In this document: one piece after another, positions 1 through 64,000 of the stretch
Numbering within the stretch: the first letter of the stretch is position 1
Layout: every line of letters begins with the position of its first letter
NCBI GenBank assembly: GCA_023443725.1
Contig: JAEZTF010000010.1
Coordinates: 29,948-93,947 of the forward strand
Length of the DNA stretch: 64,000 nucleotides
Source of the DNA: Candidatus Parcubacteria bacterium
Lineage (GTDB): Bacteria; Patescibacteriota; Microgenomatia; UBA12405
Direction: 5' to 3'
Notes under the pieces: generated by a model
Told to the model about the DNA's origin: nothing
Seen by the model: only the letters and a program-made list of their open reading frames with translations
The model's database searches: none
Made by a program: the position numbers and the translations under genes

Positions 1-2
1 AG

Positions 3-40
3 AAATGTTACTTTTGAGATCAAAATCTATCAAAAACGTT
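3..40. repeat. Direct repeat copy 1 (about 38 bp, AGAAATGTTACTTTTGAGATCAAAATCTATCAAAAACGT). It is truncated by the window start.
   Basis: About 35/38 nt identical to 721..758. Confidence 0.6.
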
Positions 41-70
41 CCAACTTCGTCCCACACGGCCCGCAAAGTA

Positions 71-100
71 ATTAATCCCCTATTTTAGGGGATTTTTTAA
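71..100 (+). terminator. GC-rich hairpin AATCCCCTATTTTAGGGGATT followed by a T-run; intrinsic-terminator-like.
   Basis: Perfect inverted repeat CCCCTA/TAGGGG with TTTTTTAA after it, in an AT-rich context. Confidence 0.35.
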
Positions 101-107
101 TGAAATC

Positions 108-662
108 TTATGGATATTTAAGAAAATCAACTGATCCAGTTTTTTCTATTCTTTGATTATGTTTAAAAATCGCAATAACGGTAGCTAATTCGTTTAGAAC
201 TTCATTTCTTTGTGATATCATTTTTGCACGCATATCATAATGAGAACAGGTTTCTCCTTTGTTTTCCCACCAACAAGTATTGTCTTCTACGCTTCTATTG
301 TAACAACCAACTTGGTAACCGACTTGAGTTTTTACAACTCCTATTGCTTCTTTTGTAATATTAAAGTAACCGCTATAATCACCACTACCTTCAATCCAAT
401 GTTTGCAGTCTGTGTACACTAAAAAATAACCAGGGAACGAAAATGATGCCCCAGTTTCTATATGAATTGGTTTATCTGAATTCCCTTTTATAGTTATAAT
501 TCCTTTATCAATTACTTCTTGAAAAGCTGATACTACACCAAGATCAGTAAGGTCTTTTTGTGCTTCTGTAATATTTCTTTGTGATTCATTTCCACAAACA
601 CCGTTAATATTTTGTTGGGCGGAATTAACTCGATCAAGAAAACTAGGTCTTTCTGTAGGCAT
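108..662 (-). CDS. Hypothetical Cys-rich protein, 184 aa, no recognisable family.
   Basis: Intact ORF with several Cys/His/Trp in the C-terminal half (CKHW...CYNRS...CWWENKGETCSHYD). No signal peptide. Confidence 0.4.
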   Translation of the reverse strand: MPTERPSFLDRVNSAQQNINGVCGNESQRNITEAQKDLTDLGVVSAFQEVIDKGIITIKGNSDKPIHIETGASFSFPGYFLVYTDCKHWIEGSGDYSGYFNITKEAIGVVKTQVGYQVGCYNRSVEDNTCWWENKGETCSHYDMRAKMISQRNEVLNELATVIAIFKHNQRIEKTGSVDFLKYP

Positions 663-720
663 TTTGTTTATTTAACGGATAATATCGAGTATATTACTTT
701 TTTCTACTTTTTCAATATAG

Positions 721-758
721 AAATATTACTTTTGCGATCAAAATCTATCAAAAAACGT
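721..758. repeat. Direct repeat copy 2.
   Basis: AAATATTACTTTTGCGATCAAAATCTATCAAAAAACGT matches 3..40. Confidence 0.6.
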
Positions 759-802
759 ACTATATTTATTTAATTATCTATTTCGTAGTTGTATAATTTG
801 GA

Positions 803-1225
803 ATGGAGATAGAAATATTAAAAAAGTCGGATATAGAATCATATAAAGCGTTAATCGATGAATGTTTTGATGGAAGTAATAGTATTTCTGAATATGAAAA
901 ATACGACACAGAAGCTAATTATAAAATTATAGTGGCGAAAAATGGAAATAAAGTTGTTGGAAGTGTTACTTTTTACAAATTAGATTTGTTTACTTTTTCT
1001 TTTCAACCAGCATTAGAAGTTTTTAATGTGGCAGTATTAAAAGAATATCGAGGTCAAAAAATTGCTAAAAAACTTTTTGAATATGTTATTGATTATGCCA
1101 AGAAAAATGGTTACAAATCGATAAATTTGACTTGTTTAGATACGGCTATATCGGCTCATAAACTTTATGAAAGTATTGGTTTTGTAAAAGCTAGTAGCAT
1201 TAAATATAATTTTTATTTAAAATAG
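803..1225 (+). CDS. GNAT family N-acetyltransferase.
   Basis: Acetyl-CoA binding motif YRGQKIAKKLFEY (R/Q-x-x-G-x-G/A), 140 aa. Confidence 0.75.
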   Translation: MEIEILKKSDIESYKALIDECFDGSNSISEYEKYDTEANYKIIVAKNGNKVVGSVTFYKLDLFTFSFQPALEVFNVAVLKEYRGQKIAKKLFEYVIDYAKKNGYKSINLTCLDTAISAHKLYESIGFVKASSIKYNFYLK

Positions 1226-1302
1226 TTTTTATTTTAGTTTTTTATTCTAAAGAAAAGCCGTATAAATAGGTATTTATACGGCGTGGGTGCCAAAAAAGAG
1301 TG

Positions 1303-1695
1303 TTAATTTTGTTCAGGTGAAACGAATGATGCTTTGGCTTCTTCGTAATAAAAAGATAGGTTTGGATCTGCACATTTGTCAATGTCTTTGGTAATCATTT
1401 CCAATCTGACATCGGACTTGGCGGTGGCGATGAACTGTTGGAGAATGAAAATTGCCAGATTATTGTTTTCTTCGGAGTCGATAGCTGGATGATCTATGAA
1501 ATTGGTTTTAATAATTCCAAGATCGGTTTCGTCTGTTGTTTGACTGGTGATTTCTTTGACTTTGTCGTAGAAAGCCATAATCGTTTTGGGATTTTTTTTA
1601 CAGACCCTTAGTTCTGGAATCAGTCCGACAATTTCTACTACAGTTTTGGCGGCTTCAATCTTACTTTTCAACATTTTAAACACACTCCTTTTCAA
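1303..1695 (-). CDS. Hypothetical protein.
   Basis: 130-aa ORF with no recognisable motif. Confidence 0.35.
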   Translation of the reverse strand: MKRSVFKMLKSKIEAAKTVVEIVGLIPELRVCKKNPKTIMAFYDKVKEITSQTTDETDLGIIKTNFIDHPAIDSEENNNLAIFILQQFIATAKSDVRLEMITKDIDKCADPNLSFYYEEAKASFVSPEQN

Positions 1696-1800
1696 TGTTC
1701 TTTCTTACTTTTTTGAAAAACGCTATCGTTCTTCGGGGTAATCGGATTATAACACTCAAAGTGATTTACTTAAAAAAAATGAATAAAGTATAATGTAGCC

Positions 1801-2397
1801 ATGATTAAATTTATTTATTTTGACTTTGGGGCGGTATTAGTTAATTATGATAATGTTTTTACAAAAGTTTGTAATGATTTTGGTTTAGACAAAAATGAAT
1901 TTAAAAATTTTTATAACAATTTTGTAGATGAAATGGATGTGGGTAAGGATAGTGTTGATGGATTTTGGAAAAAATGTGTGGAAAATTTTAATCTCAATAA
2001 TGGTTTAAATTATAAATTGGCAAAATCTTGGGTGTCGGATTATAAAATTATTAAACCGATTTTTGAGATGATTACTTCTTTGGAAGGAAAAATAAAAATG
2101 GGAATTATTTCAAATATTCATGCAGATGTTTGGTGGGCAGCTTTTAATGATGATTGGGTTCCTAAAATAAAATATAGTGAGATTATATTGTCTTCTGACG
2201 TGGCGACAATGAAACCAGATAAAGAAATTTATGAAATAGCTCAAAAAAGATCAGGAGTAAATTCTAATGAAATTTTGTTTGTTGATGATAAACCAGAAAA
2301 TTTAGTTATCCCTGACAAAATGGGTTGGAAGACTGTGTTGTTTGATCAATTTAAAGCGGATGATGGTGTGTCTAGAATATTAGAATTGCTAAAATAA
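1801..2397 (+). CDS. HAD-superfamily hydrolase, subfamily IA-like.
   Basis: N-terminal IYFDFGAVL (motif I-like) and C-terminal LFVDDKPEN (motif IV). Confidence 0.6.
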   Translation: MIKFIYFDFGAVLVNYDNVFTKVCNDFGLDKNEFKNFYNNFVDEMDVGKDSVDGFWKKCVENFNLNNGLNYKLAKSWVSDYKIIKPIFEMITSLEGKIKMGIISNIHADVWWAAFNDDWVPKIKYSEIILSSDVATMKPDKEIYEIAQKRSGVNSNEILFVDDKPENLVIPDKMGWKTVLFDQFKADDGVSRILELLK

Positions 2398-3477
2398 TTT
2401 ATTTTTTGGTCTAGAATAAATATTGGTAGCTAAAAAAGTGGTTATAGGAACAGCTAATATTAAACCAATACTACCAATTAAAGTTCGAATAATTTCTTCT
2501 GAAATCATTTCGAAATTGATAATTTCTGAAAATGGATGTGGATTATCAATAAATATTAATAATAATGGTAGTGAAGCACCAGCGTAAGCTAAAATTAAAG
2601 TGTTTACCATGGAAGCAATATGATCTCTACCAACTGACATGGAATGGTTATAAAGATCGATGCTTTTTAAAAATTTTCCAGTCTTCGAAAGTTCTTCAAC
2701 GACAGCTGTTTGAGCAATAGTAATATCATCTAAAACACCTAATGTTCCAAGAATAATTCCAGCCAATAAAATTCCCTTCATATTTAAATATGATTGTTTG
2801 AGAGATAACATACCAGCTTCTTCTGAGGAAAGTCCGGTTAAGTGTCCGATTTTAATAAAAATTGATCCTAAAACTATAGTGATAATAAGAGAAAGAATAG
2901 AGCTTACTATAGCGACAGTAGTTTTTTTGTTAAAGCCGTGAGTTAAATAAAAAGAAAAAGGAATAATGATTAGTGAACCAATAATGGCAATAGAAATAGG
3001 GTTACTGCCGGATGATATTTTTGGTAGGACATAAATAAAAACGATAATAAACGTAAAGGCCATACCTAAAATAGAAGAAACACCTTTCCATTTGGCAATA
3101 AAAATTAAAAAAACTAGGAAAATTATAGATAATAAAACTAAACTGTCAGTACGGACAAAATCAGTAATTGAATAGTGGTCTACCCCGTCAATATTGTCAT
3201 TAGTAACAATAACTCGATCATTACGGTTGTATTTTATAATATTGGCCAAAGCTTGGTCACCATTTTCAATAATTATTTTTTGATGATTGGAATCTAGCTC
3301 TAGTTCTAATTTTTGATAGAGTTGGTTAACTCCCATGACAGAAATTTGTTTTTCTTCAAGAATATTGGTGATTGTGGCTTTGGTAGATTGAGAATCAATT
3401 GCTTTAATTGATTTTGGTGACATCAAAAAAACCACCAAAAAAAATATAAAGATAAATATTTTTTTGAAAAAAGTCAT
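2389..3477 (-). CDS. YibE/F-like polytopic membrane protein.
   Basis: N-terminal signal/TM, soluble domain, then about 6 TM helices with a GVLDDITIAQ-type motif typical of the YibE/F family. Confidence 0.5.
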   Translation of the reverse strand: MTFFKKIFIFIFFLVVFLMSPKSIKAIDSQSTKATITNILEEKQISVMGVNQLYQKLELELDSNHQKIIIENGDQALANIIKYNRNDRVIVTNDNIDGVDHYSITDFVRTDSLVLLSIIFLVFLIFIAKWKGVSSILGMAFTFIIVFIYVLPKISSGSNPISIAIIGSLIIIPFSFYLTHGFNKKTTVAIVSSILSLIITIVLGSIFIKIGHLTGLSSEEAGMLSLKQSYLNMKGILLAGIILGTLGVLDDITIAQTAVVEELSKTGKFLKSIDLYNHSMSVGRDHIASMVNTLILAYAGASLPLLLIFIDNPHPFSEIINFEMISEEIIRTLIGSIGLILAVPITTFLATNIYSRPKNKLF

Positions 3478-3492
3478 TAATCTAGAATAGTT

Positions 3493-4104
3493 TTATTCTA
3501 GAATTCCGTCAAGGTTGACATCGTAGATGATTTCTTCACTAACAAGTCGATAAGAAAGAATCTCTTCTTTAGTAAACCAAACATCAATTTCGGCTTTGGC
3601 TTCTTCAACTGACCCAGAAGAATGGATAATATTTCTAACAGCTCGACTATCAGTGTCAGCCATAGAATAAGAATCGATAGTGTAATCACCTCTAATAGTG
3701 CCTGGAGCTGAAGAAAGTGGTTCTGTGGAACCAGTAATTTTTCTGACGATAGCGACTGCTCCATTTCCTTGCCATATCATAGCCACAACTGGACCACTGC
3801 TCATAAAATCTAAAAGTTTTCGTCTGATGCCTTCAGCAAATTCAACTGGGTCTTTACCAGGAAGTGGTCGACCTTGTTTTTCATAAGCTTCAAAAGATTT
3901 AGTACCGGTTTTAATAGCCCAATCAGGATCAGTAGAATAATGTTTTAGAGCCATTTCTTTAGTTGGAATAACCATTTTTAATGCAACTAATTTAAGTCCA
4001 CAAGTTTCATATCTTTTAATTACTTCACCGATTAGTCCTCTTTGAACTCCATCTGGTTTGATTAATACTAAAGTTTTTTCTTGTTTGACATCGTAATTTT
4101 TCAT
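3493..4104 (-). CDS. ndk: Nucleoside diphosphate kinase, long form with a C-terminal insertion.
   Basis: LVLIKPDGVQRGLIGEVIKRYE near the N-terminus and GSVEEAKAEIDVWF at the C-terminus. Confidence 0.8.
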   Translation of the reverse strand: MKNYDVKQEKTLVLIKPDGVQRGLIGEVIKRYETCGLKLVALKMVIPTKEMALKHYSTDPDWAIKTGTKSFEAYEKQGRPLPGKDPVEFAEGIRRKLLDFMSSGPVVAMIWQGNGAVAIVRKITGSTEPLSSAPGTIRGDYTIDSYSMADTDSRAVRNIIHSSGSVEEAKAEIDVWFTKEEILSYRLVSEEIIYDVNLDGILE

Positions 4105-4155
4105 AGTGGTTAATTTTGCCCTAATTTATTTAAATAATCAAGAAGAAGTTAAGCT

Positions 4156-4503
4156 TTGATTATATTGATGTTTGTCGATATAATAGATTATATGGATAAA
4201 ATATTTAAAGCCTTAGCAGATATAAATAGGAGAAAGATAATTACTTTGTTGAATAATAATCAAGAATTGTCTGTTAATCAGTTATTAAAATATTTTGACA
4301 ATATTGGACAATCAACATTGTCAAATCATTTATCAATTTTAAGAAAAGCGAAATTAGTGGAGTTTAAAATATTGGGGAAACAAAGAATATATAGGTTAAA
4401 CAAAGATTTATTAATGGCGTTTGCGGAAAATATGCGTAAATTCGTTGGAAAAACAGATGAATTTGTAGTAGATAATATTGAAATTAGAGGAATAAAGGTG
4501 TAA
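4156..4503 (+). CDS. ArsR/SmtB family transcriptional regulator.
   Basis: Winged HTH: INRRKIITLL...LSVNQLL...STLSNHLSILRKAKLV. Confidence 0.75.
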   Translation: MIILMFVDIIDYMDKIFKALADINRRKIITLLNNNQELSVNQLLKYFDNIGQSTLSNHLSILRKAKLVEFKILGKQRIYRLNKDLLMAFAENMRKFVGKTDEFVVDNIEIRGIKV

Positions 4504-4504
4504 A

Positions 4505-5116
4505 TTGATATTTAGTTATAGTTTTTTATTATCATCAAATAATATGAATTTGAAGCGACTTAAAAGGAAATATTTTAATTCTACAGAAGAAATTGTAAGC
4601 ATGTTTTTGGGTTTAGTAATTGTGATGGTAGTAGTAGGTTTAATATTTAATTTTTTCCAAAGAAAAAAAGGAAACATCGCTATTCCTGGTTCTAGTGATA
4701 TTGAAATTAGCCAAAACGTAAAAGAAAATGTTAGCGAAAATGAATATGTTGTTAAGAAAGGAGATAATTTATGGAAAATAGCTGTTGATAAATATAAAGA
4801 TGGTTATAAATGGAGTCTGATTGCTAAAGAAAATAATTTAAAGAATCCTGGTAGTCTTGAGATTGGCCAAAAATTGATTTTACCTAAAATAGATAGTGAA
4901 GTTTTGACTGATGGTTCAACAACAAAAAAAGATACTAATTTATTAGTTGGGTCTGAATATAAAGTTGTTAAAAATGACAGTTTATGGAAAATATCAGTCA
5001 AGGTTTATGGTGATGGATATCAATGGGTAAAGATTTGGCAGGTTAATAAAATAAAACTTAATGATCCAAATAGTTTGGAAATTGGTATGATTTTAACGAT
5101 ACCGAGCTTGAAATAG
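4505..5116 (+). CDS. Membrane-anchored protein with two LysM domains.
   Basis: N-terminal TM. Two copies of Y(V/K)VKKGD(N/S)LWKI...PGSLEIGQKLILP, which are LysM-like. Confidence 0.75.
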   Translation: MIFSYSFLLSSNNMNLKRLKRKYFNSTEEIVSMFLGLVIVMVVVGLIFNFFQRKKGNIAIPGSSDIEISQNVKENVSENEYVVKKGDNLWKIAVDKYKDGYKWSLIAKENNLKNPGSLEIGQKLILPKIDSEVLTDGSTTKKDTNLLVGSEYKVVKNDSLWKISVKVYGDGYQWVKIWQVNKIKLNDPNSLEIGMILTIPSLK

Positions 5117-5139
5117 TTCGCATGCTAAAATAAATCGTT

Positions 5140-5210
5140 GCGGCTATAGTTTAGTGGTAAAATGTGTCCTTCCCAAGGATAAGTCGAGGGTTCAATTCCC
5201 TCTAGCCGCT
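5140..5210 (+). tRNA. tRNA-Gly (anticodon CCC).
   Basis: Cloverleaf by eye: acceptor GCGGCTA/TAGCCGC, anticodon loop TTCCCAA, T-loop TTCAATT. No encoded CCA. Confidence 0.8.
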
Positions 5211-5225
5211 CTCTTTTTATATTAG

Positions 5226-5296
5226 GCCGATATAGTTCAACGGCAGAACTGCGGTTTCGTAAACCGTCGATGGTAGTTCGACTCTACCTATCGGCT
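5226..5296 (+). tRNA. tRNA-Thr (anticodon CGT).
   Basis: Acceptor GCCGATA/TATCGGC, anticodon stem GCGGT/ACCGT, loop TTCGTAA, T-loop TTCGACT. Confidence 0.8.
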
Positions 5297-5324
5297 CTGA
5301 AAATTTGATACAATAAGTAACATT

Positions 5325-6038
5325 ATGGCTGAATTTAAAAGATCAAGGTTGGCTCGAAGAAATGACGAGACAGTAACAAAAAAGACTGTCTTTATGGGTT
5401 TTTTGACAATTTTGTCAATCATATTAGTAATATTATTTGGCTTACCATTGTTAGTAAAGTTTTCTGTTTTTTTGGGAAATACTAAGAAAGTAGACAGTTC
5501 TGATAAAAAACTAGTTCCACCATTGGCACCTAGATTGGTAATACCTTATGAAGCAACTAATAGTGCTAATATTTCTGTTAATGGATTTACTGAGGTTGGA
5601 GTTGAAGTAGAATTATTTAAAAATGAAGTTTCAATAGGTAAGACACAGGTTACAGAAAGTGGAGATTTTGTTTTTAAAAATATTCCTTTAGATGATGGAG
5701 ATAATAGTTTTAGTGCCTTAGCAATAAGTAAAGAGGCTGGTTCTAGTGACGGTTCAGTTCCTATAGTTGTATCTTTTGATAATAAAGCTCCCGATTTAAA
5801 AATAACTAATCCGGCTGAATCTGAATTGACAATAGATTATGCTGATTTTGATGTTATTGGAGAGTCGGAGAAAGATACTAGTGTAACGATTAATGGAAAA
5901 GTAGCCGTAGTTGATGATGATGGTAAGTTTAAATTAAAGTTTCAACTCAATATGGGTAAAAATGAATTAGAAGTAATAAGTAGAGATTTGGCAGGAAATG
6001 AAACTAAAAAAAAGATAACAATTACTTACAGTCTTTAA
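5325..6038 (+). CDS. Membrane-anchored extracellular protein with Ig-like (Big-type) beta-rich repeats.
   Basis: N-terminal TM. Repetitive T/S/V/D-rich beta-strand-like segments. Confidence 0.4.
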   Translation: MAEFKRSRLARRNDETVTKKTVFMGFLTILSIILVILFGLPLLVKFSVFLGNTKKVDSSDKKLVPPLAPRLVIPYEATNSANISVNGFTEVGVEVELFKNEVSIGKTQVTESGDFVFKNIPLDDGDNSFSALAISKEAGSSDGSVPIVVSFDNKAPDLKITNPAESELTIDYADFDVIGESEKDTSVTINGKVAVVDDDGKFKLKFQLNMGKNELEVISRDLAGNETKKKITITYSL

Positions 6039-7111
6039 AATAAAACTAAAGATATTAATACCCAAGGATAGAGCAAGGAATTAGCAAATATAGAATGAAA
6101 TAAAATAGAAATGATCATGGTTTTTTGAAGAATCGAACTGTTGATAAATAAATCTTTAATTCCTAGTAAAAACAAAATACCACCGATTACTCCCGTAGAA
6201 ACAAATATAGTAGCCAAACTACCATCAAATCCAGAATTGGCATGAGAATTGGTTATTTTCTTATCTCGAACAAAAGAGATGTTGTTATAACCAATACCGA
6301 TGATTGGTGATTTTTTAAAATTTGTTAAAGCCTCTTGGTAATTTTGAATTTTGGCTGTTATAGAAGATGTTCTTTCTAATTTAGTTCCCTCTCCAGGTTG
6401 TCTAGGTAAAACAATTATGGTTAAAGACATAATAAATAAACTAATTAAAAATATATTTATTTTTTTATAATGTTTAGCAATATAAATAAAAGCAATTAAA
6501 AAAGATAAATAAGTGGAACGGCTATAGGTTAGAGCCATGGCGATGTAACTGATGATTAATAGTGGTATTCGATAAGGTGTTTTTTTGTTTAAAAAGGTTT
6601 TGATGATAAAAAATAGAAAAATTAAACCGGTGAAAGTGGGATCAAAGAAAGTACTAACCAATCGATATAAATGTGGATCCCAATTTAAAGCGTCAAAATA
6701 AGTAAAATTTGGCCAGAAGAAATATTGAATAAAACCAAAGATAATATTAGCAATAATAGATAAATAAAATATGTTCTTAAATTTATTTTCAATATTAAAA
6801 GGAAGAATAAAAAAGGATAATAAACAACTCAAGCGAATTAGATAAAAAAACGGTGTTAAAGAATTAATTTGAAATCGAAATAAATTAATTAATAAACTAA
6901 TCCAAGCAAAAATTAAAAAATATAAAAAATATTTATTTTTAATTTTAAAATTTTTAGTTTTGAAATGTGAATAAAGATTAAACAAAAATAATAAAATTAT
7001 AGATATGTCTATTAAAGGAAAAGATAAATTAAAAAGATTAATTCGATATATTTGACCAATAAAGAAAGAAAAAACGGTGAAAGTAAAAATTATAGTTGTG
7101 ATAAATGCCAT
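6035..7111 (-). CDS. O-antigen ligase/polymerase (Wzy_C)-like polytopic membrane protein.
   Basis: About 10 TM helices. ALTYSRSTYLSF and a C-terminal HANSGFDGSLATIFVSTGVIGG motif resemble the WaaL/Wzy family. Confidence 0.55.
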   Translation of the reverse strand: MAFITTIIFTFTVFSFFIGQIYRINLFNLSFPLIDISIILLFLFNLYSHFKTKNFKIKNKYFLYFLIFAWISLLINLFRFQINSLTPFFYLIRLSCLLSFFILPFNIENKFKNIFYLSIIANIIFGFIQYFFWPNFTYFDALNWDPHLYRLVSTFFDPTFTGLIFLFFIIKTFLNKKTPYRIPLLIISYIAMALTYSRSTYLSFLIAFIYIAKHYKKINIFLISLFIMSLTIIVLPRQPGEGTKLERTSSITAKIQNYQEALTNFKKSPIIGIGYNNISFVRDKKITNSHANSGFDGSLATIFVSTGVIGGILFLLGIKDLFINSSILQKTMIISILFHSIFANSLLYPWVLISLVLF

Positions 7112-7863
7112 AGCTTAGATTTATTTAAAAAGACATGAAAACTAAGGCAGAGTGCCATAATAATTCCTGGAGTTCCATCTAAAAATCCAAATCTAAAGAT
7201 ATAGTTTTGGAGAAATTTACCAATTGGAAAGAAAATAATTTCAAAAAGATTAGTAGAAACTTTTTGGTCAAATAATTCTTGAGATCTAATAGTGGAATAA
7301 AGATCAATTTTCTCCATAAAAGATTTTAAATTTTTATGAGAATTATGATTAATAACTAAATCTGTTTCTTTGGTTGTTTTTACAGATACCCAAGTTTCAT
7401 GAACCTGACCATCAAATTTACCAAAATTTTTATTGAACAATCGAGTGAATTTTAAAGAAGCCGTTTCACCATGTTTTAACGTATTACCAAGGAAGATGTC
7501 TTGGCGTTTAAAAGAATAATTGTTATATTTATGTTTATCGATATGATTTAAAAATCCGATTAATTTTTTACTTGGATATTCGTCAGCATCAAGCCAAAAG
7601 ACTAAATCATTGGATGCTTTGCAAATTCCAAAATTACGTTGAGCGGAAAAATCATTATTTAATCCCCTATTAAAGACTTTAACATTTCTGTTTTTTGAAT
7701 TTAATTTTTTAGCAGTTTCGACAGTATCGTCTGTAGAATTGTCATCGACAATAATTACTTCATTAATAGTTTTGCATTCGTCTAACCATTTAAAATTGTT
7801 CTTTAAATTTTCCGATTCGTTTTTGGTGATCAGGAGAAGCGAGATGTTAGTCAATTTTTTCAT
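7090..7863 (-). CDS. Family 2 glycosyltransferase, LPS-core/WaaE-like.
   Basis: IIVDDNSTDDT ... LDADE (DxD motif). Confidence 0.7.
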   Translation of the reverse strand: MKKLTNISLLLITKNESENLKNNFKWLDECKTINEVIIVDDNSTDDTVETAKKLNSKNRNVKVFNRGLNNDFSAQRNFGICKASNDLVFWLDADEYPSKKLIGFLNHIDKHKYNNYSFKRQDIFLGNTLKHGETASLKFTRLFNKNFGKFDGQVHETWVSVKTTKETDLVINHNSHKNLKSFMEKIDLYSTIRSQELFDQKVSTNLFEIIFFPIGKFLQNYIFRFGFLDGTPGIIMALCLSFHVFLNKSKLWHLSQL

Positions 7864-8704
7864 GATTTAATGTGTTTCTAATCTTTAAAATTGATTCTTC
7901 AATGGTAAAAATAGTATTTAATATTATAGCTTGAATCTTAGGAAGATGTTTTTTAAAAAATATTTTTCTAGATTTATACCAATAATTTAGAGATGTTCGA
8001 TATTTATTAGGGGTGCTAACTCCTCCGATATGTATTACGAAAGAATTTGGATCAAAAATAACTTTCAGACCATTTTCATTGTTTTTTATTCCAAAATCCA
8101 CATCTTCCATATACATAAAATAATCTTCACTAAATAAGTTTAATTTATTTCTTTTTAATCATCTGAATATCATATATGCACCACAGACTGCTGATACTTC
8201 TTTGGGTTCTGTAATTTTAATATTTTGTTCTATCCAGAATTCTTTGGAATATTTATTTTTTGGAAATATTTTTTTGAGATTAGTAAATTCAAAAATTCCT
8301 GTTAAAAATGTGGGTTTATTATTTGCACTTGGATATATTTTATGGTTTGGAAAAAAAATTTTTCCACCAATAACACCTATACTAGAATCTTCATTAATTA
8401 GATTAAATGTTTTTTTTATTGAATCGTTAGTAAAATAAGTATCTGGATTTAATAGTAGGATTAATTTTGATTTTGATATCTTTATTCCTTGATTAACAGC
8501 TTTTGCAAATCCTAAATTTTTTTTGTTTTTAATTATTTTAATATTTTTATTTTTTTTAAGATTAAAATTATTTGAATTATTATCAATTATTATTATTTTA
8601 TTTAGTATTTTTGATATTTTTTTTGTTGACTGAATTAATTTTTTTAAACAGTTTGTTGAATTATAATTAACTACAATTAAATCTAATTTTTTTTCTATTG
8701 ACAT
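7847..8704 (-). pseudogene. Family 2 glycosyltransferase interrupted by a single in-frame TGA at 8159..8161.
   Basis: ORF 8159..8704 holds the N-terminal GT2 part (IVVNYN...IIIDNNS...LLNPDT...CGAYMIFR*). The 42 nt after the stop read in frame as LKRNKLNLFSEDYF. The same frame continues into MYMEDVDFG...HIGG (7847..8116), the conserved GT2 C-terminal motif. Confidence 0.7.
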
Positions 8705-8731
8705 ATTTGATAAATTATTTACACTTTAATT

Positions 8732-11146
8732 GTGATTATAAATACTTTATTGAAGAAATTTTATTTTTTATTTTTCTTAATTTTACCATTCGTTTTACCA
8801 TATGACGTTTTAGCAGAAAATTATTTAGTCGATAATTTTGATTCTTTGGGAAACTGGGTTTTTATTCCTAGTAGTACATCTGATTTTAATAGTTGGTCTG
8901 TGTCAAATAATAAATTGATAGGTAATATAAACAGAAAAGGTAGTTCACTTTTAATATCAAAAATGAATAACTTTGGTGAAAATTTAGATTTCAGTTTTAA
9001 TGGGACAAATATTAATGGTATTGATCAAGAAGTTTTATTTGGTGTAAAAGACTTAAACAATTACTATGTTTTGAATACTAGATTTGAAGAACCTTCATGG
9101 TCTCAGGATAAAAATATTAATCAAGTTGTTTTATGGAAATATTATTCTGGTACTTATCATGAAATGAAAAGGATTGAACTTAAAAATTTTGGTATTAATT
9201 TAGAGAAAAATGTCGCTTATGAATTTTCAATAATCATTAGAAATAATGAGATTGTAGTTTATATTAACGATATTTTAATATTTTCCATTGTTGATCAAAA
9301 TTTATTTTATGGCGGTGTTGGTTTTTGGAATTGGGGAGGTGATTATAGTAAAACAGTTAATTATTATTCTGATTTAAGAATTAATTCATTTTTGACTCCA
9401 ACTCCTACCCCTATTCCAACCAACACTCCGTTCCCTGATCCTACATTAACACCAACATTGGCACCGACTATAACACCTACTCCAACACCAACTTTTACAC
9501 CTACACCAACGCCTACTCCGATACCAATTCCTAAAAAAAAGATTTTTATATTACCAGGATTAGGGGCGAGCTGGAACCCGGAGGCAATTGTTTACAATAA
9601 AAATGTTAGTAATAATGATTGGAAAATGACTCCTTTTGTTAATAATTATGATGGCTTGATTGAGAATTTAGAAAAAAATGGTTTAGTAAGAAATCAAGAT
9701 TTCTTTGTTTGGAATTATGACTGGAGAAGATCAATTAGTGAAAGTGAAAATAATTTTAATATTTTTCTAGAAAGTAAAAATATAAGTAATAATGATGAAA
9801 TTTATTTAATAGGTCATAGTCTTGGTGGTGTTGTGGCCAGAATATGGGGACAAGAACATTCAAATGATCAAAGATTAAAAAATATAATTACTTTAGGTTC
9901 TCCTCATTTAGGTTCTTTGGACGTATATACTGTTTGGAATGGTGGCAAAGTGGCTAATTCAAAAGGATTAAGTTCGGTAATTTTTCAAATTTTATTAAAC
10001 TTACAAAATAAAGGTTTTATTACTGATCTAGATAAATTAAGAGCTTATGCCCCAGTGGTTAAAGACTTATTGCCTACTTATGATAATTATGTTTCTAGAA
10101 ATGGTATTTTATTAAAACAAAATCAATTGGAAACAAAAAATAATTTTTTAATAAATAAAAATAATCAAGTTAGTAAAATATCAGATAAATTGTTTTTATC
10201 GACTGGTGTTGGATTTTCAACTCCAAATATAATTAAATTAATCAACAGGTCGGTTTTTGATAAAACTTTTGGTTTATGGCCAGATGGAAAATTTGTGGGT
10301 TATGGTTATGAAAATGGTGATGGTACTGTTTTAAAAAATAGTGCTAGTTTTGGTTCAACTGAATTGACTGAATTAAACTCTGATCATGGTGAAATTGTAA
10401 ACAACTCTTTGACATTCATAATGTCAAAACTTGGTTTAGAGAGTAAGAAAGTTGATTTTATTTATAATGATAATTTTGCTAATAGTTTGATTGTTTTTGT
10501 TGGTTCACCAGCGACTGTGTCTTTAAAATGTGAAAACGATATTTTAAATGAAGTTGATGGTTTTGTAGTTATAAATAATAAAAATTATAAAGATTGTAGT
10601 TTAAATCTTAATCCCATTGATAATGGGACTGTTCATTTGGTAGTTGGAAATACTAATAATAACGATTGGAATTATATTGAGAAAAAAGTCTCATTAAGTA
10701 ATAAAGAGAAAGTAATTATTAATTTTTCTGATGGATCGATAAAAATTGATAAGTTAAATAAAGATTTTTTAATCTCTTGGATAAAATCTGACTTGCAACA
10801 AATTAAACTAGATAGTGCTATTAAATATTTAGAAAAAGGAAATTTAAACCAAGTGGTAAAGATGGTATTTGTTTATAGATGGAAAACAAAAGAAATGATT
10901 GTTAGTCAAAGAATTTTAAATAATTTGTTTATTTTAGGATCGATAAATAAATCAAACAAGAAAAATATAAATTATAAGTGGATATATATAAATAAAGATT
11001 ATTTAAGTAAAAGAATAAAAAATAATCGTTACTCTGCTTATAGTTTTGATAAATTAAATAAATTTATTGAATACAAAAAATATCCGGATGAAGAAATGGC
11101 TAGATCTTTTTTTGATGGATATTTAATGGAGGCTTTAGGAAATTAA
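8732..11146 (+). CDS. Secreted multidomain protein with an N-terminal lectin/ConA-like domain, a Pro/Thr linker and an alpha/beta-hydrolase lipase/esterase domain.
   Basis: Signal peptide. PT-repeat TPTPTPIPTNTPFPDPTLTPTLAPTITPTPTPTFTPTPTPTPIP. Nucleophile elbow LIGHSLGGVVAR (GxSxG). Confidence 0.6.
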   Translation: MIINTLLKKFYFLFFLILPFVLPYDVLAENYLVDNFDSLGNWVFIPSSTSDFNSWSVSNNKLIGNINRKGSSLLISKMNNFGENLDFSFNGTNINGIDQEVLFGVKDLNNYYVLNTRFEEPSWSQDKNINQVVLWKYYSGTYHEMKRIELKNFGINLEKNVAYEFSIIIRNNEIVVYINDILIFSIVDQNLFYGGVGFWNWGGDYSKTVNYYSDLRINSFLTPTPTPIPTNTPFPDPTLTPTLAPTITPTPTPTFTPTPTPTPIPIPKKKIFILPGLGASWNPEAIVYNKNVSNNDWKMTPFVNNYDGLIENLEKNGLVRNQDFFVWNYDWRRSISESENNFNIFLESKNISNNDEIYLIGHSLGGVVARIWGQEHSNDQRLKNIITLGSPHLGSLDVYTVWNGGKVANSKGLSSVIFQILLNLQNKGFITDLDKLRAYAPVVKDLLPTYDNYVSRNGILLKQNQLETKNNFLINKNNQVSKISDKLFLSTGVGFSTPNIIKLINRSVFDKTFGLWPDGKFVGYGYENGDGTVLKNSASFGSTELTELNSDHGEIVNNSLTFIMSKLGLESKKVDFIYNDNFANSLIVFVGSPATVSLKCENDILNEVDGFVVINNKNYKDCSLNLNPIDNGTVHLVVGNTNNNDWNYIEKKVSLSNKEKVIINFSDGSIKIDKLNKDFLISWIKSDLQQIKLDSAIKYLEKGNLNQVVKMVFVYRWKTKEMIVSQRILNNLFILGSINKSNKKNINYKWIYINKDYLSKRIKNNRYSAYSFDKLNKFIEYKKYPDEEMARSFFDGYLMEALGN
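9395..9532 (+). repeat. Low-complexity ACNCCN repeats encoding the Pro/Thr linker.
   Basis: Visible tandem degenerate repeats. A similar linker is encoded at about 49730..49860. Confidence 0.7.
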
Positions 11147-11180
11147 ACTCTGTTGACTATTTTGATTTTTTTTTGCTAGA

Positions 11181-11750
11181 ATGCAGTCTATGGTGAAAAG
11201 TGGAGAAAATTTGAATGCCCCCATTAATTTAAAAGATTATCTTAGAGTAGTTCCAAATTGGCCGGAAAAAGGAGTAAATTTTATAGATATAACTACGGTT
11301 TTGGAAAATAGAAAAACTTACAGTGAAACAATTGATAGAATGACACAATTAGTTTTAGATCTAGGTCAAGATGTGGATAAAATTGTGGCTATTGACGCAA
11401 GAGGTTTTGTATTTGGTGGTGCCATTGCTAACAGACTAAATCTCGGTCTTTCGTTAGTCAGAAAACCGGGGAAATTACCATACGATACTATTAGTGAAGA
11501 ATATGAAAAAGAATATGGTAAAGATACTCTCATAATGAATGTAGACACAATAAAACCAGGTGAAAAAGTAGTGATTGTGGATGATCTCTTGGCTTCTGGT
11601 GGAACAGCAGAGGCGGCAGCTAAATTGGTTGAAAGAGAGGGTGGTGAAGTTGTTGGAATGATCTTTATGGTGAATTTACCTTTCTTGGGTGGAAGTGAAA
11701 GATTAAGTCAATATAATCCAAGATGGTTAGTTGAATATGATTCGGAGTAA
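11181..11750 (+). CDS. apt: Adenine phosphoribosyltransferase.
   Basis: PRPP-binding motif VVIVDDLLASGGTAEAAAKL. A strong promoter (TTGACT-17-TAGAAT) directly abuts the ATG, so the mRNA is possibly leaderless and the true start may be ATG 11190. Confidence 0.85.
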   Translation: MQSMVKSGENLNAPINLKDYLRVVPNWPEKGVNFIDITTVLENRKTYSETIDRMTQLVLDLGQDVDKIVAIDARGFVFGGAIANRLNLGLSLVRKPGKLPYDTISEEYEKEYGKDTLIMNVDTIKPGEKVVIVDDLLASGGTAEAAAKLVEREGGEVVGMIFMVNLPFLGGSERLSQYNPRWLVEYDSE

Positions 11751-11756
11751 ACTTTT

Positions 11757-12797
11757 TTAAAGTTTACTTATTTCAATCATCAATTCTTCCAATATTTTTT
11801 CTTCAGGTACGGTTTTTAAGACAACACCTTTTTTAAAAATGACGCCTTGATGATGACCACCAGCAACACCGATATCGGCTTCTTTGGCTTCCCCTGGTCC
11901 ATTAACCACACAACCCATAACGGCAACAGTAATTTTTTTATCTATACCGACTAATGCTTTTTCAACTTTATTGGCTAATCCAATTAAATCAATTTCGGTT
12001 CGACCACAAGTAGGACAAGAAACAAAATTAACTCCCCTATCTCGTAACTTTAAAGATTTTAATATTTCCCAACCAACACGAACTTCTTCAACTGGATCTC
12101 CAGTTAAAGAGACACGAATCGTATCACCAAGTCCTTCAAAAAGCATGATTCCTAAACCAACGGAACTTTTTATAGTGCCACTATTCAAAGTGCCTGCTTC
12201 AGTGATACCAAGATGAAGTGGATAATCGACTTTTTGAGAAAGCAGTCGATAAGCTTCAATAGTTCTTTGAATATCAGAAGCTTTTAAAGAAATGACAATA
12301 TCGTGGAAATTAAGTTTTTCTAAGATTTGAATATGTTTTAGAGCACTTTCAACCATAGCTTTAGCAGTTCGACCATATTTTTCTTCTGCTTCTTTCTCTA
12401 AAGAACCAGTATTGATACCAATACGAATAGGAATTTTTTTATCTTTACATGCGTCAACAACTTTCTGAACATTTTCATTAGAGCCAATATTGCCTGGATT
12501 TATACGAACTTTATCAACTCCATTTTTGATTGATTCTAAGGCTAATTTATAATCGAAATGAATATCAGCAACTAAAGGAATATTTATTCCTTTTTTAATA
12601 TCTTTAATGGCTTTGGCAGCAATCATATCAGGAACAGCAACGCGAATAATTTCACAACCGGCATTTTCTAATTTTTTTATTTGAGAAACAGTGGCTTTAG
12701 CGTCTCGAGTGTCAGTATTGCACATGGATTGAATAGAAATTGGATTACCACCACCAATTTTTATATTATCTACTTGAACAGTTCTAGTTTTTTTCAT
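11757..12797 (-). CDS. ispG: 4-hydroxy-3-methylbut-2-en-1-yl diphosphate synthase (IspG/GcpE).
   Basis: [17 protein letters not shown] ... [10 protein letters not shown] ... [10 protein letters not shown]. Confidence 0.9.
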
Positions 12798-12833
12798 AAT
12801 TAATTAGTCGTACTTTTTTAAATTTTCCTTTGT

Positions 12834-12909
12834 TGGTGGTCGCTACAGGACTCGGACCTGTGACAACCGCAATGTGAATGCGGTGCTCTACCAACTGAGC
12901 TAAGCGACC
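12834..12909 (-). tRNA. tRNA-Val (anticodon CAC) with encoded CCA.
   Basis: Reverse complement GGTCGCTTAGCTCAGTTGGTAGAGCACCGCATTCACATTGCGG...AGCGACCACCA folds as a canonical cloverleaf. Confidence 0.8.
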
Positions 12910-12944
12910 TAGTATTTCGTAATTATATCAGTTAGAATGAACTC

Positions 12945-13538
12945 ATGAAAAATGTTTATAAAAATCAATCTGGATTCGCTTTAGGAAAATTTTTATTGGA
13001 ATTTATTCAATCAATTGTTTTGGCTTTGTCAGTGTTTGTTTTAATTTATTTGTTTGTGGCTCAACCAAATGAAGTTAAAGGTACTTCGATGGTTCCTAAT
13101 TTTTTAGACAAAGAATTTCTATTAACAGAAAAAATTTCTTATCAGTTTAAAGGAGATCCACAAAGAGGAGATGTAGTAATTTTTAAAGCACCAGCATCGG
13201 AATCTTGTTCAGAAGAAGGTTGCGAATATATTAAAAGAGTGATTGGAATTCCTGGTGATCGAGTTATGGTGAAGGATGGTCAAGTTTATTTGAATGGAGA
13301 AGTATTAGATCAATCCTTTTTACCCAACGGTGTAATCACCGAGGCCGGATCATATTGTCAAGAAGGTTTGGAGGTTACCGTTCCTGCTGGAAAGTATTTG
13401 TGTTTTGGTGATAATAGACCAAATTCAAGAGATGGTCGAGAGTTTGGTCCTATAACTCGTGATTTAATTATTGGCAAAGCTTTTCTTAAATATTGGCCAG
13501 TGGATTCAATCGGATTAATTCCAAAAGTATCTTTTTAG
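12945..13538 (+). CDS. lepB: Signal peptidase I (S26).
   Basis: TM, then GTSMVPNF (Ser box), RGDVVIF, YIKRVIGIPGDRV (Lys box) and GDNRPNSRDGREFG. Confidence 0.85.
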   Translation: MKNVYKNQSGFALGKFLLEFIQSIVLALSVFVLIYLFVAQPNEVKGTSMVPNFLDKEFLLTEKISYQFKGDPQRGDVVIFKAPASESCSEEGCEYIKRVIGIPGDRVMVKDGQVYLNGEVLDQSFLPNGVITEAGSYCQEGLEVTVPAGKYLCFGDNRPNSRDGREFGPITRDLIIGKAFLKYWPVDSIGLIPKVSF

Positions 13539-14377
13539 TTATTGGTAAGGTCTTTTTTACAAATTTGTTTATAAAGATCTTTGAGGTTGTCGAATCTGTG
13601 ATCTACACTACCTTTAAATTGGAAAGTTACTTGAGTGACAATATTGGTTTGAGTGATTTTGACATTGGTAGTATTGTCTTTAAAGAATGTTTTGAAGTCG
13701 GAGCTGATATTATCTAATTTGGATTTTAAAAACTGAGGAATATTTTCTTTGGTGATTGGCACAGTTCCCTCTTCGATTTTTTTACGCATTCGACGAGCAA
13801 TATCTTCAGCTCGACGAACAGAAGCTTTTTCACGAAGAACTATTTTATAAGCCTCAATCATAAGTCTAGTATCTCCAATACTAGATAAGGCTCTAGCATG
13901 GCCTTCACTAATAAGTCCAGATAAAAGACCATCTTTTATAGCGTCTGGAAGAGTAAGCAATTTAAGACAATTAATGACATAAGGAACACTTTTACTGACT
14001 TTTTTGGCTATCTGATGATTGTCAAATTGAAACTCTTCTTTAAGTCTAAGAAATGCTTTGGCTCGTTCTATTGGGTTTAAATCTTTTCTTTGGACGTTTT
14101 CCACAATAGCCATTTCTAACATTTGTTGTGGATTGGTTTCTTTGATAATAGCTGGAACAAATTCTAGTTTTAATATTCGAGCAGCTCGCCAACGACGTTC
14201 TCCGGCAATTATTTGAAATCCAGCAGGAGTTTTAGCAACAATTAATGGTTCTAAAATACCATGTTCTCTAATTGATTCAACTAATTCTGTAACTGATTCT
14301 GGAGAAATAATACCGCGAGGTTGAAGAGGGTTTGGTTCTAATTGATTAGTAGGAATTTGAGTTACTTGTTTCATCAT
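13535..14377 (-). CDS. parB: ParB/Spo0J-family partition protein. No parA is adjacent.
   Basis: ParB N-terminal box GILEPLIVAK...FQIIAGERRWRAA, then an HTH. Confidence 0.75.
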   Translation of the reverse strand: MMKQVTQIPTNQLEPNPLQPRGIISPESVTELVESIREHGILEPLIVAKTPAGFQIIAGERRWRAARILKLEFVPAIIKETNPQQMLEMAIVENVQRKDLNPIERAKAFLRLKEEFQFDNHQIAKKVSKSVPYVINCLKLLTLPDAIKDGLLSGLISEGHARALSSIGDTRLMIEAYKIVLREKASVRRAEDIARRMRKKIEEGTVPITKENIPQFLKSKLDNISSDFKTFFKDNTTNVKITQTNIVTQVTFQFKGSVDHRFDNLKDLYKQICKKDLTNN

Positions 14378-14444
14378 GAAACAAGGTTACTATGAAAAAG
14401 TCCGTGAAAAAAGGAGGGTAAAATAATTCAAACAATATCAGAAA

Positions 14445-14696
14445 TTAAGCTTTGATGACAGAAACAAAACTTTTGCCTAGTTTTTTGAAGAATTTGACAA
14501 TTCCTGGTTTGATAGCGTAGATTGTATAATCTTTGCCTGTTTTTGTGCCAGGGCCACCTCGAAAACTAGAACCGACTTGTCGAACAATAATTTGACCAAC
14601 ATCTATTTTCTGGCCACCAAATTTTTTAACTCCTCGCCTTTGCCCAGGACGATTGGCTTTTTGATTTGTTTTACCTTGTGTTTTTTTATGTGACAT
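14445..14696 (-). CDS. rpmA: 50S ribosomal protein L27.
   Basis: KKFGGQKIDVGQIIVRQVGSSFRGGPG...GKDYTIYAIKPGIVKF. Confidence 0.85.
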   Translation of the reverse strand: MSHKKTQGKTNQKANRPGQRRGVKKFGGQKIDVGQIIVRQVGSSFRGGPGTKTGKDYTIYAIKPGIVKFFKKLGKSFVSVIKA

Positions 14697-14698
14697 AT

Positions 14699-15013
14699 TT
14701 AGTTAGAGATTTTGGTAATTTTAATTTCAGTTAATTGATGACGAAAACCAGTTGTTTTACGATATCTAGATTTGCCTTTATATCGGAAAATTCTAACTTT
14801 ATCGCCTTTATAATTTTTGACGACTTCAAATTCGACTTTGGCGTCTTTAACTGTTGGGGTACCGACTTTAATATCTTTTTCATCAGATGTTAAAAGAACT
14901 TGATCACAAGTAGATTTTTCACCTTCTTTTAAATTTAGAGTGGTTACAGATAATTTTTGATTTTCTGTTACTTTGAATTGAGAGCCACTAATGGCAATAA
15001 CTGCGTGTTTCAT
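14699..15013 (-). CDS. rplU: 50S ribosomal protein L21.
   Basis: MKHAVIAISGSQFKVTENQKL...VRIFRYKGKSRYRKTTGFRHQLTEIKI. Confidence 0.85.
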   Translation of the reverse strand: MKHAVIAISGSQFKVTENQKLSVTTLNLKEGEKSTCDQVLLTSDEKDIKVGTPTVKDAKVEFEVVKNYKGDKVRIFRYKGKSRYRKTTGFRHQLTEIKITKISN

Positions 15014-15051
15014 ACTTTTCGATTATAACATAGGAAAAAATGTTGACAAGC

Positions 15052-16050
15052 TCAGGATGAATAGATAATTCCAATTGAAAATAATAAAGTCATTATTGAT
15101 GATCCACCAACAGAAATAAATGGTAAAGGAATACCAGTTACAGGAAGGATACCAATGTTCATACCTATATTAATAAACATTTGTATCCAAATTTGAAAAG
15201 CAATTCCTAAAATAAATAAAAATAACGGTTTATTGTTGGTAGTATTAAAAGCTTTTTTAAATAAATTTGTTAACAACAAGAAATAACCGGTAAAAATAAT
15301 TAGAATACCAACAAGGCCTAACTCTTCAGCCGTGGCGGCAAACATAAAATCTGTGTGTTTTTCTGGTAAAAATAATAATTGTCCTTGAGTTCCTTTTCTG
15401 TAGCCTTTACCAAAAATTCCTCCAGAACCAACAGCTATTTTGGATTGAATAACATTGTACCCTTTACCTAATGGATCAGACAATGGATTTATAAAATTAA
15501 TTATCCTATCTTTTTGGTAACCATGAAGAATATATTTGTAAACAAAAGGTGAAAGAGCGATGAAACATATACCTAAAATAAGTGATAATTTAAGTATTTT
15601 TTTATCATAAAAAATCACCGGAATAATTAAACAAAGAACCGATATAGCACTGCCTAAGTCTGGTTGAAGCATGATTATGCCCACTGGAATTAAATGAAGC
15701 AAAGGTAAGTTTGAATTGGCTAAAACTAACATAAGCCATGGCTTAGTTACTTCAGATGGTTGGATGGTAGTGCCAGCTATATTAATCCATCGTCTAGAAC
15801 CACGAGTTATATTGTTTAATAAAATGGGTAATATTAAAAAAACACAACAAACTATAAATATAAGCCACTTTGAAGAATTAATTTGTTTAACGTTTATTTG
15901 TTTTCCTAAAAAAAATAAACCAACCCCAATCCCCCAAGCAATTAATTGTTTTGCAACTAATGATGGGGCAATCGAGCTGATCATTAGAATATTGATACAA
16001 AAAAGAATACCAAAACTAATCAAAAGCGAAAGTTTGCCTTCTTTAAACAT
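15052..16050 (-). CDS. SEDS-family peptidoglycan glycosyltransferase (RodA/FtsW-like), short 332-aa form.
   Basis: IAVGSGGIFGKGYRKGTQGQLLFLPEKHTDFMFAATAEELGLVG, about 9 TM helices. Confidence 0.7.
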   Translation of the reverse strand: MFKEGKLSLLISFGILFCINILMISSIAPSLVAKQLIAWGIGVGLFFLGKQINVKQINSSKWLIFIVCCVFLILPILLNNITRGSRRWINIAGTTIQPSEVTKPWLMLVLANSNLPLLHLIPVGIIMLQPDLGSAISVLCLIIPVIFYDKKILKLSLILGICFIALSPFVYKYILHGYQKDRIINFINPLSDPLGKGYNVIQSKIAVGSGGIFGKGYRKGTQGQLLFLPEKHTDFMFAATAEELGLVGILIIFTGYFLLLTNLFKKAFNTTNNKPLFLFILGIAFQIWIQMFINIGMNIGILPVTGIPLPFISVGGSSIMTLLFSIGIIYSS

Positions 16051-16059
16051 TATTTAATT

Positions 16060-18867
16060 TTAGTTTATTTTTTCAATTTTGAGGGAATCGGATTGTTTAA
16101 TGCTTTGGCCTAATGTTTTGGAAAGGATTTCTTTTTCAAATTGGCTAGGCCAATTTGGGGCAAAAATTATGATTTTGTCTTTTAAATCCAAGTTGGCTTC
16201 TTTTCGAAGACTTTGAATTGAACGAATTAAATCTCTAGATTCTCCTTCTGCTTTTAGTTCTGGTGTGATGTTTGTGTCTAACAAAACAGATAAATTGTCG
16301 GATGATTTAACAATTTCTATAGTTTTTACATTAATTTCATTTTTTATAATTTCTATTAATTTTTCAGATAAATCTAATTTTTGATTAGTAGAAATAGTTA
16401 GTTTAGACAAAGGTTGACGAGTGCTAATATTTTGAGTTTTTCGAATCATATTCCCCTGCTCACAAATTTGTTGAACTAAAATCATATCATTAGCTAATTT
16501 TTCATTGAATTGGTCAACATTTGGATAATTTTCCAAATGAATGGATTCTGATTTGGTAGAATCAATATTAACAACTAAATTTTGCCAAAGAGTTTCAGTA
16601 ATAAAAGGAATGATTGGAGCGACGGCTAGACTAAATTTAACCAAAACTTGCCAAAGAGTTTGTAAAGCTTGTTGGTCACCTGTGGCAAATCGATCGCGTG
16701 ATTGACGGATATACCAACGAGAAAGATCGTTAATAAAAGGTTCAATTAATCTAGTAGCATTGGGAAGATTATATTCTGTTAAATTTTTTTCTAGATTAGA
16801 AATAAAATTATTAGTTTGATTTTCGATCCATTGGTCAAGAACATTATCAGAATTTTGTGTTTCTAAGTTTGGAGAAAAATCAAAAAGATTAGCGTAAGTG
16901 ATGAAATACTTATACGAATTCCAAAGTGGTAATAATATATTTTTGACTTGATTGTCGAATTCTTTTTCATCTAGATTAATATTTTCTCCAACCATAATGA
17001 CACTACTCATAAGATAAAGTCGCATAGCGTCGCCACCATATTTTTGAAGAACCATTTTTGGATCTGGATAATTTTTGAAAAGTTTACTCATTTTTCGACC
17101 ATCATTCCCCATCATGGTACCGGTGACAACACAATTCTTGAAACTTTCTGATTGAAATAATGTGTTGGATAAAACATGAAGAGTGTAAAACCAACCACGG
17201 GTTTGACCAATATATTCGACTATATAATCGGCAGGAAAGCTTTTTTCAAAAAATTCTTTATTCTCAAATGGATAATGCACTTGAGCATAAGGCATAGCCC
17301 CTGATTCAAACCAACAATCTAAAACTTCAGGAACGCGGTGGGCTTTTTTCCCACATTTATCACAAGTGACGGTAACTTCATCAATATCTGGTTTATGAAG
17401 ATTAGTGATTTTTTGTCCCGATCTTTTCTCCAATTCAGCAATACTAGATGGAACGAACCTTTCACCACATTCACATTCCCAAATTGGAATTGGTGAAGCC
17501 CAAAAACGAGATCGAGATAAACACCAATCTGGTGCTGTTTCTATCCCCTGTCCAAAACGACCATCTTTTATATGATCTGGTACCCAATTAATATTTTGGT
17601 TGGTAGATTTCATTTTATCTTTGACTGATTGAACATTGAGATACCAAGCACTTTGAGATTTATAGATTAATGGAGTACCACAACGATAACAAAATGGGTA
17701 ACTGTGAGTAATCAAATCTTGTTTAAAGAGTAAATTGCGACTTTTTAAATCCTCAATAACTAGTGGATCAGCTTTTTTAACAAAAAGATTAGCAAATGGT
17801 TTGACTTGATCAATAATTTTACCTTCATCATCAACATGGTTAATTAAAGATAATTTATTTTCTTTTCCAAAATTAGAATCATCTTCACCAAAGGCAGGAG
17901 CAATATGAACAACGCCGGTACCATCAGTCATAGAAACAAAATCAGCATGATAGATTTTATAATCGTTTTGTCCAACTTCAAAAAAGTTATAAAGTGGTTT
18001 GTAAGAAAGTCCAATCAATTCTTGACCTTTAAAATCTCTAATAAGCTCATATGGTTGATTATCAACCACTACTTCAATTCTGGCTTTTGCTAAAATTAAA
18101 TTTTGCTCATTTAATTTGATTTCAGAATAAATTTCATCTTTATTAACAGCAAGAGCAAGGTTGGCGGGAAGAGTCCAAGGAGTAGTTGTCCAGGCTAAAA
18201 CATAAGCATCACGATCTTTTAATTTAAACTTAATGGAAATAGCTGGATCTTCAACATCTTTATAGGAATTATCCATAGCAATTTCAAAATTTGAAAGTGG
18301 GGTGGAACATCGAGGACAATATAAAGAAATTCGGTTACCTTTATAGATTAATCCCTTTTTATAAATTTCTGAAAATACCCACATGACAGATTCCATGTAT
18401 GGTAAATCCATGGTTTTATAGGCATTTTTTAGATCTACCCAACGACCAACATGATCAATATACCAAGGCCATTCTTGAGAAACATTTTGAACATAATCAT
18501 AACAAGCATCAATATATTTTTTGATACCAATTGATTCAATATCTTTTTTATTTTTTAAACCAAGTTGTTCTTCAACTTTATTTTCTGCTGGAAGTCCATG
18601 ACAATCCCAACCCCAAACACGACGAACCCTTTTACCTTTCATAGTCCAAAATCTTGGAACGACGTCTTTGGCAATACTAGAAAGCAAATGTCCATGATGA
18701 GGCATGCCGGTAATGAATGGAGGACCATCATAAAAACTATATGCATTTTCTTCTGAACGAGATTCGACTGATTTTTCAAAAATCTTTTTATCTTGCCAAA
18801 ATTTAATTATTTCTTCTTCAAGAGAAGGAAAAGTTATGTTTTGAGGAACTGATTTAAATTTTGGCAT
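16060..18867 (-). CDS. ileS: Isoleucyl-tRNA synthetase, type 2 (eukaryote/archaea-like).
   Basis: Class I signatures PHHGHLL (HIGH), GWDCHGLPAE and KMSKL (KMSKS). CPRC zinc knuckle. 935 aa. Confidence 0.85.
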   Translation of the reverse strand: MPKFKSVPQNITFPSLEEEIIKFWQDKKIFEKSVESRSEENAYSFYDGPPFITGMPHHGHLLSSIAKDVVPRFWTMKGKRVRRVWGWDCHGLPAENKVEEQLGLKNKKDIESIGIKKYIDACYDYVQNVSQEWPWYIDHVGRWVDLKNAYKTMDLPYMESVMWVFSEIYKKGLIYKGNRISLYCPRCSTPLSNFEIAMDNSYKDVEDPAISIKFKLKDRDAYVLAWTTTPWTLPANLALAVNKDEIYSEIKLNEQNLILAKARIEVVVDNQPYELIRDFKGQELIGLSYKPLYNFFEVGQNDYKIYHADFVSMTDGTGVVHIAPAFGEDDSNFGKENKLSLINHVDDEGKIIDQVKPFANLFVKKADPLVIEDLKSRNLLFKQDLITHSYPFCYRCGTPLIYKSQSAWYLNVQSVKDKMKSTNQNINWVPDHIKDGRFGQGIETAPDWCLSRSRFWASPIPIWECECGERFVPSSIAELEKRSGQKITNLHKPDIDEVTVTCDKCGKKAHRVPEVLDCWFESGAMPYAQVHYPFENKEFFEKSFPADYIVEYIGQTRGWFYTLHVLSNTLFQSESFKNCVVTGTMMGNDGRKMSKLFKNYPDPKMVLQKYGGDAMRLYLMSSVIMVGENINLDEKEFDNQVKNILLPLWNSYKYFITYANLFDFSPNLETQNSDNVLDQWIENQTNNFISNLEKNLTEYNLPNATRLIEPFINDLSRWYIRQSRDRFATGDQQALQTLWQVLVKFSLAVAPIIPFITETLWQNLVVNIDSTKSESIHLENYPNVDQFNEKLANDMILVQQICEQGNMIRKTQNISTRQPLSKLTISTNQKLDLSEKLIEIIKNEINVKTIEIVKSSDNLSVLLDTNITPELKAEGESRDLIRSIQSLRKEANLDLKDKIIIFAPNWPSQFEKEILSKTLGQSIKQSDSLKIEKIN

Positions 18868-18885
18868 ATAGTGTATTTTACAAAA

Positions 18886-18958
18886 AAATCCTTCAAATTG
18901 AAGGATTTTGAATGCCGATTATCCCCTATTTGGGGAATCGGCTATTTAATAATAATTA
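18886..18958 (-). terminator. Two tandem hairpins on the minus strand ending 20 nt before the ileS start codon. The distal one is a canonical intrinsic terminator: perfect AATCCTTCAA/TTGAAGGATT stem plus T7.
   Basis: Minus strand reads GCCGATTCCCCAAATAGGGGATAATCGGC ... AATCCTTCAATTTGAAGGATTTTTTTG. A TATAAT box lies about 125 nt upstream on the same strand, at about 19000. Confidence 0.55.
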
Positions 18959-19192
18959 TTTTAGATGATTTAGTCATCGAATAGGTTTATTATACACTAT
19001 TTGGATTTAAAGTATATTGACTTTTGATGAATGTCACCATAAGATTGGGTACTTTAATAAAAATGGTTATTAAAGTTGAAAACCTTTTTATAACTGAAAC
19101 GAAAGCGTTTTGGTTTTTAGATAAAAAAGTTGGTTCTTTAAAAGAATAGATTTTGTTAAATTATTTTCAAAAAATAAAGAAAGGAGATTTTT

Positions 19193-19345
19193 ATGTCAAC
19201 CGACTTTGGCAGTGGATCAATGATAATCATTGTATTGATTACAATTGGTTTTCTTCTTTTGGCTATCCTTTGGGGTTTGGCTTATTTATTCAAAGGATGT
19301 TTCAAATTGACCAAAAGAATATTTTGTAAGAAAGAAGCTTTTTGA
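19193..19345 (+). CDS. Small hydrophobic peptide of 50 aa. It is not in the ORF track because it is under 60 aa.
   Basis: Strong RBS AAAGGAGA 8 nt upstream. Sequence MSTDFGSGSMIIIVLITIGFLLLAILWGLAYLFKGCFKLTKRIFCKKEAF has a single TM. A TTGACT-17-TAAGAT promoter lies at about 19018-19046. Confidence 0.35.
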   Translation: MSTDFGSGSMIIIVLITIGFLLLAILWGLAYLFKGCFKLTKRIFCKKEAF

Positions 19346-19414
19346 AATGTATTTTCAAATCTATCCAAAAAGCGGTTGATCAAAAATTTGTACCCTTTGG
19401 GTGTAAATTAAATA

Positions 19415-20584
19415 TCAGCCGTTTTTTCTTAAAAAAGCAGGGATATCAAATTCGTCAACTATATCAACGCCAGTAGGTATATCTTTATCACCTAAAAATT
19501 TTTTAATTTGATGATCACTTAATTCTTTTACTTCTAAAGAATTAGCAGTGGGTGTTTGTTGAATAATTGGATCTCTATCTATTTGAGGTATTGGTTTTTT
19601 TATAGAACTGTAAAATTGACTTTTAGTATTATCAAATCCAGTAGCAATAACAGAAATTTTTATTTTTCCTTTTAATTCTTTATCGATAGTAGTACCAAAA
19701 ATAATATTGGCATCTGGAGCACTTCTTTCAGTTATGGTTCTAGCAGCTTCTTCTATTTCGGCCATAGTAAGATCTGGTCCTCCAGTAATATTAATCAAGA
19801 CACCTCTAGCACCTTGAATTTCGACTTCAACCAAAGGTGAGTTAATGGCTTCTTCGACTGCTTTTTTAGCTCGAGAATCACCTTCTGCTTCTCCTACTCC
19901 CATAAGTGCAGTACCAGCATTACTCATAACAGATTTGATATCGGCAAAGTCTAAATTTATTAATCCTGGATTAGTAATAAGATCAGCAATAGCTTTCGTA
20001 CCTTTATTTAGTACTGAATCGGCAATTTTGAAAGCTTCTAAAAGAGTGGCCTTATCGTTAACTACTTCCATAACTTTTTGGTTTGGAATGACAATTAAGG
20101 TATCGACATTATTGCGTAATTGAGAAATTCCCTCTTCAGCATTAGTCATACGACGAGTTCCTTCAAAAGCAAATGGTTTGGTGACTACTCCAATAGTTAG
20201 AATACCTAATTCTTTTTTGGCTATTTGAGCAATTATAGGAGCTGCTCCGGTGCATGTTCCTCCACCCATTCCACCAGTAATAAAAACCATATCTGTACCA
20301 GCTAAAACTTCTTTGATTCTTTCCTTAGATTCTTCGGCTGCCTTTTGACCCATTTGAGGATTACCTCCAGCACCTAAACCTTTGGTTAGTTTTTCTCCTA
20401 TTTGAATTTTTATTGGGGCAAGAGAATTTAATAAAGCTTGTGAATCGGTGTTTACGGCAATAAAATCAACTCCAATAATACTATCTTCGGAAATCATCGA
20501 ATTAATAGCATTATTACCGCCGCCACCGACACCGATGACTTTAATTTTGGCAAATTGTCCAGTTAATGTTTTTACTAATCCCAT
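19415..20584 (-). CDS. ftsZ: Cell division GTPase FtsZ.
   Basis: GVGGGGNNAINSM, tubulin signature GGGTCTGAAPIIAQ. Confidence 0.95.
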   Translation of the reverse strand: MGLVKTLTGQFAKIKVIGVGGGGNNAINSMISEDSIIGVDFIAVNTDSQALLNSLAPIKIQIGEKLTKGLGAGGNPQMGQKAAEESKERIKEVLAGTDMVFITGGMGGGTCTGAAPIIAQIAKKELGILTIGVVTKPFAFEGTRRMTNAEEGISQLRNNVDTLIVIPNQKVMEVVNDKATLLEAFKIADSVLNKGTKAIADLITNPGLINLDFADIKSVMSNAGTALMGVGEAEGDSRAKKAVEEAINSPLVEVEIQGARGVLINITGGPDLTMAEIEEAARTITERSAPDANIIFGTTIDKELKGKIKISVIATGFDNTKSQFYSSIKKPIPQIDRDPIIQQTPTANSLEVKELSDHQIKKFLGDKDIPTGVDIVDEFDIPAFLRKNG

Positions 20585-20586
20585 AG

Positions 20587-21843
20587 TTACGGTAAGATAG
20601 GCTCAATTAATTTTTTGACTCGACCAATAATACCTCCAAAATTTAGTTTTATTTTTCTGTTCGAAGAAGAACTAGAAGTATTGTCTTTGTTTTCTCTAGC
20701 CGTCATAAGTAAACCAATAGTACTAGTGTATGCAGGATTGAGAATATCATCGACGATACCTCCCATTTTTGGGGGAAAAGCAATTCTAAAAGGTAAAGGA
20801 ATTATTTTTTCACAAATTTCTTTTGCATTGACGGTTTGGGCACCACCACCAGTAAGAACAATTCCGGCTGGAATTACATGATGCAAATTGGCTGACTCTA
20901 ATTGATTAAAAATTAGATTAAATATTTCTTCAAGTCTTGGTTTGATAATTCCATTAGTGGCAGTTTGAATTGATATTTTTCTGTTTTTATCAAGAGAATC
21001 TATATCTAGTTTGGAAATTTCAATCTCATCATCAAAGTTTTTATTTTCAACTAACTTGTTTAATTTAAGTTTTATTTTTTCAGCATCATCAAGAGAAAAT
21101 CTTAGTCCTATAGCCAAATCATTAGTAACATTATTAGCACCGATAGGAATCACTGAAGAAAATATAGGAGCACCTTCATTAAAAACAGTGATAGTAGTAA
21201 CACTACCACCGATATCTACAAGTGCGACTCCTAATTCTTTTTCGGTTTCACTTAGACTGGCTTTTGCAGCAGCTAAACCAGAAAAAGTAAGATTGTTTAT
21301 ATGGATACCAATATCTTCAAGACATTTTCTAAGATTTTTAAGTGACGGCGTTGAAGCTAGAACAATGTGAGTTTCTACTTCAAGCCTAGTACCATTCATA
21401 CCAATAGGATCGACTACTCCTTCTTGACCATCAACAGTATATTTAATTGGTATTATGTGAATTATTTCTTTTCCAGGTGGTATAGCGATGGCCTTAGCGG
21501 CTTCAACTACTCGATTAATATCATTTTGGTCAATTTCACCGTTGGGGTTGCTAATAGCTACTACACCATGTGAGTTAACAGATTCGATATATGGTGCTGA
21601 TAAAGAGATAGAAGCAGAATTGATTTGAAAACCAGCCATTCTTTCAGCAGATTCTATACTTTGAGTAATAGTGTTGGATGCTTGGTCAATATTAATAATT
21701 TGACCTTTTCTAAAACCTGTGGCAGGGATTGAAGATACAGCAATAATATTAAATTTATCCTCTACTTCCTGATATTGACCGATTATAGTGGTTACTTTTG
21801 AAGTTCCGATATCAATGCCACTAATTGTTTTTGAGTGTTGCAT
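20587..21843 (-). CDS. ftsA: Cell division protein FtsA.
   Basis: Actin-like ATPase: ISGIDIGTSKVTTII, DIGGSVTTITV, 418 aa, directly upstream of ftsZ. Confidence 0.9.
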   Translation of the reverse strand: MQHSKTISGIDIGTSKVTTIIGQYQEVEDKFNIIAVSSIPATGFRKGQIINIDQASNTITQSIESAERMAGFQINSASISLSAPYIESVNSHGVVAISNPNGEIDQNDINRVVEAAKAIAIPPGKEIIHIIPIKYTVDGQEGVVDPIGMNGTRLEVETHIVLASTPSLKNLRKCLEDIGIHINNLTFSGLAAAKASLSETEKELGVALVDIGGSVTTITVFNEGAPIFSSVIPIGANNVTNDLAIGLRFSLDDAEKIKLKLNKLVENKNFDDEIEISKLDIDSLDKNRKISIQTATNGIIKPRLEEIFNLIFNQLESANLHHVIPAGIVLTGGGAQTVNAKEICEKIIPLPFRIAFPPKMGGIVDDILNPAYTSTIGLLMTARENKDNTSSSSSNRKIKLNFGGIIGRVKKLIEPILP

Positions 21844-22198
21844 AAGGATGATCGATGCTAAGATCGACTAAATTAAATTGTCTATTATTCATTTTAGCTG
21901 TTTTAGAAAGATCTTGCAAAGATACAATTTGCCAATATGGATCTTTTTGAGTAGAAATAATAACTTTAACTAAATTATTATTGTTATCTTGTAAATAAAA
22001 TTCAACTTCATTTAAATAATCTCTAATAGTTAAATTAATAGGATCTAATTGACTGGTTTTAAAAGCATTGTTTAATTTATCGTAAAAATCGTTTTGGTTT
22101 GATTTTGGAGTAATAGTTGAGGGATAAGTTTTAATTATAGTAAAAGCAATTATTCCAATAGTTAAAGTCAAACTAAAAATGATTTTAAATAATTTCAT
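21821..22198 (-). CDS. Short FtsQ/DivIB-like membrane-anchored protein (POTRA-less?).
   Basis: Single N-terminal TM and its position between murG and ftsA. No strong motif. Confidence 0.35.
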   Translation of the reverse strand: MKLFKIIFSLTLTIGIIAFTIIKTYPSTITPKSNQNDFYDKLNNAFKTSQLDPINLTIRDYLNEVEFYLQDNNNNLVKVIISTQKDPYWQIVSLQDLSKTAKMNNRQFNLVDLSIDHPYATLKNN

Positions 22199-23276
22199 AA
22201 ATTAACTTTAATAGTTTCAGATTAATTTGATTTTTTATATTTTTATTCTGAAACTTTATTAGTTTTAGTGAATTGATGGATGATAAAAGATTCTTACTGT
22301 TTAATTGGGATTGATCAATAATAATAGTTTGTTGTGGTAATTGTTGTTTAACCCAATTAGCATTTATTAACTGTTCATTTTGTTGACTTTTGGGCAAAGG
22401 AATCAGAATGGATCTTTGATTAAAAGCAACAATTTCTTGGCTAGTATTAGCACCACTTCGACTAATAATTATTGAGGCTTTTTTGAAAATCCACCCCATA
22501 TATTCTGTTTTTATATAATCAAAAGGATAATAATTTTTATATTTTGAAGACAATTTTTTAAATTTCTCGAAGTCTAATGGTCCAGTTTGATGAATAATTA
22601 AAAAATCTTTTAAGTTTGGTAAGATTTTTTTAATAGTTAAGTTAATAACATGCGATCCTTGATTACCAGCGGTAATATAAATAATTGGTTTTTGGTTAGA
22701 TTTAATTGAAGGAATTTTAATTTCTTGAGTAAATAATTCATAGCGGAGTAAATTTCCAGTAACAGCGGTTTTTGTTTTAGGTAAACTTTTTAATTGTTTT
22801 TGATTGTCGAAAGACAAGGCAATTTTAGTTACAAACAAACTGTTTATTTTTGTGGTTAAGCTATTAGTAGCGGTTTGTTCATGAGTAATAGTAGGAATGT
22901 GTTTTAAACAACCATTAATGATTACAGGAACAGAAACATAACCACCAAAAGAAACAATTACATCAGGTTTAATTTTGACTATAATTCTTTTTGATTCAAA
23001 AAAACCAATTATAGTTTTTTTTATACCTCTAAGAGTATTGGGAAAGTACTTACGATCAAATTTACCACATTCAATACCAAAATAACTTATCCCCAATTCA
23101 GGAATAATCTTTGATTCAATTGACTTTTCTTGGCCTTCCGAAGAATTTAATTTACGGCCAATATAATAAATGGTCCAATTAAATTTGGAGTCATTTTTAA
23201 GTTGACGAATCAGTTCTAGAGCTGGTGTGAGATGAGTGCCGGTGATGATGATTATCTTTGTTATCTTTTGACTCAT
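22185..23276 (-). CDS. murG: MurG-like GT28 transferase (UDP-GlcNAc:lipid I GlcNAc transferase).
   Basis: N-terminal IIITGTHLTPALELIRQL resembles the MurG G-loop. A C-terminal ITAGNQGSHVIN motif is present. Sits in the dcw position. Confidence 0.7.
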   Translation of the reverse strand: MSQKITKIIIITGTHLTPALELIRQLKNDSKFNWTIYYIGRKLNSSEGQEKSIESKIIPELGISYFGIECGKFDRKYFPNTLRGIKKTIIGFFESKRIIVKIKPDVIVSFGGYVSVPVIINGCLKHIPTITHEQTATNSLTTKINSLFVTKIALSFDNQKQLKSLPKTKTAVTGNLLRYELFTQEIKIPSIKSNQKPIIYITAGNQGSHVINLTIKKILPNLKDFLIIHQTGPLDFEKFKKLSSKYKNYYPFDYIKTEYMGWIFKKASIIISRSGANTSQEIVAFNQRSILIPLPKSQQNEQLINANWVKQQLPQQTIIIDQSQLNSKNLLSSINSLKLIKFQNKNIKNQINLKLLKLIYEII

Positions 23277-24366
23277 GATTTGAGTATAGCAGGGTTGTGT
23301 TATTTTTTTCGATATTATGAACCAACCCGATGGCGGCGGCTAAAGTAGTTAAAGATGATCCACCATAAGAAATAAATGGTAAAGGAACTCCGGTTAAAGG
23401 GATAATACCAGCAATTGCTGAAACATTAATTAATGTTTGATAAGTAATCCATAAAGCAGTGCCTGAAACTATAAGAGATTGAAAATTGTCAGGAATAATA
23501 TTGGCTAATTTAAACAAATAAGAAATTAAAGAAATATAAACAATTATTATAGAAAATAATCCGATGAATCCGGTTTCTTCACCAATAACCGCCAGAATGG
23601 AATCAGTAGATATTTTTGGAAGAAAACTATATTTTTGATCTGAATTAGCAAAACCTTTACCAAAAAAACCACCAGAAGCTAGAGTTAAAGTAATTTGATT
23701 ACTATGATATGAAGCCGTGTTTTGATTTTGTTCAGGATTTAGCATAGTTTTTAATCTAGCAGACCTATAAGGAGAAGTTAAAACCAATATCAAACTAATC
23801 GAAACTAAAAAAACACAAAATGTAAGAAGTGAGCTAATTTTGCCACCCCCAAGGTAATAAAGTGAAATAGAAATAGCCGATATTAAAATAGCTGTACTTA
23901 AATTTGGTTCTATAATTATTAGTACAAAAGGAATACCTAAATAAACAACCAAGTTTTTTAATTGACAATTTTCACTTTTTGAAAAAAATTTTGAAAGAAA
24001 TAACACTAAACTCAGTTTTAAAATTTCTGATGGTTGAAATTTAACGATGCCCAAATTCAACCAACGATGAGCTCCAAGAGTTTCATCACTAAATCCTGGA
24101 ATAATAACTAATATCAAAGCAATAATTGAAAAAATAAAAAATAAAGGAATATATTTTTGAATAGTTTTAAGTTTTATCTTAGAAAAAATAAAATAAACTA
24201 CAAAACTAATTATTAACCAAAGACTTTGTTTTCTAAGAAAGAAAAACTTATCTCCAATACTAGTAGTAGCTTCACTAAGTGAAGCAATGGAAATAAAAAT
24301 AATTCCAATAGCAATTAGAATAGAAATTAGGGAAATTAAAGGTGATTTAAATGCTGACGGTTTCAT
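23197..24366 (-). CDS. ftsW: FtsW (SEDS) lipid II flippase/PG polymerase.
   Basis: ASGGFFGKGFANS, GEETGFIGL and PLPFISYGGSS. The start is inferred at MKPSAFK (24366), because the ORF-track N-terminal extension overlaps the upstream gene. There is a His-rich C-terminal tail. Confidence 0.75.
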   Translation of the reverse strand: MKPSAFKSPLISLISILIAIGIIFISIASLSEATTSIGDKFFFLRKQSLWLIISFVVYFIFSKIKLKTIQKYIPLFFIFSIIALILVIIPGFSDETLGAHRWLNLGIVKFQPSEILKLSLVLFLSKFFSKSENCQLKNLVVYLGIPFVLIIIEPNLSTAILISAISISLYYLGGGKISSLLTFCVFLVSISLILVLTSPYRSARLKTMLNPEQNQNTASYHSNQITLTLASGGFFGKGFANSDQKYSFLPKISTDSILAVIGEETGFIGLFSIIIVYISLISYLFKLANIIPDNFQSLIVSGTALWITYQTLINVSAIAGIIPLTGVPLPFISYGGSSLTTLAAAIGLVHNIEKNNTTLLYSNHESKDNKDNHHHRHSSHTSSRTDSST

Positions 24367-25480
24367 TGGCAGATTTGATAATTGAGGGTTTGATATTGAT
24401 AGGATTGTTTTGATTAGAAAATGGAATAAAATCTCGATAACGACTACAGGTATTATTTGATTTATCTTTTTTGGTAATTTCAGAACCAATGATTTTAGAA
24501 TTGTAAAATCTTTTATTTTCTTGAGGGATATCTATTTTTGTTTCTATTGGTAAGAATGATAAAAGATGAAAGAAAAAAAGTGAATTAATATTATTTCTAA
24601 TTTCGATTTGATGGTAAAGATCAAAAGAAGCTGTTAATCTTGGATTACATTCTAAAATGAAAACTTCTTCTTGATCAGTTACAAAAAAATCTAGACCAAA
24701 GAAACCATGATAATCAAAATTTGATAATACATCGGCAAGTTGTTCAGTTAAAATTTTAATTTTTTCAACAATTTTTGTTGGAGCAAACGATGGCCATTGT
24801 CGACCAACAGTAGTGAAAGGGTTTTGAGTAAATTGAGAAAGTCCAGTATATTGTAGTCCCGGTGGACTTTGAATTAGACCAGCGTTGGTAAGACAACAAT
24901 TATTAATTAATGAATAACCAGATAAAAATGGTGTAAATTTTACTGGAGTTTGAAGTGGAATTTTATCTTTTATATCTTCCCAATTTGATGAACTAAAGGT
25001 GCTTTTACCAGCCCAACCGAATCTGGTTTGAAGAACTAAATGTTTATTTAATACTTGTTGATATTTTTCAAAGTTTTCTTGATTGAATTTATCAATAATT
25101 GATGGAATTGTAGGTAAATAATGTTTTTTACAAAGTTTAGAAAAATTTATTTTATCTTCTAAAAAGCGATTTATTTTGGCTGGATTAGCGGCGTAAATCC
25201 AATTTTTTTGATGACAGATATGTTCTATCTTTCCCGAAGGTTTGAATGGAATTATAACTGCTTGGTGGCCAGTTTGTTTAATTTTGTTTTTAATAAAATT
25301 AATAGTTATGACTTCTGATAATAATTTCCCCGAATTTTTAATTTTATTGTTTAAATTCAAAATATCTGAATTTAATAAATAAAAATTACTTATTTCTTTA
25401 ATATTGATAGTTAAAAACTTATCAACACTAATAAAGAAAAAATCAAAATTACTATTTTGAAGTGTGTTAATTAGATTCAT
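24347..25480 (-). CDS. ATP-grasp ligase, D-Ala-D-Ala ligase (Ddl)-like, divergent.
   Basis: C-terminal GLDFFVTDQEEVFILECNPRLTASF matches the Ddl-type (R/G)xDFF...E(V/I)N(T)xP pattern. 377 aa with an atypical N-terminus. Confidence 0.5.
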   Translation of the reverse strand: MNLINTLQNSNFDFFFISVDKFLTINIKEISNFYLLNSDILNLNNKIKNSGKLLSEVITINFIKNKIKQTGHQAVIIPFKPSGKIEHICHQKNWIYAANPAKINRFLEDKINFSKLCKKHYLPTIPSIIDKFNQENFEKYQQVLNKHLVLQTRFGWAGKSTFSSSNWEDIKDKIPLQTPVKFTPFLSGYSLINNCCLTNAGLIQSPPGLQYTGLSQFTQNPFTTVGRQWPSFAPTKIVEKIKILTEQLADVLSNFDYHGFFGLDFFVTDQEEVFILECNPRLTASFDLYHQIEIRNNINSLFFFHLLSFLPIETKIDIPQENKRFYNSKIIGSEITKKDKSNNTCSRYRDFIPFSNQNNPINIKPSIIKSANETVSI

Positions 25481-26298
25481 CTTTTGGCACCGGTTAAAAG
25501 AATAACTGGAAAGTTTCCAACATCGATTCCATTTTTAATCGCTTTTTGATAACCGGCTAAAGCTAATGATCCTTCTAAAGAAGTAAAAATATTTTTAGAT
25601 TCGAGTAGTTGATTGGCTAATAAAATAGCTTCATTTTGAACAGTAAAAGCCGAACCATTACAATTCTTAATATTTGAAATAATTTTGTCTTTTAGGGGTA
25701 TAAATTTTACAGATAAAGCATCAGTAATTAGTCTGTTTTCAGGTATAAAGTTGTTATCAAAGCGTTTGGAAATAGGACAGTTACTGGCCGATTGAACAGC
25801 AAAAATCTTAGTTGAAGGTGGAAGTTTTTGGGCAATTCCGAGAAGGGTAGTACCACTACCAACAGGAATAAAAATACTGCTAATTTGTGGTAAATCTTGA
25901 ATAACTTCTAAGGCAATTTGTTGATATCCGATTAAAGCTGAAGGATCGGTTGATTGACGAAGTAGATAAACTTGTTTACTTTTTGCATATTTAATAGCAT
26001 CGCTAATAGGTTGGTCACTTAAAATAATTTCAGCAGAGTATTGCTTTAAAAGATCTAATTTCTTTTGATTTACTTTTGAAGATAAAAATATAGTTAATTC
26101 AATCTGATTGATTTGGCAAAAATGAGCCGCTGAAATTGCTGCATTACCAGTACTAGAGATAACAGCTTTAGTGAAACCAAGATGTTTTAAGTTTTCTATT
26201 TGAAACGGTATGGCTCTATCTTTAGCTGAACCGGTTGGGTTTTGGTCTTCCCTTTTTAAATAAAAATTGTCTATTTTAACTAAAGGAGTATTTGTCAT
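25477..26298 (-). CDS. Short (273 aa) fold-type-II PLP-dependent enzyme (Trp-synthase-beta superfamily, threonine-synthase/cysteine-synthase/racemase-like).
   Basis: PLP-lysine motif YLKREDQNPTGSAKDRA, Gly-rich loop VGSGTTLLG. Confidence 0.6.
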   Translation of the reverse strand: MTNTPLVKIDNFYLKREDQNPTGSAKDRAIPFQIENLKHLGFTKAVISSTGNAAISAAHFCQINQIELTIFLSSKVNQKKLDLLKQYSAEIILSDQPISDAIKYAKSKQVYLLRQSTDPSALIGYQQIALEVIQDLPQISSIFIPVGSGTTLLGIAQKLPPSTKIFAVQSASNCPISKRFDNNFIPENRLITDALSVKFIPLKDKIISNIKNCNGSAFTVQNEAILLANQLLESKNIFTSLEGSLALAGYQKAIKNGIDVGNFPVILLTGAKR

Positions 26299-26341
26299 AT
26301 AATTGGCTAATTATACTAATTATATATTTTTTATCTTTAAT

Positions 26342-26506
26342 ATGACAGAAACAAAGAAAGTTAAATGTCCTGATTGTGGAGCTGAAATTTTATTATCTGG
26401 AACTGAAGAAGTCGGTGATATTTTGGAATGTGGCGAGTGTGGTACTGAAGTAGAAATTACTTCTATTGATCCTCTTTCTTTTAGAGAATTAGTCGAAGAG
26501 AAATAA
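26342..26506 (+). CDS. LysW-like zinc-ribbon protein (amino-group carrier protein family-like) of 54 aa.
   Basis: KCPDCGAEILLSG...GDILECGECGTEVEITSIDPLSFRE matches the LysW ribbon pattern CPxCGAE...CxxCGxE(L/V)E(V/I)...DPL. The C-terminus is ...LVEEK rather than the canonical ...EDWGE. Confidence 0.5.
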   Translation: MTETKKVKCPDCGAEILLSGTEEVGDILECGECGTEVEITSIDPLSFRELVEEK

Positions 26507-27061
26507 TCTGTAAATACCTTGATTCTCAAAATTCAGATCAGTTAAATCGGCTTGTCCATAATGAACTCCCCTATTATCTCTTGAACTATCGACATATAAA
26601 ATAATATTGTCTTTTTTCTCGATGATAAACAAAACATGATGACCATTCTTTTGACGAACTAGGTCGCCAGTTTGAATATCAGTAATATTTGTAATTTTTT
26701 TTGATAAAGGAGTGGAAGTTAACATGTCAGCAGAAGTTTTTCGAGGATTAAGATCTACTTTTTTATTGATCAAAGAACCATAGAATATTAGCAACTGACA
26801 AACTAATCCGGAGCAATCGATACCGATTTTATTTTTCTTTTGAAAATTGTAAATTTCTCTTTCTGAAAGATTTAATAATTTTAAATTTTCTTGGTTAGCC
26901 AATTCAACAGTTTTAAGAGCGATATCTTTAGCGTTTCCCTTACCTCCCATAAATCCCTCTTTGATTATTTTGCCGTCTTTTAAAGTATTCTTCCAATATG
27001 GAATACCGATGTATTTACTGATTTCTAATTTTAATTGATTGATTAATTCAGGCCCAACCAT
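26489..27061 (-). CDS. NlpC/P60-family papain-like peptidase/amidase.
   Basis: Catalytic Cys motif GIDCSGLV, downstream GDLV...GHHVLFI (His). The start is inferred at MVGPEL. Confidence 0.55.
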   Translation of the reverse strand: MVGPELINQLKLEISKYIGIPYWKNTLKDGKIIKEGFMGGKGNAKDIALKTVELANQENLKLLNLSEREIYNFQKKNKIGIDCSGLVCQLLIFYGSLINKKVDLNPRKTSADMLTSTPLSKKITNITDIQTGDLVRQKNGHHVLFIIEKKDNIILYVDSSRDNRGVHYGQADLTDLNFENQGIYRLFLFD

Positions 27062-28077
27062 AATCCAAAAATAGCTAAAATAATACCAGCTAACCAAGCA
27101 CGAGTAACAATTTTAGGTTCTTCCCAACCAATTTTTTGCAAAGTAAGATGAATAGGAGCAGCTGGAAAAACTTTTTTACCAAAATATTTTTTACTAAAAA
27201 TCTGAATAGCACTACTCATACCTTCAATGATGAATGGAGAACCAATAATTAATAATGGAACTATTTTTCCTAAAAGAATAGCAATTACGGCAAATGTAGC
27301 GCCAAATGATAAAGCTCCGACGTCACCCAACCAAATTCTGGCTGGATAAACATTAAAATATAAAAAGGCGATTAATGATCCTAACCATAGTGACAAAAAT
27401 AAAGAAGTTGGAGTATCTAATGAGGTATTTGATAAAAACCAAAAAGCAAACAAAGCTATCATTAATAAACCACAAGACAGACCATCTAAACCATCAGTAA
27501 TATTAAAAAAGTTGGTAAAAGCAGTGATGATGATGGTGGATATGGGGATAAAAAATAAACCTAAGTGAATTGGTCCAAAAAAAGGTATGTAGAAAAAATC
27601 TATTTTTAATTTTAGATAAATAAGAAAAGAAATAATAACTGATAAAAGTAATTGAAGAATAAGTTTATGAATTAATCTAAGTCCAAAAAAACCAGTTTTT
27701 TTGAAACCAAAAAACTTATAAATATCATCATAAAGTCCAAGAATACCAAAACTAATAAAAGTAAAAAAGATTATTTCTAACTCATAATTTATTTGAAAAT
27801 TAGAAGAAATAAATATTTTGGAAAATTTTAATATAGGAAATAGAATTAAAAACATAACACAAACAGCAATGATGATTAAGAGTCCTCCACCTACAGGTGT
27901 GCCACTTTTTGAGTTATGAAATTTATCAAAAATAGGTGTTTTGTTATTTTGAAAATCGGTTGTTTGTTGTTTTTGACGTTGAAATTTGAGTTTGTAAAGA
28001 AGATTGATAAATGGAACAACTAAAGTACTAGAAATAAAGAAGGAAAAAAGTAATAGACCTAAATAAAGATGAATCAT
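27043..28077 (-). CDS. mraY: Phospho-N-acetylmuramoyl-pentapeptide transferase.
   Basis: NFFNITDGLDGL, about 10 TM helices. Confidence 0.9.
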   Translation of the reverse strand: MIHLYLGLLLFSFFISSTLVVPFINLLYKLKFQRQKQQTTDFQNNKTPIFDKFHNSKSGTPVGGGLLIIIAVCVMFLILFPILKFSKIFISSNFQINYELEIIFFTFISFGILGLYDDIYKFFGFKKTGFFGLRLIHKLILQLLLSVIISFLIYLKLKIDFFYIPFFGPIHLGLFFIPISTIIITAFTNFFNITDGLDGLSCGLLMIALFAFWFLSNTSLDTPTSLFLSLWLGSLIAFLYFNVYPARIWLGDVGALSFGATFAVIAILLGKIVPLLIIGSPFIIEGMSSAIQIFSKKYFGKKVFPAAPIHLTLQKIGWEEPKIVTRAWLAGIILAIFGLWLGLN

Positions 28078-28079
28078 AA

Positions 28080-29408
28080 TTAAATTTTAATATATTCAAT
28101 ATTAGCACCTAAGGAAGAAAGTCGTTCAGCTAATTTTTCGTAGCCTCGTTCTATAAATTCGACACCATCTATAGTAGATATTCCATCAGCAACTAAAGCA
28201 GCTATAGTAGTTGAGGCTCCGGCTCGAAGATCATCAATAACAAAATTAGTTGGTTGTAATTTGGTTGGTCCATATATTTTTACTCCGTGAAAAAAGTTAG
28301 GGTTGTCATTTTCTGGATTAAATTGATAGTAAGTTTCTGGATTTTCAACTATAGGATTAAATAATTGGACTTTTGCTCCCATTTTTTGTAAGTTAGCAAT
28401 ATGTTGAAAACGACTTGGATAGACTTTTTCGATTACCGAACTACAACCTACTGATTGAGTCAAAAGAATTGAAAATAAAGCTTGCCAGTCAGTCATAAAA
28501 GCTGGTTCTGGTCCAGTTTCGATATTGATAGCTTTTAATGGTTTTTCCCAAGAAATATATATTTCTTCCTCCCCTGTTTGGACTTTAGCTCCCATATTTT
28601 CGATGGTATCTAAAAATGTTTTAACCGTTTTTGGATCAGCCCTAAGAATATTGACACTACCTTTGGTGGCTAGAGCAGCGCAAGCAAAAGTAACAATTTC
28701 ATTTCGATCACAAATTACTTGATGTTGAGTACCGGTTAGAGATGAAACTCCTTGGATAACAATTTTTCCAGGGTCAGATGGTTCTCTTTGAATTTTTCCA
28801 CCCATTTTATTTAAAAGAATTATTAGATCGTCTATTTCTGGTTCTTGGCCACAATTTTCTAAAATAGTTTCTCCTGGAACTAATACAGCTGTCATAATTA
28901 AAGTTTCAGTGACGGTATGAGAAGGTTTATTAAAAACATAATGAACTGGTTTAATTTTTTCAGTAGTAAAAACTAAGTTAGTTTCTGTTTCCTTGGTTTG
29001 AATATTCATTTTTGAAAAACAGTCAATTAGACGATCTAGAGGCCTATTGCCAAGACGATCTCCTCCTGGAGTAGGAACTACAGCTTGCCCAGTTCTGGCT
29101 AATAGTGGAGCAGAAAACATAAATGAACTACGAGATTTAATTCCAGTTCCTTGTGGGACAGTAAAATTTTTTATTTTTGAGGTAGTTACTTTGATGCAAT
29201 GTTCACCACAAGAACTTATTTCTGATCCTAAAGATTTTGCAATGCTTTCGGTTATTTTTATATCAGAAATATTGGGAATATTGGTTAATTGGGTAGTTTG
29301 ATCAGAAAGCATAGAAGCAATAATTTGTTTATAGCTAGCATTCTTTGCTCCTCTAATAGAAACTTCACCTTGAAGTTTTTTCCCGCCAGAGATGATATAT
29401 CGTGACAT
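28080..29408 (-). CDS. murA: UDP-N-acetylglucosamine 1-carboxyvinyltransferase.
   Basis: LQGEVSIRGAKNAS near the N-terminus, 442 aa, EPT fold. Confidence 0.85.
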   Translation of the reverse strand: MSRYIISGGKKLQGEVSIRGAKNASYKQIIASMLSDQTTQLTNIPNISDIKITESIAKSLGSEISSCGEHCIKVTTSKIKNFTVPQGTGIKSRSSFMFSAPLLARTGQAVVPTPGGDRLGNRPLDRLIDCFSKMNIQTKETETNLVFTTEKIKPVHYVFNKPSHTVTETLIMTAVLVPGETILENCGQEPEIDDLIILLNKMGGKIQREPSDPGKIVIQGVSSLTGTQHQVICDRNEIVTFACAALATKGSVNILRADPKTVKTFLDTIENMGAKVQTGEEEIYISWEKPLKAINIETGPEPAFMTDWQALFSILLTQSVGCSSVIEKVYPSRFQHIANLQKMGAKVQLFNPIVENPETYYQFNPENDNPNFFHGVKIYGPTKLQPTNFVIDDLRAGASTTIAALVADGISTIDGVEFIERGYEKLAERLSSLGANIEYIKI

Positions 29409-29413
29409 AAATA

Positions 29414-30787
29414 TTAGTGAATATTTTTAATAATTGATTTAATAATTTTATTACCAGACAAACCACCAGAACTCATATATATAAGGATATCATTTGATGA
29501 TAAATGATGTATATAGTAGGCTTTTATTTCTTTTTCGATAGGAATATAAATCAACTTTGATCCAATTTCTTGTTTAAAGTCTTTAGCAGTAGCACGAGAT
29601 TTTTTGTCTACATTAGGGTTAAATCTAATTGGTCCTAAAACTATTTCATTAGCTTTTGTAAAAGCTTTTTTTAAGCCAATTAAATTACTTTTATATTGGG
29701 TAAATGAGGCATGAGGTTGAAAGAATACTTTTATTAATTTATCTGGAAAATGAGTTGTTAAAGCTTCAATGGTTGATTTAATACGATTTGGTGATTGAGC
29801 GAAATCTTCAAAAAACAAAATATTTTTTTGTTTATCAATTAATTCTAATCGCCTTTTAACTCCTCTATAAGAAAAAACAGCTTTTTGAATAAAACGAAAA
29901 CTAATACCTAATTGATCAGACATACTAACTGCAGCCAGAATATTCTCAAAGTTAAATTGACCGATAAGAGTAGTTTGAATAGATAACGGACCTTTGGGGG
30001 TATGGATTAATAAGTTGGTTATATCAGATTTAATATTTATTTTTTCTATAAAATAATCAGATTCTGGAGAATTATAGGAAACAATTTTAGCTTTTGAATA
30101 AAGACTAAGTTTTTTGGTTTGACAGCCAAGAGAATTGATTAAAAGGGTGCCATTTTCTGGTAGTCGATTAATTAATTTCTTAAAAGCTTGAAAATTTTTT
30201 ATTTTACTAGAATAAGAATCTTTATGTTCCCAATCGGCACTAGTTAAAATTAAATGTTTAATTGGATAATATAAAAACTTAGCTTTTCGATCTAATCCAT
30301 TAATTGATTCATCGGCTTCAACGATAGACCAATTAGATGGAGAGAAGTTAATAGAGTTCATCTTATTTTTGGCGTATCCACCAAACATGTAATTTGGATC
30401 TTTTTTAGCTTGAATGAAAATCCAAGACAATAGACTAGTGATAGTAGTTTTTCCAAAACTACCAGCAATTAAGACAGACTCATCTTTAATTAAGTTTTGA
30501 GCTAAATAATTAGTAGCAGAAATATAGGGAATTTTTAGTTTTTTTATTTGATTAAATTCTTTTTTGGTTTTTTCAAAAGAAAGATATGATGATCCAATAA
30601 TAGCCAAATCAATATTAGTATTGATTTCTATCGAATTGATCGATATATCCGCTTTTTTTAACATAGTACTAATTGGGGGATAAATTTTTTCTTGATCTGA
30701 TCCGGTTATATAAACTCCTCTTTTTTTGAGATTAACTGCCAGAGGAGCAGTCATGGTTCCAGCTATTCCGACTATGTGAATATGCAT
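29414..30787 (-). CDS. murC: Mur ligase, MurC/Mpl-like.
   Basis: N-terminal Rossmann IHIVGIAGTMTAPLAVNLKKRGVYITGSD (MurC-type), P-loop AGSFGKTTITS. Confidence 0.6.
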   Translation of the reverse strand: MHIHIVGIAGTMTAPLAVNLKKRGVYITGSDQEKIYPPISTMLKKADISINSIEINTNIDLAIIGSSYLSFEKTKKEFNQIKKLKIPYISATNYLAQNLIKDESVLIAGSFGKTTITSLLSWIFIQAKKDPNYMFGGYAKNKMNSINFSPSNWSIVEADESINGLDRKAKFLYYPIKHLILTSADWEHKDSYSSKIKNFQAFKKLINRLPENGTLLINSLGCQTKKLSLYSKAKIVSYNSPESDYFIEKINIKSDITNLLIHTPKGPLSIQTTLIGQFNFENILAAVSMSDQLGISFRFIQKAVFSYRGVKRRLELIDKQKNILFFEDFAQSPNRIKSTIEALTTHFPDKLIKVFFQPHASFTQYKSNLIGLKKAFTKANEIVLGPIRFNPNVDKKSRATAKDFKQEIGSKLIYIPIEKEIKAYYIHHLSSNDILIYMSSGGLSGNKIIKSIIKNIH

Positions 30788-30822
30788 ATTAGTAAATAGC
30801 TAATAAATAGTTAATAGTTGAA

Positions 30823-31419
30823 TTATTTTTCATATGGAAGCCATTGATTGTCTTTAAAATATTCAAATCCAGGCATATTACGTTTATAGAATCCAGTTTC
30901 AATAGAAAAACGACCTAAATAACAAAATTGAAGATTTTGTTGTTGACTGTCAACAATGGTTTGTAACACCAATCTAATAGGTAAATTACTATGATTATAT
31001 TTAGGATTATAAAAAACATAAGCAATATGACTAATAGAGTTAGAAAAATAACATATTGAATAAGCAATTATCTGATGATTTTCATTATACCAACTATAAA
31101 TAGTATTAAAAATATGATTAGTAAATGTTTTTTTGACTGAACTTATGGGAAAATCCCAACCTAATTGTTTTATCCAAGAAAAAATTTCTTTTTGAATATT
31201 AAGATCAAATTTAAAATCGTTCAAATTAGTTTTAATAAAAGAAAAATTATCAGTTTTTCTTAAAATCCTTCTATTTTCTGAACTGAGATTAAACTTGGAT
31301 AAATTTGATCGACAACTACTATCCTGATACCAAAGATCTTTTTGGTTTCTTTGAGGAAGGAATCCTTGTTGATAATTTAATTCTATAGATTGATTGTTGG
31401 TTAAATTAAATTGGGTCAT
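30823..31419 (-). CDS. ATE/Bpt-family (arginyl/leucyl-tRNA-protein transferase C-terminal domain-like) protein embedded in the mur operon.
   Basis: IAYVFYNPKYNHSNLPIRLVLQTIVDSQQQNLQFCYLGRFSIETGFYKRNMPGFEYF resembles the ATE_C signature (AVYtFYDP...SLG...YvYLGYwI..c.KM.YK..F.P.E). It overlaps murE by 4 nt, which suggests translational coupling. Confidence 0.45.
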   Translation of the reverse strand: MTQFNLTNNQSIELNYQQGFLPQRNQKDLWYQDSSCRSNLSKFNLSSENRRILRKTDNFSFIKTNLNDFKFDLNIQKEIFSWIKQLGWDFPISSVKKTFTNHIFNTIYSWYNENHQIIAYSICYFSNSISHIAYVFYNPKYNHSNLPIRLVLQTIVDSQQQNLQFCYLGRFSIETGFYKRNMPGFEYFKDNQWLPYEK

Positions 31420-32735
31420 ATTTTTTTTAATTTTAAAGCAGTTCTAAAAGCTTCTGTTTCTGACCAAGGATATTCAGTATTTCCATGAAGAATAGTATCT
31501 TCATGACCTTTACCACAAGCAATCACAACATCATCGGGTTGGGCTAACTTAATAGCTATATTGAAAGCGTCCTGTCGATTGGGAATATTAAAATAAGTAA
31601 ATTTTTGGTCAATCTTTTTTAGAATATCATTTATTTGTTTTTGATTTTCAATTTTTTGAATGTCAACAAAATTGGATTTATTAGGATCAATACCATTGAT
31701 TATTTGTTGATTAATTTGACTAATATCTTCGTTTCTAGTGTCGTCTGAAGTAATAATGGCAATATCAGCTAGACTAGAGACTACTTGACCCATTTGAGGT
31801 CGTTTTGTTTGATCTCGTCCGCCTGTGGCTCCAAAAATAATAATAATTTTACCTTTAGTAATTTTCTTTAATGAAGAAAGAGTTTTTTCTAAAGCGTTTG
31901 GAGTATGGGCAAAATCAACAATTGTTTTAAATTTAAAATTATTTTTAACTTCTTCTCGACGACCTTTGGTTTCGGGAAAATTTTTAACTGTTTCGAGTAA
32001 GAATTGTCGATTAATTTTTAAGTTATCAATAATTCCTAAGGCAACCAATATATTATTAATCTGATAAAAATAATTACTATCAGTGGTTATGGTTAGTTTA
32101 TTTACTTTAAAACTTAATTTTTTATTAGTTAATTTAATATCTTTAGCTTGATAATCTGACTTTTGGTCAACACTGTAAGTTGAGTAAGGAATTTGAATCA
32201 TAGGTTTAATTATTTGATATGACGAATCGTCTTTATTGATAATGCCATAATCTGATTGAGAGAAAATTTTTGCTTTAGACTGAATATACTCTTCCATGTT
32301 TGAATAATAATCTAAATGCTCATGTGAAGTGTTGGTAATAGCTGCAGTTATAAAGTGGCAACCTAAAAATCGATATTGATCAAGGCCATGAGCAGTAACT
32401 TCACAAACTACATGAGTAACTCCTGCAGCTAACATTTGACTAAGTATTTGCTGAAATAATTTTGGATCTGGACTAGTCATATGTAAACCAGTACTTATTT
32501 CTTGATTATTTCCAAACTTAGCGCCTATTGTAGTAATTACACCGGCATTAATACCAGCTTTTTTTAAAATTTCATAAACTAAAATACAACTAGTTGTTTT
32601 ACCATCGGTTCCAGTAATACCAATAAGTTTTAGTTTTTTTGCTGGAAAATTATGTTGAAGACTGACAAAAAAGTTTTTTGGGTAATGCCAGAAAAGATTT
32701 TTTATTTTTTGAAAATTGATCGATTTTAATGACAT
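31416..32735 (-). CDS. murE: UDP-MurNAc-L-Ala-D-Glu:diamino-acid ligase.
   Basis: P-loop GITGTDGKTTS, DFAHTPNALE motif, position after ftsI. Confidence 0.7.
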   Translation of the reverse strand: MSLKSINFQKIKNLFWHYPKNFFVSLQHNFPAKKLKLIGITGTDGKTTSCILVYEILKKAGINAGVITTIGAKFGNNQEISTGLHMTSPDPKLFQQILSQMLAAGVTHVVCEVTAHGLDQYRFLGCHFITAAITNTSHEHLDYYSNMEEYIQSKAKIFSQSDYGIINKDDSSYQIIKPMIQIPYSTYSVDQKSDYQAKDIKLTNKKLSFKVNKLTITTDSNYFYQINNILVALGIIDNLKINRQFLLETVKNFPETKGRREEVKNNFKFKTIVDFAHTPNALEKTLSSLKKITKGKIIIIFGATGGRDQTKRPQMGQVVSSLADIAIITSDDTRNEDISQINQQIINGIDPNKSNFVDIQKIENQKQINDILKKIDQKFTYFNIPNRQDAFNIAIKLAQPDDVVIACGKGHEDTILHGNTEYPWSETEAFRTALKLKKI

Positions 32736-32749
32736 ATTTAGCGAGTTAA

Positions 32750-34369
32750 TTATAACAAATGGTTGATTTTAGAGGCTAATTCAAACCAAATTGGAGCAGC
32801 AGTACTAGAACCCCAAGGTGAACTTTTAGGATTATTAATAGTTACAATCATGGTAAATTTTGGATTATCACATGGAGAAAAACCAATATAGGAAGCAATG
32901 GTTGAAGAATCAGTATAACCACCTTTTACAGCAATTTGAGCGGTACCACTTTTAGCACAAACTTCAAGATTTTTTGGTTTCATAACAGAAACTACTCCAT
33001 TTTCGACAGAATATTTAAGGATTGATTTAATTTCTTCAATCGAATTTTGATTGAAAATTTGTTGTGGATTATTGTTTTTGTCTATTAAAATGTGAGGTTT
33101 AACTAATAACCCATTGTTAGCAATAGTATTAAATGCTTGCAACATACCTACTTGAGTAACGACTATTCCCTGTCCAAATGAAGCAGTAGCTAGATCTATA
33201 TCTGGCCAATTAGTTTTAGTACTAGGACGTGATTCTCCTTGCAAATCAATACCAGTTTTTTGGTTGAGACCAAGTTTTTGAAAATAATTTAAAAACTTTT
33301 CTAAACCAATTTTTGAGATAATATGGCTCATACCGATATTGTCGGAATTTTTTATGATCTCTTTAAGAGATGAGTCTGGATGGGTTTCGTTATCATGATT
33401 GGTTATAGTATATTCCCCTATTTTTAGAGGTTTATCGCATTCATGGCAAACATAATCAGGAGAAATTGATTTACTATCCAAACCAATAGTGACAACTAAT
33501 GGTTTAAATATTGATCCTGGTTCAAAAAGATCAGAAATTGAATTTATTTTTGTAGCACTGGGAGTGGCTGAAGTGGTGGCAGTAAAAGTGGTCATAGCTA
33601 AAATACCTCCGGTTTTACTATCCATAACTGTAATGGATCCAGAATCGGCATCATATTTTTCAACACCTTCTTTTAATTCTTTTTCTACTTCAAATTGAAC
33701 ACTGCGATTTAAAGTGGTGTGTAAATCTTGTCCGTCAATAGCAATAGAATTCCAAGACTTTTTAGTAAGAATAGCTTTTCCAGTAGCGTCTTGAGGAGAC
33801 CAAGTAAAACCCGTTTTACCTTTTAATTGTTTTTGGTAATAGCCTTCAAGCCCTCCGTAACCTATATCGTAGCCTTGATCGTTTTTTGCTACCAACCCTA
33901 AAATTGGTTGAGCCAATGATTGTTCTGGATAGTATCTTTTTTCATTTTTTTCAAAACTAAGACCGGGTATTTTAAGTTGGTTTTTTTCTTCTTCGTTAAA
34001 AAGACTAGTGAAAGTTAACCATTTTTGATTTTGATTACTTTTAAACAATTCAATTAACTTTATATTTTCTTGGTTGAATTGTGGATGAATTTGATTGATT
34101 TTTGTAAAAACTTCTTCAAGACTTTGATCTAAATTTGGTTTGTATATCGACAATTTATAATTAGTAACATTAAGAACCAAAGGAAAATCATCGGACGAAT
34201 ATATTTTTCCCCGACTGGGGATAGTTTTCTCAAGTTTGTACATTTGAATTAAAGCCTTTTCTCTTAATTCTGGTCCTTCTATCACTTGAATATAAAAAAA
34301 TCGACAGATTATAAAAATAAAACAGATTATTAAAGTTGTAGAAACAGTTTTAATTCTAGAGCTATTCAT
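32750..34369 (-). CDS. ftsI: Penicillin-binding protein 2B/3 (class B transpeptidase).
   Basis: N-terminal TM. Active-site motifs SIFKP (SxxK), SDN, KSGTA (KTG). Confidence 0.8.
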   Translation of the reverse strand: MNSSRIKTVSTTLIICFIFIICRFFYIQVIEGPELREKALIQMYKLEKTIPSRGKIYSSDDFPLVLNVTNYKLSIYKPNLDQSLEEVFTKINQIHPQFNQENIKLIELFKSNQNQKWLTFTSLFNEEEKNQLKIPGLSFEKNEKRYYPEQSLAQPILGLVAKNDQGYDIGYGGLEGYYQKQLKGKTGFTWSPQDATGKAILTKKSWNSIAIDGQDLHTTLNRSVQFEVEKELKEGVEKYDADSGSITVMDSKTGGILAMTTFTATTSATPSATKINSISDLFEPGSIFKPLVVTIGLDSKSISPDYVCHECDKPLKIGEYTITNHDNETHPDSSLKEIIKNSDNIGMSHIISKIGLEKFLNYFQKLGLNQKTGIDLQGESRPSTKTNWPDIDLATASFGQGIVVTQVGMLQAFNTIANNGLLVKPHILIDKNNNPQQIFNQNSIEEIKSILKYSVENGVVSVMKPKNLEVCAKSGTAQIAVKGGYTDSSTIASYIGFSPCDNPKFTMIVTINNPKSSPWGSSTAAPIWFELASKINHLL

Positions 34370-34617
34370 TTTAGATTTACTTTTTGATCAATGTATATGA
34401 GAGGCTTTTTTTGTTGTTCTAGATAAAGATAATTAATAGAAGTCATATCGGTGAATTTTTTTTCTAGGCCTTGAGTTTCTATTTTAAGTTTTTGATGTTC
34501 AATTTGATTTTGATAAAGCTGACTGTTTTGGTTGATAATTTCACTTGAATAATAAAAAGAAAAAACGATTTGAATAGAAATAATTACAACTAAAATGTAA
34601 GTAAAATATTTTGGCAT
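34366..34617 (-). CDS. FtsL-like small bitopic coiled-coil division protein.
   Basis: 83 aa with an N-terminal TM and a heptad-rich tail. It sits between rsmH and ftsI. Confidence 0.5.
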   Translation of the reverse strand: MPKYFTYILVVIISIQIVFSFYYSSEIINQNSQLYQNQIEHQKLKIETQGLEKKFTDMTSINYLYLEQQKKPLIYIDQKVNLK

Positions 34618-35501
34618 TAAACTATTTTATACGATCTAAGGATAGCTGAGCGAGATAGTGGATTTTTTTTGATTTCTTTAAATGAAGGGTGGACTGCTTT
34701 GCTGACTTGGAAAATTTTATTTTCAGACAAATTATTTTGAATAAATTGTTTAATAATTCTATCTTCGCCTGAATGAAAACTAATAAAACAAGCCGTTCCG
34801 TTTGGTTTTATAATGTTTAAACTTTGAGAAAGGATTTGTTTGAGATTGCTAAATTCTTGATTAACAGCAATTTTTAAAGCTAAAAATATTTTAGTACTAG
34901 GATCGGTTTTAGTTCTGATTTTCTTTTCTAAATAAAAATTTCTGATAATATCAGCCAATCTTTTGGCATTGGTAATAGGTTTTTTTTGACGTTCAGAAAT
35001 TATTTTTGATACTAAGTCATGACTATACAATTCTTGACTATTTTTGGAAAAAATTTCATACAACTCTTCGGCAGAACCGATGTTAATGATATCTTTAGCA
35101 GTAGGATCATTGGAATTTTGGTTAATTCGCATATCTAAAGATTCCTCATCGTTAAAAGAAAAACCTCTATTAGTAGAGATTTGTTGGTTTCTACTTAAAC
35201 CTAAATCAACTAAAAGGCCATCAACTTTTTGATTAATTTTTTCGTTAACAATTTTTTGTAGTTGATTAAAATTGGATAATACAGGGGTAAATTTTCCTGA
35301 TAAACCGGCATTTTTGATTCTTTCAGTAGATATTTCTAAATTAGTTTGATCTTGATCTATACCATAAACAATAGCATCTTGTTGAAGAAGGGCTAAAGTA
35401 TGTCCCCCATTTCCTAAAGTAGCATCAATAATAATAGAGTTTGGTTTAATGTTTAGGCTAGATATTACTTCTTCAAGAAGAACTGGTTGGTGATAATCCA
35501 T
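34617..35501 (-). CDS. rsmH: 16S rRNA (cytosine1402-N4)-methyltransferase RsmH/MraW.
   Basis: YHQPVLLEEVISSL...IIDATLGNGGHT. Confidence 0.85.
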   Translation of the reverse strand: MDYHQPVLLEEVISSLNIKPNSIIIDATLGNGGHTLALLQQDAIVYGIDQDQTNLEISTERIKNAGLSGKFTPVLSNFNQLQKIVNEKINQKVDGLLVDLGLSRNQQISTNRGFSFNDEESLDMRINQNSNDPTAKDIINIGSAEELYEIFSKNSQELYSHDLVSKIISERQKKPITNAKRLADIIRNFYLEKKIRTKTDPSTKIFLALKIAVNQEFSNLKQILSQSLNIIKPNGTACFISFHSGEDRIIKQFIQNNLSENKIFQVSKAVHPSFKEIKKNPLSRSAILRSYKIV

Positions 35502-36211
35502 TAGTTGATTAAGTAATCTCCAGTTATGACAGTGGTATCTTCTTTGGTAACTGTGGAAGGGGTAATAGAAGATACTTTACCACTACCATTACCACTAGAG
35601 AAAACTGAATAAACTGGTTTAAAGTTTTTGATTAAAACGAAGTAATCACTTTTTGAAGAAACACTAGCTTTAATAGAAAAATTTTCAGTCTCCAAACTTA
35701 AACCTTTAGATTTAATATCTGCAGAAGTTAACAAAACAAATGGTGCTTCGTATGAAGCTGATTGACCATCAGCAGTAATGAAACTAAGAGAAAGAGTTCC
35801 ACCAGTAATACCCTCATCGTATTTATATTTACAGCCGCTAGTACAACTTTCGGTACCCAAGAGTAATTCTCTGTCTATAGATGTACCTTCAATTTTAGCT
35901 GTACCACCAACTCCTTTTTCAATTTCAATATTTTCGTCTTTGGCGGTGTAGATTAAATCATATTCGATTTCTTTGATACTCTCAGGAATATTAGAAATCT
36001 TTAAGTTCAATCGATGGCCATCAGCTTGAGGAGTCAAACTAATATATGGTTTTTGATCATCAGTTAAAACCAATTCAATTTCGGTTTTTGTATTTTGAGT
36101 TGTATTATTGACTGAAGTTTTTTTGTTTTTGCCAGTTAATACCATAACAATGGTGATAATTATCAATACTAAAGCACCAATAATGAAATAGATTGCTGTT
36201 TTATTTTTCAT
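35501..36211 (-). CDS. Exported hypothetical protein at the head of the dcw cluster. It is not MraZ.
   Basis: N-terminal TM. S/T/G-rich beta-type sequence, 236 aa. Confidence 0.4.
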   Translation of the reverse strand: MKNKTAIYFIIGALVLIIITIVMVLTGKNKKTSVNNTTQNTKTEIELVLTDDQKPYISLTPQADGHRLNLKISNIPESIKEIEYDLIYTAKDENIEIEKGVGGTAKIEGTSIDRELLLGTESCTSGCKYKYDEGITGGTLSLSFITADGQSASYEAPFVLLTSADIKSKGLSLETENFSIKASVSSKSDYFVLIKNFKPVYSVFSSGNGSGKVSSITPSTVTKEDTTVITGDYLIN

Positions 36212-36216
36212 AGTTA

Positions 36217-37536
36217 TTATTTATTTAACTGCTTTTCCATCCAACTGTCAATTTTATCGATAGAAACTCTAATTTGTTTCATAGTGTCACGATCACGAAT
36301 TGAAACAGTGTTATCTTCTAATGTTTGATAATCAACTACAGTACACCATGGTGTTCCTATTTCATCTTGACGACGATATTTTTTCCCAATATTACTACTA
36401 TCATCCCAATCAATAGAATATTTTTGACTTAATTGTTTATAGAGCTTTTCGGCTTTGTCAATTAATTCTGGTTTATTGGCAGCTAGAGGGAAAATAGCCA
36501 TCTTATAGGCAGAAACTTTAGGGTTCACTTTTAAAACAGTTCTAACATCTCCTGACTCAGTTTTCTCTTCTTGGTAAGCATCGAGAAGCATAAAAAAGAA
36601 ACTACGATCGACTCCTCCAGAGGTTTCAGTAATCCATGGGATATATCTCTCATGTGTAGTCGGATCGATATAAGATAGGTCTTGTCCACTAAACTTAGAA
36701 TGTTGAGTTAAATCATAATCTGATCGCCAATGTATTCCTTCCATTTCGGCCCATCCCCAGGGAGCATTATATTCAATATCAAAAGCTTTTTTAGCATAGA
36801 AAGCCAATTCATCCTTGCCATGTTCTCTAAATCTTAAATTATCTTGATTGTTAAATAATGATTTATACCAATTGATACGAGTTTCTTTCCAATATTCAAA
36901 CCATTTATCCATTTCATCTGGATGAACAAAATATTGAATATCCCATTGTTCGAATTCTCGAGTACGATAAAGGAAATTTTTAGGAGTAATTTCATTTCTG
37001 AAAGCTTTTCCGATTTGAGCGATACCAAAAGGTACTTTAACTCGAGTAGAGTCGACAATATTTTTAAAATCTAAATAAATAGTTTGGCAAGCTTCTCCTC
37101 GTAAATAGGCATGAAGTTTTTCACCTTCTATAACTCCAATTTCAGTTTCAAATAATATATTGTATTTTCGTCCCTCGGTAAATTGTCCACCACATTCTGG
37201 ACATTTAGACGGATCATCAAGTAAATCAGGTCGAAAACGTTTGTGACATGATTTACATTCAACCATGATATCGGCAAAATTTTTGACATGTCCTGAAGCT
37301 TCCCAGACTCGAGGGTGAGTAATAATTGATCCGTCGATCATAACAACATCTTGTCGAGAGGTAACATTATCGTGAATCCAAAGATCTTTCCAATTTTTTT
37401 TCATGAGAGAACCGATTGGTCCGTAATCATAAAAACCTTGAACACCGCCATAAATTTCAGAATTTTGAAAAATTATTCCTCTGCGTTTACAGAGACTGAC
37501 GATTTTGCTGACAAGATCATTTTGATTGTCTGACAT
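36217..37536 (-). CDS. glyQS: Glycyl-tRNA synthetase, alpha2 (GlyQS) type.
   Basis: Class II motifs with characteristic FRNEITPKNFLYRTREFEQ and YIPWITETSGGVDR. The start is moved to MSDNQ with RBS AGGAGA. Confidence 0.85.
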   Translation of the reverse strand: MSDNQNDLVSKIVSLCKRRGIIFQNSEIYGGVQGFYDYGPIGSLMKKNWKDLWIHDNVTSRQDVVMIDGSIITHPRVWEASGHVKNFADIMVECKSCHKRFRPDLLDDPSKCPECGGQFTEGRKYNILFETEIGVIEGEKLHAYLRGEACQTIYLDFKNIVDSTRVKVPFGIAQIGKAFRNEITPKNFLYRTREFEQWDIQYFVHPDEMDKWFEYWKETRINWYKSLFNNQDNLRFREHGKDELAFYAKKAFDIEYNAPWGWAEMEGIHWRSDYDLTQHSKFSGQDLSYIDPTTHERYIPWITETSGGVDRSFFFMLLDAYQEEKTESGDVRTVLKVNPKVSAYKMAIFPLAANKPELIDKAEKLYKQLSQKYSIDWDDSSNIGKKYRRQDEIGTPWCTVVDYQTLEDNTVSIRDRDTMKQIRVSIDKIDSWMEKQLNK

Positions 37537-37705
37537 AGTTCTCCTAAAAAACAATTAATATTTTTTAGGGATCCCGATAAATCAGGACGGTTCCACCCTA
37601 TTTGATAAATTATTTTTTCCAGTTAATTTATCCTCTTTTATTTTTCGGCTCGAGATTTGCCAAATCTGTCATTGCCTTGATGTTGAAGTTTATCTTGTTT
37701 TAAGA
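37537..37705 (-). ncRNA. Candidate minimal (glyQS-type) T-box leader.
   Basis: The minus strand contains AATAGGGTGGAACCGTCC, which matches the T-box consensus AGGGUGGNACCGCG at 12 of 14 positions. A GGC-A specifier candidate lies upstream. An A/U hairpin overlaps the SD just before the ATG. Confidence 0.4.
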
Positions 37706-37711
37706 AAACTG

Positions 37712-39136
37712 TCAATTCAGTTTGTTTACCTTATAAACTACCCACTTAGAATTTTCGATCTGCCAATAATTGTCAGGAGAATCTTTTCTAAAATGACTCA
37801 TCTCGTAAGCTGGGTCTTCTCTTATTTTGTCCCATGAGTTGTAACTGATCACATATAATGTTTTTGGATTTTGATAATCGTCAGACGCTAAGGGATATAT
37901 GTTTTGAACTTTCAAAAGATCTCGAAATCGACTACCTTTGGTGTTGCCGTCTGGACTTTGTAAAACTACTAGATTAAAAGTATTACTATTTGATTGAGAC
38001 AAATCATTTTTAATAATATTAGTTATTTTATTTAGAGCCTCTATATTATTAGTTGAATCATTTTGAAAAAGTATTTTTGGTAAAGAAAGCAAACTACTAA
38101 TGATAAGACTGATAATAATTAATCTGGAAATGTTTGATTTTAAATTTTTTGCTAACCATAAAATAAAAAACAAAATAGCTGGAATTAAATAACGATTAGC
38201 AATAGGTGAAGAAATAAAAGACAAACCTAAAAATTGAAATAAAATAGGTATTAAAAATAAGTTTAAGGAGGTTTTTTTTAAACGTATATTTTTAACAAAA
38301 AGTATTGTTGATAGTAATAATATTATCCAGATAAATATTTTGTTTCCATAAGATATGTATTGAATAAATTGTAACGGAGTGTTGATAAATTTAATAAAGA
38401 AATTGATTATACTGAAATGGCTATTGGATGAGATAGGACTAAAATATAACATTCGACTTAAGAATAGTCCTGGTGGATGGGTAATATCGAAAATAATGAA
38501 AGGAACGATAGAAATAAATAATCCAATTAAATACAAAATAATATCTTTTATCTTTTTATTTTTTTTATAAACAAGAAAAACTAATCCTAAACAAAAAAAT
38601 ATTGAATACCAATGTTGGTGAACTGTTAAACCAAATATTATGCCACTAATTAATATATTTAGAGGAAAATTTGAATTGAGAATTAATATTCCTAGAATTT
38701 GCCAGAATGGAATAAAATGTGGATTCCATGCCCATCTAGAAGTTTCTACATAAGGAGAAAGTATAACTGGTAATAAAAAAATAGGTAACCATTTTATTTT
38801 TTCTTTTTTTAAAAATAACCAAATTAATAAAACAGTCAATGAACCGTAAAAAGCAGTAGCCAAAGCTGGTCCAAGAGGATTGTTTTTTGAAAAAAATACA
38901 AATGGTAGAGAAATATAATATGTTAACGAACTAAAAATACCAGTGTTGCCTTCAGCAATTGGCCCAATAAGGGTGATATCTTTTTGATCAATAATTCTTT
39001 TTATGCTTACTAAATCACTTGATTCATCACGAGTAAATCTGGCCGTGATTTTAAGATTATAAAATCGAACAAAAATAGTGAATATAAATATCAAAAATAA
39101 TAGAAGTATTTTTTTATTTAATTTTATTTTTTTCAT
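37712..39136 (-). CDS. GT-C fold glycosyltransferase (PMT/ArnT-like, GT39/83-type).
   Basis: At least 11 TM helices. First-loop DE motif FTRDESSDLVS. Confidence 0.6.
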   Translation of the reverse strand: MKKIKLNKKILLLFLIFIFTIFVRFYNLKITARFTRDESSDLVSIKRIIDQKDITLIGPIAEGNTGIFSSLTYYISLPFVFFSKNNPLGPALATAFYGSLTVLLIWLFLKKEKIKWLPIFLLPVILSPYVETSRWAWNPHFIPFWQILGILILNSNFPLNILISGIIFGLTVHQHWYSIFFCLGLVFLVYKKNKKIKDIILYLIGLFISIVPFIIFDITHPPGLFLSRMLYFSPISSNSHFSIINFFIKFINTPLQFIQYISYGNKIFIWIILLLSTILFVKNIRLKKTSLNLFLIPILFQFLGLSFISSPIANRYLIPAILFFILWLAKNLKSNISRLIIISLIISSLLSLPKILFQNDSTNNIEALNKITNIIKNDLSQSNSNTFNLVVLQSPDGNTKGSRFRDLLKVQNIYPLASDDYQNPKTLYVISYNSWDKIREDPAYEMSHFRKDSPDNYWQIENSKWVVYKVNKLN

Positions 39137-40722
39137 TTTAATAATGAATCTTTGATTGGTTTTGTATTATGACAATTGTTATCTTTTGCTTGTCTAGTTT
39201 CTAGTAAAAAATCACCAAATTTAACTTGGTTTTTATAATCAGAAAAATATTCTTCAATTTTTAAATCTTCATTAATAATTTTTTCAGATAAACCATTAGC
39301 TGGTTCAACTACTCTAAATCTGATACATGTAGTGCCATTTGTTGGCGATGGTAAATTTCCTGGAAAGCCAAAGGTATTTCCTGTTTCCCAGAAAGGAAGA
39401 TAGCCATATTTTTTTTCTCCATAAAAATGGAATAAATATGCCCAAACTGTTTGGACTTTATAAGGTATTCCACTTAATCTGACGGTAAATCCATTGCCAT
39501 TGGCTTGTTGATATATATCATCGATTATTTTATATTCATCTGACAACTTCATATTTACTTGTGGTGCAAACTGAACAAGTAGACTTTTTGGTGATTGATA
39601 CTTAATTTGTTTTAAATTCCCCAATATTATTAATGCAACTAAAATGATTGCCAAGGGTTTATTAAATTTAAATAATTTTTCTAAAATGACGCTAACTAAA
39701 ATTAAAATTCCAACACTTAACCCAGCATTAGTGTAATAAGCTAAGTGACCTCCAATAAACATTAATATTACCCATCCAAGAATCCAAACTAAAAGTAAAA
39801 TATATTTTATATTTTTTCTAGCTTTGACAAAAAGCCACAAAGTAACAATAGAAATAATTATGTAGATAATTATTTTATTATCAATTAAGCCTAAAATATT
39901 ATCTTTAAACATTAATAAATATTTTTGTAAATATAAGGAATATTTTGATTCATTTGGATTTAAAATCCCGAAACCTTGTTGAAATAATGAAATTGCTAAT
40001 TTTATACTTCTAAACTTGTATTTCAGTTCTATTAATATATAAGTTGAGAGTATAAAAATGGTGGTAAAAAAGGAATATAAATAATATCTTATTTTTATTT
40101 TTTGTGCTTCTTTTTTGAATATTATTAAAATAATAAAAACTAATATAAAAGAGTAAACATACATTAAGTTGAATTGAGTGGCAATGGCTGCTCCGGTAAA
40201 CATTAGTAAAGGACTCCACTTTTCTTGTTTATCTTTGTTTAACAACCAACTAGCGCCATAAAAAATTAGAAGAATTGCTAAGACTGCCAGACTAGGGTTT
40301 CCAACATATATTGAATATTGAGTCTCTTCAAACGAAATAGCATAAAACAATGCTGATAATAAACCAACTTTTGAGTTAAAAATATTTTTGGCGATTATAA
40401 ATACTAGAAATACACCTAGAGCATTTATCAATCTAAATATGGCTGATATTAATAATGGGTTGCCATTTAACAAAAGATTTAATGGACCTATTAGATACCA
40501 AAAGAGAACTCCATGAAATAAACCTATATTACCTGATACTGGAGGCCCCATAAATTTTAAATCCCCTTTTAGATAAATGTCTTGGGAAATATAAATATCG
40601 CGAGCCTGATCGAAAGAAAAATAAATACTTTCTTTGAAAGAGTAAAATCTGACGATTATAGCAAAAATAAAAATAATGATTAAAAATAACCATTCATATC
40701 GTCTCATGGTTGATATTAGCAT
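39133..40722 (-). CDS. GT-C fold glycosyltransferase (PMT/ArnT-like), tandem paralog.
   Basis: Polytopic. First-loop FSFDQARDIYISQD acidic motif. A long C-terminal soluble domain. Confidence 0.55.
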   Translation of the reverse strand: MLISTMRRYEWLFLIIIFIFAIIVRFYSFKESIYFSFDQARDIYISQDIYLKGDLKFMGPPVSGNIGLFHGVLFWYLIGPLNLLLNGNPLLISAIFRLINALGVFLVFIIAKNIFNSKVGLLSALFYAISFEETQYSIYVGNPSLAVLAILLIFYGASWLLNKDKQEKWSPLLMFTGAAIATQFNLMYVYSFILVFIILIIFKKEAQKIKIRYYLYSFFTTIFILSTYILIELKYKFRSIKLAISLFQQGFGILNPNESKYSLYLQKYLLMFKDNILGLIDNKIIIYIIISIVTLWLFVKARKNIKYILLLVWILGWVILMFIGGHLAYYTNAGLSVGILILVSVILEKLFKFNKPLAIILVALIILGNLKQIKYQSPKSLLVQFAPQVNMKLSDEYKIIDDIYQQANGNGFTVRLSGIPYKVQTVWAYLFHFYGEKKYGYLPFWETGNTFGFPGNLPSPTNGTTCIRFRVVEPANGLSEKIINEDLKIEEYFSDYKNQVKFGDFLLETRQAKDNNCHNTKPIKDSLLK

Positions 40723-41318
40723 TATTTAAATAATTTATTGCTTTCTAATGGTTTCTCGATGATACTTTCAAAAAAATTTTTGATTAATTTTTGGGTGACA
40801 GGATAATCTTTTTTTTGAAAAGAAGTAATTATTTCTGGTGGTATTCCAAATCCTAAATTGTCTAAGAGTTTTATTTCATTGTCTATATATCGGTTGACTT
40901 GGTTTTTGTTGATAGATTCAATAATGTTTTTGGAAATAGAGTATATATTTTCGATTTGTTGATTTTCAGCAATAAATCGATTGATTAGTTCTAAAAAATA
41001 AAACAGTAAATTTAATTGAGTTAAACTTTTATCTGTTTGAAGAAATTGACTAATAGTTTGAGCTTCAGATATCCAAAGAAAATCATTTTTTTGATAGAGG
41101 TGAACCTTGATAATATTACCTAATTGAAGACTACCAAGACGACTACTTCTAATGTTTTTAGCACCTTTAGCTAAAGCAACAATCTTTCCATCTCTTGGGG
41201 TTAATAAAGTAATTAAACTATCAACCTCTTTTGAATTACGATGATTAATAACAATCGCTTCTGTTGTTTTATATTTATCCATTAGAGAGATACTTTTATA
41301 GTTTTGTCGGCTGCCCAA
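40722..41318 (-). CDS. recO: RecO-like recombination mediator, short form lacking the zinc motif.
   Basis: N-terminal OB-fold pattern EAIVI...SKEVDSLITLLTPRDGKIVALAKGAKNIRSSRLG. The probable start is MDKYKTT. Confidence 0.45.
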   Translation of the reverse strand: MGSRQNYKSISLMDKYKTTEAIVINHRNSKEVDSLITLLTPRDGKIVALAKGAKNIRSSRLGSLQLGNIIKVHLYQKNDFLWISEAQTISQFLQTDKSLTQLNLLFYFLELINRFIAENQQIENIYSISKNIIESINKNQVNRYIDNEIKLLDNLGFGIPPEIITSFQKKDYPVTQKLIKNFFESIIEKPLESNKLFK

Positions 41319-43240
41319 CTAAAAGTATCCATTTTTTTACCATTGATAGTTAAATTATATTCAACGGCTTTAGTACCTGGTTGTTTTTGAAGTAACAAAG
41401 AATAAGTTGATCCAACTTTAACCCCAGATTTATATTGAACAGAAACTTTACTGCTGGATTTTGGATACAAAGGATATTTATCTCCATAAAAACCTTCAAA
41501 AACTTGTTTATCTAACTCTTCATATTGAACAGTTTCAACTTCTGATCCGGTCATTTTGATAAGAGTTGAACCTTTTGGTACATAAAATCTAAATAGATCT
41601 CTATACTTAGAAGCATTTAGACAAAGATCACCTTTTTCAAGATTACAATTGGAAGCAGCATATGGATTGGTATAAGTAACAGAAACTTTGTGTTCCGCAA
41701 CTCCATTTTTGATAGTAATATCATGATCAATTTTTTGAGTAATAAACATGTTACTTTTGGCGCTAGCAAAATTAGCATCATTAAGATGAAGGTAATCGAT
41801 GGTTTCTGGTGTTTGAGTAATTTGGCCACTAATATTAGCTGAATTTCCTACTTCAGCCATATTTTTATCAGTAAAATAAACTAAAATATGTTTTTCATTA
41901 ATATTTTTAAAGAAAGCTTCGATTAGGCTGGTCATTTTTGACTTTTCAGATCCCATAACATTGGCTAATAAAGCAGACATAAGAGGATTTAAGAAATCTT
42001 TTCGATTTGGTTCAATGTAGTTTCTAGGTCGACCAGCCATCCATTCAATTTCGTAAATAACAGAAGGACAACCATTACATCTATTGTCAGGTTCGGCAGT
42101 AAATGTACCAACTCTAGTATCTAATTTACCTAAAACTTTAATCATATCGGCTAAAAGTTGAGTATCAATAGCAATAACAGCATCAAATGATTCCTTTGAT
42201 TTACTAGCTTTTTGATAATTTTCTAAGAAAAGTTGAGCATCAGTTGGAAAGTCAGGAGATAGATTACTATCTCGAAGATAAAGACTAGGGACATTTATAT
42301 GATAAGAAGAAATTAAACGTGGAGCTTTACCGAGAGTGCCTAAACGATCATCTAAATCATAAATATTACTAGCGGTTCCTGGAGTTACTTTGCCGTTAGA
42401 AACTGTCATAGTACTATAAGCAGTCCAAAAACCACCACTTGGTCGAAGTTCACCATCGTTTTGGAAAACCATCAAATAATGTCGAGGATCATCTTTTCCT
42501 AACAACCAAGAAATTTTTGATAATAAAGGTTTACCATTTTTAACTAATTGACCAACTTGAGTGACACTTTCTTGGGCTTGAGATATTTTTGATCTAATTT
42601 CGATATTCTTAAATTTTTCAGGATAACGATTTGGATTAATTTGATTAAGCTCAGTTTCAATATTGGTAATTTTTGTGTCTAATTCGTCTAAATATGGAAT
42701 TAAACCTTCGGCAGATTCGGTCAAGAAAGTAATTCTATCAGCAGTAGTTTTTTCACTACTATCAGATCCACCTTTGATGCCAAGAAAATCTTGATACGGT
42801 TCAATGGCTTGAATAACTATTTGACCAGCATCTATACCTTGAAATGCAATATTAATAACTTTTTGACCATCTTGATAATATTTGTTTAATCCAGGAATTA
42901 TTTTTAATAATCCCATTTTTTTATAAGTTGATTCAATTGTTTTAGTGTCAGTTTCAATATTGACTAAACTTTGATTGACTTTGGCTAAATCTTTATCACT
43001 AATAGCTTGCTGAATTATTTGATATTCACTTTTTATAGAATTGACTTTGTTTAATATTTTCTTACCTGGAACGAGAACAGTGAAAAACAAAAGAGAAAGT
43101 ACTAAAGTTATGACAATCAAGAATATCGATAAGATAGTAATGATTTTTTTACCTTTGTTTTTTTTCATAGGTTTTATCAATGATGTGTTTACTACATCTG
43201 ATATTGGTTCAGTTTGAATTGGTTTAATAAAATTATCCAT
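41282..43240 (-). CDS. DUF4012-like membrane-anchored extracellular protein.
   Basis: N-terminal TM. RHYLMVFQNDGELRPSGGFWTAYSTMTVSNGK resembles the DUF4012 HYL..FQN.aE.R..GG signature. 652 aa. Confidence 0.5.
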   Translation of the reverse strand: MDNFIKPIQTEPISDVVNTSLIKPMKKNKGKKIITILSIFLIVITLVLSLLFFTVLVPGKKILNKVNSIKSEYQIIQQAISDKDLAKVNQSLVNIETDTKTIESTYKKMGLLKIIPGLNKYYQDGQKVINIAFQGIDAGQIVIQAIEPYQDFLGIKGGSDSSEKTTADRITFLTESAEGLIPYLDELDTKITNIETELNQINPNRYPEKFKNIEIRSKISQAQESVTQVGQLVKNGKPLLSKISWLLGKDDPRHYLMVFQNDGELRPSGGFWTAYSTMTVSNGKVTPGTASNIYDLDDRLGTLGKAPRLISSYHINVPSLYLRDSNLSPDFPTDAQLFLENYQKASKSKESFDAVIAIDTQLLADMIKVLGKLDTRVGTFTAEPDNRCNGCPSVIYEIEWMAGRPRNYIEPNRKDFLNPLMSALLANVMGSEKSKMTSLIEAFFKNINEKHILVYFTDKNMAEVGNSANISGQITQTPETIDYLHLNDANFASAKSNMFITQKIDHDITIKNGVAEHKVSVTYTNPYAASNCNLEKGDLCLNASKYRDLFRFYVPKGSTLIKMTGSEVETVQYEELDKQVFEGFYGDKYPLYPKSSSKVSVQYKSGVKVGSTYSLLLQKQPGTKAVEYNLTINGKKMDTFSWAADKTIKVSL

Positions 43241-43268
43241 AGATAAGTTTAAACAAAATTATTACAAA

Positions 43269-43907
43269 TTACCATCTAGAAAGCATTGACAACGGTGTTT
43301 TGATGATAATAGTTATTTCTTCTATAAAAGATTGTTTTTTAATATAATCAGCATCCATTTTGGCTCTTTGTCTAAAAGATATATCATTTCTTCCGGATGT
43401 TTGCCAAACACCAGTGATACCCGGTTTAGCAGAACGAATAATTTTTATATATTTTTTGGTATCTGGATACTTTTTTTCTTGTTCTTGAAGTTCTTCTTCA
43501 CGATAGGCACGTGGTCCAATTAAACTCATATCCCCTTTTAAGACATTAATTAATTGAGGAAATTCATCGATAGTTAAAGATCGAATCTTTTTACCTATTG
43601 GAGTAATTCTAGGATCTTCTGACATTTCCAACTTCCAACCATTTTCTTTATATTTTTTCCAAAGTTCAGGATAATTTTCTCTTAATCTTTTATCATTATC
43701 TCCAGTGTACATAGATCTAAATTTGTACATCCAAAATTGTTGACTGTCTTTGCCAACTCTTTTTTGTTTAAAGAAGATTGGTCCTGGTGAACTTAATTTA
43801 ACTAAAATCATGGTAACTATCATGATTGGAGAAAATATTATCAATAAAACTAATGAACCAGTAATATCGACAGTTCTTTTGAAAATTTGGAAAATTTGTT
43901 TTTTCAT
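43269..43907 (-). CDS. Small monotopic phosphoglycosyl transferase (Bac_transf/PglC-WbaP C-terminal type).
   Basis: KRTVDITGSLVLL...SPGPIFFKQKRVGKDSQQFWMYKFRSM...DEFPQLINVLKGDMSLIGPR. Confidence 0.85.
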   Translation of the reverse strand: MKKQIFQIFKRTVDITGSLVLLIIFSPIMIVTMILVKLSSPGPIFFKQKRVGKDSQQFWMYKFRSMYTGDNDKRLRENYPELWKKYKENGWKLEMSEDPRITPIGKKIRSLTIDEFPQLINVLKGDMSLIGPRAYREEELQEQEKKYPDTKKYIKIIRSAKPGITGVWQTSGRNDISFRQRAKMDADYIKKQSFIEEITIIIKTPLSMLSRW

Positions 43908-43908
43908 T

Positions 43909-44997
43909 TTAATTTAAAAAATATTTTTTTAATTTTTTCTTTTTGACTATTTGTCCAACAATATCTCTAACTTTAGCACTACCATTTTTAGAAATATTAC
44001 AGATTAATAAACCATCTGGAGTATCTATAACAGCTAAATTATTAACATCGATTAGACTAACTAACTTGTTTCCTGAAGTTGAAATAAGGCAATTTTTGGA
44101 ACCAATTTCTAAATGATCAATATTTTTATTTAAAACAGCGATGCCATTTTGATCTTTGTCTAATTGATTATAAATAGATTTCCACTCACCTACATCACTC
44201 CAATCAAATTCAGCTGGAATAACAAGCATATTTTTTGATTTTTCGGAGATAGCCTGATTAATATTAAGGTTTTCTGATTTGTTGTAAATTGATTCAACTT
44301 GTTTGGAATTAGGATTCTTTACAAGTTCTTCGAAAAATTCATAATATTCAGGATGAATTTTTTGAAATTCTTCTAACATAACATTTATTTTGAAAGTATG
44401 AATGTCTGAATTCCAAAAACTGTTTTTTTTAATTAATTTTTCGGCAGTATCTGAATCTGGTTTTTCAATGAAAAAACTAATATTGGCATAATGATCACTT
44501 TTCTGTTGAGGCACAATATATCCAAAAGATGGATTTGGCCAAGTTGGTCTAATACCGATAGTAATTATTTTTTCCATTTTTGCAGCTAAATTAAAAGCGT
44601 AGTTGATAGATTTTTTGAACTTAAGAGATTTTGTGATGTATTGATCTGAAGCACTAGTAGTAATAATAGCTGTTGGATCAAGTTGATAAATTTTGCTCAT
44701 AGCAAAAATATAAGCCATGGCAGTATTTTTTTTGGCAGGTTCGTATAGAAAATTTTCTAACGGTATTTTTTTACCAATTAATTTTTCCAATTTTTCTTGA
44801 TATTTCTGATTGGAAACAATAAAAATATTTTTTGAAGGACAAACTTTTTTAGCTCGATTAAGTGTTTGTTCAATAAGGCTTTTTTTGCCAATTAAAGTTA
44901 AAAATTGTTTTGGATGATTAGCTCTAGATTGAGGCCAAAGACGAGGACCAGTACCTCCACAAAAAATTACAAAATAGTGATTTGGTGTTGTTGCCAT
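43909..44997 (-). CDS. manC: Mannose-1-phosphate guanylyltransferase (nucleotidyltransferase).
   Basis: VIFCGGTGPRLWPQSRANHPKQF. Confidence 0.7.
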   Translation of the reverse strand: MATTPNHYFVIFCGGTGPRLWPQSRANHPKQFLTLIGKKSLIEQTLNRAKKVCPSKNIFIVSNQKYQEKLEKLIGKKIPLENFLYEPAKKNTAMAYIFAMSKIYQLDPTAIITTSASDQYITKSLKFKKSINYAFNLAAKMEKIITIGIRPTWPNPSFGYIVPQQKSDHYANISFFIEKPDSDTAEKLIKKNSFWNSDIHTFKINVMLEEFQKIHPEYYEFFEELVKNPNSKQVESIYNKSENLNINQAISEKSKNMLVIPAEFDWSDVGEWKSIYNQLDKDQNGIAVLNKNIDHLEIGSKNCLISTSGNKLVSLIDVNNLAVIDTPDGLLICNISKNGSAKVRDIVGQIVKKKKLKKYFLN

Positions 44998-46073
44998 AGT
45001 TGATCAATTTCTTGTTTAAAGTTTAACATAAAATTTTGAGTAGAAAATTGTTGAGCTTGTTTAATGCAATCGCTTTTTTTAAATTCTTTTGGATTGAATT
45101 TTTCTAAAACATGCGTAAGTGACTTAGTAGTTTGTTTTTCAAAAAACAAACCTGTTTTTTTATCAATTACAGTTTCGGTAATACCACCTTTTCTTAGGGC
45201 AATTACTGGTTTTCCACAAGCCTGAGCTTCAAGTGGAGTTAGACCAAAATCCTCTATTTGTGGGCAAATTAAAGCTTGACAGTTTTGATAAAGATCTAGT
45301 AATTTTTGAGCTGATACTTTACCAGTAAAAATAATATTTTTGTCTTTTAATTTATTTTTTAGATCAATTAAATCCTTTTTATCACGACCTTGACCTACAA
45401 TTATTAATTTTTGATTAAGTTTATGGCAAGCACGGATAGCTAAATCTATTTTTTTGTGACGAACTAATCGTGAAACAACTAAAAAATATTTTTCGATTGG
45501 CTTTTGAGTTGATGGCTTAAAAAAATTTATATTTACACCAGGGTAAATAATTTTGCTGAATCGATGATAATGTTCCAAAATTCGTTGTTGAACAGTTTTG
45601 GAGTTACAAAGCAAATAATCTGGCCTTTGGCCATAAATAAAATCGGTTTTTTGATATTTATTGAGCAATGGTTTTAAAAATTTAAATTGAAGTGGTGTTT
45701 GATAGGTGTAACGGTTGGTGTTGTGAAGATAACAAACAAAAAGAGTTTTTGGTGAAGTAATCAAACAATGACCGCAAACTTGAGTAGTAGAAATGACTAT
45801 ATCAAATTCAGAGAAATCAAATTGCTCTAGGGCTATGCCATAGAAAGGAGTGTGAAATAAACTGTTTTTTTTAGTTAAAGAAAATTTATCAATGACTGAT
45901 GGAATAATTTTGATTTTCTTGGGAAGCCATTTAGTTTTTTTGGAATTATAAATGGTAGTGAATAAAGTAGCTGAGGGATAAATTTTTAAAATATTAAGAA
46001 GAACTCTTTCGGCTCCACCCCATTGATTGAGCCAGTCATAAAAAATAGCAATCTTCAAGTTCTTATAATCCAA
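44967..46073 (-). CDS. GT4 glycosyltransferase.
   Basis: EDFGLTPLEAQACGKPVIA (EX7E-type). Confidence 0.8.
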   Translation of the reverse strand: MDYKNLKIAIFYDWLNQWGGAERVLLNILKIYPSATLFTTIYNSKKTKWLPKKIKIIPSVIDKFSLTKKNSLFHTPFYGIALEQFDFSEFDIVISTTQVCGHCLITSPKTLFVCYLHNTNRYTYQTPLQFKFLKPLLNKYQKTDFIYGQRPDYLLCNSKTVQQRILEHYHRFSKIIYPGVNINFFKPSTQKPIEKYFLVVSRLVRHKKIDLAIRACHKLNQKLIIVGQGRDKKDLIDLKNKLKDKNIIFTGKVSAQKLLDLYQNCQALICPQIEDFGLTPLEAQACGKPVIALRKGGITETVIDKKTGLFFEKQTTKSLTHVLEKFNPKEFKKSDCIKQAQQFSTQNFMLNFKQEIDQLWQQHQITIL

Positions 46074-46076
46074 TTT

Positions 46077-47210
46077 TTAGTTTTTAACTAATAATTTCTT
46101 ATAGACGGTAAATGTTTGTTGAGCAGTTTTGGTCCAAGAATATTTTTTGACTTGAAGATAACCTAATTTTATTAATTGGTTTCGTAATTCTTTTGATTTA
46201 TATAATTTATCGATTTGTTCAACCAAATCATTGGTATTATTAGGATCAAAATAAAGGACTGAGTCTTGATAAATTTCTGGAAGACAACTATTGTTTGAAG
46301 AAATTACAGGGCAACCAAGCGCCATAGCTTCTAATCCTGTTAAACTGAAACCCTCCATAAAAGATGGGTGGACTAAGGCTAAAGCTTGGCTATAAATTTC
46401 TCGAAATTGTTCGTCAGGAATGTAACCTAAAAATTCAACTCGTTTATTAAGGTGATATTTTTTAATCAAAACTTCAAGTCTTTCGGTAAAATAATTACGA
46501 GCACAAATAATTTTTAATTTTAAATAAGGTAATTTAGTTAAAGCTTCAATTAATATTGAAGGATTTTTGTGAGGGTAAAGATTGCCTGTATATATAATAT
46601 AAGGATTTTTTGAATTATATTTGATTTTTGATTGGCTTAATTGATTAATCTTGATTAAAAAATTTGGATCAACTGCTTCATGAGTAGTGGTTACTTTCTG
46701 AGGATCAAGATGAAACTTGTCAATTAAATAATCACGCCAAAAATCACTAGGAACAATAATAGAACTGGTTTTGATGGCAATATGAGTGGTAATGAGATAG
46801 AAAAAATGTTTGATCCAATAAATACTGGCATTTTTAGTAGTGTTGAGACGACCTTTAAAAAAATGTTTGATTAAATCATGAATAGTAACAATTGATTTAC
46901 CAAAATAAAAAATTGGTTTATTGAAATGAGTGAAATGAACTAAATCTGGATGAAGTTTTTTTATTAAGAAAGGTAAGAATATCTGTTCTTTAATAGAATA
47001 ATGTTTAATATTGGTGGTAACATATGCAAAATTATTACCTAAATCTTTCTTAATCTCAGTTTCTAGGTCGGGATAAATTATCAAAGTATATTGAAACTGA
47101 GAAAAACCAGGTTGGCCAACTAAAGCCTTAAGTAAATTTTTAGTATATCGACCGATACCAGTATGTTTAGGACCGTAAAGTCTGGCATCAATAACTATAT
47201 GTTGTTTCAT
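46077..47210 (-). CDS. GT4 glycosyltransferase.
   Basis: EGFSLTGLEAMALGCPVISS. Confidence 0.8.
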   Translation of the reverse strand: MKQHIVIDARLYGPKHTGIGRYTKNLLKALVGQPGFSQFQYTLIIYPDLETEIKKDLGNNFAYVTTNIKHYSIKEQIFLPFLIKKLHPDLVHFTHFNKPIFYFGKSIVTIHDLIKHFFKGRLNTTKNASIYWIKHFFYLITTHIAIKTSSIIVPSDFWRDYLIDKFHLDPQKVTTTHEAVDPNFLIKINQLSQSKIKYNSKNPYIIYTGNLYPHKNPSILIEALTKLPYLKLKIICARNYFTERLEVLIKKYHLNKRVEFLGYIPDEQFREIYSQALALVHPSFMEGFSLTGLEAMALGCPVISSNNSCLPEIYQDSVLYFDPNNTNDLVEQIDKLYKSKELRNQLIKLGYLQVKKYSWTKTAQQTFTVYKKLLVKN

Positions 47211-48130
47211 AAGTATTTAGCTTTGGTGGTGCGTTTTAATTCTAATAATCTAATCCCCCACATAACTAATTTTTGAATTGGTTTGGGATATTTTTTGATC
47301 AAATTTTTTTCGTAAAAGATTCTCATAGCATTGACGCTAGCTTGAGCTACTTTAACTTTTGTTTCTCGTGAAGCTTTTGACAGATGTTGACTTTTACTAA
47401 CTAAACCAGAAGAAACACCCTGGTAATGGGTAATCTTACAAGTAGGATTAAAAAATAGCTTAAATCCCTGTTTTTTAATTTGATAACAAAAATCCAGATC
47501 TTCACCATAAAAGAAATAATCTTCATTCCACCAACCAATTTTTTGACCAACTGAATATTTAACCATTAAAAAAGCACCAACACAGGCTTCAATTTGATGA
47601 ATTTTTGAGGTATCTAAATGGCCTAAAAAATATCCAGCAAAGAGACGTGATTTGGGAAATAATTTAGTTAGACCAGAAAAATAACAAAAAGCTCGCCAAG
47701 GAGTAGGAAATCCACGATGACATTCTGGTTGCATTTTGCCAGTTAGAGCTAAAGTTATATAGCAAGTAGCAGCATCGACCTTTTTATCTTGATCAAAGAA
47801 CTCAATCATATTTTTGAGAGTACTCGGATCAACAATAGTATCAGGGTTCAAAAACAAAACATATCTTGTTTTTGAATTGATTTTTTTAACACCTTGGTTG
47901 TTACCATGAGCAAAACCTTTATTATCAGTAAGAAGTAAATATTTGGTAGAAATTTTTTGATTATTTTCAACTAAATTTTTGGCTAATTGAATACTATTAT
48001 CAGTGGAATTGTTATCGACGATAATAACTTCAATTTTATAATCTCCTAATTTTGATTTATAAATACTTGCAAGACATTTTTGAAGATAATCTTGAGAATT
48101 ATAATTTAAAATAACAATTGAAAGATCCAT
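47207..48130 (-). CDS. GT2 glycosyltransferase.
   Basis: LSIVILNYNS...VIIVDNNSTDNS...FLNPDT. Confidence 0.8.
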   Translation of the reverse strand: MDLSIVILNYNSQDYLQKCLASIYKSKLGDYKIEVIIVDNNSTDNSIQLAKNLVENNQKISTKYLLLTDNKGFAHGNNQGVKKINSKTRYVLFLNPDTIVDPSTLKNMIEFFDQDKKVDAATCYITLALTGKMQPECHRGFPTPWRAFCYFSGLTKLFPKSRLFAGYFLGHLDTSKIHQIEACVGAFLMVKYSVGQKIGWWNEDYFFYGEDLDFCYQIKKQGFKLFFNPTCKITHYQGVSSGLVSKSQHLSKASRETKVKVAQASVNAMRIFYEKNLIKKYPKPIQKLVMWGIRLLELKRTTKAKYL

Positions 48131-48131
48131 A

Positions 48132-49346
48132 TTATTTGTTAGTAATTTTTTTATAAATTTGATTTAAGCCCTTAACACTATTTTGATATGAATATTTTTG
48201 ACTAATGAGAATATTGGCCTGATCACCCATTTCAATTCTTTTTTTGTCATTTTTTAATAGATCAATAGTATGTTTACCAACATCTTCATATTTACAAATT
48301 ATTGATTGTTTAAAATTTTCAATTTTAATACCACCCATACCTTCTGGAGTGGTCACTATAGGTAAACGGCAAGCCATGGCTTCCAAAAATTTATTACGAC
48401 TACCACCGCCACTACCCATAGGAGCTAAAAGGACCCAACAATGTTGATAATAATACATTGGATCATGTGGTTGACCGTCAAAATCTGCTTCTTCAACTAT
48501 TACTGAAGAAGATCGATAGTGGCCATAATAATCAGGAGCTAAACGACCAATAATATAAAGTTTACAATCTGGTATAGCTTTCTTAATTTCTGGCCAGGAA
48601 TCCTTCATAATCATTTCGACAGATTCTCGATTTTGCATCCATTTCATATTGGAAACACCAAAAAGAACCGAAGGTGAGGAACTTTTTTTAGTCTTTGGTT
48701 TAGATTCAAAATATTTACTATCGACGCCATTATCAAAAAGTTTGATATCATTACGGCCGGTAATTTTGGCAATTACTTTTTGATCCTCTTCTCCAAAAGC
48801 AACTACAGTATTGGTGTTTTTCCAATAATAAGTTTCCCAATATTTTAATTTTTTAACATCTAACCAAAGTAATGGATAAATTAATTTTCTCCAACCTTTT
48901 ACGGTTTCAATATAGTGTTGGTAGACAGCAAATTCGATAGTTTGATCAACTAGAACAATCGGAATACTAGTTTCGGGAATGTTGGGCATTAAATAAAAAC
49001 ATTCACAATGAATTAAATCATATTTATCTTTGGCTAATTCTTGACTGATAGTATTTTTTAAATCACTACTAATATAATTGGCAACTAAAAATGGGTAAGT
49101 ACTAAAACCGGTAAAAAGAACTTTCTTTAAATCCCATGTTTTACCTCGTTTAACCACAATAACTTTTTTACAAAAAGATTTTATTTCGTCTAAACCTTCT
49201 TCGTCTCGACTGAAACAGATTAGAGTAATATCATTTTCGTTAGCAAGATATTTGATGGAATAATAGGAACTATTTTGACCACCTGATTGAGCTCTTCTAG
49301 GAAGATAAGGTGTAATCATTAATATTTTTCGTTTATTTTTGATCAT
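48132..49346 (-). CDS. GT4-like glycosyltransferase.
   Basis: N-terminal ILMITPYLPRRAQSGGQ, C-terminal FLEAMACRLPIVTT. Confidence 0.65.
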   Translation of the reverse strand: MIKNKRKILMITPYLPRRAQSGGQNSSYYSIKYLANENDITLICFSRDEEGLDEIKSFCKKVIVVKRGKTWDLKKVLFTGFSTYPFLVANYISSDLKNTISQELAKDKYDLIHCECFYLMPNIPETSIPIVLVDQTIEFAVYQHYIETVKGWRKLIYPLLWLDVKKLKYWETYYWKNTNTVVAFGEEDQKVIAKITGRNDIKLFDNGVDSKYFESKPKTKKSSSPSVLFGVSNMKWMQNRESVEMIMKDSWPEIKKAIPDCKLYIIGRLAPDYYGHYRSSSVIVEEADFDGQPHDPMYYYQHCWVLLAPMGSGGGSRNKFLEAMACRLPIVTTPEGMGGIKIENFKQSIICKYEDVGKHTIDLLKNDKKRIEMGDQANILISQKYSYQNSVKGLNQIYKKITNK

Positions 49347-50739
49347 GGAATTGAGTGATTAATTGATAATAAAGGCCCATCATAATCCAAAAAAGATAAG
49401 CCGTTTTAGAAGCTTCAAAAACATCTATAAAGATAGCATTGGCAAGTGTAGCAGCTAAACCACCAAAAAGAATAATAGCCATTTTTTGCTCATCAGTTTT
49501 ATTTTTTTTGAAACCAAACAAGAAAGTTTCTTTAACAAAAAAAATGATAACAGTGGAAAAAGTAATAAAACCCAAAACTCCACTTTCACCTAAATTTCTT
49601 AAGTAGTCGTTATCTGTAGCCAAAGTAATAGAACCTAAGCCTGTTCCAGTAATTGGATTTTTCTTAAAAGCATTAATAGCTCTAGGCCATTCAACATTAA
49701 AGCGGATTTCTCCTGATCGAGCGACTCCAACATCAGTATCAACTTGAGGGTAGTTTTCTGTCTCTTGGTGGCGAACAATGGTTGGAGTAGGGGTAGTAGA
49801 TTTTGTACCAGTAGGTTTTGTAGAAACAACAGTAGTGGGAATTGGAGTTAGGGTTGGAGTAGGATTATTAGTATTGTTGCTAGTAGATATAAATTGGTTT
49901 TTAAGAGCAGGAATGGTAGCCAATAGTCGTTGATTTAAATCTTTTGAACTGAACATACTAAATATGACTAAAAGAGAAATAGGAACGATCCATAAATATT
50001 TTCTTAATAAAATAAGTGATAAAGAAATTCCTCCCCAAAAGGCAAAAATAGAAACACGAGAAGCAGTTAATGTAAGAATATTGAAGCTAGCGATCCAGAT
50101 TATTAAACTAGTAATTTTAATTAATTTATTTTTACTAATAATGACAGCAGCCCCAATAATGATTAAAACTACACTCATAAAAGCGGCTAGATCATAATGT
50201 CCAGCGAAAGTAGAACTAATTCTGGTCCAAGTATTCATTTGCAAAAGTTGTCCTTTGGAAAACTCTGAATTCATAGTAGAAATTACAGGAAATTTGAAAT
50301 ATTTTTGACCATATCCATAGACACAAACAAAAAAGGTGGCAATCAAAAGAAAAATATAGAAAACTTTTGTATCTTTTATATTTTTGATAGCAGGTAAGGT
50401 AACAAAGAAAAGCGACATATATTCAAATCGACGAAATAAATTTAACACTAGAATATTAGTCAAATCAGTTTGGTAAACAAAAAAAGCAGTAACAAAACTG
50501 GCAATAATAGCTATAAAGTAGGCAATAAATAAAAGACTTATTTTAGTTTTAAATACTGGGAATTTATTTTTAATTTGATAGATAATCCAACTCAAAACTG
50601 CTAAACCAATGACTATATCGTCAAGTCTAATGGCAACATAAGTATCACTGACATTAAATAAAGGGAATTTAGGATATAAAGGGACAAACAAAATTAATAT
50701 AGCCAAAATGGATTTAAAAATATTTATATTTTTGAACAT
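49333..50739 (-). CDS. O-antigen ligase/polymerase-family membrane protein with an internal Pro/Thr linker.
   Basis: TASRVSIFAF and DNDYLRNLGESGVLGFITF motifs. Linker NPTPTLTPIPTTVVSTKPTGTKSTTPTPT. Confidence 0.6.
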   Translation of the reverse strand: MFKNINIFKSILAILILFVPLYPKFPLFNVSDTYVAIRLDDIVIGLAVLSWIIYQIKNKFPVFKTKISLLFIAYFIAIIASFVTAFFVYQTDLTNILVLNLFRRFEYMSLFFVTLPAIKNIKDTKVFYIFLLIATFFVCVYGYGQKYFKFPVISTMNSEFSKGQLLQMNTWTRISSTFAGHYDLAAFMSVVLIIIGAAVIISKNKLIKITSLIIWIASFNILTLTASRVSIFAFWGGISLSLILLRKYLWIVPISLLVIFSMFSSKDLNQRLLATIPALKNQFISTSNNTNNPTPTLTPIPTTVVSTKPTGTKSTTPTPTIVRHQETENYPQVDTDVGVARSGEIRFNVEWPRAINAFKKNPITGTGLGSITLATDNDYLRNLGESGVLGFITFSTVIIFFVKETFLFGFKKNKTDEQKMAIILFGGLAATLANAIFIDVFEASKTAYLFWIMMGLYYQLITQFHDQK

Positions 50740-51629
50740 GCTTGTAGATAAATTGGTGATAAATGAATGATAGCGCGAATTAGAGCATTTATTTTTAAAA
50801 GCAATTTAACCAGAGGATATTGCCATTTTGGTTTGTGTTTTTTAAAAAAAGAAATAATGCCTCGATATTCATTCAGAATTGGATCAAGACGACTTGTAGC
50901 AGAAGCTCCACCTAAATGAATTATTTGTGGACCAATAAGGTACCAAACTTGATTATTGGTGGTATTTTTTCGAATCCGATAACAAAGTTCAACTTCTTCA
51001 CCGTACATAAAATAGCTTTCATCAAAACCACCGACTTTATCAAATAAATTTTTACGGGTAAGTAAAAATGCTCCGGTTACCCAGTCTTGGCGATGATCAG
51101 AAAGGTAAAATTTGTCTTTAGTATAAAATGTCGGAGTATGCGGGTGAATTGGTTTGATAATTTTATTAATTAAGGGAAGATCGTCAAGACTAAGACACCA
51201 AGTTAAAACATTAGCTAAATTGGGGAAAAATCCTCCACTGGCTTGAATAGTCTTGTCTTTGTTTAAAAGTTGAGCAGTACAAATAGAACTTTCTGGATGA
51301 GAACAAAGCCAGTCGAGACTTTGACTGATGGCAGAATGAAGAATTATAGTGTCAGAATTGAGTAAAAGAACATAGTTGCCTTTGGCTATTTTGACACCCT
51401 GATTATTGGCTTTACCAAAACCAGTATTGTCTTTGTTTTCAATTAGCGTAATTTTGTCTTTTAATTTTTTTAATTCTTGAACACTTTCATCATGAGAATT
51501 ATTGTCGATGACGATAATTTCAAAGGGAATCTCTTTTAGGCCTTTATCTAGAAAAATTGATTTAATGCAATCTAAAGTTAATTTAGCGGTATTGTAGGAA
51601 ATTATGATAATAGAAAGAATAGGTTTCAT
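50724..51629 (-). CDS. GT2 glycosyltransferase.
   Basis: LSIIIISYNT...IIVIDNNSHDES...LLNSDT. Confidence 0.8.
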   Translation of the reverse strand: MKPILSIIIISYNTAKLTLDCIKSIFLDKGLKEIPFEIIVIDNNSHDESVQELKKLKDKITLIENKDNTGFGKANNQGVKIAKGNYVLLLNSDTIILHSAISQSLDWLCSHPESSICTAQLLNKDKTIQASGGFFPNLANVLTWCLSLDDLPLINKIIKPIHPHTPTFYTKDKFYLSDHRQDWVTGAFLLTRKNLFDKVGGFDESYFMYGEEVELCYRIRKNTTNNQVWYLIGPQIIHLGGASATSRLDPILNEYRGIISFFKKHKPKWQYPLVKLLLKINALIRAIIHLSPIYLQACSKI

Positions 51630-52162
51630 TTTTTGTAGCCAGATTTAATTAAATAAAAAATAGCCACTATAGAAAGTTCAGTAAAAAAGAAAGAAATTAA
51701 GCGACGAGGAATGTTGGTAGGAAAAGTGCGAATAGTGATTTTACTTTTATATTCTTTATTTTGAAAAACCAATTTGTTTTTGGCTCGTTTTTCTGGTTTG
51801 GTAAAGACATCATTTTCCCACTCAAAACCATTAATATATAAAGACTCTTTGAAAGGAAGGATAAATTCTTCAAAATAATAACTAGGAATGGTATTGACAA
51901 TAATTTCTTTGGCTTTTTCGGGAGGATGATTGAGATTAATCATAAATAATCCATAGTAATTTGATTTGTAAAATTTCATGACTTCAGTTCTAGTCATATT
52001 GGTAAAATAAGCCGAAACATTGGGTATTTGAACTGTATCGCCTGGTAAGTCTGACTTAACACTATTGACCAAATCGGGTAATTTTGGAGTAGGTGTAATC
52101 AAGTAAATAACGGCAAATATATTGAAAATGATAAAGATAGTAATAAATATTTTTTTTATCAT
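51626..52162 (-). CDS. Hypothetical bitopic protein.
   Basis: N- and C-terminal hydrophobic segments. No motif. Confidence 0.35.
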   Translation of the reverse strand: MIKKIFITIFIIFNIFAVIYLITPTPKLPDLVNSVKSDLPGDTVQIPNVSAYFTNMTRTEVMKFYKSNYYGLFMINLNHPPEKAKEIIVNTIPSYYFEEFILPFKESLYINGFEWENDVFTKPEKRAKNKLVFQNKEYKSKITIRTFPTNIPRRLISFFFTELSIVAIFYLIKSGYKK

Positions 52163-52755
52163 TATTGAAAGAGCATGGAACGACCAAGACGATAATTGGG
52201 ATTGTCAATTTTGCGATCGGAGATTTTTTTAGCTGGTACTCCACCCCAAATTTCAAATTCAGGAATATCTTTAGTGACAATAGCTCCGGCGGCAACAACG
52301 GCACCTTTACCTATTTTAATGTTGGGTAAAATTATGGCCCTTGGGCCAATAAAAACATAATCTCCGATTTCAACTGGTCCAAAAGAATTACCATAATCTG
52401 GTGAATTGATATCATGTTCATCGTTATAAATTAAAACTTGACTAGCAATGCCAACATGGTTGCCAATTTTAAGAGGGGCGCGACCATCCATAAAACAATG
52501 ATCTCCAATAATAGTGTCGTGACCAATAGTGATATTTGATGGTTTAAAAAAATTAGCTCCAATATGAATAGTAGAATCGAACGGCATATCAATACCAGAA
52601 GCTAAATAAAATATTTTTCTAACAAAATGAAGTGGAATAAAACCAACAAATCTTAAGATCATTAACCAAAATTCCAAACAAATAGTTTGAATTCGAATAA
52701 TGATTTTTTGAAAAATATCTTTTTGAGTTAAATCTTTACCTACGCGATCTTTCAT
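52162..52755 (-). CDS. Hexapeptide-repeat (LbH) sugar O-acetyltransferase.
   Basis: Repeated [LIV]GxxxxIxxxxxI hexapeptides: IGANFF...IGHDTIIGDHCF...IGNHVGIASQVLI...IGKGAVVAAGAIV. Confidence 0.8.
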   Translation of the reverse strand: MKDRVGKDLTQKDIFQKIIIRIQTICLEFWLMILRFVGFIPLHFVRKIFYLASGIDMPFDSTIHIGANFFKPSNITIGHDTIIGDHCFMDGRAPLKIGNHVGIASQVLIYNDEHDINSPDYGNSFGPVEIGDYVFIGPRAIILPNIKIGKGAVVAAGAIVTKDIPEFEIWGGVPAKKISDRKIDNPNYRLGRSMLFQ

Positions 52756-52758
52756 ACT

Positions 52759-53910
52759 TCATTTTACTAAATTTTTATCAAAAACATTCATTATTGATTT
52801 GGCGGTGTTTTCCCAACTAAATTTGTCGGCTTGTTGTTTGCCAATTAATGAATATTTTTGCCTAACTTTGGGCTGTAAAATCTCAACCATTCTTTCAACC
52901 AGATCTGATTCTTTATTAGGGTCGATAAACAAACCACATTCAGCAACTACTTCTTTAAATGGAGGTATATGGGAAACTATTACCGGGGTGCCAATTTTCA
53001 TAGATTCAATAGCAGGAATACCAAAACCTTCATAAGTACTTGGTAAAATTGAAGCTATAGCATTTTGATAAAGAGTCCATTTTTGATCGTTATCAACAAA
53101 ATCTGTAAAAATCACCTTATCTTCTATCCTCTCTTTTTTGACAGTTTGAAAAATTTCTTCGAATAACCAACCTTTTTTACCAGCAATAACGAGTTTAGGA
53201 ATCAATCTTCCCCCATCCCCTTCTTTGACAAGACGGGGGGTAATATTATTTTGTTTTAAATATTTTGAATAAGATCGAATTAAAAAAGGAATGTTTTTGT
53301 TGGGTTTGAGAGTACCGAGGTATAGAAAGTAACTATTAGCTTTTAGTGAGTAGTTAGACAAAATTTTTTGTTGAGTTGTTTGATCAATTTTTGGTGGAGT
53401 GTCGACACCGTTGTAAGCAATACTAATTTTTTGTGGGTCAATAGAATAAGTTTTGATGATTTCGTCTTTGGAAAATTGGGAAACAGTACAGATATGTTTG
53501 GATTTTTTAATTGATTGAATAGTCCAATTTATGAGTTGATATAAATCTTTTTTGGTAAATTGGGATTGATATTTAAGATAACCGAGATCATGAATAGTAG
53601 GAATAGTAGGACAAGGACAAATAATTGGTGAATAATGACTAGGAGAAAAGAATAAATCTAATTTTTCAGTTTGAAAAAAAAGATGTAATGGCAGAGAAAA
53701 ACGTGTCCATAATTTTTTAGGGCCAAAAACACGATATTGCCAATTGGCATTAGCGGAAGGTAAATCTGATGATGGTTGATCTTTAAGATAAATAATATAT
53801 TGATTATTTTTGTCTAATTGATGGAGTTTAATTAAAACATTGAAAGCATATTGACCAACGCCAACTTTATTAGAAACATTAGCTTCGTTACCATCGATTC
53901 CGATTAGCAT
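52759..53910 (-). CDS. GT4 glycosyltransferase.
   Basis: EGFGIPAIESMKIGTPVIVS. Confidence 0.8.
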   Translation of the reverse strand: MLIGIDGNEANVSNKVGVGQYAFNVLIKLHQLDKNNQYIIYLKDQPSSDLPSANANWQYRVFGPKKLWTRFSLPLHLFFQTEKLDLFFSPSHYSPIICPCPTIPTIHDLGYLKYQSQFTKKDLYQLINWTIQSIKKSKHICTVSQFSKDEIIKTYSIDPQKISIAYNGVDTPPKIDQTTQQKILSNYSLKANSYFLYLGTLKPNKNIPFLIRSYSKYLKQNNITPRLVKEGDGGRLIPKLVIAGKKGWLFEEIFQTVKKERIEDKVIFTDFVDNDQKWTLYQNAIASILPSTYEGFGIPAIESMKIGTPVIVSHIPPFKEVVAECGLFIDPNKESDLVERMVEILQPKVRQKYSLIGKQQADKFSWENTAKSIMNVFDKNLVK

Positions 53911-55043
53911 GAGAGAGAATTATAAATTTGTAAAGTTTGTTTAGCAGTTTTAAGCCAACTGTATTTTTGGGCTAAAACAATTCCATTTTGGGCCATTTTT
54001 TTTCTTAACTTTGGATATTTGATTATTTTCTCAATAGCTTTACTAATTTCCAATTCTGAAGTTGGATTAACTAAAATAGCAGCACCTTGAGCCACTTCTA
54101 CCAAAGAAGAAGTATCGCTAGTGATAACTGGAACACCGACTTTTAGAGATTTAACTATTGGTAATCCAAAACCCTCATACAAAGAAGGATAAGCTAAACA
54201 AAGTGCACTGGCATGAAGAGCAACCATATCTTTTTCTGGTATAAAACCAAGAATTCTTACACCAGGATGATTTGTGGCGACATCTTTTCCCCAACCATAT
54301 TTACCGGTGATAGCCAATTCGACTTTACTTCCAGGATTTCTTTTTTTAAAAGAGATAAAGGCATTGATTAATCTATCTAAATTTTTTCTTGGTTCACGTG
54401 TGCCTTGAGCTAGAATAAATTTAGTTAGGCCATATTGTTTTTGAATTTTTTCTTTTTGAAGAGATTGTTCAGATAGGGAAAGTTTTAAAAATTTGCCAAA
54501 TTTTTCTTCGGCTGATTCATATATAACAGTTGTTTTGGTACGGTCTATTTGAGGAAACAACTTAAATAAATCATTTTGAGTATTTTTGGAGACACAAATA
54601 AAATATTTACTTTTTTTAGCAGCCCAATACATTTTATTTTTATGAGCTTGAATAACTTTTGGATGATGCCATTGAGGATATAAAAATGGAGTAAGATCAT
54701 GAATAGTACAAATAGTTTTGGCTTTGAATGTTGGAGGTTGAGTCCAGTCTGAAGTATGAAAAATATCACATTTACCAATAAAAAGTTCTATTGGAAAAAG
54801 TCGAAGTTGGTTCCATAAAATTTGAAGAATAGTTGGAGGAATTTTTGACTGACAAATAGTGACATTAGAATGATACTTAGTTAGTAATTTAATTTCTTCT
54901 GGTAGGGGGAGTCTGAGAGATGAATAAAAAAGTTTATATTGATTGCTTTTGTCAACTTTAAGTAAATTCCTGACTAAATTTAAGGTGTAATTACTAACAC
55001 CAGTTTGATATCCAACTGAAGAGATATCTATTCCAATAATCAT
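53904..55043 (-). CDS. GT4 glycosyltransferase.
   Basis: EGFGLPIVKSLKVGVPVITS. Confidence 0.8.
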   Translation of the reverse strand: MIIGIDISSVGYQTGVSNYTLNLVRNLLKVDKSNQYKLFYSSLRLPLPEEIKLLTKYHSNVTICQSKIPPTILQILWNQLRLFPIELFIGKCDIFHTSDWTQPPTFKAKTICTIHDLTPFLYPQWHHPKVIQAHKNKMYWAAKKSKYFICVSKNTQNDLFKLFPQIDRTKTTVIYESAEEKFGKFLKLSLSEQSLQKEKIQKQYGLTKFILAQGTREPRKNLDRLINAFISFKKRNPGSKVELAITGKYGWGKDVATNHPGVRILGFIPEKDMVALHASALCLAYPSLYEGFGLPIVKSLKVGVPVITSDTSSLVEVAQGAAILVNPTSELEISKAIEKIIKYPKLRKKMAQNGIVLAQKYSWLKTAKQTLQIYNSLSC

Positions 55044-56044
55044 ATTTTGATTGATTTTAACAGTTTTTGAAGTTGCTTTCTTTTGTTGATCATTTTGGGA
55101 AGTTTAATTAAGACTTGACTGTAAGTTTTAAGAATTGATATGGGTAAATAATAAATAGATTTTAATTTATACGATCTAATCGTAGTTTTGATTAAATAAG
55201 ATAAATTTCTTAATCTTTCTTCGGTAATTTTGGGTAAATTTTTTATTATCTCTTTTAGAGAATAATTTTTGATAATGACAAAAAACCAATTTTTGACATC
55301 CATACGGGCACGAAAATTACCCATTTGATTGCTAGTACCTCCACCAAGATGATAAGAAATAGCTTTTGGGATATATAAGGTTTTATAACCAAATTTGGTT
55401 AATCTTAAAGCTAAATCAACATCTTCTTCATAGGCAAAAAAATCTTGATCAAACATACCAATTTTTTGGATGATATTTTTTTGATAAACAACTAAAGCTG
55501 CAGAAGTACCCCATACTAGTTTATTAGTATTTAGCTTGTTAGCTTTTAGTAAAACAGATTTATGAAATAACTTACCATTGGAGATATTTTGACATTTACC
55601 AGAAATATAAAACTTTAAACCTTGAGATTCATATTTATCGCCTTCTTTATTTAAAACAGTTCCGAAAAAAGTAATAACTTTTTGATTTTTATTTTCTTTA
55701 ATGGCTTTTGTAATTAATTCAAACCAATCGGGATTGATAGTTAAATCGTTATTATATGGAACAACAAATTCATACTTGGCTTTTGAAATACCTAAATTTA
55801 TAGCTTTGGCAAAGCCAAGATTTTTAGGAGATGAAATAACTTTTGAAGTTAATTTGGTTGAACGATATTGGTTAAAAAAGTCTTTGATAATCTCAAGACT
55901 ATTGTCGGTTGAGTGGTTATCAATTATGATAATTTCAAAATTAGCCGAGGTAAATTTAATTGATTGATATAGAGAATAAAGACAGTCAAATAAAAAAATG
56001 GCACCGTTGTAGTTGGGGATAATAATAGAAAAATTATTGATCAT
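55040..56044 (-). CDS. GT2 glycosyltransferase.
   Basis: FSIIIPNYNG...IIIIDNHSTDNS. Confidence 0.8.
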   Translation of the reverse strand: MINNFSIIIPNYNGAIFLFDCLYSLYQSIKFTSANFEIIIIDNHSTDNSLEIIKDFFNQYRSTKLTSKVISSPKNLGFAKAINLGISKAKYEFVVPYNNDLTINPDWFELITKAIKENKNQKVITFFGTVLNKEGDKYESQGLKFYISGKCQNISNGKLFHKSVLLKANKLNTNKLVWGTSAALVVYQKNIIQKIGMFDQDFFAYEEDVDLALRLTKFGYKTLYIPKAISYHLGGGTSNQMGNFRARMDVKNWFFVIIKNYSLKEIIKNLPKITEERLRNLSYLIKTTIRSYKLKSIYYLPISILKTYSQVLIKLPKMINKRKQLQKLLKSIKI

Positions 56045-56492
56045 TTATTTTTGATAGATCGATGATATCGCCTGCTTTAAGGTTTATTTTTTTAGTTTCA
56101 TTTAGATTTAACTCAATGACATATTTAGCTGGTTGACTATTTTGAAGGATTTTAGTGGAGTTAGTTTCACTAACATTAATAATATCGGTAACCTTACCTT
56201 CTGAATTAAGCCAAATCATGTCTAAAGGAATGAACGTATCTTTCATCCAGAAAGGTAGAACTCCATTTTTGGAAAAAATAAAAATCATGCCACAGTTAGG
56301 ACAAAGGTTGGTTCGATTGGATAGACCAGCTGATTTTTGAGGAGTGGTTTTGGCGACTTCTAATTTGTAATCGATATTTTTAATTTTTAAATTGACAGTT
56401 TCAAACTTAGGTGGCGTTTTTTTGTAAAAGAAAAAAATAACAATTGGAATAGCGATGAGTATAATTAAAGTGATGGTAAGATTTTTTGACAT
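56034..56492 (-). CDS. DUF192 (COG1430) family protein.
   Basis: N-terminal TM, GLSNR...CGMIFIF...FWMKDTFIPLDMIWL...YVIELN...GD. Confidence 0.7.
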   Translation of the reverse strand: MSKNLTITLIILIAIPIVIFFFYKKTPPKFETVNLKIKNIDYKLEVAKTTPQKSAGLSNRTNLCPNCGMIFIFSKNGVLPFWMKDTFIPLDMIWLNSEGKVTDIINVSETNSTKILQNSQPAKYVIELNLNETKKINLKAGDIIDLSKINDQ

Positions 56493-57748
56493 ATTTTTTG
56501 ACTAACTTTGTTCCAAGTATAATTATTTTTAACATATAAATAACCATTTTGGCCAAATTGACGACAAAGTTTAGGATTAAAAATTAATTGTTGAATTTTT
56601 TGCTGAAGATCATCAATATCATCAGTTTTGAAAGTTAACCCCCCGTTTGATGATTTAACAATTTCTTTTAAAGATGGAATATCTGAAGTAATAACGGCTT
56701 TTTTTCTAGCCCAACTTTCTACTAGAACAAGGCCAAAACTTTCCTGAATTGATGGTAAAACTAAAAATTGGCATTGATCAATAATTGTAATTAAGTCTTT
56801 ATTGCTAACATTAAATTTGAAATGAATTTGTTTTTGGACCGATTTGGGAAGTGATTCAAAATATTTTTTTATTTGAGGAAAAAATAAAGTTTTTTGACCA
56901 ACAAGTATCAATCTTCCCTTAATCCCTTCTTTGACAAGACGGGAAAAACTATTTATTAACAAGTCGACACGTTTATGGGCGGCAAGAGAACCAATAAATA
57001 AGATTGTCAAACCCTTTCCGGATAAACCGGTTTTTCCCTTAAAAAGGGAAACTTTTTTTTCTTTTTTTAAAAATATATCCTCAACACCGTTGCCGGCAAG
57101 AATAATTTTTTTTTGGTTTATATTTAATTTTTTAATAAAAAAATCAGTTTCATATTTAGTTAAAGTCCAAAGATAATCAGCTTGTTGGAGAGTTTTGATA
57201 AGAGGTAAACGAGAAAAGTCGGGATCTGATTGGTGAAAAGAAGAATTGATGAGAAGTTTAGTGGATAATATTTTTCTGAAAAAATTAGCGTATAGAATAA
57301 TGGTGGTGGGAAGTGGGCCGGCAATAATTAACTCTGGTTTAAATTTAATTATTTTAATAGTAGCCCTAATAAAAGGTATGAGTTTAAAAATTGGTCCTTT
57401 TTGAAAAATTTGTAGCAATTGATGAAAGTAAGAGTTTTTGGGGATAAATAAATTAATAAATTTTAGAGGTCGACGAAGATGATGATAAACAGGAAGATAA
57501 ATAAAACCCTTTCCGGATAAACCGGTTTTTCCCTTAAAAAGGGAAACTTTTAAGCTCCCTTTTTTAAGGAGAGATGTCTGAAAGACAGAGGGGTTTTTCT
57601 TAATGAAATCGTCGGTGCTAGAGCAATCGGACGATAAATAAATTACATCATGGCCTTGAGATTCTAATTGATGGCTAAGTTGATAAACTACTTTTGATCC
57701 CCCATCGATAGCGGGAGGAAAAATATGACTAATTGCAAGTATTTTCAT
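56465..57748 (-). CDS. GT4 glycosyltransferase carrying two in-frame copies of a 48-bp repeat.
   Basis: ILAISHIFPPAIDGGS, and ESFGLVLVESWARKKAVITSD in the C-terminal half. Peptide KVSLFKGKTGLSGKG occurs twice. Confidence 0.75.
   Translation of the reverse strand: MKILAISHIFPPAIDGGSKVVYQLSHQLESQGHDVIYLSSDCSSTDDFIKKNPSVFQTSLLKKGSLKVSLFKGKTGLSGKGFIYLPVYHHLRRPLKFINLFIPKNSYFHQLLQIFQKGPIFKLIPFIRATIKIIKFKPELIIAGPLPTTIILYANFFRKILSTKLLINSSFHQSDPDFSRLPLIKTLQQADYLWTLTKYETDFFIKKLNINQKKIILAGNGVEDIFLKKEKKVSLFKGKTGLSGKGLTILFIGSLAAHKRVDLLINSFSRLVKEGIKGRLILVGQKTLFFPQIKKYFESLPKSVQKQIHFKFNVSNKDLITIIDQCQFLVLPSIQESFGLVLVESWARKKAVITSDIPSLKEIVKSSNGGLTFKTDDIDDLQQKIQQLIFNPKLCRQFGQNGYLYVKNNYTWNKVSQKICQKILPSL
57009..57056. 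repeat. 48-bp exact direct repeat, copy A: AAACCCTTTCCGGATAAACCGGTTTTTCCCTTAAAAAGGGAAACTTTT.
   Basis: Identical to 57504..57551. Contains the palindromes CCGG-ATAAA-CCGG and TTTCCCTT-AAA-AAGGGAAA. Confidence 0.85.
57504..57551. repeat. 48-bp exact direct repeat, copy B.
   Basis: See copy A. Confidence 0.85.
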
Positions 57749-57787
57749 GACACCTTATTATACGTGGTATCCTGATATTAAGTTTTT

Positions 57788-58747
57788 ATGGAATTAATAA
57801 AAAAGATTTTTAAATCAAAAATATTGAGGTTGATTTTTTCGGTGGCATTAATTTATTTTGCTTTTAGAAAAGTAGATATCAAAAGTTTATTGAGCCAATT
57901 AATAGGAATTAAATTATGGTTTGTGTTGGTGGTTTTGGTGATTTCTTTAATATTAAACTTATTAATTTCTTTTCGTTGGAGTCTACTTTTAATTAAGAAA
58001 CCAAAATTTAAAGATGTATTGGTGTTTTTCAAATCGAGTATGATGGCCTCGTTTTATGGTTTAATTTTACCTTCTGCAGCAGCCACAGATGTGGTTAAGT
58101 GGTTGTTGATAGATCAAAAATATCCTCAAATACCAAAAAGTAAAATGCTAGGTTCAGTTTTTTTGGATAGAGTAATTGGATTATCAACTTATATTTTTGT
58201 GGGTTTAGTATTTATTTTAATAGCTAAATCAAAAGGTATTTTGATTCCAGATATGATTTTTTATGCCATAGTTTGTTTAGTAATAGGGTTTATTGTTTTT
58301 TATGTTTTTATTTATTTCTTTGATCTTAAAAAAACAATTTTTAGATTTAAAATTTTTAAAAAATTTGAAAGCGTTGGTGAATTGGTCAATAGAGAAAATT
58401 TACCTCAAATTTTTAAGGGAATGTTGGTGGCGGTTTTTAGTGAATTTGGTTGGGTGCTGCAAACTTGGTTTATCTCTTGGTACTTTGGGGCTAATTTAAG
58501 CGTTTTTTCTATCTTAGTTTATATTCCAATTATTTCTTTGATATTAATATTACCAATTTCAATTGCTGGTTTTGGAGCTAGAGAACAATTATTTTTATTT
58601 TTCTTTTTGCCAGTTGGGGGAAAAGCGGAAGGAGTTTTGTTAACATCAGCATTTGGAGGGATATTGGGAATATTAATTTCTTTATTGGGAGGATTAATTA
58701 CTTTAACTCCTGAATTTAAAAATAATTTAAAGGATAAATTAAAATGA
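57788..58747 (+). CDS. Flippase-like / lysylphosphatidylglycerol-synthase-TM-domain (UPF0104) membrane protein.
   Basis: Eight TM helices. Its N-terminus ILRLIFSVALIYFAFRKVD is typical of the family, which is commonly found beside GT2 genes. Confidence 0.6.
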   Translation: MELIKKIFKSKILRLIFSVALIYFAFRKVDIKSLLSQLIGIKLWFVLVVLVISLILNLLISFRWSLLLIKKPKFKDVLVFFKSSMMASFYGLILPSAAATDVVKWLLIDQKYPQIPKSKMLGSVFLDRVIGLSTYIFVGLVFILIAKSKGILIPDMIFYAIVCLVIGFIVFYVFIYFFDLKKTIFRFKIFKKFESVGELVNRENLPQIFKGMLVAVFSEFGWVLQTWFISWYFGANLSVFSILVYIPIISLILILPISIAGFGAREQLFLFFFLPVGGKAEGVLLTSAFGGILGILISLLGGLITLTPEFKNNLKDKLK

Positions 58748-59169
58748 ACGAAGATTTTCAAAAGTTCCATATTTCCGTAAAAGGTTTAATAAAATTTGAT
58801 AATTCATTTCTTTTACTCCAAGAACATGATGGTATTTGGGAAGCTCCAGGTGGAAGAGTAAATGAAGGAGAATTATTAAAAGAAGCTTTATTAAGAGAGT
58901 TAAAAGAAGAATTAGATTTTAATTTATCATTAGACGATATAGGAAATTTATTTGAATTTAATCAAAGATATGATTATAAATTGGGTAACGGTTGGTGTTT
59001 GATGACTCTTTTTTTTGAAATTTCATTAAAACAAAAATTGGAAATTAATATTAGTGATGAACATGTTAACTTTGTTTGGGTAAAAAAAGATACTGATTTA
59101 AGTAAATTTGTTTTTAAAAACCCAATTCAAAGAGCTATATTCGAGAATTTTAAAAATAATTTGAAATAA
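58744..59169 (+). CDS. NUDIX hydrolase.
   Basis: Nudix box GIWEAPGGRVNEGELLKEALLRELKEELD. Confidence 0.8.
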   Translation: MNEDFQKFHISVKGLIKFDNSFLLLQEHDGIWEAPGGRVNEGELLKEALLRELKEELDFNLSLDDIGNLFEFNQRYDYKLGNGWCLMTLFFEISLKQKLEINISDEHVNFVWVKKDTDLSKFVFKNPIQRAIFENFKNNLK

Positions 59170-59203
59170 TTGACATTGTTTTGATATTTGTTAAAGTATT
59201 TTT

Positions 59204-59290
59204 AGTTTGTCGAGAGAGTCTTAAAAAAGACTAGCAACCGAGCCTCAAAGGGGTCACGGTGCAATTCCCTACTTGGGAGGACAAGCCTTT
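59204..59290 (+). ncRNA. Candidate SAM riboswitch (SAM-I clan or SAM-I/IV-like variant) in the metK leader.
   Basis: P1 TTTGTC...GACAAG. The junction GAGAGAG matches the SAM-I J1/2-P2 AGAGAGG. The strongly conserved core elements GCAACC and GGTGCAATTCC (SAM-I GGUGCYAAUUCC) are present, and a P4-like hairpin TCCCtacttGGGA follows. It lies downstream of a TTGACA(59170)-16-TAAAGT promoter. Confidence 0.5.
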
Positions 59291-59313
59291 ATAAATTTAA
59301 ATAAAGGAAAAAT

Positions 59314-60432
59314 ATGAATTATTCCCTATTTACGTCAGAATCAGTTTGTGCTGGTCATCCCGATAAAATTTGTGACCAAATTTCAGATACTGTTTTAGAT
59401 ACTGCTTTAGAAATTGATAGAAATTCAAGAGTTGCTTTAGAAACTTTAGTGACCACTAATAAAGTAATAATGGCAGGCGAAGTGACTTGTAGTAAAAAAT
59501 TAGACTATGGACAAATCGCAAAACAAGTAATTAAAGATTTAGGTTATACTAATCCTCTTTTAGGTTTTGATACAAATGCAGACATAGAAGTATTGGTTCA
59601 TCAACAATCAAAAGATATTGCAATTGGAGCCGATAATGACGGTGCAGGTGATCAAGGAATGATGTTTGGTTATGCTTGTAATGAAACACCACAATTGATG
59701 CCATTATCAATTATGTTGTCACAAGAATTATGCAAAAAAATGGATAAACTGCAGTTTGAAAGATTAAATTATTTAAGACCAGATGGTAAGGCAGAAGTGA
59801 CAATTAAATATAATCAAGGAAAACCAGTGGAAATAGTAAAAGTGGTTTTGGCTAAACCAATGGATCTAATAGTTGAAGATACTCAAGCAAAAAAAGATTT
59901 GTATGAATTGGCTGTGTTGCCAATTTTGGAAAAATATAAACTTAATAAAGTAAGCGTAGAAAATGTAATTTTAAATGGTACAGGTAGATGGGAAATTGGT
60001 GGACCAGCAACAGATACTGGAGTAACTGGTCGAAAAATTGTAGTCGATACTTATGGTGGTATGGGACGAATTGGTGGAGGATGTTTTTCAGGTAAAGATC
60101 CAACAAAAGTAGATAGAAGTGCAGCTTATGCTGCTAGATTTATTGCCAAAAATGTAGTGGCTGCAGGATTGGCTGATCGTTGTGAAGTCCAATTGGCCTA
60201 TGTAATTGGTGTTAGAGATCCAATTTCAAAAGCAATTGAAACTTTTGGAACAAACAAAAAAGAAATAAATAAAATTGAAGAATTTGCTTGGAATTTAATG
60301 AATTTATCGGTTAAAGGAATAATTGATAAATTTGATTTAAAAAGACCAATTTACAAAAATACAGCTAGATATGGTCATTTTGGATATGATGAATATCCTT
60401 GGGAACAAATCAAAACCCCTCTGTCTCGATAA
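59314..60432 (+). CDS. metK: S-adenosylmethionine synthetase.
   Basis: FTSESVCAGHPDKICDQISD, GGGCFSGKDPTKVDRSAAYAARFIAKNVVAAGLA. Confidence 0.95.
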   Translation: MNYSLFTSESVCAGHPDKICDQISDTVLDTALEIDRNSRVALETLVTTNKVIMAGEVTCSKKLDYGQIAKQVIKDLGYTNPLLGFDTNADIEVLVHQQSKDIAIGADNDGAGDQGMMFGYACNETPQLMPLSIMLSQELCKKMDKLQFERLNYLRPDGKAEVTIKYNQGKPVEIVKVVLAKPMDLIVEDTQAKKDLYELAVLPILEKYKLNKVSVENVILNGTGRWEIGGPATDTGVTGRKIVVDTYGGMGRIGGGCFSGKDPTKVDRSAAYAARFIAKNVVAAGLADRCEVQLAYVIGVRDPISKAIETFGTNKKEINKIEEFAWNLMNLSVKGIIDKFDLKRPIYKNTARYGHFGYDEYPWEQIKTPLSR

Positions 60433-60472
60433 ATCGAGACATCTCCCCTTGAAAAAGGGAGAAGTCTTAAAA
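60425..60472 (+). terminator. Tandem hairpins after metK.
   Basis: GTCTCGAtaaaTCGAGAC and TCTCCCcTTgaaaaAAGGGAGA are followed by a T-rich tract. Confidence 0.5.
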
Positions 60473-60489
60473 TCATTTTGATGATAAAA

Positions 60490-60551
60490 TTTACTAACTA
60501 AATTATTTATTTATTGCTAATAGCTAATTAACTACTAGCTATTTACTAATC
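60490..60551. repeat. TAGCTA/TAATTA-rich palindromic block upstream of galE.
   Basis: GCTAATAGCTAATTAACTACTAGCTATTTACTAAT is an imperfect inverted partner of 61533..61565. It contains stop codons in all six frames. Confidence 0.55.
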
Positions 60552-61532
60552 ATGATTTTAATTGTTGGTGGAGCGGGATATATCGGATCCCATATTAATA
60601 AAGAATTAAACAAACAAGGTTTTAAGACAGTAGTTTTTGATAATTTATCTTCTGGAAAAAAAGAATTGGTTAAATGGGGTGAATTTTTTGAAGGCGATTT
60701 AGGAAACATTGAAAATATCAGAGAGGTTTTTAAAAAATATCCAATTGAAGCAGTATTACATTTTGCTGCTTTTAAAGCAGTTGGTGAATCAGTCATTGAT
60801 CCGCAAAAATATTATCAAAACAATGTGGCTAATACTTTAAATTTATTTAAAGTGATGTTGGAAAACAATGTGAAGAAATTTATTTTTTCTTCTTCAGCAG
60901 CGACTTTTGGTGAACCTCAATACATCCCAATTGATGAAAAACATCCACAAAGTCCAATAAATCCTTATGGTGAAACCAAATTGATAGTGGAACATATTAT
61001 GCGAGATTATAGTAAAGCTTATGATTTTAGATATATATCTTTAAGATACTTTAATGCTTGTGGGGCTGATTTAGACGCAGATGTAGGTGAATGGCCCGGT
61101 AGTAGTTCAAATTTAATTCCATTAGTTTTAGATGCAGCAATTGGTAGACGAGAAGATATCAAAGTTTTTGGGACTGATTATGAGACACCAGACGGTACTT
61201 GTGTTCGTGATTATATTCATGTAACTGATTTAGCAGATGCTCACGTATTGGCTTTGAAATATTTAATGGATGGCAAGGAAAGCCAATGTTTTAATTTAGG
61301 AAATGGTAAAGGATTTTCAGTTAAAGAAGTAATTGATGCAGCCAAAAAAATAACTGGAATTGATTTTAAAGTTACTAATGCTGACAGACGAGCTGGTGAT
61401 CCTCCAACTTTGGTGGCTGATGCAAAATTGGCCAGAGAAGTTTTGGGTTGGAATCCACAATATGCTGATTTAGAAACTATTGTTGCCAGCGCGTGGAAAT
61501 GGCACCAAAAAGTATGTAAGCTAATTAGCTAA
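60552..61532 (+). CDS. galE: UDP-glucose 4-epimerase.
   Basis: MILIVGGAGYIGSH (NAD-binding GxxGxxG), YGETKL (YxxxK), 326 aa. Confidence 0.9.
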   Translation: MILIVGGAGYIGSHINKELNKQGFKTVVFDNLSSGKKELVKWGEFFEGDLGNIENIREVFKKYPIEAVLHFAAFKAVGESVIDPQKYYQNNVANTLNLFKVMLENNVKKFIFSSSAATFGEPQYIPIDEKHPQSPINPYGETKLIVEHIMRDYSKAYDFRYISLRYFNACGADLDADVGEWPGSSSNLIPLVLDAAIGRREDIKVFGTDYETPDGTCVRDYIHVTDLADAHVLALKYLMDGKESQCFNLGNGKGFSVKEVIDAAKKITGIDFKVTNADRRAGDPPTLVADAKLAREVLGWNPQYADLETIVASAWKWHQKVCKLIS

Positions 61533-61565
61533 TAGCTATTAGTAAGTAGCTAGTAAATAGAAAAA
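61533..61565. repeat. TAGCTA-rich palindromic block downstream of galE.
   Basis: TAGCTAATAGCTATTAGTAAGTAGCTAGTAAATAG contains the palindromes TTAGCTAA, ATAGCTAT and CTAGCTAG. Confidence 0.55.
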
Positions 61566-61575
61566 TAAAAAACAA

Positions 61576-62118
61576 ATGAAAATAATTAAAAAATACCAAA
61601 GTTTATTTTTATTTTGTGGTGGTTTTTTAATTGCTTATTTATTATTTAATATTTCTTTAATTAAAGATTTCTTCTTAGGTTTAGGGAGTTTTGGTTATAT
61701 CGGTGCATTTTTGGGTGGTTTAATGTTTGCTTATAGTTTGACGGTGGGAATTGGAGTAGCAATTTTATTCACTCTGGTAAAAAGTATGTCGCCTCTAACG
61801 CTATCTTTAGTAGCGGGTTTTGGTGCTATGTTGGGAGATTTGTTGGTATTTAATTTGGTTAGGAAAAAGCTAAAAACAAAAATATCTAAATTTTATAATT
61901 TGTTAGACAAAAAAAGTTTTTTAAGAAAAATATTAGATAACAAAAAATTTAATTGGATATTACCTTTGTTTGGTTTATTGATAATTGCTTCACCATTTCC
62001 AGATGAGTTAGGAGTAGCTTTGGTAGGAGAATCAAAAATGGAGGAAAGTCATTTTAAATTGATCGCTTTTTTAATGAATGCGATTGGAATTTATATATTG
62101 ATAGGAATGTTTAAATGA
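61576..62118 (+). CDS. Hypothetical small polytopic membrane protein.
   Basis: About 4-5 hydrophobic helices. It overlaps the next gene by 4 nt. Confidence 0.4.
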   Translation: MKIIKKYQSLFLFCGGFLIAYLLFNISLIKDFFLGLGSFGYIGAFLGGLMFAYSLTVGIGVAILFTLVKSMSPLTLSLVAGFGAMLGDLLVFNLVRKKLKTKISKFYNLLDKKSFLRKILDNKKFNWILPLFGLLIIASPFPDELGVALVGESKMEESHFKLIAFLMNAIGIYILIGMFK

Positions 62119-63497
62119 AAATAAAAAATATTGGCATAGCCACATTAGAAAAGGCACCTAAACTTAGAAAAATGGTTGGGCCAAGTTTTATTTTGTTGGG
62201 ATTGGGTTTGGGTAGTGGAGAATTAATTTTATGGCCTTATTTATCGGCTAATTTTGGATTGGGTATTATTTGGGCAGCAGTTATTGGAATCACTTTTCAA
62301 TTTTTTATTAATATGGAAATTGAAAGATATACATTGATAAATGGAGAAAGTGTTTTTGTTGGTTTGGCTAGAAAATTTGGGACAATCTCCCCTGTTTGGT
62401 TTATATTGTCGACGATTATTCCATGGATGTGGCCAGGAATAATATTATCTTCGGCAACTTTAATTTCTCATGTTTTTGGAATTAAATATGCTGATTATTT
62501 AGCGATGGGGTTTTTAATTTTAATTGGTTTAATTCTTAGTTTAGGAAGAGTTTATAAAACTCAAGAAAAATTACAAAAAATTTTGATCTATGTTGGAGTG
62601 CCATTAATTTTAGTTTTGGCTGGATTTTTGGCCAAAGGACATGATTGGCAAGCATTAGCTAACGGTCTAGTTGGGCATGGAGATAATTTTTGGTTTATAC
62701 CAGCTGGTTTGTCTTTGATGACTTTCTTGGGAGCTTTTGCTTATTCTGGAGCTGGTGGAAATTTAAATTTGGCTCAATCTTTTTATATTCGAGAAAAAGA
62801 ATATGGGATGGGTAAATATGGGACTAAAATTACCTCCCTATTGAGAAAAAACAAAACCAACTTATCTTTGGAAGGTAAGACTTTTTTGATAAATAAAGAA
62901 AACTTAAAAGTGTTTAAAGATTGGTGGAAAAAAATAAATTTAGAACATATGTTGGTATTTTGGTTGACTGGAGCGACGACAATTTTAATGTTGAGTTTAT
63001 TGGCTTTTTCAACTGTTTACCAAACAACAAAAGGAGCAAGTGGTATCAACTTTTTGTTTGAAGAAGCAAATATGATTAGTCTTAGTACTTGGTCAATAGT
63101 TGGGACAATATTTTTGGTATTAGTAGGAATTATGTTATTTTTTACCCAACTTTCGGTGATGGATGCCACAGCTAGAATAAATTCAGAAAACTTAGTAATT
63201 CTAAATCAAGATCGATTTAAAATAGAACATTTGTCGTACTTTTATCATGCTTTTTTATGGGCGCAAATAATTTTAGGGATAATAGTTTTGTTGGTAGGTT
63301 TTGATCAACCTCTTCAATTAGTCACTTTAAGTGCTTTCTTAAATGCAATGACGATGTTGGTTTATACGATGGCGATTTTGTGGCTAAATCAAAAAACTTT
63401 AGCTAAAGAACTAAGACCAGTATGGTGGCGAAAAGCAATATTGGTTTTAATTATTTTGTTCTTTACTAGCTTTACTGGATTGATTTTATTTAATTAA
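62115..63497 (+). CDS. Nramp (MntH)-like divalent metal transporter homolog with a non-canonical first motif.
   Basis: GPSFILLGLGLGSGELILWPYLSANFGLGIIW aligns to the Nramp TM1 region GPGFL...DPGN, but DPGN is replaced by GSGE. About 11 TM helices. 460 aa. Confidence 0.45.
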   Translation: MKIKNIGIATLEKAPKLRKMVGPSFILLGLGLGSGELILWPYLSANFGLGIIWAAVIGITFQFFINMEIERYTLINGESVFVGLARKFGTISPVWFILSTIIPWMWPGIILSSATLISHVFGIKYADYLAMGFLILIGLILSLGRVYKTQEKLQKILIYVGVPLILVLAGFLAKGHDWQALANGLVGHGDNFWFIPAGLSLMTFLGAFAYSGAGGNLNLAQSFYIREKEYGMGKYGTKITSLLRKNKTNLSLEGKTFLINKENLKVFKDWWKKINLEHMLVFWLTGATTILMLSLLAFSTVYQTTKGASGINFLFEEANMISLSTWSIVGTIFLVLVGIMLFFTQLSVMDATARINSENLVILNQDRFKIEHLSYFYHAFLWAQIILGIIVLLVGFDQPLQLVTLSAFLNAMTMLVYTMAILWLNQKTLAKELRPVWWRKAILVLIILFFTSFTGLILFN

Positions 63498-63499
63498 AA

Positions 63500-63787
63500 T
63501 TATCTAGCGATAAAGTTGATATTTAAATCACAGTTCAAAGCTTCCCCAATTCTTTTTAGTGTTTTGAAAGATGGATTAGCAGATGAAGATTCTATTCTAG
63601 AAATAATTGCTTGAGTTGTTTTGGCTTTTTTAGCCAATTCTACTTGAGAAATTTTTTTCTCAATTCTTAATTCGATAATTTTTTGAGAAAGTTGATATTC
63701 TGCTTTTAATTTTTCCCAAGCTTTTTTAAACTCTGGATCCTTAAGACTTTCTTTTAGATGATTTTTAAAATTATATTTATGGTTCAT
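63500..63787 (-). CDS. higA: XRE-family HTH antitoxin (HigA-like).
   Basis: C-terminal HTH ISQVELAKKAKTTQAIISRIESS. It is encoded immediately downstream of the toxin gene. Confidence 0.7.
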   Translation of the reverse strand: MNHKYNFKNHLKESLKDPEFKKAWEKLKAEYQLSQKIIELRIEKKISQVELAKKAKTTQAIISRIESSSANPSFKTLKRIGEALNCDLNINFIAR

Positions 63788-63824
63788 ATTTGTACTTGAA
63801 TTATATCTTTTAAGATATAATTGT

Positions 63825-64000
63825 CAACTATTTAATTCCTTTAATCTTTTTAAAGCGATATTAATTTCTTTTTGCGGTGTTTTTTGAGTTTTCTTTAAAA
63901 ATGCATGCAATAAAGTAATTGAATTTTGTTTTTCAGCAAAATATAAAATTCTGGTACTTTCTTTACCAAATATTTTTATTTCCCATAATGAAGTTCCATT
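63825..64000 (-). CDS. higB: HigB/Gp49-like RelE-superfamily toxin. It is partial because the N-terminus lies beyond the window.
   Basis: Reverse-strand translation ...NGTSLWEIKIFGKESTRILYFAEKQNSITLLHAFLKKTQKTPQKEINIALKRLKELNS* matches the PF05973 core (RilYf...ivLLhgF.KKtqKTP..ei..A..rl). Confidence 0.7.

Follow-up and report, generated by a model that had tools for sequence, protein, structure and literature searches.

The dcw cluster described here raises the question of how the stem peptide of the cell wall is built when several canonical genes are missing from their usual slots and other genes are found among the remaining ones. From position 36211 to 19415 of the window, i.e., the whole 64-kb stretch of DNA that was analyzed, 17 genes with small gaps or overlaps are located on the minus strand according to the ORF list and Pfam and NCBIfam scans. 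The gene order given in the original prediction was reproduced. The run had been described as co-directional, which holds for these 17 genes, but it is interrupted once by an overlooked 18th gene coding for a LysW-type zinc ribbon on the plus strand (26342-26506). In E. coli the order is mraZ-rsmH-ftsL-ftsI-murE-murF-mraY-murD-ftsW-murG-murC-ddl-ftsQ-ftsA-ftsZ. The cluster shares the backbone rsmH-ftsL-ftsI-murE...mraY...ftsW-murG-(Q)-ftsA-ftsZ, whereas mraZ, murF, murD, murC, and ddl are missing, genes for an ATE-like transferase and an Mpl-like ligase directly follow murE, and the murD slot is occupied by genes for an NlpC-like peptidase, the antisense LysW-like protein, a PLP enzyme, and an ATP-grasp ligase.

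Within this backbone, the 16S rRNA methyltransferase gene rsmH (mraW; 34617-35501; PF01795, 3e-75) is the first true dcw gene, because mraZ is missing. The gene ftsI (32750-34369) encodes a class B PBP with the Pfam domains PBP_dimer and Transpeptidase, while mraY (27043-28077) matches PF00953 (9e-29) and the SEDS gene ftsW (23197-24489) PF01098 (6e-88). The genes murG (22185-23276), ftsA (20587-21843), and ftsZ (19415-20584) were recognized by the N- and C-terminal Glyco_transf_28 domains, by FtsA and SHS2_FTSA, and by Tubulin and FtsZ_C, respectively. The location of murA (28080-29408; TIGR01072 of NCBIfam, 402 bits, cutoff 393) inside the cluster had been regarded as an oddity but is not unusual, since 47 of 55 Shapirobacteria clusters contain it, and murA and murB belong to the longest dcw version known (PMC8871954).

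The extra genes are real and clade-wide. Each of the 55 Shapirobacteria loci that reach from murE to ftsW contains the genes for the ATE-like, Mpl-like, NlpC-like, PLP, ATP-grasp, and LysW-like proteins in the same order, and four less closely related lineages (L087, L092, L093, and L094) share a core module of ATE-like transferase, Mpl-like ligase, LysW-like protein, ThrC-like PLP enzyme, and ATP-grasp. This synteny across independent MAG loci from many studies refutes an assembly chimera or mis-binned insertion, against which the uniform G+C content of the region (about 28-34%) also speaks; no point supporting such an artifact was found, and it is considered practically impossible.

Regarding the canonical genes, the predicted lack of murD, murF, mraZ, and ddl in their slots could be confirmed. 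Neither these genes nor murB were detected in the cluster or the rest of the 64-kb window by Pfam scans of the remaining ORFs, by phmmer with E. coli MurC/D/E/F, DdlB, and MraZ, or by tblastn with MraZ and MurB of CPR relatives, and MraZ of these relatives gave no tblastn match in the Shapirobacteria loci either. As murA is present inside the window, murB must be encoded beyond it, so that a gene missing from the cluster need not be missing from the genome. The genes murF, ddl, and murB are probably encoded elsewhere, an alternative which the original prediction had already named. Donors ending in D-Ala-D-Ala are still to be expected, because FtsI retains every DD-transpeptidase motif: 57 of 57 orthologs (100%) carry S286xxK, S342DN, and K473SG, by which the DD-transpeptidase site is judged intact.

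The relatives indicate which steps are affected. The genes murF (L092 and L094) and ddl and murB (L092) are retained in the clusters of two of the four distant module lineages, the ddl being bona fide (354 bits, cutoff 262). The L092 cluster combines the module with MurE, MurB, MurA, Ddl, MurF, MraY, and MurG, i.e., with every canonical cytoplasmic step but MurC and MurD. Contrary to what had been suggested, the extra genes therefore do not replace MurF or Ddl. MurC and MurD were found in none of the module-bearing clusters examined, the module occupies the murD slot between mraY and ftsW, and the module-less sister lineage L085 carries a true MurC (424 bits, cutoff 335) where module lineages have the ATE-like and Mpl-like genes. 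The suggested non-standard stem chemistry is partly supported, as the families of the extra genes fit peptide or amino acid chemistry on wall precursors, but it is the MurC and MurD steps, rather than those of MurF and Ddl, that appear non-canonical. Candidatus Shapirobacteria and their relatives, a group of tiny and uncultured bacteria, may make the first part of the wall peptide by a route not previously described. In the module-less relative L088, however, murC and murD are also missing from the cluster and mraY directly abuts ftsW, so that absence from the cluster is weak evidence. A FemAB gene is located just before mraY in L088.

The MurE-type ligase (31416-32735; TIGR01085, 342 bits, cutoff 257) lacks the N-terminal, UDP-binding domain 1. 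Its alignment to TIGR01085 begins at profile position about 78-97 and that to EcMurE (137 bits) at residue 166. The P-loop and catalytic motifs are conserved, with DDTR replacing DNPR. Such short forms are widespread beyond the Shapirobacteria clade, even beside a true MurC, and hence provide no argument for assembly off the nucleotide.

The gene at 29414-30787 had been called murC, but encodes a divergent UDP-MurNAc ligase of the MurC/Mpl family with Mpl signatures, in which the equivalents of Arg377 and Arg380 (HR..R motif), the L-Ala-binding residues of MurC (PMC3060825), are lost. It aligns better with EcMpl (152 bits) than with EcMurC (106 bits) in pairwise comparison, its top PDB match is the Mpl of P. 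arcticus (3hn7), and it has five of the six Mpl signature regions. Common features are the YPP motif, an extra loop after EADE, DFA, a longer EPRSNT-type loop, the SxGG motif, and an N-terminal UDP-MurNAc-type domain. Unlike in Mpl, the C-terminal domain is divergent, and the gene is not a stand-alone recycling gene but part of the dcw operon, where it occupies the position that the true murC has in L085. Since the curated HMMs rank MurC (TIGR01082, 231 bits, cutoff 335) over Mpl (TIGR01081, 173 bits, cutoff 389), both below cutoff, the enzyme may also be no more than a MurC that evolves rapidly. The Mpl enzymes that have been characterized add tri-, tetra-, and pentapeptides, and L-Ala-D-Glu weakly. 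We tentatively favor, with a probability of roughly 40%, that stem residues 1 and 2 are assembled apart from the nucleotide before the Mpl-like ligase adds them to it en bloc.

The ATE-like gene (30823-31419) encodes a protein of 198 amino acids with a single GNAT-like domain, whose ATE_C match (7e-7) passes the Pfam threshold. It is predicted to be an aminoacyl-tRNA-dependent transferase of the ATE/Bpt fold, as its fold is closest to aa-tRNA transferases. In contrast to ATE1 and Bpt, it has no ATE_N domain and scores far under the Bpt equivalog cutoffs. FemX and MurM belong to the Fem proteins, which have two GNAT-like domains and a coiled coil, whereas only one such domain is present here. 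By analogy to these proteins, the enzyme could use aa-tRNA to attach a cross-bridge residue to the side chain of position 3, as part of an accessory decoration in which murC, murD, murF, ddl, murB, and racemases are encoded elsewhere and the extra genes only modify a normal precursor. This explanation is possible, though somewhat less probable than en bloc attachment. The FemAB gene of L088 shows that tRNA-dependent bridge enzymes do occur in dcw clusters of this group, but the fold of the ATE-like protein is nearer to ATE1 than to FemX, and the ATE family characteristically uses an N-terminal Glu or Asp as acceptor. In such a decoration, recycling of the cell's own peptides would fall to the Mpl-like ligase and the NlpC/P60 peptidase, whereas the position of the ligase at the sister's true murC points to a replacement and not to an additional enzyme for recycling.

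The NlpC/P60-like cysteine peptidase gene (26489-27061) likely starts with ATG at 27061, its ORF extending to a TTG at 27097. The match to PF00877 is sub-threshold (2e-3), but the DCSGLV/His motif is conserved, C83 and H142 (A4 numbering, ATG 27061) are invariant, and the profile aligns DCSG and GxHV with Spr/MepS. No signal peptide was found, and the protein is predicted to be a cytoplasmic peptidase and an accessory member of the module; the gene is absent from L093 and L094. YkfC of Bacillus subtilis is a cytoplasmic NlpC/P60 enzyme which cuts imported murein peptides. This precedent, together with the definition of Mpl as a recycling ligase (PMC3060825) and the sparse metabolism of CPR genomes (PMC6744442), would agree with a salvage route, in which wall peptides of a host or the environment are imported by these host-dependent cells, trimmed and rebuilt by the peptidase, MurE without domain 1, the ATP-grasp, and the ATE-like enzyme, and re-attached to UDP-MurNAc by the Mpl-like ligase, making MurC and MurD dispensable. 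Such a route is unlikely, as no peptide transporter was found in or near the cluster, two module lineages lack the NlpC-like gene, a role in salvage is not evident for the PLP enzyme or the LysW-like protein, and a foreign stem-peptide supply for each wall subunit seems fragile.

The LysW-like gene lies antisense to the operon between the NlpC-like gene, whose 3′ end it overlaps by 18 nt, and the PLP gene, with 44 nt between the two starts. Its product of 54 amino acids is acidic (pI 4.1), ends in -E-E-K, and matches PF21344 (6.4e-13; 48.6 bits, threshold 27); its profile matches the LysW structures 5k2m_E (5e-9) and 3wwl (1e-8). All 65 loci that extend from mraY to ftsW have the gene at this place and on this strand. 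C9, C12, C30, C33, E52, and K54 are invariant, the C-terminus is always -E-x-K, and the -EEK tail also occurs in L087, L092, L093, and L094. The adjoining PLP gene (25477-26298; PF00291, 4e-45) codes for a short protein of 273 amino acids, predicted to be a ThrC-like enzyme of fold-type II. Its best NCBIfam matches are archaeal-type threonine synthases with about 100 bits, far under the cutoffs, while the L092 ortholog reaches 145 bits. The PLP lysine (NPTGSAKDR) is invariant; the profile does not tell dehydratase, ThrC, and racemase apart.

As in the LysW/LysX system of Thermus, Sulfolobus, and Thermococcus, a small acidic four-Cys zinc ribbon adjoins an ATP-grasp, and the homology to the globular LysW domain is significant. 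Carrier-tethered amino acid pathways are known from AmCP systems and pearlins (PMC9303977), and the LysW-like protein, the ATP-grasp, and the PLP enzyme could form such a pathway with a non-wall product that merely hitch-hikes in the cluster. This is very improbable: five lineages retain the placement between mraY and ftsW although the identity of their orthologs is just 30-40%, these three genes always co-occur with the ATE-like and Mpl-like pair, and LysZ, LysY, LysJ, and LysK partners are not present. Moreover, the canonical EDWGE tail, which ends in Glu, is missing, and the ATP-grasp does not belong to the LysX type.

The ATP-grasp gene (24347-25480; Pfam) overlaps the stop of the PLP gene by 4 nt at its start, and its product is by fold a predicted amino-acid/peptide ligase. 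An assignment as divergent Ddl was rejected in view of this fold and the ddl retained in a module lineage. Family matches of the ATP-grasp (556) and the ATE-like protein (563) are near-equal in number, and the named matches listed are all Shapirobacteria/Patescibacteria MAG proteins or carry generic product names. For an accessory decoration, the PLP enzyme and the ATP-grasp would provide a D-amino acid branch like the enterococcal racemase and D-Asp ligase. PylC, a ligase acylating side-chain amines, is indeed among the fold neighbors, and some essential wall genes are located outside the cluster here, as murB surely is and as the ddl and murF of module relatives suggest, but the universally conserved LysW-like protein would be left without a role.

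For the favored en bloc attachment, the extra genes would take over the MurC/MurD part of stem-peptide synthesis including D-Glu supply, all functions being predicted from sequence, fold, and gene position. The PLP enzyme would provide the amino acid, in D-form or modified in another way, the ATP-grasp would form an amide bond with the LysW-like protein probably as handle or acceptor, and the ATE-like enzyme would contribute an aminoacyl residue taken from aa-tRNA. The Mpl-like ligase would then join the di- or oligopeptide thus formed to UDP-MurNAc in one piece, and MurE, MurF, and Ddl would finish the pentapeptide, with MurF, Ddl, and MurB encoded outside the cluster in Shapirobacteria. The PLP enzyme, the ATP-grasp, and the Mpl-like enzyme would form a second racemase/ATP-grasp/Mur-ligase triad, suggesting a logic parallel to Alr-Ddl-MurF at the other end of the stem peptide. 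In contrast to that branch, the module has a PLP enzyme of fold-type II rather than III, an ATP-grasp that does not belong to the Ddl type, and an Mpl-like ligase, and it additionally contains a LysW-like protein and an aa-tRNA transferase. MurD2/MurL of Xanthomonas, an alternative route to the D-Glu residue, is a precedent for rerouting this step, but shares no homologous enzymes with the module. The same applies to the load-modify-release logic of pearlins, in which amino acids are loaded on a small carrier peptide, modified, and released by a peptidase (PMC9303977). Against the scheme, canonical murC, murD, murI, and alr may be encoded elsewhere in the genome. Carrier tethering is constrained by PLP chemistry, which requires a free alpha-amine, and the non-canonical tail and ATP-grasp type also speak against the scheme.

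Three further genes have no family match. The 125-residue bitopic protein in the ftsQ slot (21821-22198), conserved in position in 54 loci, had no match to EcFtsQ, Pfam, or NCBIfam and is an unproven FtsQ candidate by slot. The 83-residue bitopic protein in the ftsL slot (34366-34617), without family match and conserved in position in 39 loci, is FtsL-like by position only. Finally, hyp236 (35501-36211) has an N-terminal hydrophobic segment and no Pfam or NCBIfam match. Its homolog in L087 (43% identity) is located between a class II aaRS gene and mraZ, so that it is probably a membrane-anchored neighbor of the cluster and not a dcw gene.

The cluster extends on the minus strand from 36211 to 19415, in a window with a G+C content of about 30%, and the ORF list shows 17 ORFs which are separated by small gaps or overlaps. 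The co-directional backbone of a dcw cluster is kept in the order rsmH, ftsL, ftsI, murE, mraY, ftsW, murG, ftsA, and ftsZ. Searches against Pfam and NCBIfam confirmed the labels given to rsmH, ftsI, murA, mraY, ftsW, murG, ftsA, and ftsZ in the original prediction, which had been made from the sequence alone. The additional enzymes it had named were recovered as an ATE_C-like protein (7e-7, above the Pfam threshold), a PALP enzyme (4e-45) and an ATP-grasp protein, together with a weak NlpC/P60 match (2e-3). Three products have no match to a Pfam or NCBIfam family and are labeled by position only, namely those of the head gene hyp236 (35501-36211) and of the genes in the slots of ftsL (83 aa) and ftsQ (125 aa). 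The location of murA within the cluster is not odd in itself, because the longest known version of the dcw cluster contains murA and murB (PMC8871954).

The genes mraZ, murF, murD, murC, and ddl are missing from their dcw slots. The absence of mraZ, murD, murF, and ddl, originally predicted for these slots, was borne out and extends to the whole 64 kb according to Pfam scans of the remaining ORFs, in which murB was likewise not found, and none of these genes is present in the 10 kb beyond each end of the window. A phmmer search of the window with E. coli query proteins returned two Mur-ligase paralogs and nothing else, and tblastn with MraZ and MurB of CPR relatives gave no match in it. In some relatives with the same additional genes, mraZ, murF, and ddl are retained. 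FtsI possesses all DD-transpeptidase motifs, so that a D-Ala-D-Ala terminus is still expected and murF, ddl, and murB of the Shapirobacteria are therefore presumably encoded elsewhere in the genome, outside of the cluster.

A further gene had been overlooked. It is located on the plus strand (26342-26506), opposite to the cluster, between the NlpC-like and the PLP enzyme genes, and encodes a 54-aa protein matching the LysW globular domain PF21344 (48.6 bits, threshold 27; 6e-13). Its family profile also matches LysW chains of Thermococcus (5e-9) and Thermus (1e-8). The gene is present in all loci that extend from mraY to ftsW, with its position and strand unchanged. The protein is strongly acidic (pI 4.1), with four invariant cysteines, an invariant E52 and an invariant C-terminal K54, and the tail reads (Y/F)RELxEEK (RELVEEK in the window). 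The canonical LysW has an acidic tail as well, which ends with EDWGE and carries the attachment site on its C-terminal glutamate. The zinc-ribbon domain is thus like that of the amino-group carrier proteins, whereas the EDWGE end with its attachment site is missing, so that the protein is related to LysW but differs in its tail. The promoter scan was not above chance (91 found, 94 expected), and the divergent promoter candidates around 26276-26348 are no more than suggestive.

The LysW-like protein forms a module with the ATE-like protein, a Mur ligase described below, the PLP enzyme and the ATP-grasp protein, to which the NlpC-like protein is accessory. A conservation scan with one genome per species yielded 80 loci, of which the titled ones are mostly from Shapirobacteria MAGs. 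All 55 loci spanning murE to ftsW show the same order of murE, ATE-like gene, ligase, (murA), mraY, NlpC-like gene, PLP enzyme gene, ATP-grasp gene, and ftsW, with murA present in 47 of the 55. Because this order is identical in 55/55 loci, the arrangement is a character of the clade. An assembly chimera, the alternative raised originally, is ruled out by this synteny, which extends to four further lineages. Homologs of the ATP-grasp protein number 556, and the organism-named ones among the matches listed belong to Candidatus Shapirobacteria or Patescibacteria MAGs. For the ATE-like protein, 563 homologs were found, and the named ones among those listed are Shapirobacteria/Patescibacteria MAG proteins or carry generic arginyltransferase labels. 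An apparent fusion of the PLP enzyme with the ATP-grasp protein in one locus (L032) results from a stretch of N in the sequence and is not real.

The ligase at 29414-30787 had been read as murC. It scores 231.4 bits on the MurC equivalog TIGR01082, below the cutoff of 335.1, whereas a true MurC from the related locus L085 reaches 423.6 bits. On the Mpl equivalog TIGR01081 it scores 173.1 bits and its orthologs 153-249 bits, again below the cutoff (388.7). Compared with the E. coli proteins, it is closer to Mpl (152 bits) than to MurC (106 bits), and its closest solved structure is 3hn7, which is the Psychrobacter Mpl (PMC3060825). In MurC, L-Ala is bound by His376, Arg377, Arg380, Tyr346, and His348, whereas YPP, an (S/T)AFFDKRSK loop, DFAHH, EPRSNT, and SNGG are specific for Mpl (Das et al., 2011; PMC3060825). 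The QPHRxxRxR motif of MurC with His376, Arg377, and Arg380 is replaced by QPHASFTQYK in the window, including a one-residue insertion as in Mpl, and the arginine pair is absent from the ligase and its orthologs. Five of the six motif regions are Mpl-like in the window ligase and most orthologs; YPP, an extra loop after EADE, DFA, an EPRSNT-type loop with one additional residue, and SSGG are common to them. Based on the Mpl motifs, the lost arginine pair and the sub-cutoff HMM scores, the sequence identifies this Mpl-like ligase as a divergent member of the MurC/Mpl family with Mpl signatures that falls in neither equivalog. Mpl enzymes that have been characterized attach tri-, tetra-, and pentapeptides, whereas their activity with L-Ala-D-Glu or L-Ala is weak. 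A module built around such a ligase might serve the salvage of foreign peptides, which we consider unlikely.

The MurE-type ligase (31416-32735) had been labeled correctly, as it scores 342 bits on TIGR01085 (cutoff 257.3). The P-loop and the motifs of the middle and C-terminal domains are kept, and in place of the meso-DAP motif DNPR it carries an invariant DDTR, in which the arginine is retained and Asn-Pro is gone. It lacks the UDP-binding domain 1, aligning from about profile position 78-107 onward with only about 28 preceding residues. An exhaustive search found many such short MurE forms outside of the clade, including one next to the true MurC of L085, so the short form is not tied to the module and the loss of domain 1 is ruled out as its marker. 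Short MurE proteins (400-450 aa) are common among the representatives of the nearest 50%-identity clusters (P0241-P0390) and also occur in L085, L088, L092, and L094; in the latter two, MurF is N-terminally shortened as well, aligning from residue 93 of E. coli MurF. In the near-identical ENA contig NODE_107 (L001), a frameshift close to nucleotide 1121 of the murE-type ORF (at about 3867, equivalent to about 31615 in the window) shortens the called protein from 439 to 392 aa; an assembly error or strain variation is the probable cause.

Enzymes of the ATE/Bpt family typically use an N-terminal Glu or Asp as acceptor. In the ATE-like protein, the ATE_C domain and the corresponding fold were found, the ATE_N domain has no match, and the Bpt equivalogs of NCBIfam give 18-31 bits (cutoffs 170-358). 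In contrast to FemXAB, it lacks the FemAB Pfam domain, the two GNAT domains and the coiled coil. A functional connection of the ATE-like protein with the flanking aminoacyl-tRNA synthetase genes is not supported, as the same class II (GlyRS-like) neighbor is present in L085 and L088, which have no module. The NlpC-like protein reaches 18.3 bits and thus not the Pfam gathering score of 23. Aligned to Spr/MepS, its catalytic Cys (DCSG) and His (GxHV) are invariant in 24 orthologs. It has no signal peptide and is therefore expected in the cytoplasm. The PLP enzyme retains the PLP lysine and is nearest to archaeal-type threonine synthases (best 103.6 bits, cutoff 358), although its family profile does not tell ThrC, dehydratase, and racemase relatives apart. 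A reading of the ATP-grasp protein as a divergent Ddl is rejected. The protein does not belong to Ddl by sequence and is not the sole Ddl-like protein: E. coli DdlB gives no match, the fold is nearer to peptide ligases, and a true Ddl coexists with it in L092.

The relatives indicate which steps the module may have taken over. Two loci have no module: L085 with mraZ-rsmH-ftsL-ftsI-short murE-true murC (424 bits)-murB-murA-glmU, and L088 with a short murE followed further on by murF-DegT-FemAB-mraY-ftsW. The whole Shapirobacteria arrangement including the full module, plus mraZ, is present in L087. L093 and L094 contain the core module, i.e., ATE-like protein, Mpl-like ligase, LysW-like protein ending with EEK, PLP enzyme, and ATP-grasp protein, without an NlpC-like protein; in L094, murF lies 5′ of mraY. 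The full module of L092 is part of the order short murE-ATE-like-Mpl-like-murB-murA-ddl-murF-mraY-NlpC-like-LysW-like-PLP-ATP-grasp-ftsW, in which ddl is well supported (354 bits, cutoff 262). The original view that the extra genes stand in for murF and ddl fails, since L092 has both in the cluster and L094 has murF. Coexisting with Ddl, MurF, and MurB in relatives, they are therefore no substitutes for these enzymes. An accessory decoration of an otherwise canonical pathway is only somewhat less probable than the replacement discussed below. Of the canonical cytoplasmic enzymes, the L092 cluster lacks MurC and MurD only. The murD slot is always held by the block of LysW-like, PLP, and ATP-grasp genes, and the pair of ATE-like and Mpl-like genes is located at the murC position of the sister lineage.

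The MurA-F cytoplasmic pathway is held to be near-universal in wall-bearing bacteria and is a major antibiotic target. The conserved set of a carrier-like zinc ribbon, an aminoacyl-tRNA transferase, a PLP enzyme, an ATP-grasp protein, and an Mpl-type ligase appears to replace its MurC/MurD steps; we assign a probability of roughly 0.4 to a takeover of this part of stem-peptide synthesis, which would probably include the supply of D-Glu. The first residues of the stem would be made off the nucleotide and joined en bloc by the Mpl-like ligase. PLP enzyme, ATP-grasp protein, and Mur ligase would form a second triad, mirroring Alr-Ddl-MurF, with the LysW-like protein as a handle or acceptor and the ATE-like enzyme adding one residue from an aminoacyl-tRNA. 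Two caveats apply to this replacement: the cluster of L088, which is without the module, also lacks murC and murD, and with the curated HMMs the ligase obtains a higher score for MurC (231 bits) than for Mpl (173 bits), both below cutoff.

A more specific and improbable version is that the stem peptide or at least its first residues are assembled on the LysW-type carrier (-E-E-K), to which they are amide-tethered, instead of on UDP-MurNAc, which would make MurC and MurD obsolete. The ATP-grasp protein would put the first residue on the carrier, the MurE and MurF forms without domain 1 would elongate the peptide, and the NlpC/P60 peptidase or another enzyme would release it. Ala-tRNA could then serve the ATE-like enzyme as the donor of an L-Ala for the N-terminal Glu exposed by the release, and the Mpl-like ligase could join the complete peptide en bloc with UDP-MurNAc. 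To our knowledge, carrier-tethered amino acid chemistry is not known in peptidoglycan synthesis. It is known from LysW systems and pearlins (PMC9303977). The LysW-like protein is not accompanied by the set of LysW-system partners (RimK/LysX-type ATP-grasp protein, LysZ, LysY, LysJ, and LysK), and an unrelated carrier pathway encoded within the cluster is still less probable than peptide salvage.

In the literature on Shapirobacteria, Patescibacteria, and CPR walls, dcw clusters, and LysW, no description of the module was found. There is a real chance that a novel route of stem-peptide synthesis is hidden in this dcw/Mur variant. If the replacement holds true, it would be such a biosynthetic route, would extend LysW-type carriers from archaeal and Thermus amino acid biosynthesis to the bacterial cell wall, would illustrate the rewiring of an essential pathway in genome-reduced CPR bacteria, and would provide concrete, clonable candidates for biochemistry. 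Even the conservative reading predicts an unusual wall chemistry across an entire uncultured class. The dcw cluster of the sister lineage L088 contains other inserts (11323-18832), namely genes for a class A beta-lactamase-like protein, an M15 (VanX/VanY-type) peptidase, MurF, a DegT aminotransferase, and, directly 5′ of mraY, a FemAB transferase. The murE-mraY interval gives the impression of a hotspot of wall-chemistry innovation in this group.

Downstream of ftsZ, the 547-nt gap before ileS (18868-19414) has no Rfam match and no detectable T-box; in L001, a 40-aa ORF is called there. Directly after ileS, a second SEDS protein, RodA-like, is encoded (15052-16050, minus strand), followed by L21, L27, and parB, with no class B PBP or mreB seen adjoining it. 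The order ftsZ-ileS-rodA-L21-L27 is kept across the Shapirobacteria loci. A tandem of tRNA-Gly(CCC) and tRNA-Thr(CGT) is located at 5140-5297 (plus strand) and tRNA-Val(CAC) at 12834-12909 (minus strand), whereas the dcw cluster holds no tRNA gene.

Upstream of the cluster, a stretch coding for NTP_transferase, Bac_transf, DUF4012, RecO, class II aminoacyl-tRNA synthetase, and a hypothetical protein is syntenic in L085, L087, and L088. A long co-directional polysaccharide cluster (39133-57748, minus strand) encodes about ten GT1/GT2/GT4 glycosyltransferases and two Wzy-like proteins, with recO embedded, as well as a PMT_2-like protein, DUF4012, a Bac_transf priming transferase, a hexapeptide acyltransferase, and a mannose-1-phosphate guanylyltransferase. 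Two large ORFs are without a Pfam match (37712-39136, minus strand, 474 aa; 62115-63497, plus strand, 460 aa). Finally, a SAM-I/IV riboswitch (RF01725; 59202-59323, plus strand) was identified with 42.7 bits (gathering score 41.1) directly 5′ of metK (59314-60432).

Follow-up and report, generated by a model that had tools for sequence, protein, structure and literature searches.

In the dcw cluster of an uncultured Shapirobacteria-type bacterium, we found that the murD slot is filled by a conserved four-gene set, consisting of a LysW-like small protein, an ATP-grasp ligase, a PLP (vitamin B6) enzyme and an NlpC/P60-like cysteine peptidase. The architecture of this module, i.e. its gene content, protein families, conservation, synteny and fusions, is well supported, and the likely job of the module is to produce or pass on an amino acid of the cell wall. 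From the architecture we infer a carrier role for the LysW-like protein, as well as which atom serves as the tether, which amino acid is loaded and what type of reaction the PLP enzyme performs. On this basis, we tentatively propose a carrier-protein module of the 'load, modify, release' type that may serve the MurD (position-2, D-glutamate) step.

Gene content of the murD slot

The module and its neighbors are arranged as follows in the window, which is the whole 64-kb stretch of DNA that was analyzed.

23197-24489, minus strand: FtsW, context gene, the downstream neighbor bounding the murD slot
24347-25480, minus strand: ATP-grasp ligase, ORF of 377 aa, orphan family, with an N-terminal (pre-ATP-grasp) domain
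25477-26298, minus strand: minimal fold-type-II PLP enzyme, ORF of 273 aa, PF00291
26342-26506, plus strand (antisense to the operon): LysW-like zinc-ribbon protein, 54 aa, MTETKKVKCPDCGAEILLSGTEEVGDILECGECGTEVEITSIDPLSFRELVEEK, PF21344, candidate carrier
26489-27061, minus strand: NlpC/P60-like cysteine peptidase, cytoplasmic, 190 aa from Met13, GIDC95SG and H154, weak PF00877
27043-28077, minus strand: MraY, context gene, the upstream neighbor bounding the murD slot
28080-29408, minus strand: MurA, context, precursor block
29414-30787, minus strand: MurC-like protein, divergent, context, precursor block
30823-31419, minus strand: ATE_C-like aminoacyl-tRNA-transferase-fold protein, context, precursor block
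31416-32735, minus strand: MurE without its N-terminal domain, context, precursor block

FtsW probably begins further downstream than the listed TTG, and the ORFs of the ATP-grasp ligase and the PLP enzyme overlap by 4 nt. These two ORFs, of 377 and 273 aa, exist as the original prediction described them, and its view of them as a PLP enzyme paired with an amide-forming ligase in the dcw cluster is supported. However, the unit that it delimited left out two more members at 26342-27061, the LysW-like and NlpC/P60-like genes. These overlooked genes, together with the fusions to MurD described below, change the interpretation of the pair. Of the 'murD/ddl slot' in which the pair had been placed, the murD part holds (between mraY and ftsW), whereas the usual ddl slot is elsewhere. 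We identified 556 homologues of the ATP-grasp protein and 525 of the PLP enzyme, and 80 species-level genome loci share one gene order; therefore, neither is a chance ORF.

ATP-grasp ligase

The ligase matches PF02655 at 29.1 bits (cut-off 23.2) and shows the three-domain fold, conserved ATP/Mg ligands and catalytic Arg of the ATP-grasp superfamily, with the predicted Mg/ATP and catalytic residues K80, E108, K110, Q151, D264, E277, N279 and R281 all kept. Its AF2 model (pLDDT 94.8) can be superposed on PurK and biotin carboxylase over approximately 300-320 residues, and what had been taken for an unusually long N-terminus is in this superposition an ordinary pre-ATP-grasp domain. Structurally, the protein groups with amide-forming ligases, including PylC and BesA. 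PylC joins an amino-acid carboxylate to the epsilon-amine of Lys, and BesA is a gamma-glutamyl ligase. PDB sequence searches with the ATP-grasp, NlpC-like and ATE-like proteins returned nothing meaningful.

We also considered whether the ligase is a Ddl, as suggested by a supposedly Ddl-type C-terminal motif (FFGLDFFVTDQEEVFILECNPRLTAS, ECNPR). This motif is general to ATP-grasp enzymes, and the best sequence matches of the protein, which are weak, are CPSase and PurK. In addition, the profile search of the ligase with PF07478 (Ddl C-terminal), proposed as a check at the time, gave no match, Ddl is structurally farther from the protein than are ~20 other ATP-grasp chains, and sister lineages carry a true Ddl alongside the orthologous module. 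The assignment to Ddl was therefore rejected. A link to the CPS-like ATP-grasp enzymes of pseudomurein was likewise rejected, because the pMur models score poorly and partners of the PLP fold-II, NlpC or LysW kind go unmentioned in the pangenomics paper. Members of the ATP-grasp family also occur outside dcw clusters (L081 and L115), and a third context, in which 7TM_transglut and ATPgrasp_ST plus Zn_protease precede the family member, was set aside as a different system.

PLP enzyme

The PLP enzyme matches PF00291 (E=4e-45), as anticipated, and has the features of fold type II (PALP), i.e. a Schiff-base Lys (K26 within NPTGSAKDR), the Ser/Thr-Gly-Asn loop (asparagine loop S48-S-T/S50-G-N-A) and a Gly-rich phosphate loop. 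It had been noted as very short, and the length is genuine: nearly all homologues among the matches listed are exactly 273 aa long. The protein begins just 25 residues ahead of the PLP Lys and is without the N-terminal domain of ThrC. The top-scoring ThrC models reach 94-104 bits on it, against cut-offs of 266-421, and STGNA and DPSALIGYQ stand in place of the ThrC motifs STGNT and NPYRLEGQK, which we take to be phosphate-binding sites (for O-phosphohomoserine). An ordinary threonine synthase was rejected on these scores and on the replaced phosphate-site motifs. A truncated cysteine synthase, an outcome named as fatal to the original prediction, was rejected as well, given that the best matches are of ThrC type, the 273-aa length is conserved and the equivalog scores are far below their cut-offs.

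By structure, the enzyme is equally close to PLP-dependent Asp/Ser racemases and to ThrC, and its fold fits a racemase, a beta-replacement enzyme or a dehydratase alike without discriminating among them. The Ser/Thr at position 50 occurs throughout the fold and is therefore not diagnostic of a racemase. We know of no fold-type-II PLP enzyme that acts on a protein-tethered substrate or racemizes glutamate.

LysW-like protein and NlpC/P60-like peptidase

The small antisense gene encodes a protein that matches PF21344 (E=6e-13, 48.6 bits, cut-off 27) and, over nearly its full length, the LysW chains 3wwl (E=3.5e-8) and 5k2m_E (E=6.9e-8) in the PDB. It was found in 111 loci, 108 of which encode the C-terminal EEK; this near-invariant tail spans deep lineages. 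C9, C12, C30, C33, G25, E52 and K54 are conserved, the four Cys are invariant across 104 unique sequences, and the zinc ribbon is intact. Relative to 29 orthologues, substitutions at codon positions 1, 2 and 3 number 490, 421 and 780. Canonical LysW ends in EDWGE, and the gamma-carboxylate of its terminal Glu carries the substrate. The tail found here is 5 residues shorter than the aligned T. thermophilus LysW chain and not of the EDWGE type, and the score against TIGR01206 (lysW) is 45 bits, under the cut-off of 53. Given that the tail ends in Lys and not in the canonical Glu, the LysW analogy is partial. Profile scans of the window found none of the LysW partner genes (RimK-type LysX/ArgX, LysZ, LysY, LysJ and LysK) nearby.

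The NlpC-like protein, counted as 190 aa from the conserved Met13 of a 202-aa ORF (26489-27097), matches PF00877 weakly (E=0.0024, 18.3 bits, under the cut-off of 23). Among 71 orthologues, M13, D94, C95, S96, G97 and H154 are conserved, with C95 and H154 present in at least 95%. The GIDCSG motif is identical in true PF00877 domains fused to the ATP-grasp family, and the gene at the equivalent position in locus L170 matches PF00877. In L086, the module is present with no NlpC-like gene nearby.

Synteny and fusions with MurD

The 80 Shapirobacteria loci have the order MraY-NlpC-LysWl(antisense)-PALP-GRASP-FtsW, with no MurD-class Mur ligase between mraY and ftsW. In many other Patescibacteria, the order is [MraY]-NlpC-MurD-LysWl-PALP-GRASP-FtsW (L082, L085, L089-091, L103, L104, L107, L108, L111, L113, L170 and L171; 'type 1' loci). 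In Shapirobacteria and related lineages, MurD is lacking at exactly this place, and 19 further metagenome loci have MraY followed directly by the module, without MurD. The MurD proteins of the type 1 loci score 159-258 bits against TIGR01087, five of them above the cut-off, and the nearest lineages with a MurD show a progressively more divergent form of it (159-187 bits, under the cut-off; L103, L107 and L108). Among window ORFs of 110 aa or longer, and within 10 kb on each side of the window, neither MurD nor a third or fourth Mur ligase was detected. A homologue search from the L108 MurD retrieved Gottesmanbacteria/CPR3-type MurDs and then, as next-nearest matches, type 1 loci again; none of the best 120 matches listed was labelled Shapirobacteria.

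The position of the module between mraY/murD and ftsW is kept even though the ATP-grasp proteins are only 27-37% identical to that of the window. The window MraY shares 59-65% identity with its counterparts in other MurD-less ('type 2') clusters, but only 28% with that of E. coli. The ATE-like gene is confined to MurD-less clusters, in which MurC scores 126-167 bits against E. coli MurC (compared with 233-254 bits) and the N-terminal domains of MurE and MurF are missing. As for other precursor genes, neither the Shapirobacteria cluster nor the window contains Ddl or MurF, and MurB is absent from several clusters, e.g. those of L086 and Shapirobacteria. In L096, L098, L131, L135, L145 and L159, the orthologous module is accompanied by a true Ddl (best match E. 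coli DdlB) and by MurF; the L145 and L159 clusters hold MurA, B, C, E, F, Ddl, MraY and MurG, MurD alone being missing.

We also found gene fusions within the module and to MurD: PALP::ATP-grasp (P0295 and P0392), ATP-grasp::NlpC/P60 (P0307, P0311, P0384 and P0385) and NlpC-like::MurD, with an orthologous peptidase domain (P0459, P0464 and P0491). The fusion of a ligase to an amidase implies that a single bond is first formed and then cleaved, in keeping with loading and unloading.

A proposed carrier-protein module

In the scheme that we favor, the ATP-grasp ligase would spend ATP on linking an amino acid, by an amide bond, to the flexible C-terminal tail (...EEK) of the LysW-like protein. 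The most likely load would be L-Glu, with its side-chain carboxylate bonded to the epsilon-amine of the terminal, near-invariant Lys and its alpha-amine left free. The stripped-down PLP enzyme, with its open active site, might then act on the tethered residue, most likely by L-to-D epimerization. Cleavage of gamma-D-glutamyl amide bonds is the hallmark of the NlpC/P60 family, and the peptidase may release the product, which would be either free D-Glu that MurD then uses or D-Glu that MurD has already attached to UDP-MurNAc-L-Ala. Overall, this would amount to a one-way, ATP-driven supply of the position-2 residue. There is a precedent in MurD2/MurL, an ATP-dependent unidirectional route from L- to D-Glu encoded beside a MurD-type gene (PMC8788868). 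The secondary suggestion of the original prediction, an amino-acid-modifying step plus a ligating step in stem-peptide synthesis, is plausible. Several points count against the carrier proposal, among them the partial LysW analogy, the weak PF00877 match, locus L086, the lack of a known fold-type-II precedent and the non-diagnostic residue at position 50 described above. Furthermore, a plain racemase is already enough for D-Glu, so that the need for a carrier is unexplained, and 41 of 87 metagenome loci of the ATP-grasp family are without PALP or LysW-like genes and lie in a different context.

Alternative explanations

Alternatively, MurD may have been replaced non-orthologously, so that in MurD-less clusters the ATP-grasp ligates the position-2 residue onto UDP-MurNAc-L-Ala, with the PLP enzyme as the racemase that supplies this residue and the other proteins as accessories. 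The module does occupy the exact place of murD (mraY-X-ftsW), clusters of the L145/L159 type are short of MurD only, MurD is increasingly divergent in L103, L107 and L108, and no MurD occurs in the window plus 20 kb of flanking sequence. Acyl-phosphate chemistry is, moreover, common to ATP-grasp and Mur ligases. However, the orthologous ATP-grasp adjoins a true MurD in at least 13 loci of other lineages, and this coexistence indicates that its ancestral job was not that of MurD. Absence from a cluster is not absence from a genome, the essential MurB also being missing from several clusters, and the near-invariant carrier tail and the ligase-amidase fusions would be left without explanation. 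We consider this replacement unlikely.

It also seems improbable that the carrier is used to build another stem component, either a lanthionine-like diamino-dicarboxylic acid for MurE (by beta-replacement) or a branch residue of the D-Asp or D-Ser type. The window MurE keeps an Arg in DDTR (DNPR in E. coli), and the ATE_C-like transferase in the cluster hints at an unusual stem peptide. However, the fusions and adjacency involve MurD and not MurE or MurF, and several type 1 loci (L082, L085, L089-091, L170 and L171) have the module beside MurD with MurE not nearby. Furthermore, enzymes acting on free substrates suffice in known lanthionine or D-Asp systems.

It is very unlikely that the module is a general pathway for salvage or biosynthesis of amino acids on a LysW-type carrier, not dedicated to the cell wall and only hitch-hiking in the dcw operon. 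Canonical LysW systems make lysine and arginine (according to PDB and NCBIfam names), and the ATP-grasp family also occurs in the non-dcw contexts mentioned above; the sparse metabolism of Patescibacteria (PMC6744442) counts in favor of such a pathway too. Against it stand the conserved mraY/murD-ftsW position at such low ATP-grasp identity, the physical fusion of the peptidase to MurD and the lack of any LysZ, LysY, LysJ or LysK-type gene nearby.

We see only a slim chance for an extension of the carrier model in which MurD has truly been lost from Shapirobacteria and related Microgenomates, and the first two stem residues are built on the LysW-like carrier and not on UDP-MurNAc. After tethering of the L-Glu gamma-carboxylate and epimerization to D-Glu as above, the ATE_C-like transferase, whose relatives attach amino acids to the alpha-amine of an N-terminal Glu or Asp, would transfer L-Ala from Ala-tRNA. 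The divergent MurC-like ligase would then couple UDP-MurNAc to the tethered dipeptide in the manner of Mpl, giving what would be a partly tRNA-dependent, protein-templated path to the peptidoglycan precursor. The restriction of the ATE-like gene to MurD-less clusters, the divergent MurC and the N-terminally short MurE and MurF are all consistent with this route.

Lastly, the idea originally put forward, that a Ddl-like dipeptide ligase and a fold-type-II racemase make a D-aminoacyl dipeptide in place of Ddl and Alr, is scarcely credible and largely contradicted by the present evidence: it could appeal to the missing Ddl and MurF of the Shapirobacteria cluster and window, to a PLP enzyme that could be a racemase and to the structural proximity of the ATP-grasp to L-amino-acid (dipeptide) ligases, but the lack of a PF07478 match, the structural distance of Ddl and the true Ddl and MurF beside the module in sister-lineage clusters speak against it, and it leaves the LysW-like protein, the NlpC/P60 fusions and the MurD fusion unaccounted for.

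Comparison with known systems

Among the closest known systems are the LysW/AmCP systems of Thermus, Sulfolobus and Thermococcus (LysW with LysX/ArgX, LysZ, LysY, LysJ and LysK). Both have an acidic zinc-ribbon protein of ~54 aa with a flexible C-terminal tail, encoded alongside an ATP-grasp ligase and a hydrolase, and would share a tether-modify-release logic. Unlike in these systems, the tail in the module ends in ...EEK and is five residues shorter, and the small protein falls under the TIGR01206 cut-off; the module's sole modifying enzyme is a fold-type-II PLP enzyme, its releasing enzyme is NlpC/P60-like and not an M20 peptidase, and it is housed in the dcw cluster, beside or replacing murD.

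Glutathionylspermidine/trypanothione synthetase-amidase consists of an ATP-grasp synthetase fused to an amidase of the CHAP/NlpC-P60 superfamily that acts on the same bond type, and thus resembles the ATP-grasp::NlpC/P60 fusions of the module family. Its substrates differ, however, its domain order is opposite and it is without a carrier, a PLP enzyme or a cell-wall context. Cytoplasmic NlpC/P60 gamma-D-glutamyl-L-diamino-acid endopeptidases, e.g. YkfC, share with the window peptidase the cytoplasmic location (no signal peptide), the GIDCSG...H Cys-His motif and the tie to the D-Glu position, whereas the window peptidase is very divergent, under the Pfam cut-off, and would unload a carrier protein. 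Racemase/ATP-grasp pairs that feed a D-amino acid into peptidoglycan are known in Ddl with alanine racemase and in enterococcal D-aspartate ligase with aspartate racemase. In contrast to these, the ATP-grasp of the module lies outside the Ddl family and is linked to MurD, and the carrier and the peptidase are integral. The MurD2/MurL system of Xanthomonas is similar in that the module would be an extra ATP-consuming, unidirectional D-Glu route beside a MurD-type ligase, and the organisms that have MurD2/MurL are proposed to lack the usual D-Glu enzymes (PMC8788868). The proteins are unrelated, however; those of the module are a carrier, a PLP enzyme, an ATP-grasp ligase and a peptidase. We found no description of the module in the literature on CPR, Shapirobacteria or Microgenomates peptidoglycan, MurD, ATP-grasp and LysW.

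Biological implications

A D-glutamate in position 2 and the series of ligases from MurC to MurF are regarded as near-universal in bacterial cell-wall synthesis and are antibiotic targets. The module occurs widely across the Candidate Phyla Radiation, where it is tied to MurD by adjacency and gene fusion, and it stands in the place of MurD throughout a class-level lineage. If the proposal is true, this would be, to our knowledge, the first LysW-type carrier in cell-wall synthesis and the first with a lysine tail. The module would then represent a further independent D-Glu route besides glutamate racemases, D-amino-acid aminotransferases and MurD2/MurL (PMC8788868), and would bear on how D-amino acids are supplied in ultra-small, metabolically poor bacteria.

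Gene content of the dcw cluster

The window has a G+C content of ~30%. The PLP enzyme and the ATP-grasp ligase are encoded in its division and cell-wall (dcw) cluster, every gene of which lies on the minus strand, except that for a LysW-like small protein.

Genes of the dcw cluster in the window (coordinates, strand, product)
34617-35501, minus, MraW
32750-34369, minus, FtsI
31416-32735, minus, MurE
30823-31419, minus, ATE_C-like protein, 198 aa (PF04377, E=7e-7)
29414-30787, minus, MurC-like ligase
28080-29408, minus, MurA
27043-28077, minus, MraY
26489-27097, minus, 202-aa ORF (NlpC/P60-like)
26342-26506, plus, LysW-like protein, 54 codons, antisense, flanked by the PLP gene and the 202-aa ORF
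25477-26298, minus, PLP enzyme, 273 aa (PF00291, E=4e-45)
24347-25480, minus, ATP-grasp, 377 aa (PF02655, 29 bits)
23197-24489, minus, FtsW
22185-23276, minus, MurG
21821-22198, minus, FtsQ-like
20587-21843, minus, FtsA
19415-20584, minus, FtsZ

The original prediction described the PLP enzyme and the ATP-grasp as a pair. The two ORFs, which overlap by 4 nt, and the motifs quoted for them are present, and two further members, the LysW-like gene and the NlpC/P60-like 202-aa ORF, had been missed. The 64-kb window and the 10 kb past either end encode no glutamate racemase and no MurD, MurF, MurB or Ddl. The named close homologues carry the label Candidatus Shapirobacteria. The Shapirobacteria-type cluster also appears under the title 'uncultured Gammaproteobacteria bacterium' (L001, L002, L006 and many other genome loci); such titles on Shapirobacteria-type MAG records look like mislabelled taxonomy.

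Downstream of FtsZ, IleS (16060-18867, minus) and a second FtsW/RodA-family gene (15052-16050, minus) form a conserved dcw extension, which almost every Shapirobacteria locus and several relatives share. Directly upstream of MraW, at about the usual place of mraZ, is a conserved 236-aa ORF (35501-36211, minus) with no Pfam match, and a small FtsL-like gene may be hidden in the 250 bp that separate MraW from FtsI (34370-34616). A polysaccharide/glycosylation block (39133-57748, minus), which runs on past the window end, encodes PMT_2-like and DUF4012 proteins, a Bac_transf initiating transferase, a nucleotidyl transferase, Wzy_C, a hexapeptide acyltransferase and about ten GT2/GT4 glycosyltransferases.

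Gene order and linkage to MurD

We compared the synteny of 80 genome loci and 80 metagenome loci, plus single look-ups, using local annotation against reference proteins from E. coli K-12 and CPR, and found the ATP-grasp family in three genomic contexts. The type 1 order (L082, L085, L089-091, L103, L104, L107, L108, L111, L113, L170 and L171) is [MraY]-NlpC-MurD-LysW-like(antisense)-PALP-ATP-grasp-[FtsW-MurG-MurC-MurB], and its ligase is MurD by TIGR01087 (159-258 bits, five over the cut-off). Type 2, to which 19 metagenome loci and every Shapirobacteria locus that reaches far enough belong, runs FtsI-MurE-ATE-like-MurC-(MurB)-MurA-(Ddl)-MurF-MraY and continues from MraY as NlpC-LysW-like-PALP-ATP-grasp-FtsW-MurG-FtsA-FtsZ; the Shapirobacteria clusters are without MurB, Ddl and MurF. 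Type 2 clusters such as L145 and L159 contain all cytoplasmic precursor genes but MurD, and there the module occupies MurD's slot between mraY and ftsW. Fusion proteins join PALP to ATP-grasp (P0295, P0392), ATP-grasp to NlpC/P60 (P0307, P0311, P0384, P0385) and the NlpC-like domain to MurD (P0459, P0464, P0491). By fusions and synteny, the module genes are one unit, linked to MurD. Type 2 relatives have true Ddl and MurF alongside the module, so the idea that the pair substitutes for Ddl fails.

The type 3 context has the ATP-grasp close to a class A PBP and without the rest of the module, in the order 7TM_transglut, a second ATP-grasp (ATPgrasp_ST) with Zn_protease, and then the module's ATP-grasp family. 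At L115 (7981-11503; also L151 and L143), the family member is ~500 aa long, TyrRS and the class A PBP adjoin, and the PLP enzyme and LysW-like gene are absent. This arrangement is probably a separate peptide-forming system.

Components of the module

The Ddl-like nature originally predicted for the ATP-grasp was not borne out: the PF07478 profile gives no match, and the sole Pfam match is the generic PF02655. NCBIfam PRK06524 'biotin carboxylase' reaches 98 bits, where the cut-off is 684, and sequence and profile searches of solved structures gave nothing beyond marginal matches to CPSase and PurK in the region of the ECNPR motif. An AlphaFold model built with 49 homologues as input is confident (pLDDT 94.8), and what had been taken for an unusually long N-terminus is the ordinary N-terminal (pre-ATP-grasp) domain. 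K80, E108, K110, Q151, D264, E277, N279 and R281, the predicted ATP/Mg-binding and catalytic residues, are invariant down to 25% identity; the enzyme is probably active.

The assignment of the PLP enzyme to fold type II holds (PF00291, E=4e-45), as does its shortness: nearly all homologues listed are exactly 273 aa, at 62-86% identity among those listed, and it is a minimal enzyme rather than a fragment. Merely 25 residues precede the Schiff-base Lys26. Judged by sequence, the enzyme originates from the ThrC branch (6cgq, E=6e-16). In the ThrC alignment it has STGNA for STGNT and DPSALIGYQ for NPYRLEGQK, the motifs with which ThrC binds the substrate phosphate. Assignment to ThrC or another equivalog class was rejected, all equivalog models scoring far under their cut-offs.

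The LysW-like product, MTETKKVKCPDCGAEILLSGTEEVGDILECGECGTEVEITSIDPLSFRELVEEK, is a LysW homologue: it scores 48.6 bits against PF21344 (cut-off 27) and 45 bits, under the cut-off, against TIGR01206, and it aligns over almost its full length with the LysW structures 3wwl and 5k2m_E (E ~1e-8). Its gene is divergent from the PLP gene, whose start is 43 bp away, and convergent with the NlpC-like gene, the 3' end of which it overlaps by 18 nt. The same place and the same orientation, antisense to the whole otherwise co-directional dcw operon, are conserved in 111 loci; 108 of the encoded proteins end in ...EEK, and none of the four Cys varies. Against 29 orthologues, substitutions at codon positions 1/2/3 number 490/421/780, a third-position excess. 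The tail of canonical LysW is EDWGE, with the final Glu as the site of substrate attachment; the tail here is 5 residues shorter than that of T. thermophilus LysW in the alignment. Wherever the PLP enzyme and the ATP-grasp are paired, a LysW-type small protein with this near-invariant tail is present too.

The 202-aa ORF, which most likely starts at the conserved Met13 (27061), has no signal peptide and contains the conserved pair GIDC95SG...H154. Its match to Pfam NlpC/P60 is weak (18.3 bits), and its GIDCSG motif is identical in true NlpC/P60 domains fused to the same ATP-grasp family. Enzymes of the NlpC/P60 family typically cleave gamma-D-glutamyl bonds. In two type 1 loci (L170 6308-7885, L171 7678-9255), a 525-aa Amidohydro_3 protein, of a family that includes N-acyl-D-amino-acid deacylases, separates MraY from the NlpC/P60 gene and may also belong to the module.

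Possible pathway rewiring in type 2 lineages

In type 2 lineages the pathway may have been rewired, as several features hint. MurD scores (TIGR01087) fall in the nearest type 1 lineages. Type 2 MurC is unusually divergent: compared with E. coli MurC it scores 126-167 bits, whereas type 1 MurC scores 233-254 bits, and the MurC-like ligase of the window reaches 231 against the MurC equivalog cut-off of 335. The window MurE is without the N-terminal (UDP-binding) domain, its profile match beginning near position 97 of 486, and has DDTR in place of E. coli DNPR; the MurF of L086 and L087 also misses its N-terminal part. The ATE_C-like protein, of the arginyl/leucyl-tRNA-protein-transferase fold, is kept between MurE and the MurC-like ligase in Shapirobacteria and in the MurD-less L086, L087, L125, L131, L135, L145, L153, L159 and L160; among the compared loci its gene occurs only in type 2 clusters, and no locus with MurD was seen to have it. 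The protein may act as a stem-peptide transferase that is Fem-like and tRNA-dependent. Between type 2 lineages, MraY is 59-65% identical, and FtsW and MurG just 33-43%; identity to E. coli MraY is 27-33% in type 2 and 36% in the type 1 locus L113. This pattern may reflect a lineage-specific substrate constraint.

The hints from MurD, MurC, MurE, MurF and the ATE_C-like protein are the basis of a reading to which we give a low probability, namely that MurD was lost and the first two stem-peptide residues are assembled on the LysW-like carrier. Absence from the cluster is no proof of MurD loss, because the essential MurB likewise lies outside some type 2 clusters.

Proposed function

We tentatively propose, by analogy with LysW systems, a load-modify-release cycle that would convert L-Glu to D-Glu at the MurD step. 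The ATP-grasp would load an amino acid onto the tail of the LysW-like protein; in the simplest chemistry, the side-chain carboxylate of an acidic amino acid would be joined to Lys54 N-zeta, since a free alpha-amine is required by the PLP enzyme and the tail ends, almost invariably, in Lys. PylC and BesA, structural neighbours of the ATP-grasp, form amides comparable to such a tether. The open, minimal PLP enzyme would then modify the tethered residue, and the NlpC/P60-like peptidase would free the product. That ligase and amidase are at times one polypeptide implies a bond that is first formed and then cleaved; at times MurD, too, is one polypeptide with the amidase. L-Glu to D-Glu is the favoured conversion because of the module's link to MurD. 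The epimerisation would be ATP-driven and one-way, and D-Glu would be freed as such or after coupling to UDP-MurNAc-L-Ala by MurD.

In the literature on CPR, Shapirobacteria and Microgenomates together with peptidoglycan, MurD, ATP-grasp and LysW, we found no description of this module. The MurD2/MurL route, which likewise has a MurD-type gene as its neighbour (PMC8788868), is unrelated, and the parallel is a conceptual one, ATP-driven one-way epimerisation. The module would work in a manner like that of the LysW/AmCP amino-group carrier systems; however, it departs from them in the family-defining tail, the ligase type and the partner enzymes, and there is a real chance that it is more unusual than a LysW/AmCP variant. 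We consider it reasonably probable that the module is carrier-based in architecture and serves the synthesis of stem peptides; our confidence in D-Glu specifically as its product is lower, and that in the proposal as a whole lies between the two.

Follow-up and report, generated by a model that had tools for sequence, protein, structure and literature searches.

To our knowledge, the ATE/Bpt family is known only for tagging proteins for degradation, and the only aminoacyl-tRNA-dependent steps of cell-wall synthesis that we know of are those of Fem-type enzymes. Bpt combines an ATE_N with an ATE_C domain, and the eukaryotic ATE1 proteins (PDB 8tzv, 7wfx, 7tif), which have at least 500 residues and transfer Arg to proteins, join a Zn/Fe-S N-terminal module to a C-terminal domain. 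FemX of Weissella viridescens and the FemXAB/MurM enzymes are built of two GNAT lobes, with approximately 335-420 residues, and in MprF the aaPGS domain (DUF2156), which aminoacylates the hydroxyl of a lipid, is joined to a membrane flippase. The catalytic Lys is K304 in klAte1 (of the pair Y303/K304), K305 in FemX (of F304/K305) and their counterpart in aaPGS, the basic alpha-3 helix of these three enzymes is the model for a role with tRNA, and R80 of klAte1, within GWRRSG, makes up with Y87 a basic pocket for the acidic N-terminal residue (PMC9351520). Mpl and LysW/LysX offer precedents for one of the readings weighed below. Mpl, a MurC-family ligase taking preformed peptides, serves in known bacteria for recycling, beside a complete MurC-F set, and LysW, a small Zn-ribbon carrier that ends in EDWGE and works with an ATP-grasp enzyme, belongs to lysine and arginine synthesis. 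We know of neither system in company with a tRNA-dependent transferase.

The present work concerns a 198-aa ORF, X, in a stretch of DNA of 64,000 nucleotides, called the window (29.8% G+C). An earlier note on this DNA had proposed that X, an ATE/Bpt-like enzyme, adds an amino acid to a peptidoglycan precursor, and had called such a cell-wall role not described for the family; no such report was found in the literature searched, in which we also met neither an account of ATE_C-like genes in dcw clusters of the CPR nor a survey of murD across these lineages.

X as an ATE/Bpt homologue

X lies at positions 30823..31419 and starts with ATG; the ORF proposed earlier is thus present, and is on the minus strand, the earlier note having given none. 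The strings on which its ATE_C-like character had been based all occur in the protein (AYVFYNP at residues 133-139, LQFCYLGRF at 163-171 and YKRNMPGFEYF at 178-188). With 563 homologues of the same length and a dN/dS of 0.08-0.10 against three orthologues, X is a real gene under purifying selection, and its conservation equals that of its Mur neighbours. The close homologues that carry a name belong to Candidatus Shapirobacteria, Woesebacteria and Microgenomates, which makes the source a CPR bacterium, one of the ultra-small bacteria. When 1.84 billion representative proteins were searched exhaustively with the profile, only 228 clusters were returned at E <= 0.001, and the X family is therefore small. 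A repetitive 478-aa protein from the representative search (P0269), with nine short matches to the X profile, was discarded as almost certainly a low-complexity artefact and no relative.

X is an ATE/Bpt homologue with a GNAT-type aminoacyl-tRNA-transferase fold. It matched PF04377 (ATE_C) at E 7.2e-7 and 30.3 bits, above the Pfam gathering score of 25, and its family profile aligned over X residues 33-195 with a canonical Bpt (P0264, a weak match of the representative search; ATE_N 78.9 bits, ATE_C 139.7 bits) at an HHalign probability of 98.6% and E 1e-15, the YK of X falling on the YK of the Bpt. Fold comparison agreed with this homology, as the overall fold fits the ATE/Bpt class and the top structural neighbours are all enzymes that use aminoacyl-tRNA. 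The structure model has one GNAT core and a small N-lobe, and by sequence and model X is soluble, with no membrane domain. Like Bpt, it has the GNAT core, the YK pair, an (S)xxRR basic helix and a YLG motif, but it lacks the first 35-70 residues and all of the ATE_N Cys ligands (C23, C26, C95 and C96 in klAte1), and GFRRSG has become GF(LPQ)R. The Pfam check suggested earlier was therefore borne out for one domain and not for the other: ATE_C was matched by 76 of 88 diverse family members and ATE_N (PF04376) by 0 of 88, no Cys cluster occurs in the N-terminal 80 residues, and the family is devoid of the N-terminal Cys4 site. Because ATE_N is absent from all 88 members scanned, X is not a complete Bpt; it is a member of the ATE/Bpt aminoacyl-tRNA transferase superfamily without ATE_N and its Cys site.

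Each curated family (Bpt, Ate1, the FemX group) is failed by X on at least one defining feature. Sequence identity to ATE1 is only 12-18%, and in searches of PDB sequences the close-family profile found no ATE1 match and a wide X-family profile reached ATE1 only at E 0.08. The FemXAB/MurM-type GNAT fold with its aromatic-Lys catalytic pair is found in X, but the two-lobe Fem build is absent, and PF02388 (FemAB) gave no match at E <= 1. Neither by sequence nor by close structure does X belong with Aat, the Leu/Phe-tRNA-protein transferase, and it does not have the aaPGS/MprF arrangement of DUF2156 joined to a membrane flippase domain, being a soluble protein linked to Mur ligases.

True homology to Bpt, together with the JGI annotation of X as arginyl-tRNA-protein arginylyltransferase, would agree with an ordinary N-degron enzyme that places Leu or Arg on N-terminal Asp or Glu for Clp degradation and whose position among dcw genes is incidental. 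We regard this as the least probable of the readings considered. The seven NCBIfam arginyltransferase models matched X residues 35-196 weakly, at 18-31 bits against cut-offs of 170-358, so that X falls below every one of their equivalog cut-offs; ATE_N and the Cys4 site are missing; and relatives with as little as 21-30% identity still adjoin Mur ligases, one lineage having X fused with MurC. Among the window ORFs scanned, those outside 1-8700 and 60552-62118, there is no clpS, clpA or aat. Unlike Bpt, X stands in a dcw cluster and not in an N-degron context, and its acceptor is probably no protein.

The family signature consists of the SSENRR(I/V)L helix and the invariant residues G19, R37, G169, Y178 and K179. 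The segment SSENRRILRK (S46-K55; 31255..31284, minus strand) is basic and helical in the model (residues 47-55), with S47, E48, N49 and R51 at least 90% conserved among 88 family members, and the SSENRRIL motif alone fetched 538 relatives from metagenomes. By analogy with the basic helix of the better-known enzymes, it is a putative binding site for the tRNA acceptor arm. The pair Y178-K179 (30883..30888, minus strand), invariant in 88/88 members, is the equivalent of Y303/K304 in klAte1 and F304/K305 in FemX and is predicted to be catalytic, a role carried over from those enzymes (PMC9351520). At G19-Y31 (GFLPQRNQKDLWY; 31327..31365, minus strand) X reads GFLPQR...Y, with G19 invariant and with R24 and Y31 invariant in the close family. 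This segment is outside the HHalign block, and it is by the R24-Y31 spacing of 7 residues, as in R80/Y87 of klAte1, that it may be the counterpart of the GFRRSG...Y acceptor-pocket segment of Bpt/Ate1.

A GNAT core is also compatible with an acyltransferase that uses acyl-CoA and no tRNA, for instance one N-acylating a diamino acid. The best PDB sequence matches of the family profile are indeed acetyltransferases (3d8p, E 5.5e-4), the Acetyltransf_6 GNAT model (PF13480) is matched by 36/88 members, and one member is labelled 'GNAT family N-acetyltransferase' at NCBI. We nevertheless find an acyl-CoA-dependent X highly improbable, as the top structural neighbours all use aminoacyl-tRNA and X has the invariant YK and the basic helix that characterise the tRNA-dependent branch. 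Moreover, the window protein and its close family have NLPIRL, with no Gly, at the place of the GNAT CoA-pyrophosphate loop Q/R-x-x-G-x-G/A; some distant family members have LGxG there.

Placement beside Mur ligases

As the earlier note had stated, X is packed inside the mur operon. The murE stop (TGA) and the X start share the 4 nt of an ATGA (31416..31419, minus strand), and a spacer of 35 nt (30788..30822, minus strand) separates X from the next gene; this spacing also agrees with what had been claimed, but the plain name murC does not hold, the gene encoding a MurC/Mpl-family ligase with Mpl hallmarks. A terminator scan found no minus-strand terminator-like site between murE, X and murC, and promoter-like matches were at chance level in a promoter scan.

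A genome scan, single-protein look-ups and the SSENRRIL metagenome scan yielded 103 loci bearing X (1.03 Mb), 7 of them close loci from a genome-contig scan with the X protein alone, and these were annotated against the window proteins and the dcw proteins of E. coli K-12. In the Shapirobacteria-type cluster (46 loci), murE preceded X in all informative loci (43/43) and a MurC-type gene followed it (41/41). For a lineage of 29-38% identity, whose X has approximately 261 aa (27 loci), the figures were 24/27 for murE upstream and 18/20 for murC downstream. A third lineage (15 loci), arranged as ATP-grasp, NlpC-like, mraY, X, murC ... PLP enzyme, had mraY ahead of X (11/11) and murC behind it (12/12). 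Parcubacteria/Kaiserbacteria present an isolated murC-X pair outside any dcw cluster. Behind this Parcubacterial pair comes the gene of a conserved protein of 280 aa (L018 8836-9678; also in L019 and L020) that has no NCBIfam match and no Pfam family on record.

One lineage encodes an in-frame X::MurC fusion of 645 aa; its occurrence in three assemblies and its 27-residue Pro/Ser-rich linker ruled out an assembly artefact. Altogether, X adjoins or is fused to a MurC-type ligase in 78 of the 86 informative loci, and murE is not adjacent in the third lineage and in Parcubacteria; the steadiest partner of X is the MurC/Mpl-like ligase, not MurE. We are not aware of fem genes normally lying between murE and murC. 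The natural Mur chimeras described so far (MurE-MurF, MurG-MurC, MurC-MurB, MurC-Ddl, MurD-FtsW, MraY-MurG) do not include X::MurC, and the enzymes fused in them need not be consecutive steps (PMC10214165).

Since all 103 loci had been chosen by X, sampling from the MurC side was added as a control, and X was found between murE and murC in 19/19 informative places of this narrow set (two populations, approximately 20 samples). The exceptions among the X-bearing loci were X beside tgt (L021-L023), X fused to a PPDK-like kinase (L017) and one short contig. In the tgt loci (L021 7524-8237 and 10404-16022; also L022 and L023), X is near two class-II aminoacyl-tRNA synthetase genes with no mur genes near, and in L021 a Cas12a-like protein, cas1 and cas2 are a few kb from X. 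The fused protein of L017 (P0179, 809 aa; 8001-10430) joins an X relative to PPDK_N and PEP-utilizers domains, as in PEP-synthase/rifampicin-phosphotransferase-like kinases, and a domain-1-less MurE-type gene is 4.4 kb upstream.

The placement of X in the mur cluster is thus robust, being kept in the close loci, in distant lineages and from the MurC side, as the earlier note had asked of related genomes. That note had named a missing ATE_C or Fem fold match, or a gene absent or variable in related dcw clusters, as grounds against its reading; the fold match is significant and the placement conserved. The fixed position and the MurC fusion suggest a role for X in the building of the cell-wall peptide.

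A non-canonical dcw cluster

The dcw cluster occupies 19.4-37.6 kb on the minus strand, flanked by glyS, in the order glyS, a gene for a 236-aa membrane protein, rsmH, ftsL-like, ftsI, murE, X, MurC-type ligase, murA, mraY, NlpC/P60-like, PLP enzyme, ATP-grasp, ftsW, murG, a short ORF, ftsA and ftsZ. A large surface-polysaccharide region is also present in the window at 41282-58747, with DUF4012, a Bac_transf priming transferase, a nucleotidyltransferase, some ten GT1/GT2/GT4 glycosyltransferases, Wzy_C-like and hexapeptide acyltransferase genes, and an LPG_synthase_TM (MprF-flippase-like) protein without an aaPGS domain.

The murE-type ligase (31416..32735, minus strand) carries a DDTR motif, whose Arg is typical of DAP-adding enzymes, and NCBIfam scored it higher as a DAP ligase (342 bits) than as a Lys ligase (178 bits). 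It has no N-terminal domain 1: the 342-bit alignment to TIGR01085 begins at model position 78, the Pfam matches are confined to the M and C domains, and the P-loop is at residue 42 (median 43 in 64 loci) versus 116 in E. coli. Domain 1 of MurE binds the UDP moiety. It is equally absent from MurF-type ORFs (L064 15438-16646, L087 10226-11407), in which the P-loop is at 30-48 versus 107 in E. coli, and the genes directly 5' of domain-1-less MurE and MurF leave no space for a missing exon. The MurC-type ligase keeps domain 1, with its P-loop at approximately 114.

This last enzyme (29414..30787, minus strand) scored 231 bits as murC and 173 bits as mpl in NCBIfam, both below cut-off, and its best PDB sequence match is the Psychrobacter Mpl 3hn7 (127 bits), MurC entries reaching at most 120. 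It has an Mpl-type IYPPIST motif, an Mpl-specific Tyr and an Mpl-only loop (ESINGLDRKAKFLYY; LDRKAKF versus FDKRSKF), and homologues are named 'Mpl' at JGI and only 'Mur ligase family protein' at NCBI. The loop was called unique to Mpl in the structure paper on that enzyme (PMC3060825).

In the 103 loci, which are neighbourhoods of X and not whole genomes, no ORF had murD as its best match, and alongside this absence murF-type genes (10 loci), ddl (5 loci, 344 bits), murA, mraY, ftsW and murG were found. Between mraY and ftsW, where murD canonically lies, are four genes (24347..27097), which recur in other loci (L064 17589-20539; L014 4564-6534 and 11198-12151) and co-occur with X in the distant third lineage. 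They encode an NlpC/P60-like protein (26489-27097, minus strand), a LysW-like carrier (26342-26506, plus strand), a fold-type-II PLP enzyme (25477-26298, minus strand) and an ATP-grasp enzyme (24347-25480, minus strand). The NlpC/P60-like ORF as listed has a TTG start and a 55-nt overlap with mraY, its true start being probably a downstream Met. It contains the catalytic DCSG motif, and its sequence has no obvious signal peptide, for which reason a cytoplasmic location is suggested.

The LysW-like protein is a 54-aa Zn-ribbon, transcribed divergently between the NlpC/P60-like and PLP genes, with 48.6 bits to Pfam Zn_ribbon_LysW and E 3.5e-8 to Thermus LysW (3wwl). Its gene was found in 45 of 123 loci (e.g. 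L064 18455-18607, L075 14916-15077). In the clear matches of the two main lineages the C-terminus is (E)EEK in place of EDWGE; the weak matches of the third lineage stop short of it. A further reading is that X aminoacylates some other envelope-related acceptor bearing a free amine or hydroxyl, such as the C-terminal Lys of this carrier (...EEK), an amino sugar nucleotide or a lipid, and that its link with MurC reflects shared regulation or a complex only. We think this unlikely: X has no membrane domain, its tightest linkage is to murE and murC, the carrier module lying several genes off, and the Parcubacterial murC-X pair has no carrier gene nearby.

The surrounding pathway is non-canonical, with no murD nearby and with MurE and MurF devoid of domain 1, and a different acceptor for X is therefore allowed. 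A possible, if doubtful, scheme is that the stem peptide is built off UDP-MurNAc. Domain-1-less MurE and MurF would assemble it, possibly on or with the LysW-like carrier; X would add residue 1, placing, in the manner of Bpt, L-Ala or Gly from tRNA on the alpha-amine of D-Glu or of gamma-D-Glu-DAP(-D-Ala-D-Ala); and the Mpl-like ligase would join the finished peptide to UDP-MurNAc. The ATP-grasp enzyme, PLP enzyme and NlpC/P60 protein of the murD slot would perhaps take part, and the scheme would apply to several CPR lineages (Microgenomates/Shapirobacteria-type and some Parcubacteria). With the peptide free or carrier-bound and attached by the Mpl-like ligase, a Bpt-like enzyme acting on the alpha-amine of an acidic residue would be the obvious choice for making the bond between residue 1 and Glu, and MurD would be unnecessary. 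Such a scheme would account for MurC rather than MurE as the steadiest partner of X.

Much of the neighbourhood would find a place in such a scheme: the want of a murD best match despite so many companion genes, with other genes in its slot; the restriction of domain 1, among the Mur ligases, to the MurC-like enzyme; and the Mpl-only loop, Tyr, closest structure and JGI name of this 'MurC'. In addition, the target of Bpt/Ate1 is the alpha-amine of N-terminal Asp/Glu and X has an Arg-Tyr pair with the R80/Y87 spacing, while the murE-X-murC order, the X::MurC fusion and the isolated murC-X pair fit sequential steps. The substrates of Mpl-type enzymes include L-Ala, L-Ala-D-Glu and tri- to pentapeptides (PMC3060825). 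However, peptidoglycan synthesis was called 'essentially complete' in a paper on a complete Microgenomates genome (PMC7143001), and in a Bordetella MurE-MurF chimera the MurF without its N-terminal cap still uses UDP substrates (PMC10214165). The absence of murD was, besides, read from X neighbourhoods alone, NCBIfam ranks the ligase higher as MurC than as Mpl, fusions of non-sequential Mur enzymes are common, and the ATP-grasp enzyme could equally form the first peptide bond. We know of no tRNA-dependent synthesis of a stem-peptide backbone bond; if the scheme were true, it would bring a tRNA-dependent step into the peptidoglycan backbone together with a new pathway order, which would be categorically new. 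That X replaces MurF, or the ATP-grasp enzyme replaces Ddl, was also considered and rejected, since one lineage has genuine ddl and murF-type genes alongside X and the module.

Proposed role and its implications

The reading that we prefer, tentatively and at somewhat under an even chance, is that X is a Fem-like enzyme of ATE/Bpt descent which adds a branch to the peptidoglycan stem peptide. The homology, fold, conserved catalytic residues, selection, linkage to Mur ligases and fusion are firm, and use of aminoacyl-tRNA and the nature of donor and acceptor are what we infer from them. In the UDP-MurNAc-peptide, residue 3, added by MurE, bears the sole free amine on its side chain, and it is for this reason, with a MurE of DAP-type motif directly upstream, that a Fem-like role is our first choice.

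According to this proposal, X would be a soluble, aminoacyl-tRNA-dependent transferase of the ATE/Bpt lineage that lost its Zn/Cys N-terminal module in the CPR and was recruited to cytoplasmic stem-peptide synthesis. It would be co-transcribed and is probably translationally coupled with MurE, and it is probably in physical association with the MurC/Mpl-type ligase. The SSENRRILRK helix and the GNAT cleft would hold the acceptor end of the aminoacyl-tRNA, the ester would be attacked by a free amino group next to a carboxylate on the stem-peptide intermediate, and K179, with Y178, would stabilise the tetrahedral intermediate, like K304 of Ate1 and K305 of FemX. As the putative acceptor we favour the distal amine of the diaminopimelate-type residue that MurE puts in place.

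Glycine is a tentative candidate for the donor, on the weak hint of a linkage between glyS and the cluster that two deep lineages share. The window gene (36217..37554, minus strand; NCBIfam 563 bits for glycine-tRNA ligase) is directly upstream of the dcw cluster, and glyS precedes the gene for the 236-aa protein, (mraZ) and rsmH in L064, L068-L070, L076, L079, L080 and L091, an adjacency kept where the X proteins are only approximately 30% identical. Reading the donor amino acid from four pocket positions mapped from Bpt (I132, R149, Q153, F165) was abandoned, the mapping being too indirect.

Several observations weigh against a Fem-like X. Its steadiest neighbour is the MurC/Mpl-like ligase, for which a branch-adding enzyme has no obvious need, and some family members are away from mur genes, as in the tgt loci and the PPDK-like fusion. 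The Fem-like model gives no account of why murD is missing, why MurE and MurF are without domain 1 and why 'MurC' has features of Mpl, and branched stem peptides are, as far as we know, uncommon where the peptidoglycan is of the meso-DAP type. The gene neighbourhood is more unusual than the earlier note recognised, and its Fem-like reading was reasonable but incomplete. Because the proteins involved are all small and soluble, a direct in vitro test and complementation of E. coli mur mutants are feasible.

A Bpt-derived enzyme tied to Mur ligases in the CPR would link cell-wall synthesis and the ATE/Bpt family, and would supply a function for a family now labelled 'hypothetical', 'GNAT' or 'arginyltransferase'. 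It also hints at a route to peptidoglycan precursors in which the textbook order MurC-D-E-F is not followed.

Follow-up and report, generated by a model that had tools for sequence, protein, structure and literature searches.

A stripped-down T-box leader upstream of the dimeric-type glycyl-tRNA synthetase gene of a Shapirobacteria genome, and mini glycyl T-boxes beyond the Candidate Phyla Radiation

Our comparative and structural analyses confirm that minus-strand positions 37676-37540 of the window (the whole 64-kb stretch of DNA that was analysed) form a T-box leader, real but unusually stripped-down, 5′ of a gene for a dimeric-type glycyl-tRNA synthetase (GlyRS). We propose, and consider it likely, that this leader acts as a T-box riboswitch of minimal design, in which uncharged tRNA-Gly would be sensed and would uncover the Shine-Dalgarno (SD) sequence of glyS. 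The leader is about 140 nt long and lies in the 175-nt spacer (37711-37537) between glyS and its upstream neighbour on the minus strand, a membrane-protein open reading frame that ends at 37712. A preceding sequence-only reading of this DNA had called the downstream gene glyQS, an assignment that we revise, since the matches to NF003211 (563 bits) and TIGR00389 identify the alpha2, 'dimeric' enzyme. Its suggestion that the host might belong to the Candidate Phyla Radiation (CPR) is borne out by the relatives of the GlyRS protein and by its exact-sequence cluster, which are Candidatus Shapirobacteria (CPR/Patescibacteria). The strings that it quoted all occur on the minus strand where it had placed them. 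Among them is a near-consensus T-box sequence, AATAGGGTGGAACCGTCC, at 37602-37585; AGGGTGGNACCG occurs once in the 64-kb window, against 0.11 occurrences expected by chance. The locus comprises the following elements.

37687-37715, minus strand: promoter-like site, TTGACA (37715-37710), a 17-nt spacer and TAAACT (37692-37687), with 10/12 matches.
37647-37676, minus strand: ultrashort Stem I, consisting of a C-stem GGC/GCC, a K-turn (bulge AAU, tandem GA...GA), a C.C mismatch, a helix AGAU/AUCU and a 7-nt terminal specifier loop UUGGCAA (RF00230 alignment; covariation).
37659-37661, minus strand: specifier GGC (invariant in 21/21 leaders), which codes for glycine and is complementary to anticodon GCC; the next base is the conserved purine A37658.
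37633-37646, minus strand: linker of 14 nt, single-stranded and A-rich, with AAGAG (RRRxG motif) at its 3′ end (Stem II positions deleted in the RF00230 alignment).
37604-37632, minus strand: Stem III, GAUAAAUUA/UAAUUUAUC with loop ACUGGAAAAAA, followed by AA at 37603-37602 (covariation of helix 3).
37566-37600, minus strand: antisequestrator (antiterminator-like) fold made up of A1, the T-box bulge and A2 (RF00230 alignment; covariation).
37600-37596 with 37570-37566, minus strand: A1, UAGGG/CCCUA.
37595-37589, minus strand: 7-nt T-box bulge UGGAACC (UGGNACC invariant).
37588-37571, minus strand: A2, GUCCUGA/UCGGGAU, with a G.U closing pair.
37540-37571, minus strand: predicted sequestrator hairpin, UCCCUAAAAAAUA (37571-37559) with UGUUUUUUAGG.GA (37553-37540) (fold prediction; equivalents in relatives).
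37541-37545, minus strand: SD sequence AGGAG, 4/5 bases of which are paired in the sequestrator.
36217-37536, minus strand, ATG at 37536: glyS, dimeric (alpha2) glycine--tRNA ligase, 439 aa (NF003211, 563.5 bits; TIGR00389 glyS_dimeric; cluster named Candidatus Shapirobacteria glycine--tRNA ligase).

The Stem I with a GGC specifier that the sequence-only reading had anticipated is present at 37676-37647, with GGC at 37661-37659. Its helix above the K-turn comprises 4-5 bp, and the whole element is, in effect, a canonical Stem I truncated just above the specifier; the distance from codon to K-turn and the sequence presumably agree with those of the canonical glyQS leader. The promoter-like site implies a putative transcript start near 37680, a few nucleotides before Stem I. 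A -10 hexamer with at most one mismatch to TATAAT precedes GGC by 13-36 nt in 16 of the 21 orthologous leaders, and this spacing leaves no room for a hidden long Stem I. Neither Stem II nor a IIA/B pseudoknot lies between Stem I and Stem III, in the sequence or in the RF00230 alignment. The likeness to the minimal glyQS T-box that had been claimed for the leader consequently holds for the missing Stem II, in whose place stands the single-stranded linker, and fails for Stem I, which, unlike that of glyQS, is cut off at the specifier. As a separate observation, the Stem III loop of the window leader contains the motif AAYUGGA (37624-37618, minus strand) and with it another copy of UGGA, the same four bases that make up the NCCA-binding part of the bulge. 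AAYUGGA also occurs in the Stem III loops of L001, L004, L005, L019, L039 and L041, being kept in several sub-clades and missing from tiny loops.

How does this leader relate to the T-box family as modelled in Rfam? At the gathering score of RF00230 (93) the window contains no T-box match, so that the database check proposed by the sequence-only reading fails at this level, and succeeds in a permissive search, which returns a full-length match at 37681-37564 (minus strand) with 34.2 bits (E = 3.8e-6 in a local search and 6.9e-4 when the whole window is compared with all 4227 families). This alignment places the base of the model's Stem I on GGC-AAUGA...GAGCC (K-turn), reduces 76 consensus positions of upper Stem I to 7 nt, deletes the Stem II positions, and is good over Stem III and AAAUAGGGUGGAACCG...CCCUA. 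The leaders of the 20 relatives described below likewise score 23-50 bits, all below threshold. Searches with RF00230 and with our own covariance model, R1, found neither a second T-box nor one of other specificity in the window. Features of the family that the leader possesses are a specifier matching the amino acid of the regulated gene and followed by a purine, the K-turn, the flanks of Stem III, the UGGNACC bulge fold and an exclusive downstream helix; it lacks the long Stem I with AG bulge and distal loop, which form the tRNA-elbow platform, and falls short of the gathering score. With class II (the actinobacterial ileS type) it shares an ultrashort Stem I and, according to the predicted fold, an SD sequence located in the alternative helix, and it has the 14-nt A-rich linker instead of a Stem II with S-turn plus Stem IIA/B pseudoknot. 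The leader is a T-box by its mechanism-defining features, and it departs both from the long Stem I of RF00230 and from the Stem II of class II.

Comparison among relatives supports this assignment, which is backed by the RF00230 alignment, by the recurrence of the leader at orthologous loci and by covariation in all helices. Within a comparison set of GlyRS loci from 80 other species, 20 loci carry an equal leader directly 5′ of the start codon. Model R1, built from these 20 and the window leader, retrieved exactly the same 21 leaders and nothing else from 389 kb, with 42-99 bits (85.3 for the window). In its alignment 91.3% of cells are paired, and compensatory changes occur in 26/27 pairs; the covariation score is 0.713, compared with 0.246 in shuffles (0/500 reach 0.713), and slid controls, in which partners were shifted by 1-3 columns, are only 36-50% paired. 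Helices 1 and 2 (Stem I) are 82-83% paired with compensatory changes in 8/8 pairs, helix 3 (Stem III) is 97.6% paired with 7/7, and helices 4 and 5 (antisequestrator) are 97% and 92% paired, respectively, with 11/12. Invariant columns in the 21 leaders are GGC, the AA after Stem III and G-UGG-N-ACC. The base after GGC is A in 15 leaders and U in 6, RRRxG precedes Stem III in the window and most relatives, and the K-turn can be recognised by eye in about 16 of the 21, being missing in L022, L024, L028 and L055. Three leaders (L028 1383-1478, L030 1370-1458 and L078 1368-1461) apparently have no normal Stem III, the stem being absent or 4 bp long, although every T-box is said to have one.

At least 56 related species have no T-box leader at glyS. 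In 44 of these 56 T-box-less GlyRS loci the start codon follows an exact TATAAT at a distance of 4-9 nt (L002, L008-L015, L018, L020-L021, L023 and others; about 1480-1501), a position that implies leaderless glyS mRNAs. The interleaving of T-box and leaderless forms across levels of GlyRS identity suggests repeated gain or loss. Many metagenome-assembled genomes whose GlyRS is 83-94% identical to the Shapirobacteria protein bear the title 'uncultured Gammaproteobacteria bacterium', and a single one that of 'Candidatus Methanoperedens' (L001, L004-L007, L009 and others); these appear to be mislabelled.

The region before the start codon offers a plausible expression platform. The SD sequence AGGAG sits 4 nt before the ATG at 37536, and the 3′ strand of A1 (CCCUA) can alternatively pair with UUUUUUAGG.G / UAGG of the SD region. 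Because the sequestrator takes up this strand and covers the SD sequence, it excludes A1. The A/U hairpin CCUAAAAAA/UUUUUUAGG at 37569-37543, which the sequence-only reading had described as overlapping the SD sequence, is part of the minimum-free-energy fold. On its own the sequestrator hairpin has a predicted dG of -11.3 kcal/mol (z = -4.3), and forming A1 adds only -5.1 kcal/mol, which suggests that the default state would be sequestered. Equivalent hairpins are found in 17-18/21 leaders, 2-7 nt before the AUG and followed by non-U tails, with z-scores of -2.6 to -5.5; these z-scores derive from mononucleotide shuffles, and A/U-rich hairpins such as this one arise easily in a genome of about 30% G+C. 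The sequestrator partner varies together with A1 (CCCU-AGG, CUCU-AGAG, UCCU-AGGA). The partner table was assembled from per-sequence folds and a register table, the MAFFT alignment of the sequestrator region being too poor for pair counting, and constitutes weaker evidence because pairs in predicted folds are complementary by construction. The sequestrators of 3-4 relatives are weak or of a different kind (L044, L055, L059, L078). A terminator scan of 37400-37900 found no terminator in the leader, and the hairpin is not followed by a U-tract. The only terminator-like site in the scanned region is a hairpin with a T-run, TCTCTGTAAACGCAGAGG AATAATTTTT, at 37495-37478 (minus strand), 42-59 nt inside the glyS coding region; it would be unable to compete with A1 or the antisequestrator, and we regard it as a chance match. 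Taken together, structure and comparison argue for translational control by uncovering of the SD sequence, and the proposal of translational action made from the sequence is strengthened by the pairing of the A1 3′ strand with SD-like purines in those 17-18/21 leaders.

The architecture is not confined to the CPR. A metagenome search with the pattern ATGA-N5-TTGGC-N5-8-GAG-N32-62-GTGGAACC yielded 80 loci among the matches listed, and R1 confirms at least 18 mini leaders among these; about 60 of the other 62 listed loci lack Stem I/A1 complementarity and were discarded as chance matches. An independent set of the 18 metagenomic leaders and 2 canonical T-boxes from the same contigs is 90% paired, with compensatory changes in 24/27 pairs. 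The confirmed leaders include one of Shapirobacteria type (L129) and others 5′ of glyQ in Acidaminococcus fermentans, which belongs to the Negativicutes and has been cultured (L124 10955-11061; also L125, L139, L108 and L085). The L124 leader carries a classical terminator, CCCGUCCCUGUAAUG...CAGAGACGGGAGUUUUU; its score against RF00230 is 42.7 bits, and it is presumably unannotated. Further mini leaders among the matches listed are L137, L094, L095, L099, L082, L134, L086 and others. Several other GlyRS genes are also preceded by confirmed leaders. All share with the window leader the K-turn, the 4-5 bp helix, the terminal UUGGCA loop, the lack of Stem II, Stem III and the UGGAACC discriminator. 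Most metagenomic leaders carry a G+C-rich terminator and U-tract, whereas the Shapirobacteria version carries an SD sequestrator. Against RF00230 the metagenomic mini leaders reach 30-45 bits; the canonical T-boxes that precede other genes on contigs L094 and L117 reach 108-124 bits, and the mini glycyl leaders there 41-45. With every mini leader below threshold, Rfam misses the class systematically. Two mini glycyl T-boxes, L117 9402-9499 and L149 8772-8866, are located 5′ of non-synthetase genes, which by Pfam encode a xylose isomerase-like TIM-barrel protein and a LOG/'lysine decarboxylase'-family protein.

What could such a small leader do? We propose the following model. The anticodon of tRNA-Gly(GCC) would pair with GGC in the specifier loop. 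The 3′ end of an uncharged tRNA, UCCA, would pair with UGGA of the bulge and stabilise A1, leaving the SD sequence free and glyS translated. Glycyl-tRNA could not stabilise A1 in this way, so that the more stable sequestrator hairpin would form and block initiation. The tRNA would be held by these two contacts only, with no elbow-docking platform and no Stem II. Two contacts are plausibly enough, given that the GGC:GCC pairing is all-G-C and that the specifier is displayed in an anticodon-like 7-nt loop. Laid out as U-U-GGC-A-A, this loop resembles an anticodon loop, and the contact may be akin to an anticodon-anticodon kissing complex. According to a review (PMC7583486), truncated Stem I's show hardly any tRNA binding when Stem II is lacking, so that a leader with two contacts may hold its tRNA too weakly if no further factor assists. 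No gene for tRNA-Gly(GCC), the presumed ligand, was found in the window or in 38 fetched loci. The sole tRNA-Gly gene in the window, tRNA-Gly(CCC) at 5140-5211, has a U73 discriminator and no encoded CCA. The bulge UGGA (N = A) matches the U discriminator of this tRNA, which is the CCC and not the cognate GCC isoacceptor and would mismatch the third position of the GGC codon. In the window (5140-5297, plus strand), tRNA-Gly(CCC) adjoins tRNA-Thr(CGU), and the 3′ CCA is encoded in neither.

The same tRNA-Gly-sensing leader could instead act on transcription or on RNA stability, through termination, Rho or RNase access. We regard this as improbable, although related mini glycyl T-boxes do have classical G+C-rich terminators with U-tracts (L124 of Acidaminococcus glyQ, L095, L099, L082 and L134), the most distant relative, L078, reads GCUCGUC...GACGAGC followed by AUUUUU and is terminator-like, and the 3′ arm of the window hairpin itself contains a U6 run. 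In the window and 17 relatives, however, the hairpin covers the SD sequence and is followed, 2-7 nt before the AUG, by purine-rich, non-U sequence; its stem is almost purely A-U, and the terminator scan of the leader was negative. Uncovering of the SD sequence by uncharged tRNA-Gly remains the reading that we prefer.

We give still less credence, and indeed very little, to the idea that the leader is a decayed, non-regulating relic of a canonical glyQS-type T-box that has lost upper Stem I. The leader is missing from most related species, with TATAAT 4-9 nt before the start codon in 44/56, and a Stem I with neither platform nor Stem II binds tRNA poorly (PMC7583486), both of which would fit decay. 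A relic would not, however, preserve GGC, the K-turn, the purine flanks of Stem III and UGGNACC, all of which are kept, and compensatory changes are seen in every helix across 21 species and again in the independent 18 leaders from other lineages. The same covariation bears on whether an A/T-rich intergenic region merely happens to resemble the T-box consensus. Such a chance likeness might account for a sub-threshold RF00230 score, and the expectation of 0.11 matches to the 12-mer is non-zero; it is effectively refuted by the strength of the covariation, the conserved orthologous position, the full-length Rfam alignment and a fold z-score of -3.2 for the leader.

Two kinds of T-box have been described (PMC7583486, PMC11297988, PMC12990946), the transcriptional kind, with a long, elbow-docking Stem I, and the translational actinobacterial ileS kind, with an 'ultrashort' Stem I; the glycyl members of the transcriptional kind lack Stem II. 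With the glyQS/glyQ T-boxes of Bacillus subtilis, Geobacillus kaustophilus and Oceanobacillus iheyensis (RF00230, transcriptional 'class I') the window leader shares GGC plus A directly 5′ of a short helix above the K-turn, the absence of Stem II and IIA/B with a single-stranded linker in their place, a Stem III with RRRxG and AA, the bulge UGGAACC and the G.U pair at the base of A2. In L003 the specifier region reads GGCACUUCGCGAG, and the counterpart in B. subtilis glyQS reads GGCACUUCGAGC. Unlike those T-boxes, the window leader lacks the AG bulge, the distal loop and the elbow-docking interdigitated T-loop motif (IDTM), its specifier loop is terminal rather than internal, its predicted alternative helix would hide the SD sequence rather than terminate transcription, its gene encodes the dimeric GlyRS, and its score of 34 bits compares with a gathering score of 93.

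With the actinobacterial ileS T-boxes of Mycobacterium tuberculosis, M. smegmatis and Nocardia farcinica (translational 'class II') it shares an ultrashort Stem I without an elbow platform and the opposition of SD sequestrator and antisequestrator. In the ileS T-box, too, the specifier lies in a terminal loop. This translational class II is one reportedly treated by Sherwood et al. in 2015. Its members carry a Stem II with S-turn and the IIA/B pseudoknot, which, where Stem I is short, are reported to be essential for binding the tRNA (PMC7583486, PMC11297988). The window leader differs in having neither Stem II nor pseudoknot, in its specificity for Gly and not Ile, and in belonging to a different phylum; it combines the ultrashort Stem I of the ileS type with the absence of Stem II of the glycyl type. 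The Staphylococcus aureus glyS T-box is similar in placing a sole dimeric GlyRS gene under tRNA-Gly control, and differs in its long Stem I, stem Sa insertion and transcription terminator (PMC4574755, PMC9177973). A review (PMC7583486) has argued that the strength of the GGC:GCC pairing makes Stem II unnecessary, and the argument may hold for the platform too.

Our literature search found no paper linking T-boxes to CPR or Patescibacteria, and no description of mini glycyl T-boxes or of any natural T-box in which the Stem I platform and Stem II are both missing, an earlier mention being possible. The window holds another RNA element, a SAM-I/IV riboswitch aptamer (RF01725) at 59202-59323 (plus strand) with 42.7 bits, just over the gathering score of 41.1. 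The 3′ end of this aptamer overlaps the start of metK (S-adenosylmethionine synthetase by Pfam) at 59314, and it is a second riboswitch in this CPR genome, probably also translational.

On balance, by a modest preference, we hold that these leaders represent a widespread and hitherto undescribed class of 'two-contact' mini T-boxes with a core of about 90-125 nt, which would recognise tRNA-Gly through the terminal-loop specifier and the NCCA-binding bulge only, would act translationally in CPR (Shapirobacteria) and transcriptionally in Negativicutes (Acidaminococcus) and others, and are systematically missed by Rfam's threshold. The class has been overlooked by standard Rfam annotation even in a cultured gut bacterium. 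At about 100 nt, such a tRNA sensor would make an appealing building block in synthetic biology. A conserved natural leader with neither accessory feature represents a minimal tRNA-sensing unit outside the two described archetypes, and provides a direct test of whether the all-G-C GGC:GCC pairing makes accessory contacts dispensable. Should it prove functional, it would rank as the smallest T-box in nature, and neither accessory tRNA contact would be needed, even for co-transcriptional decisions. It would likewise extend the range of T-box regulation to the Candidate Phyla Radiation, organisms with reduced genomes.
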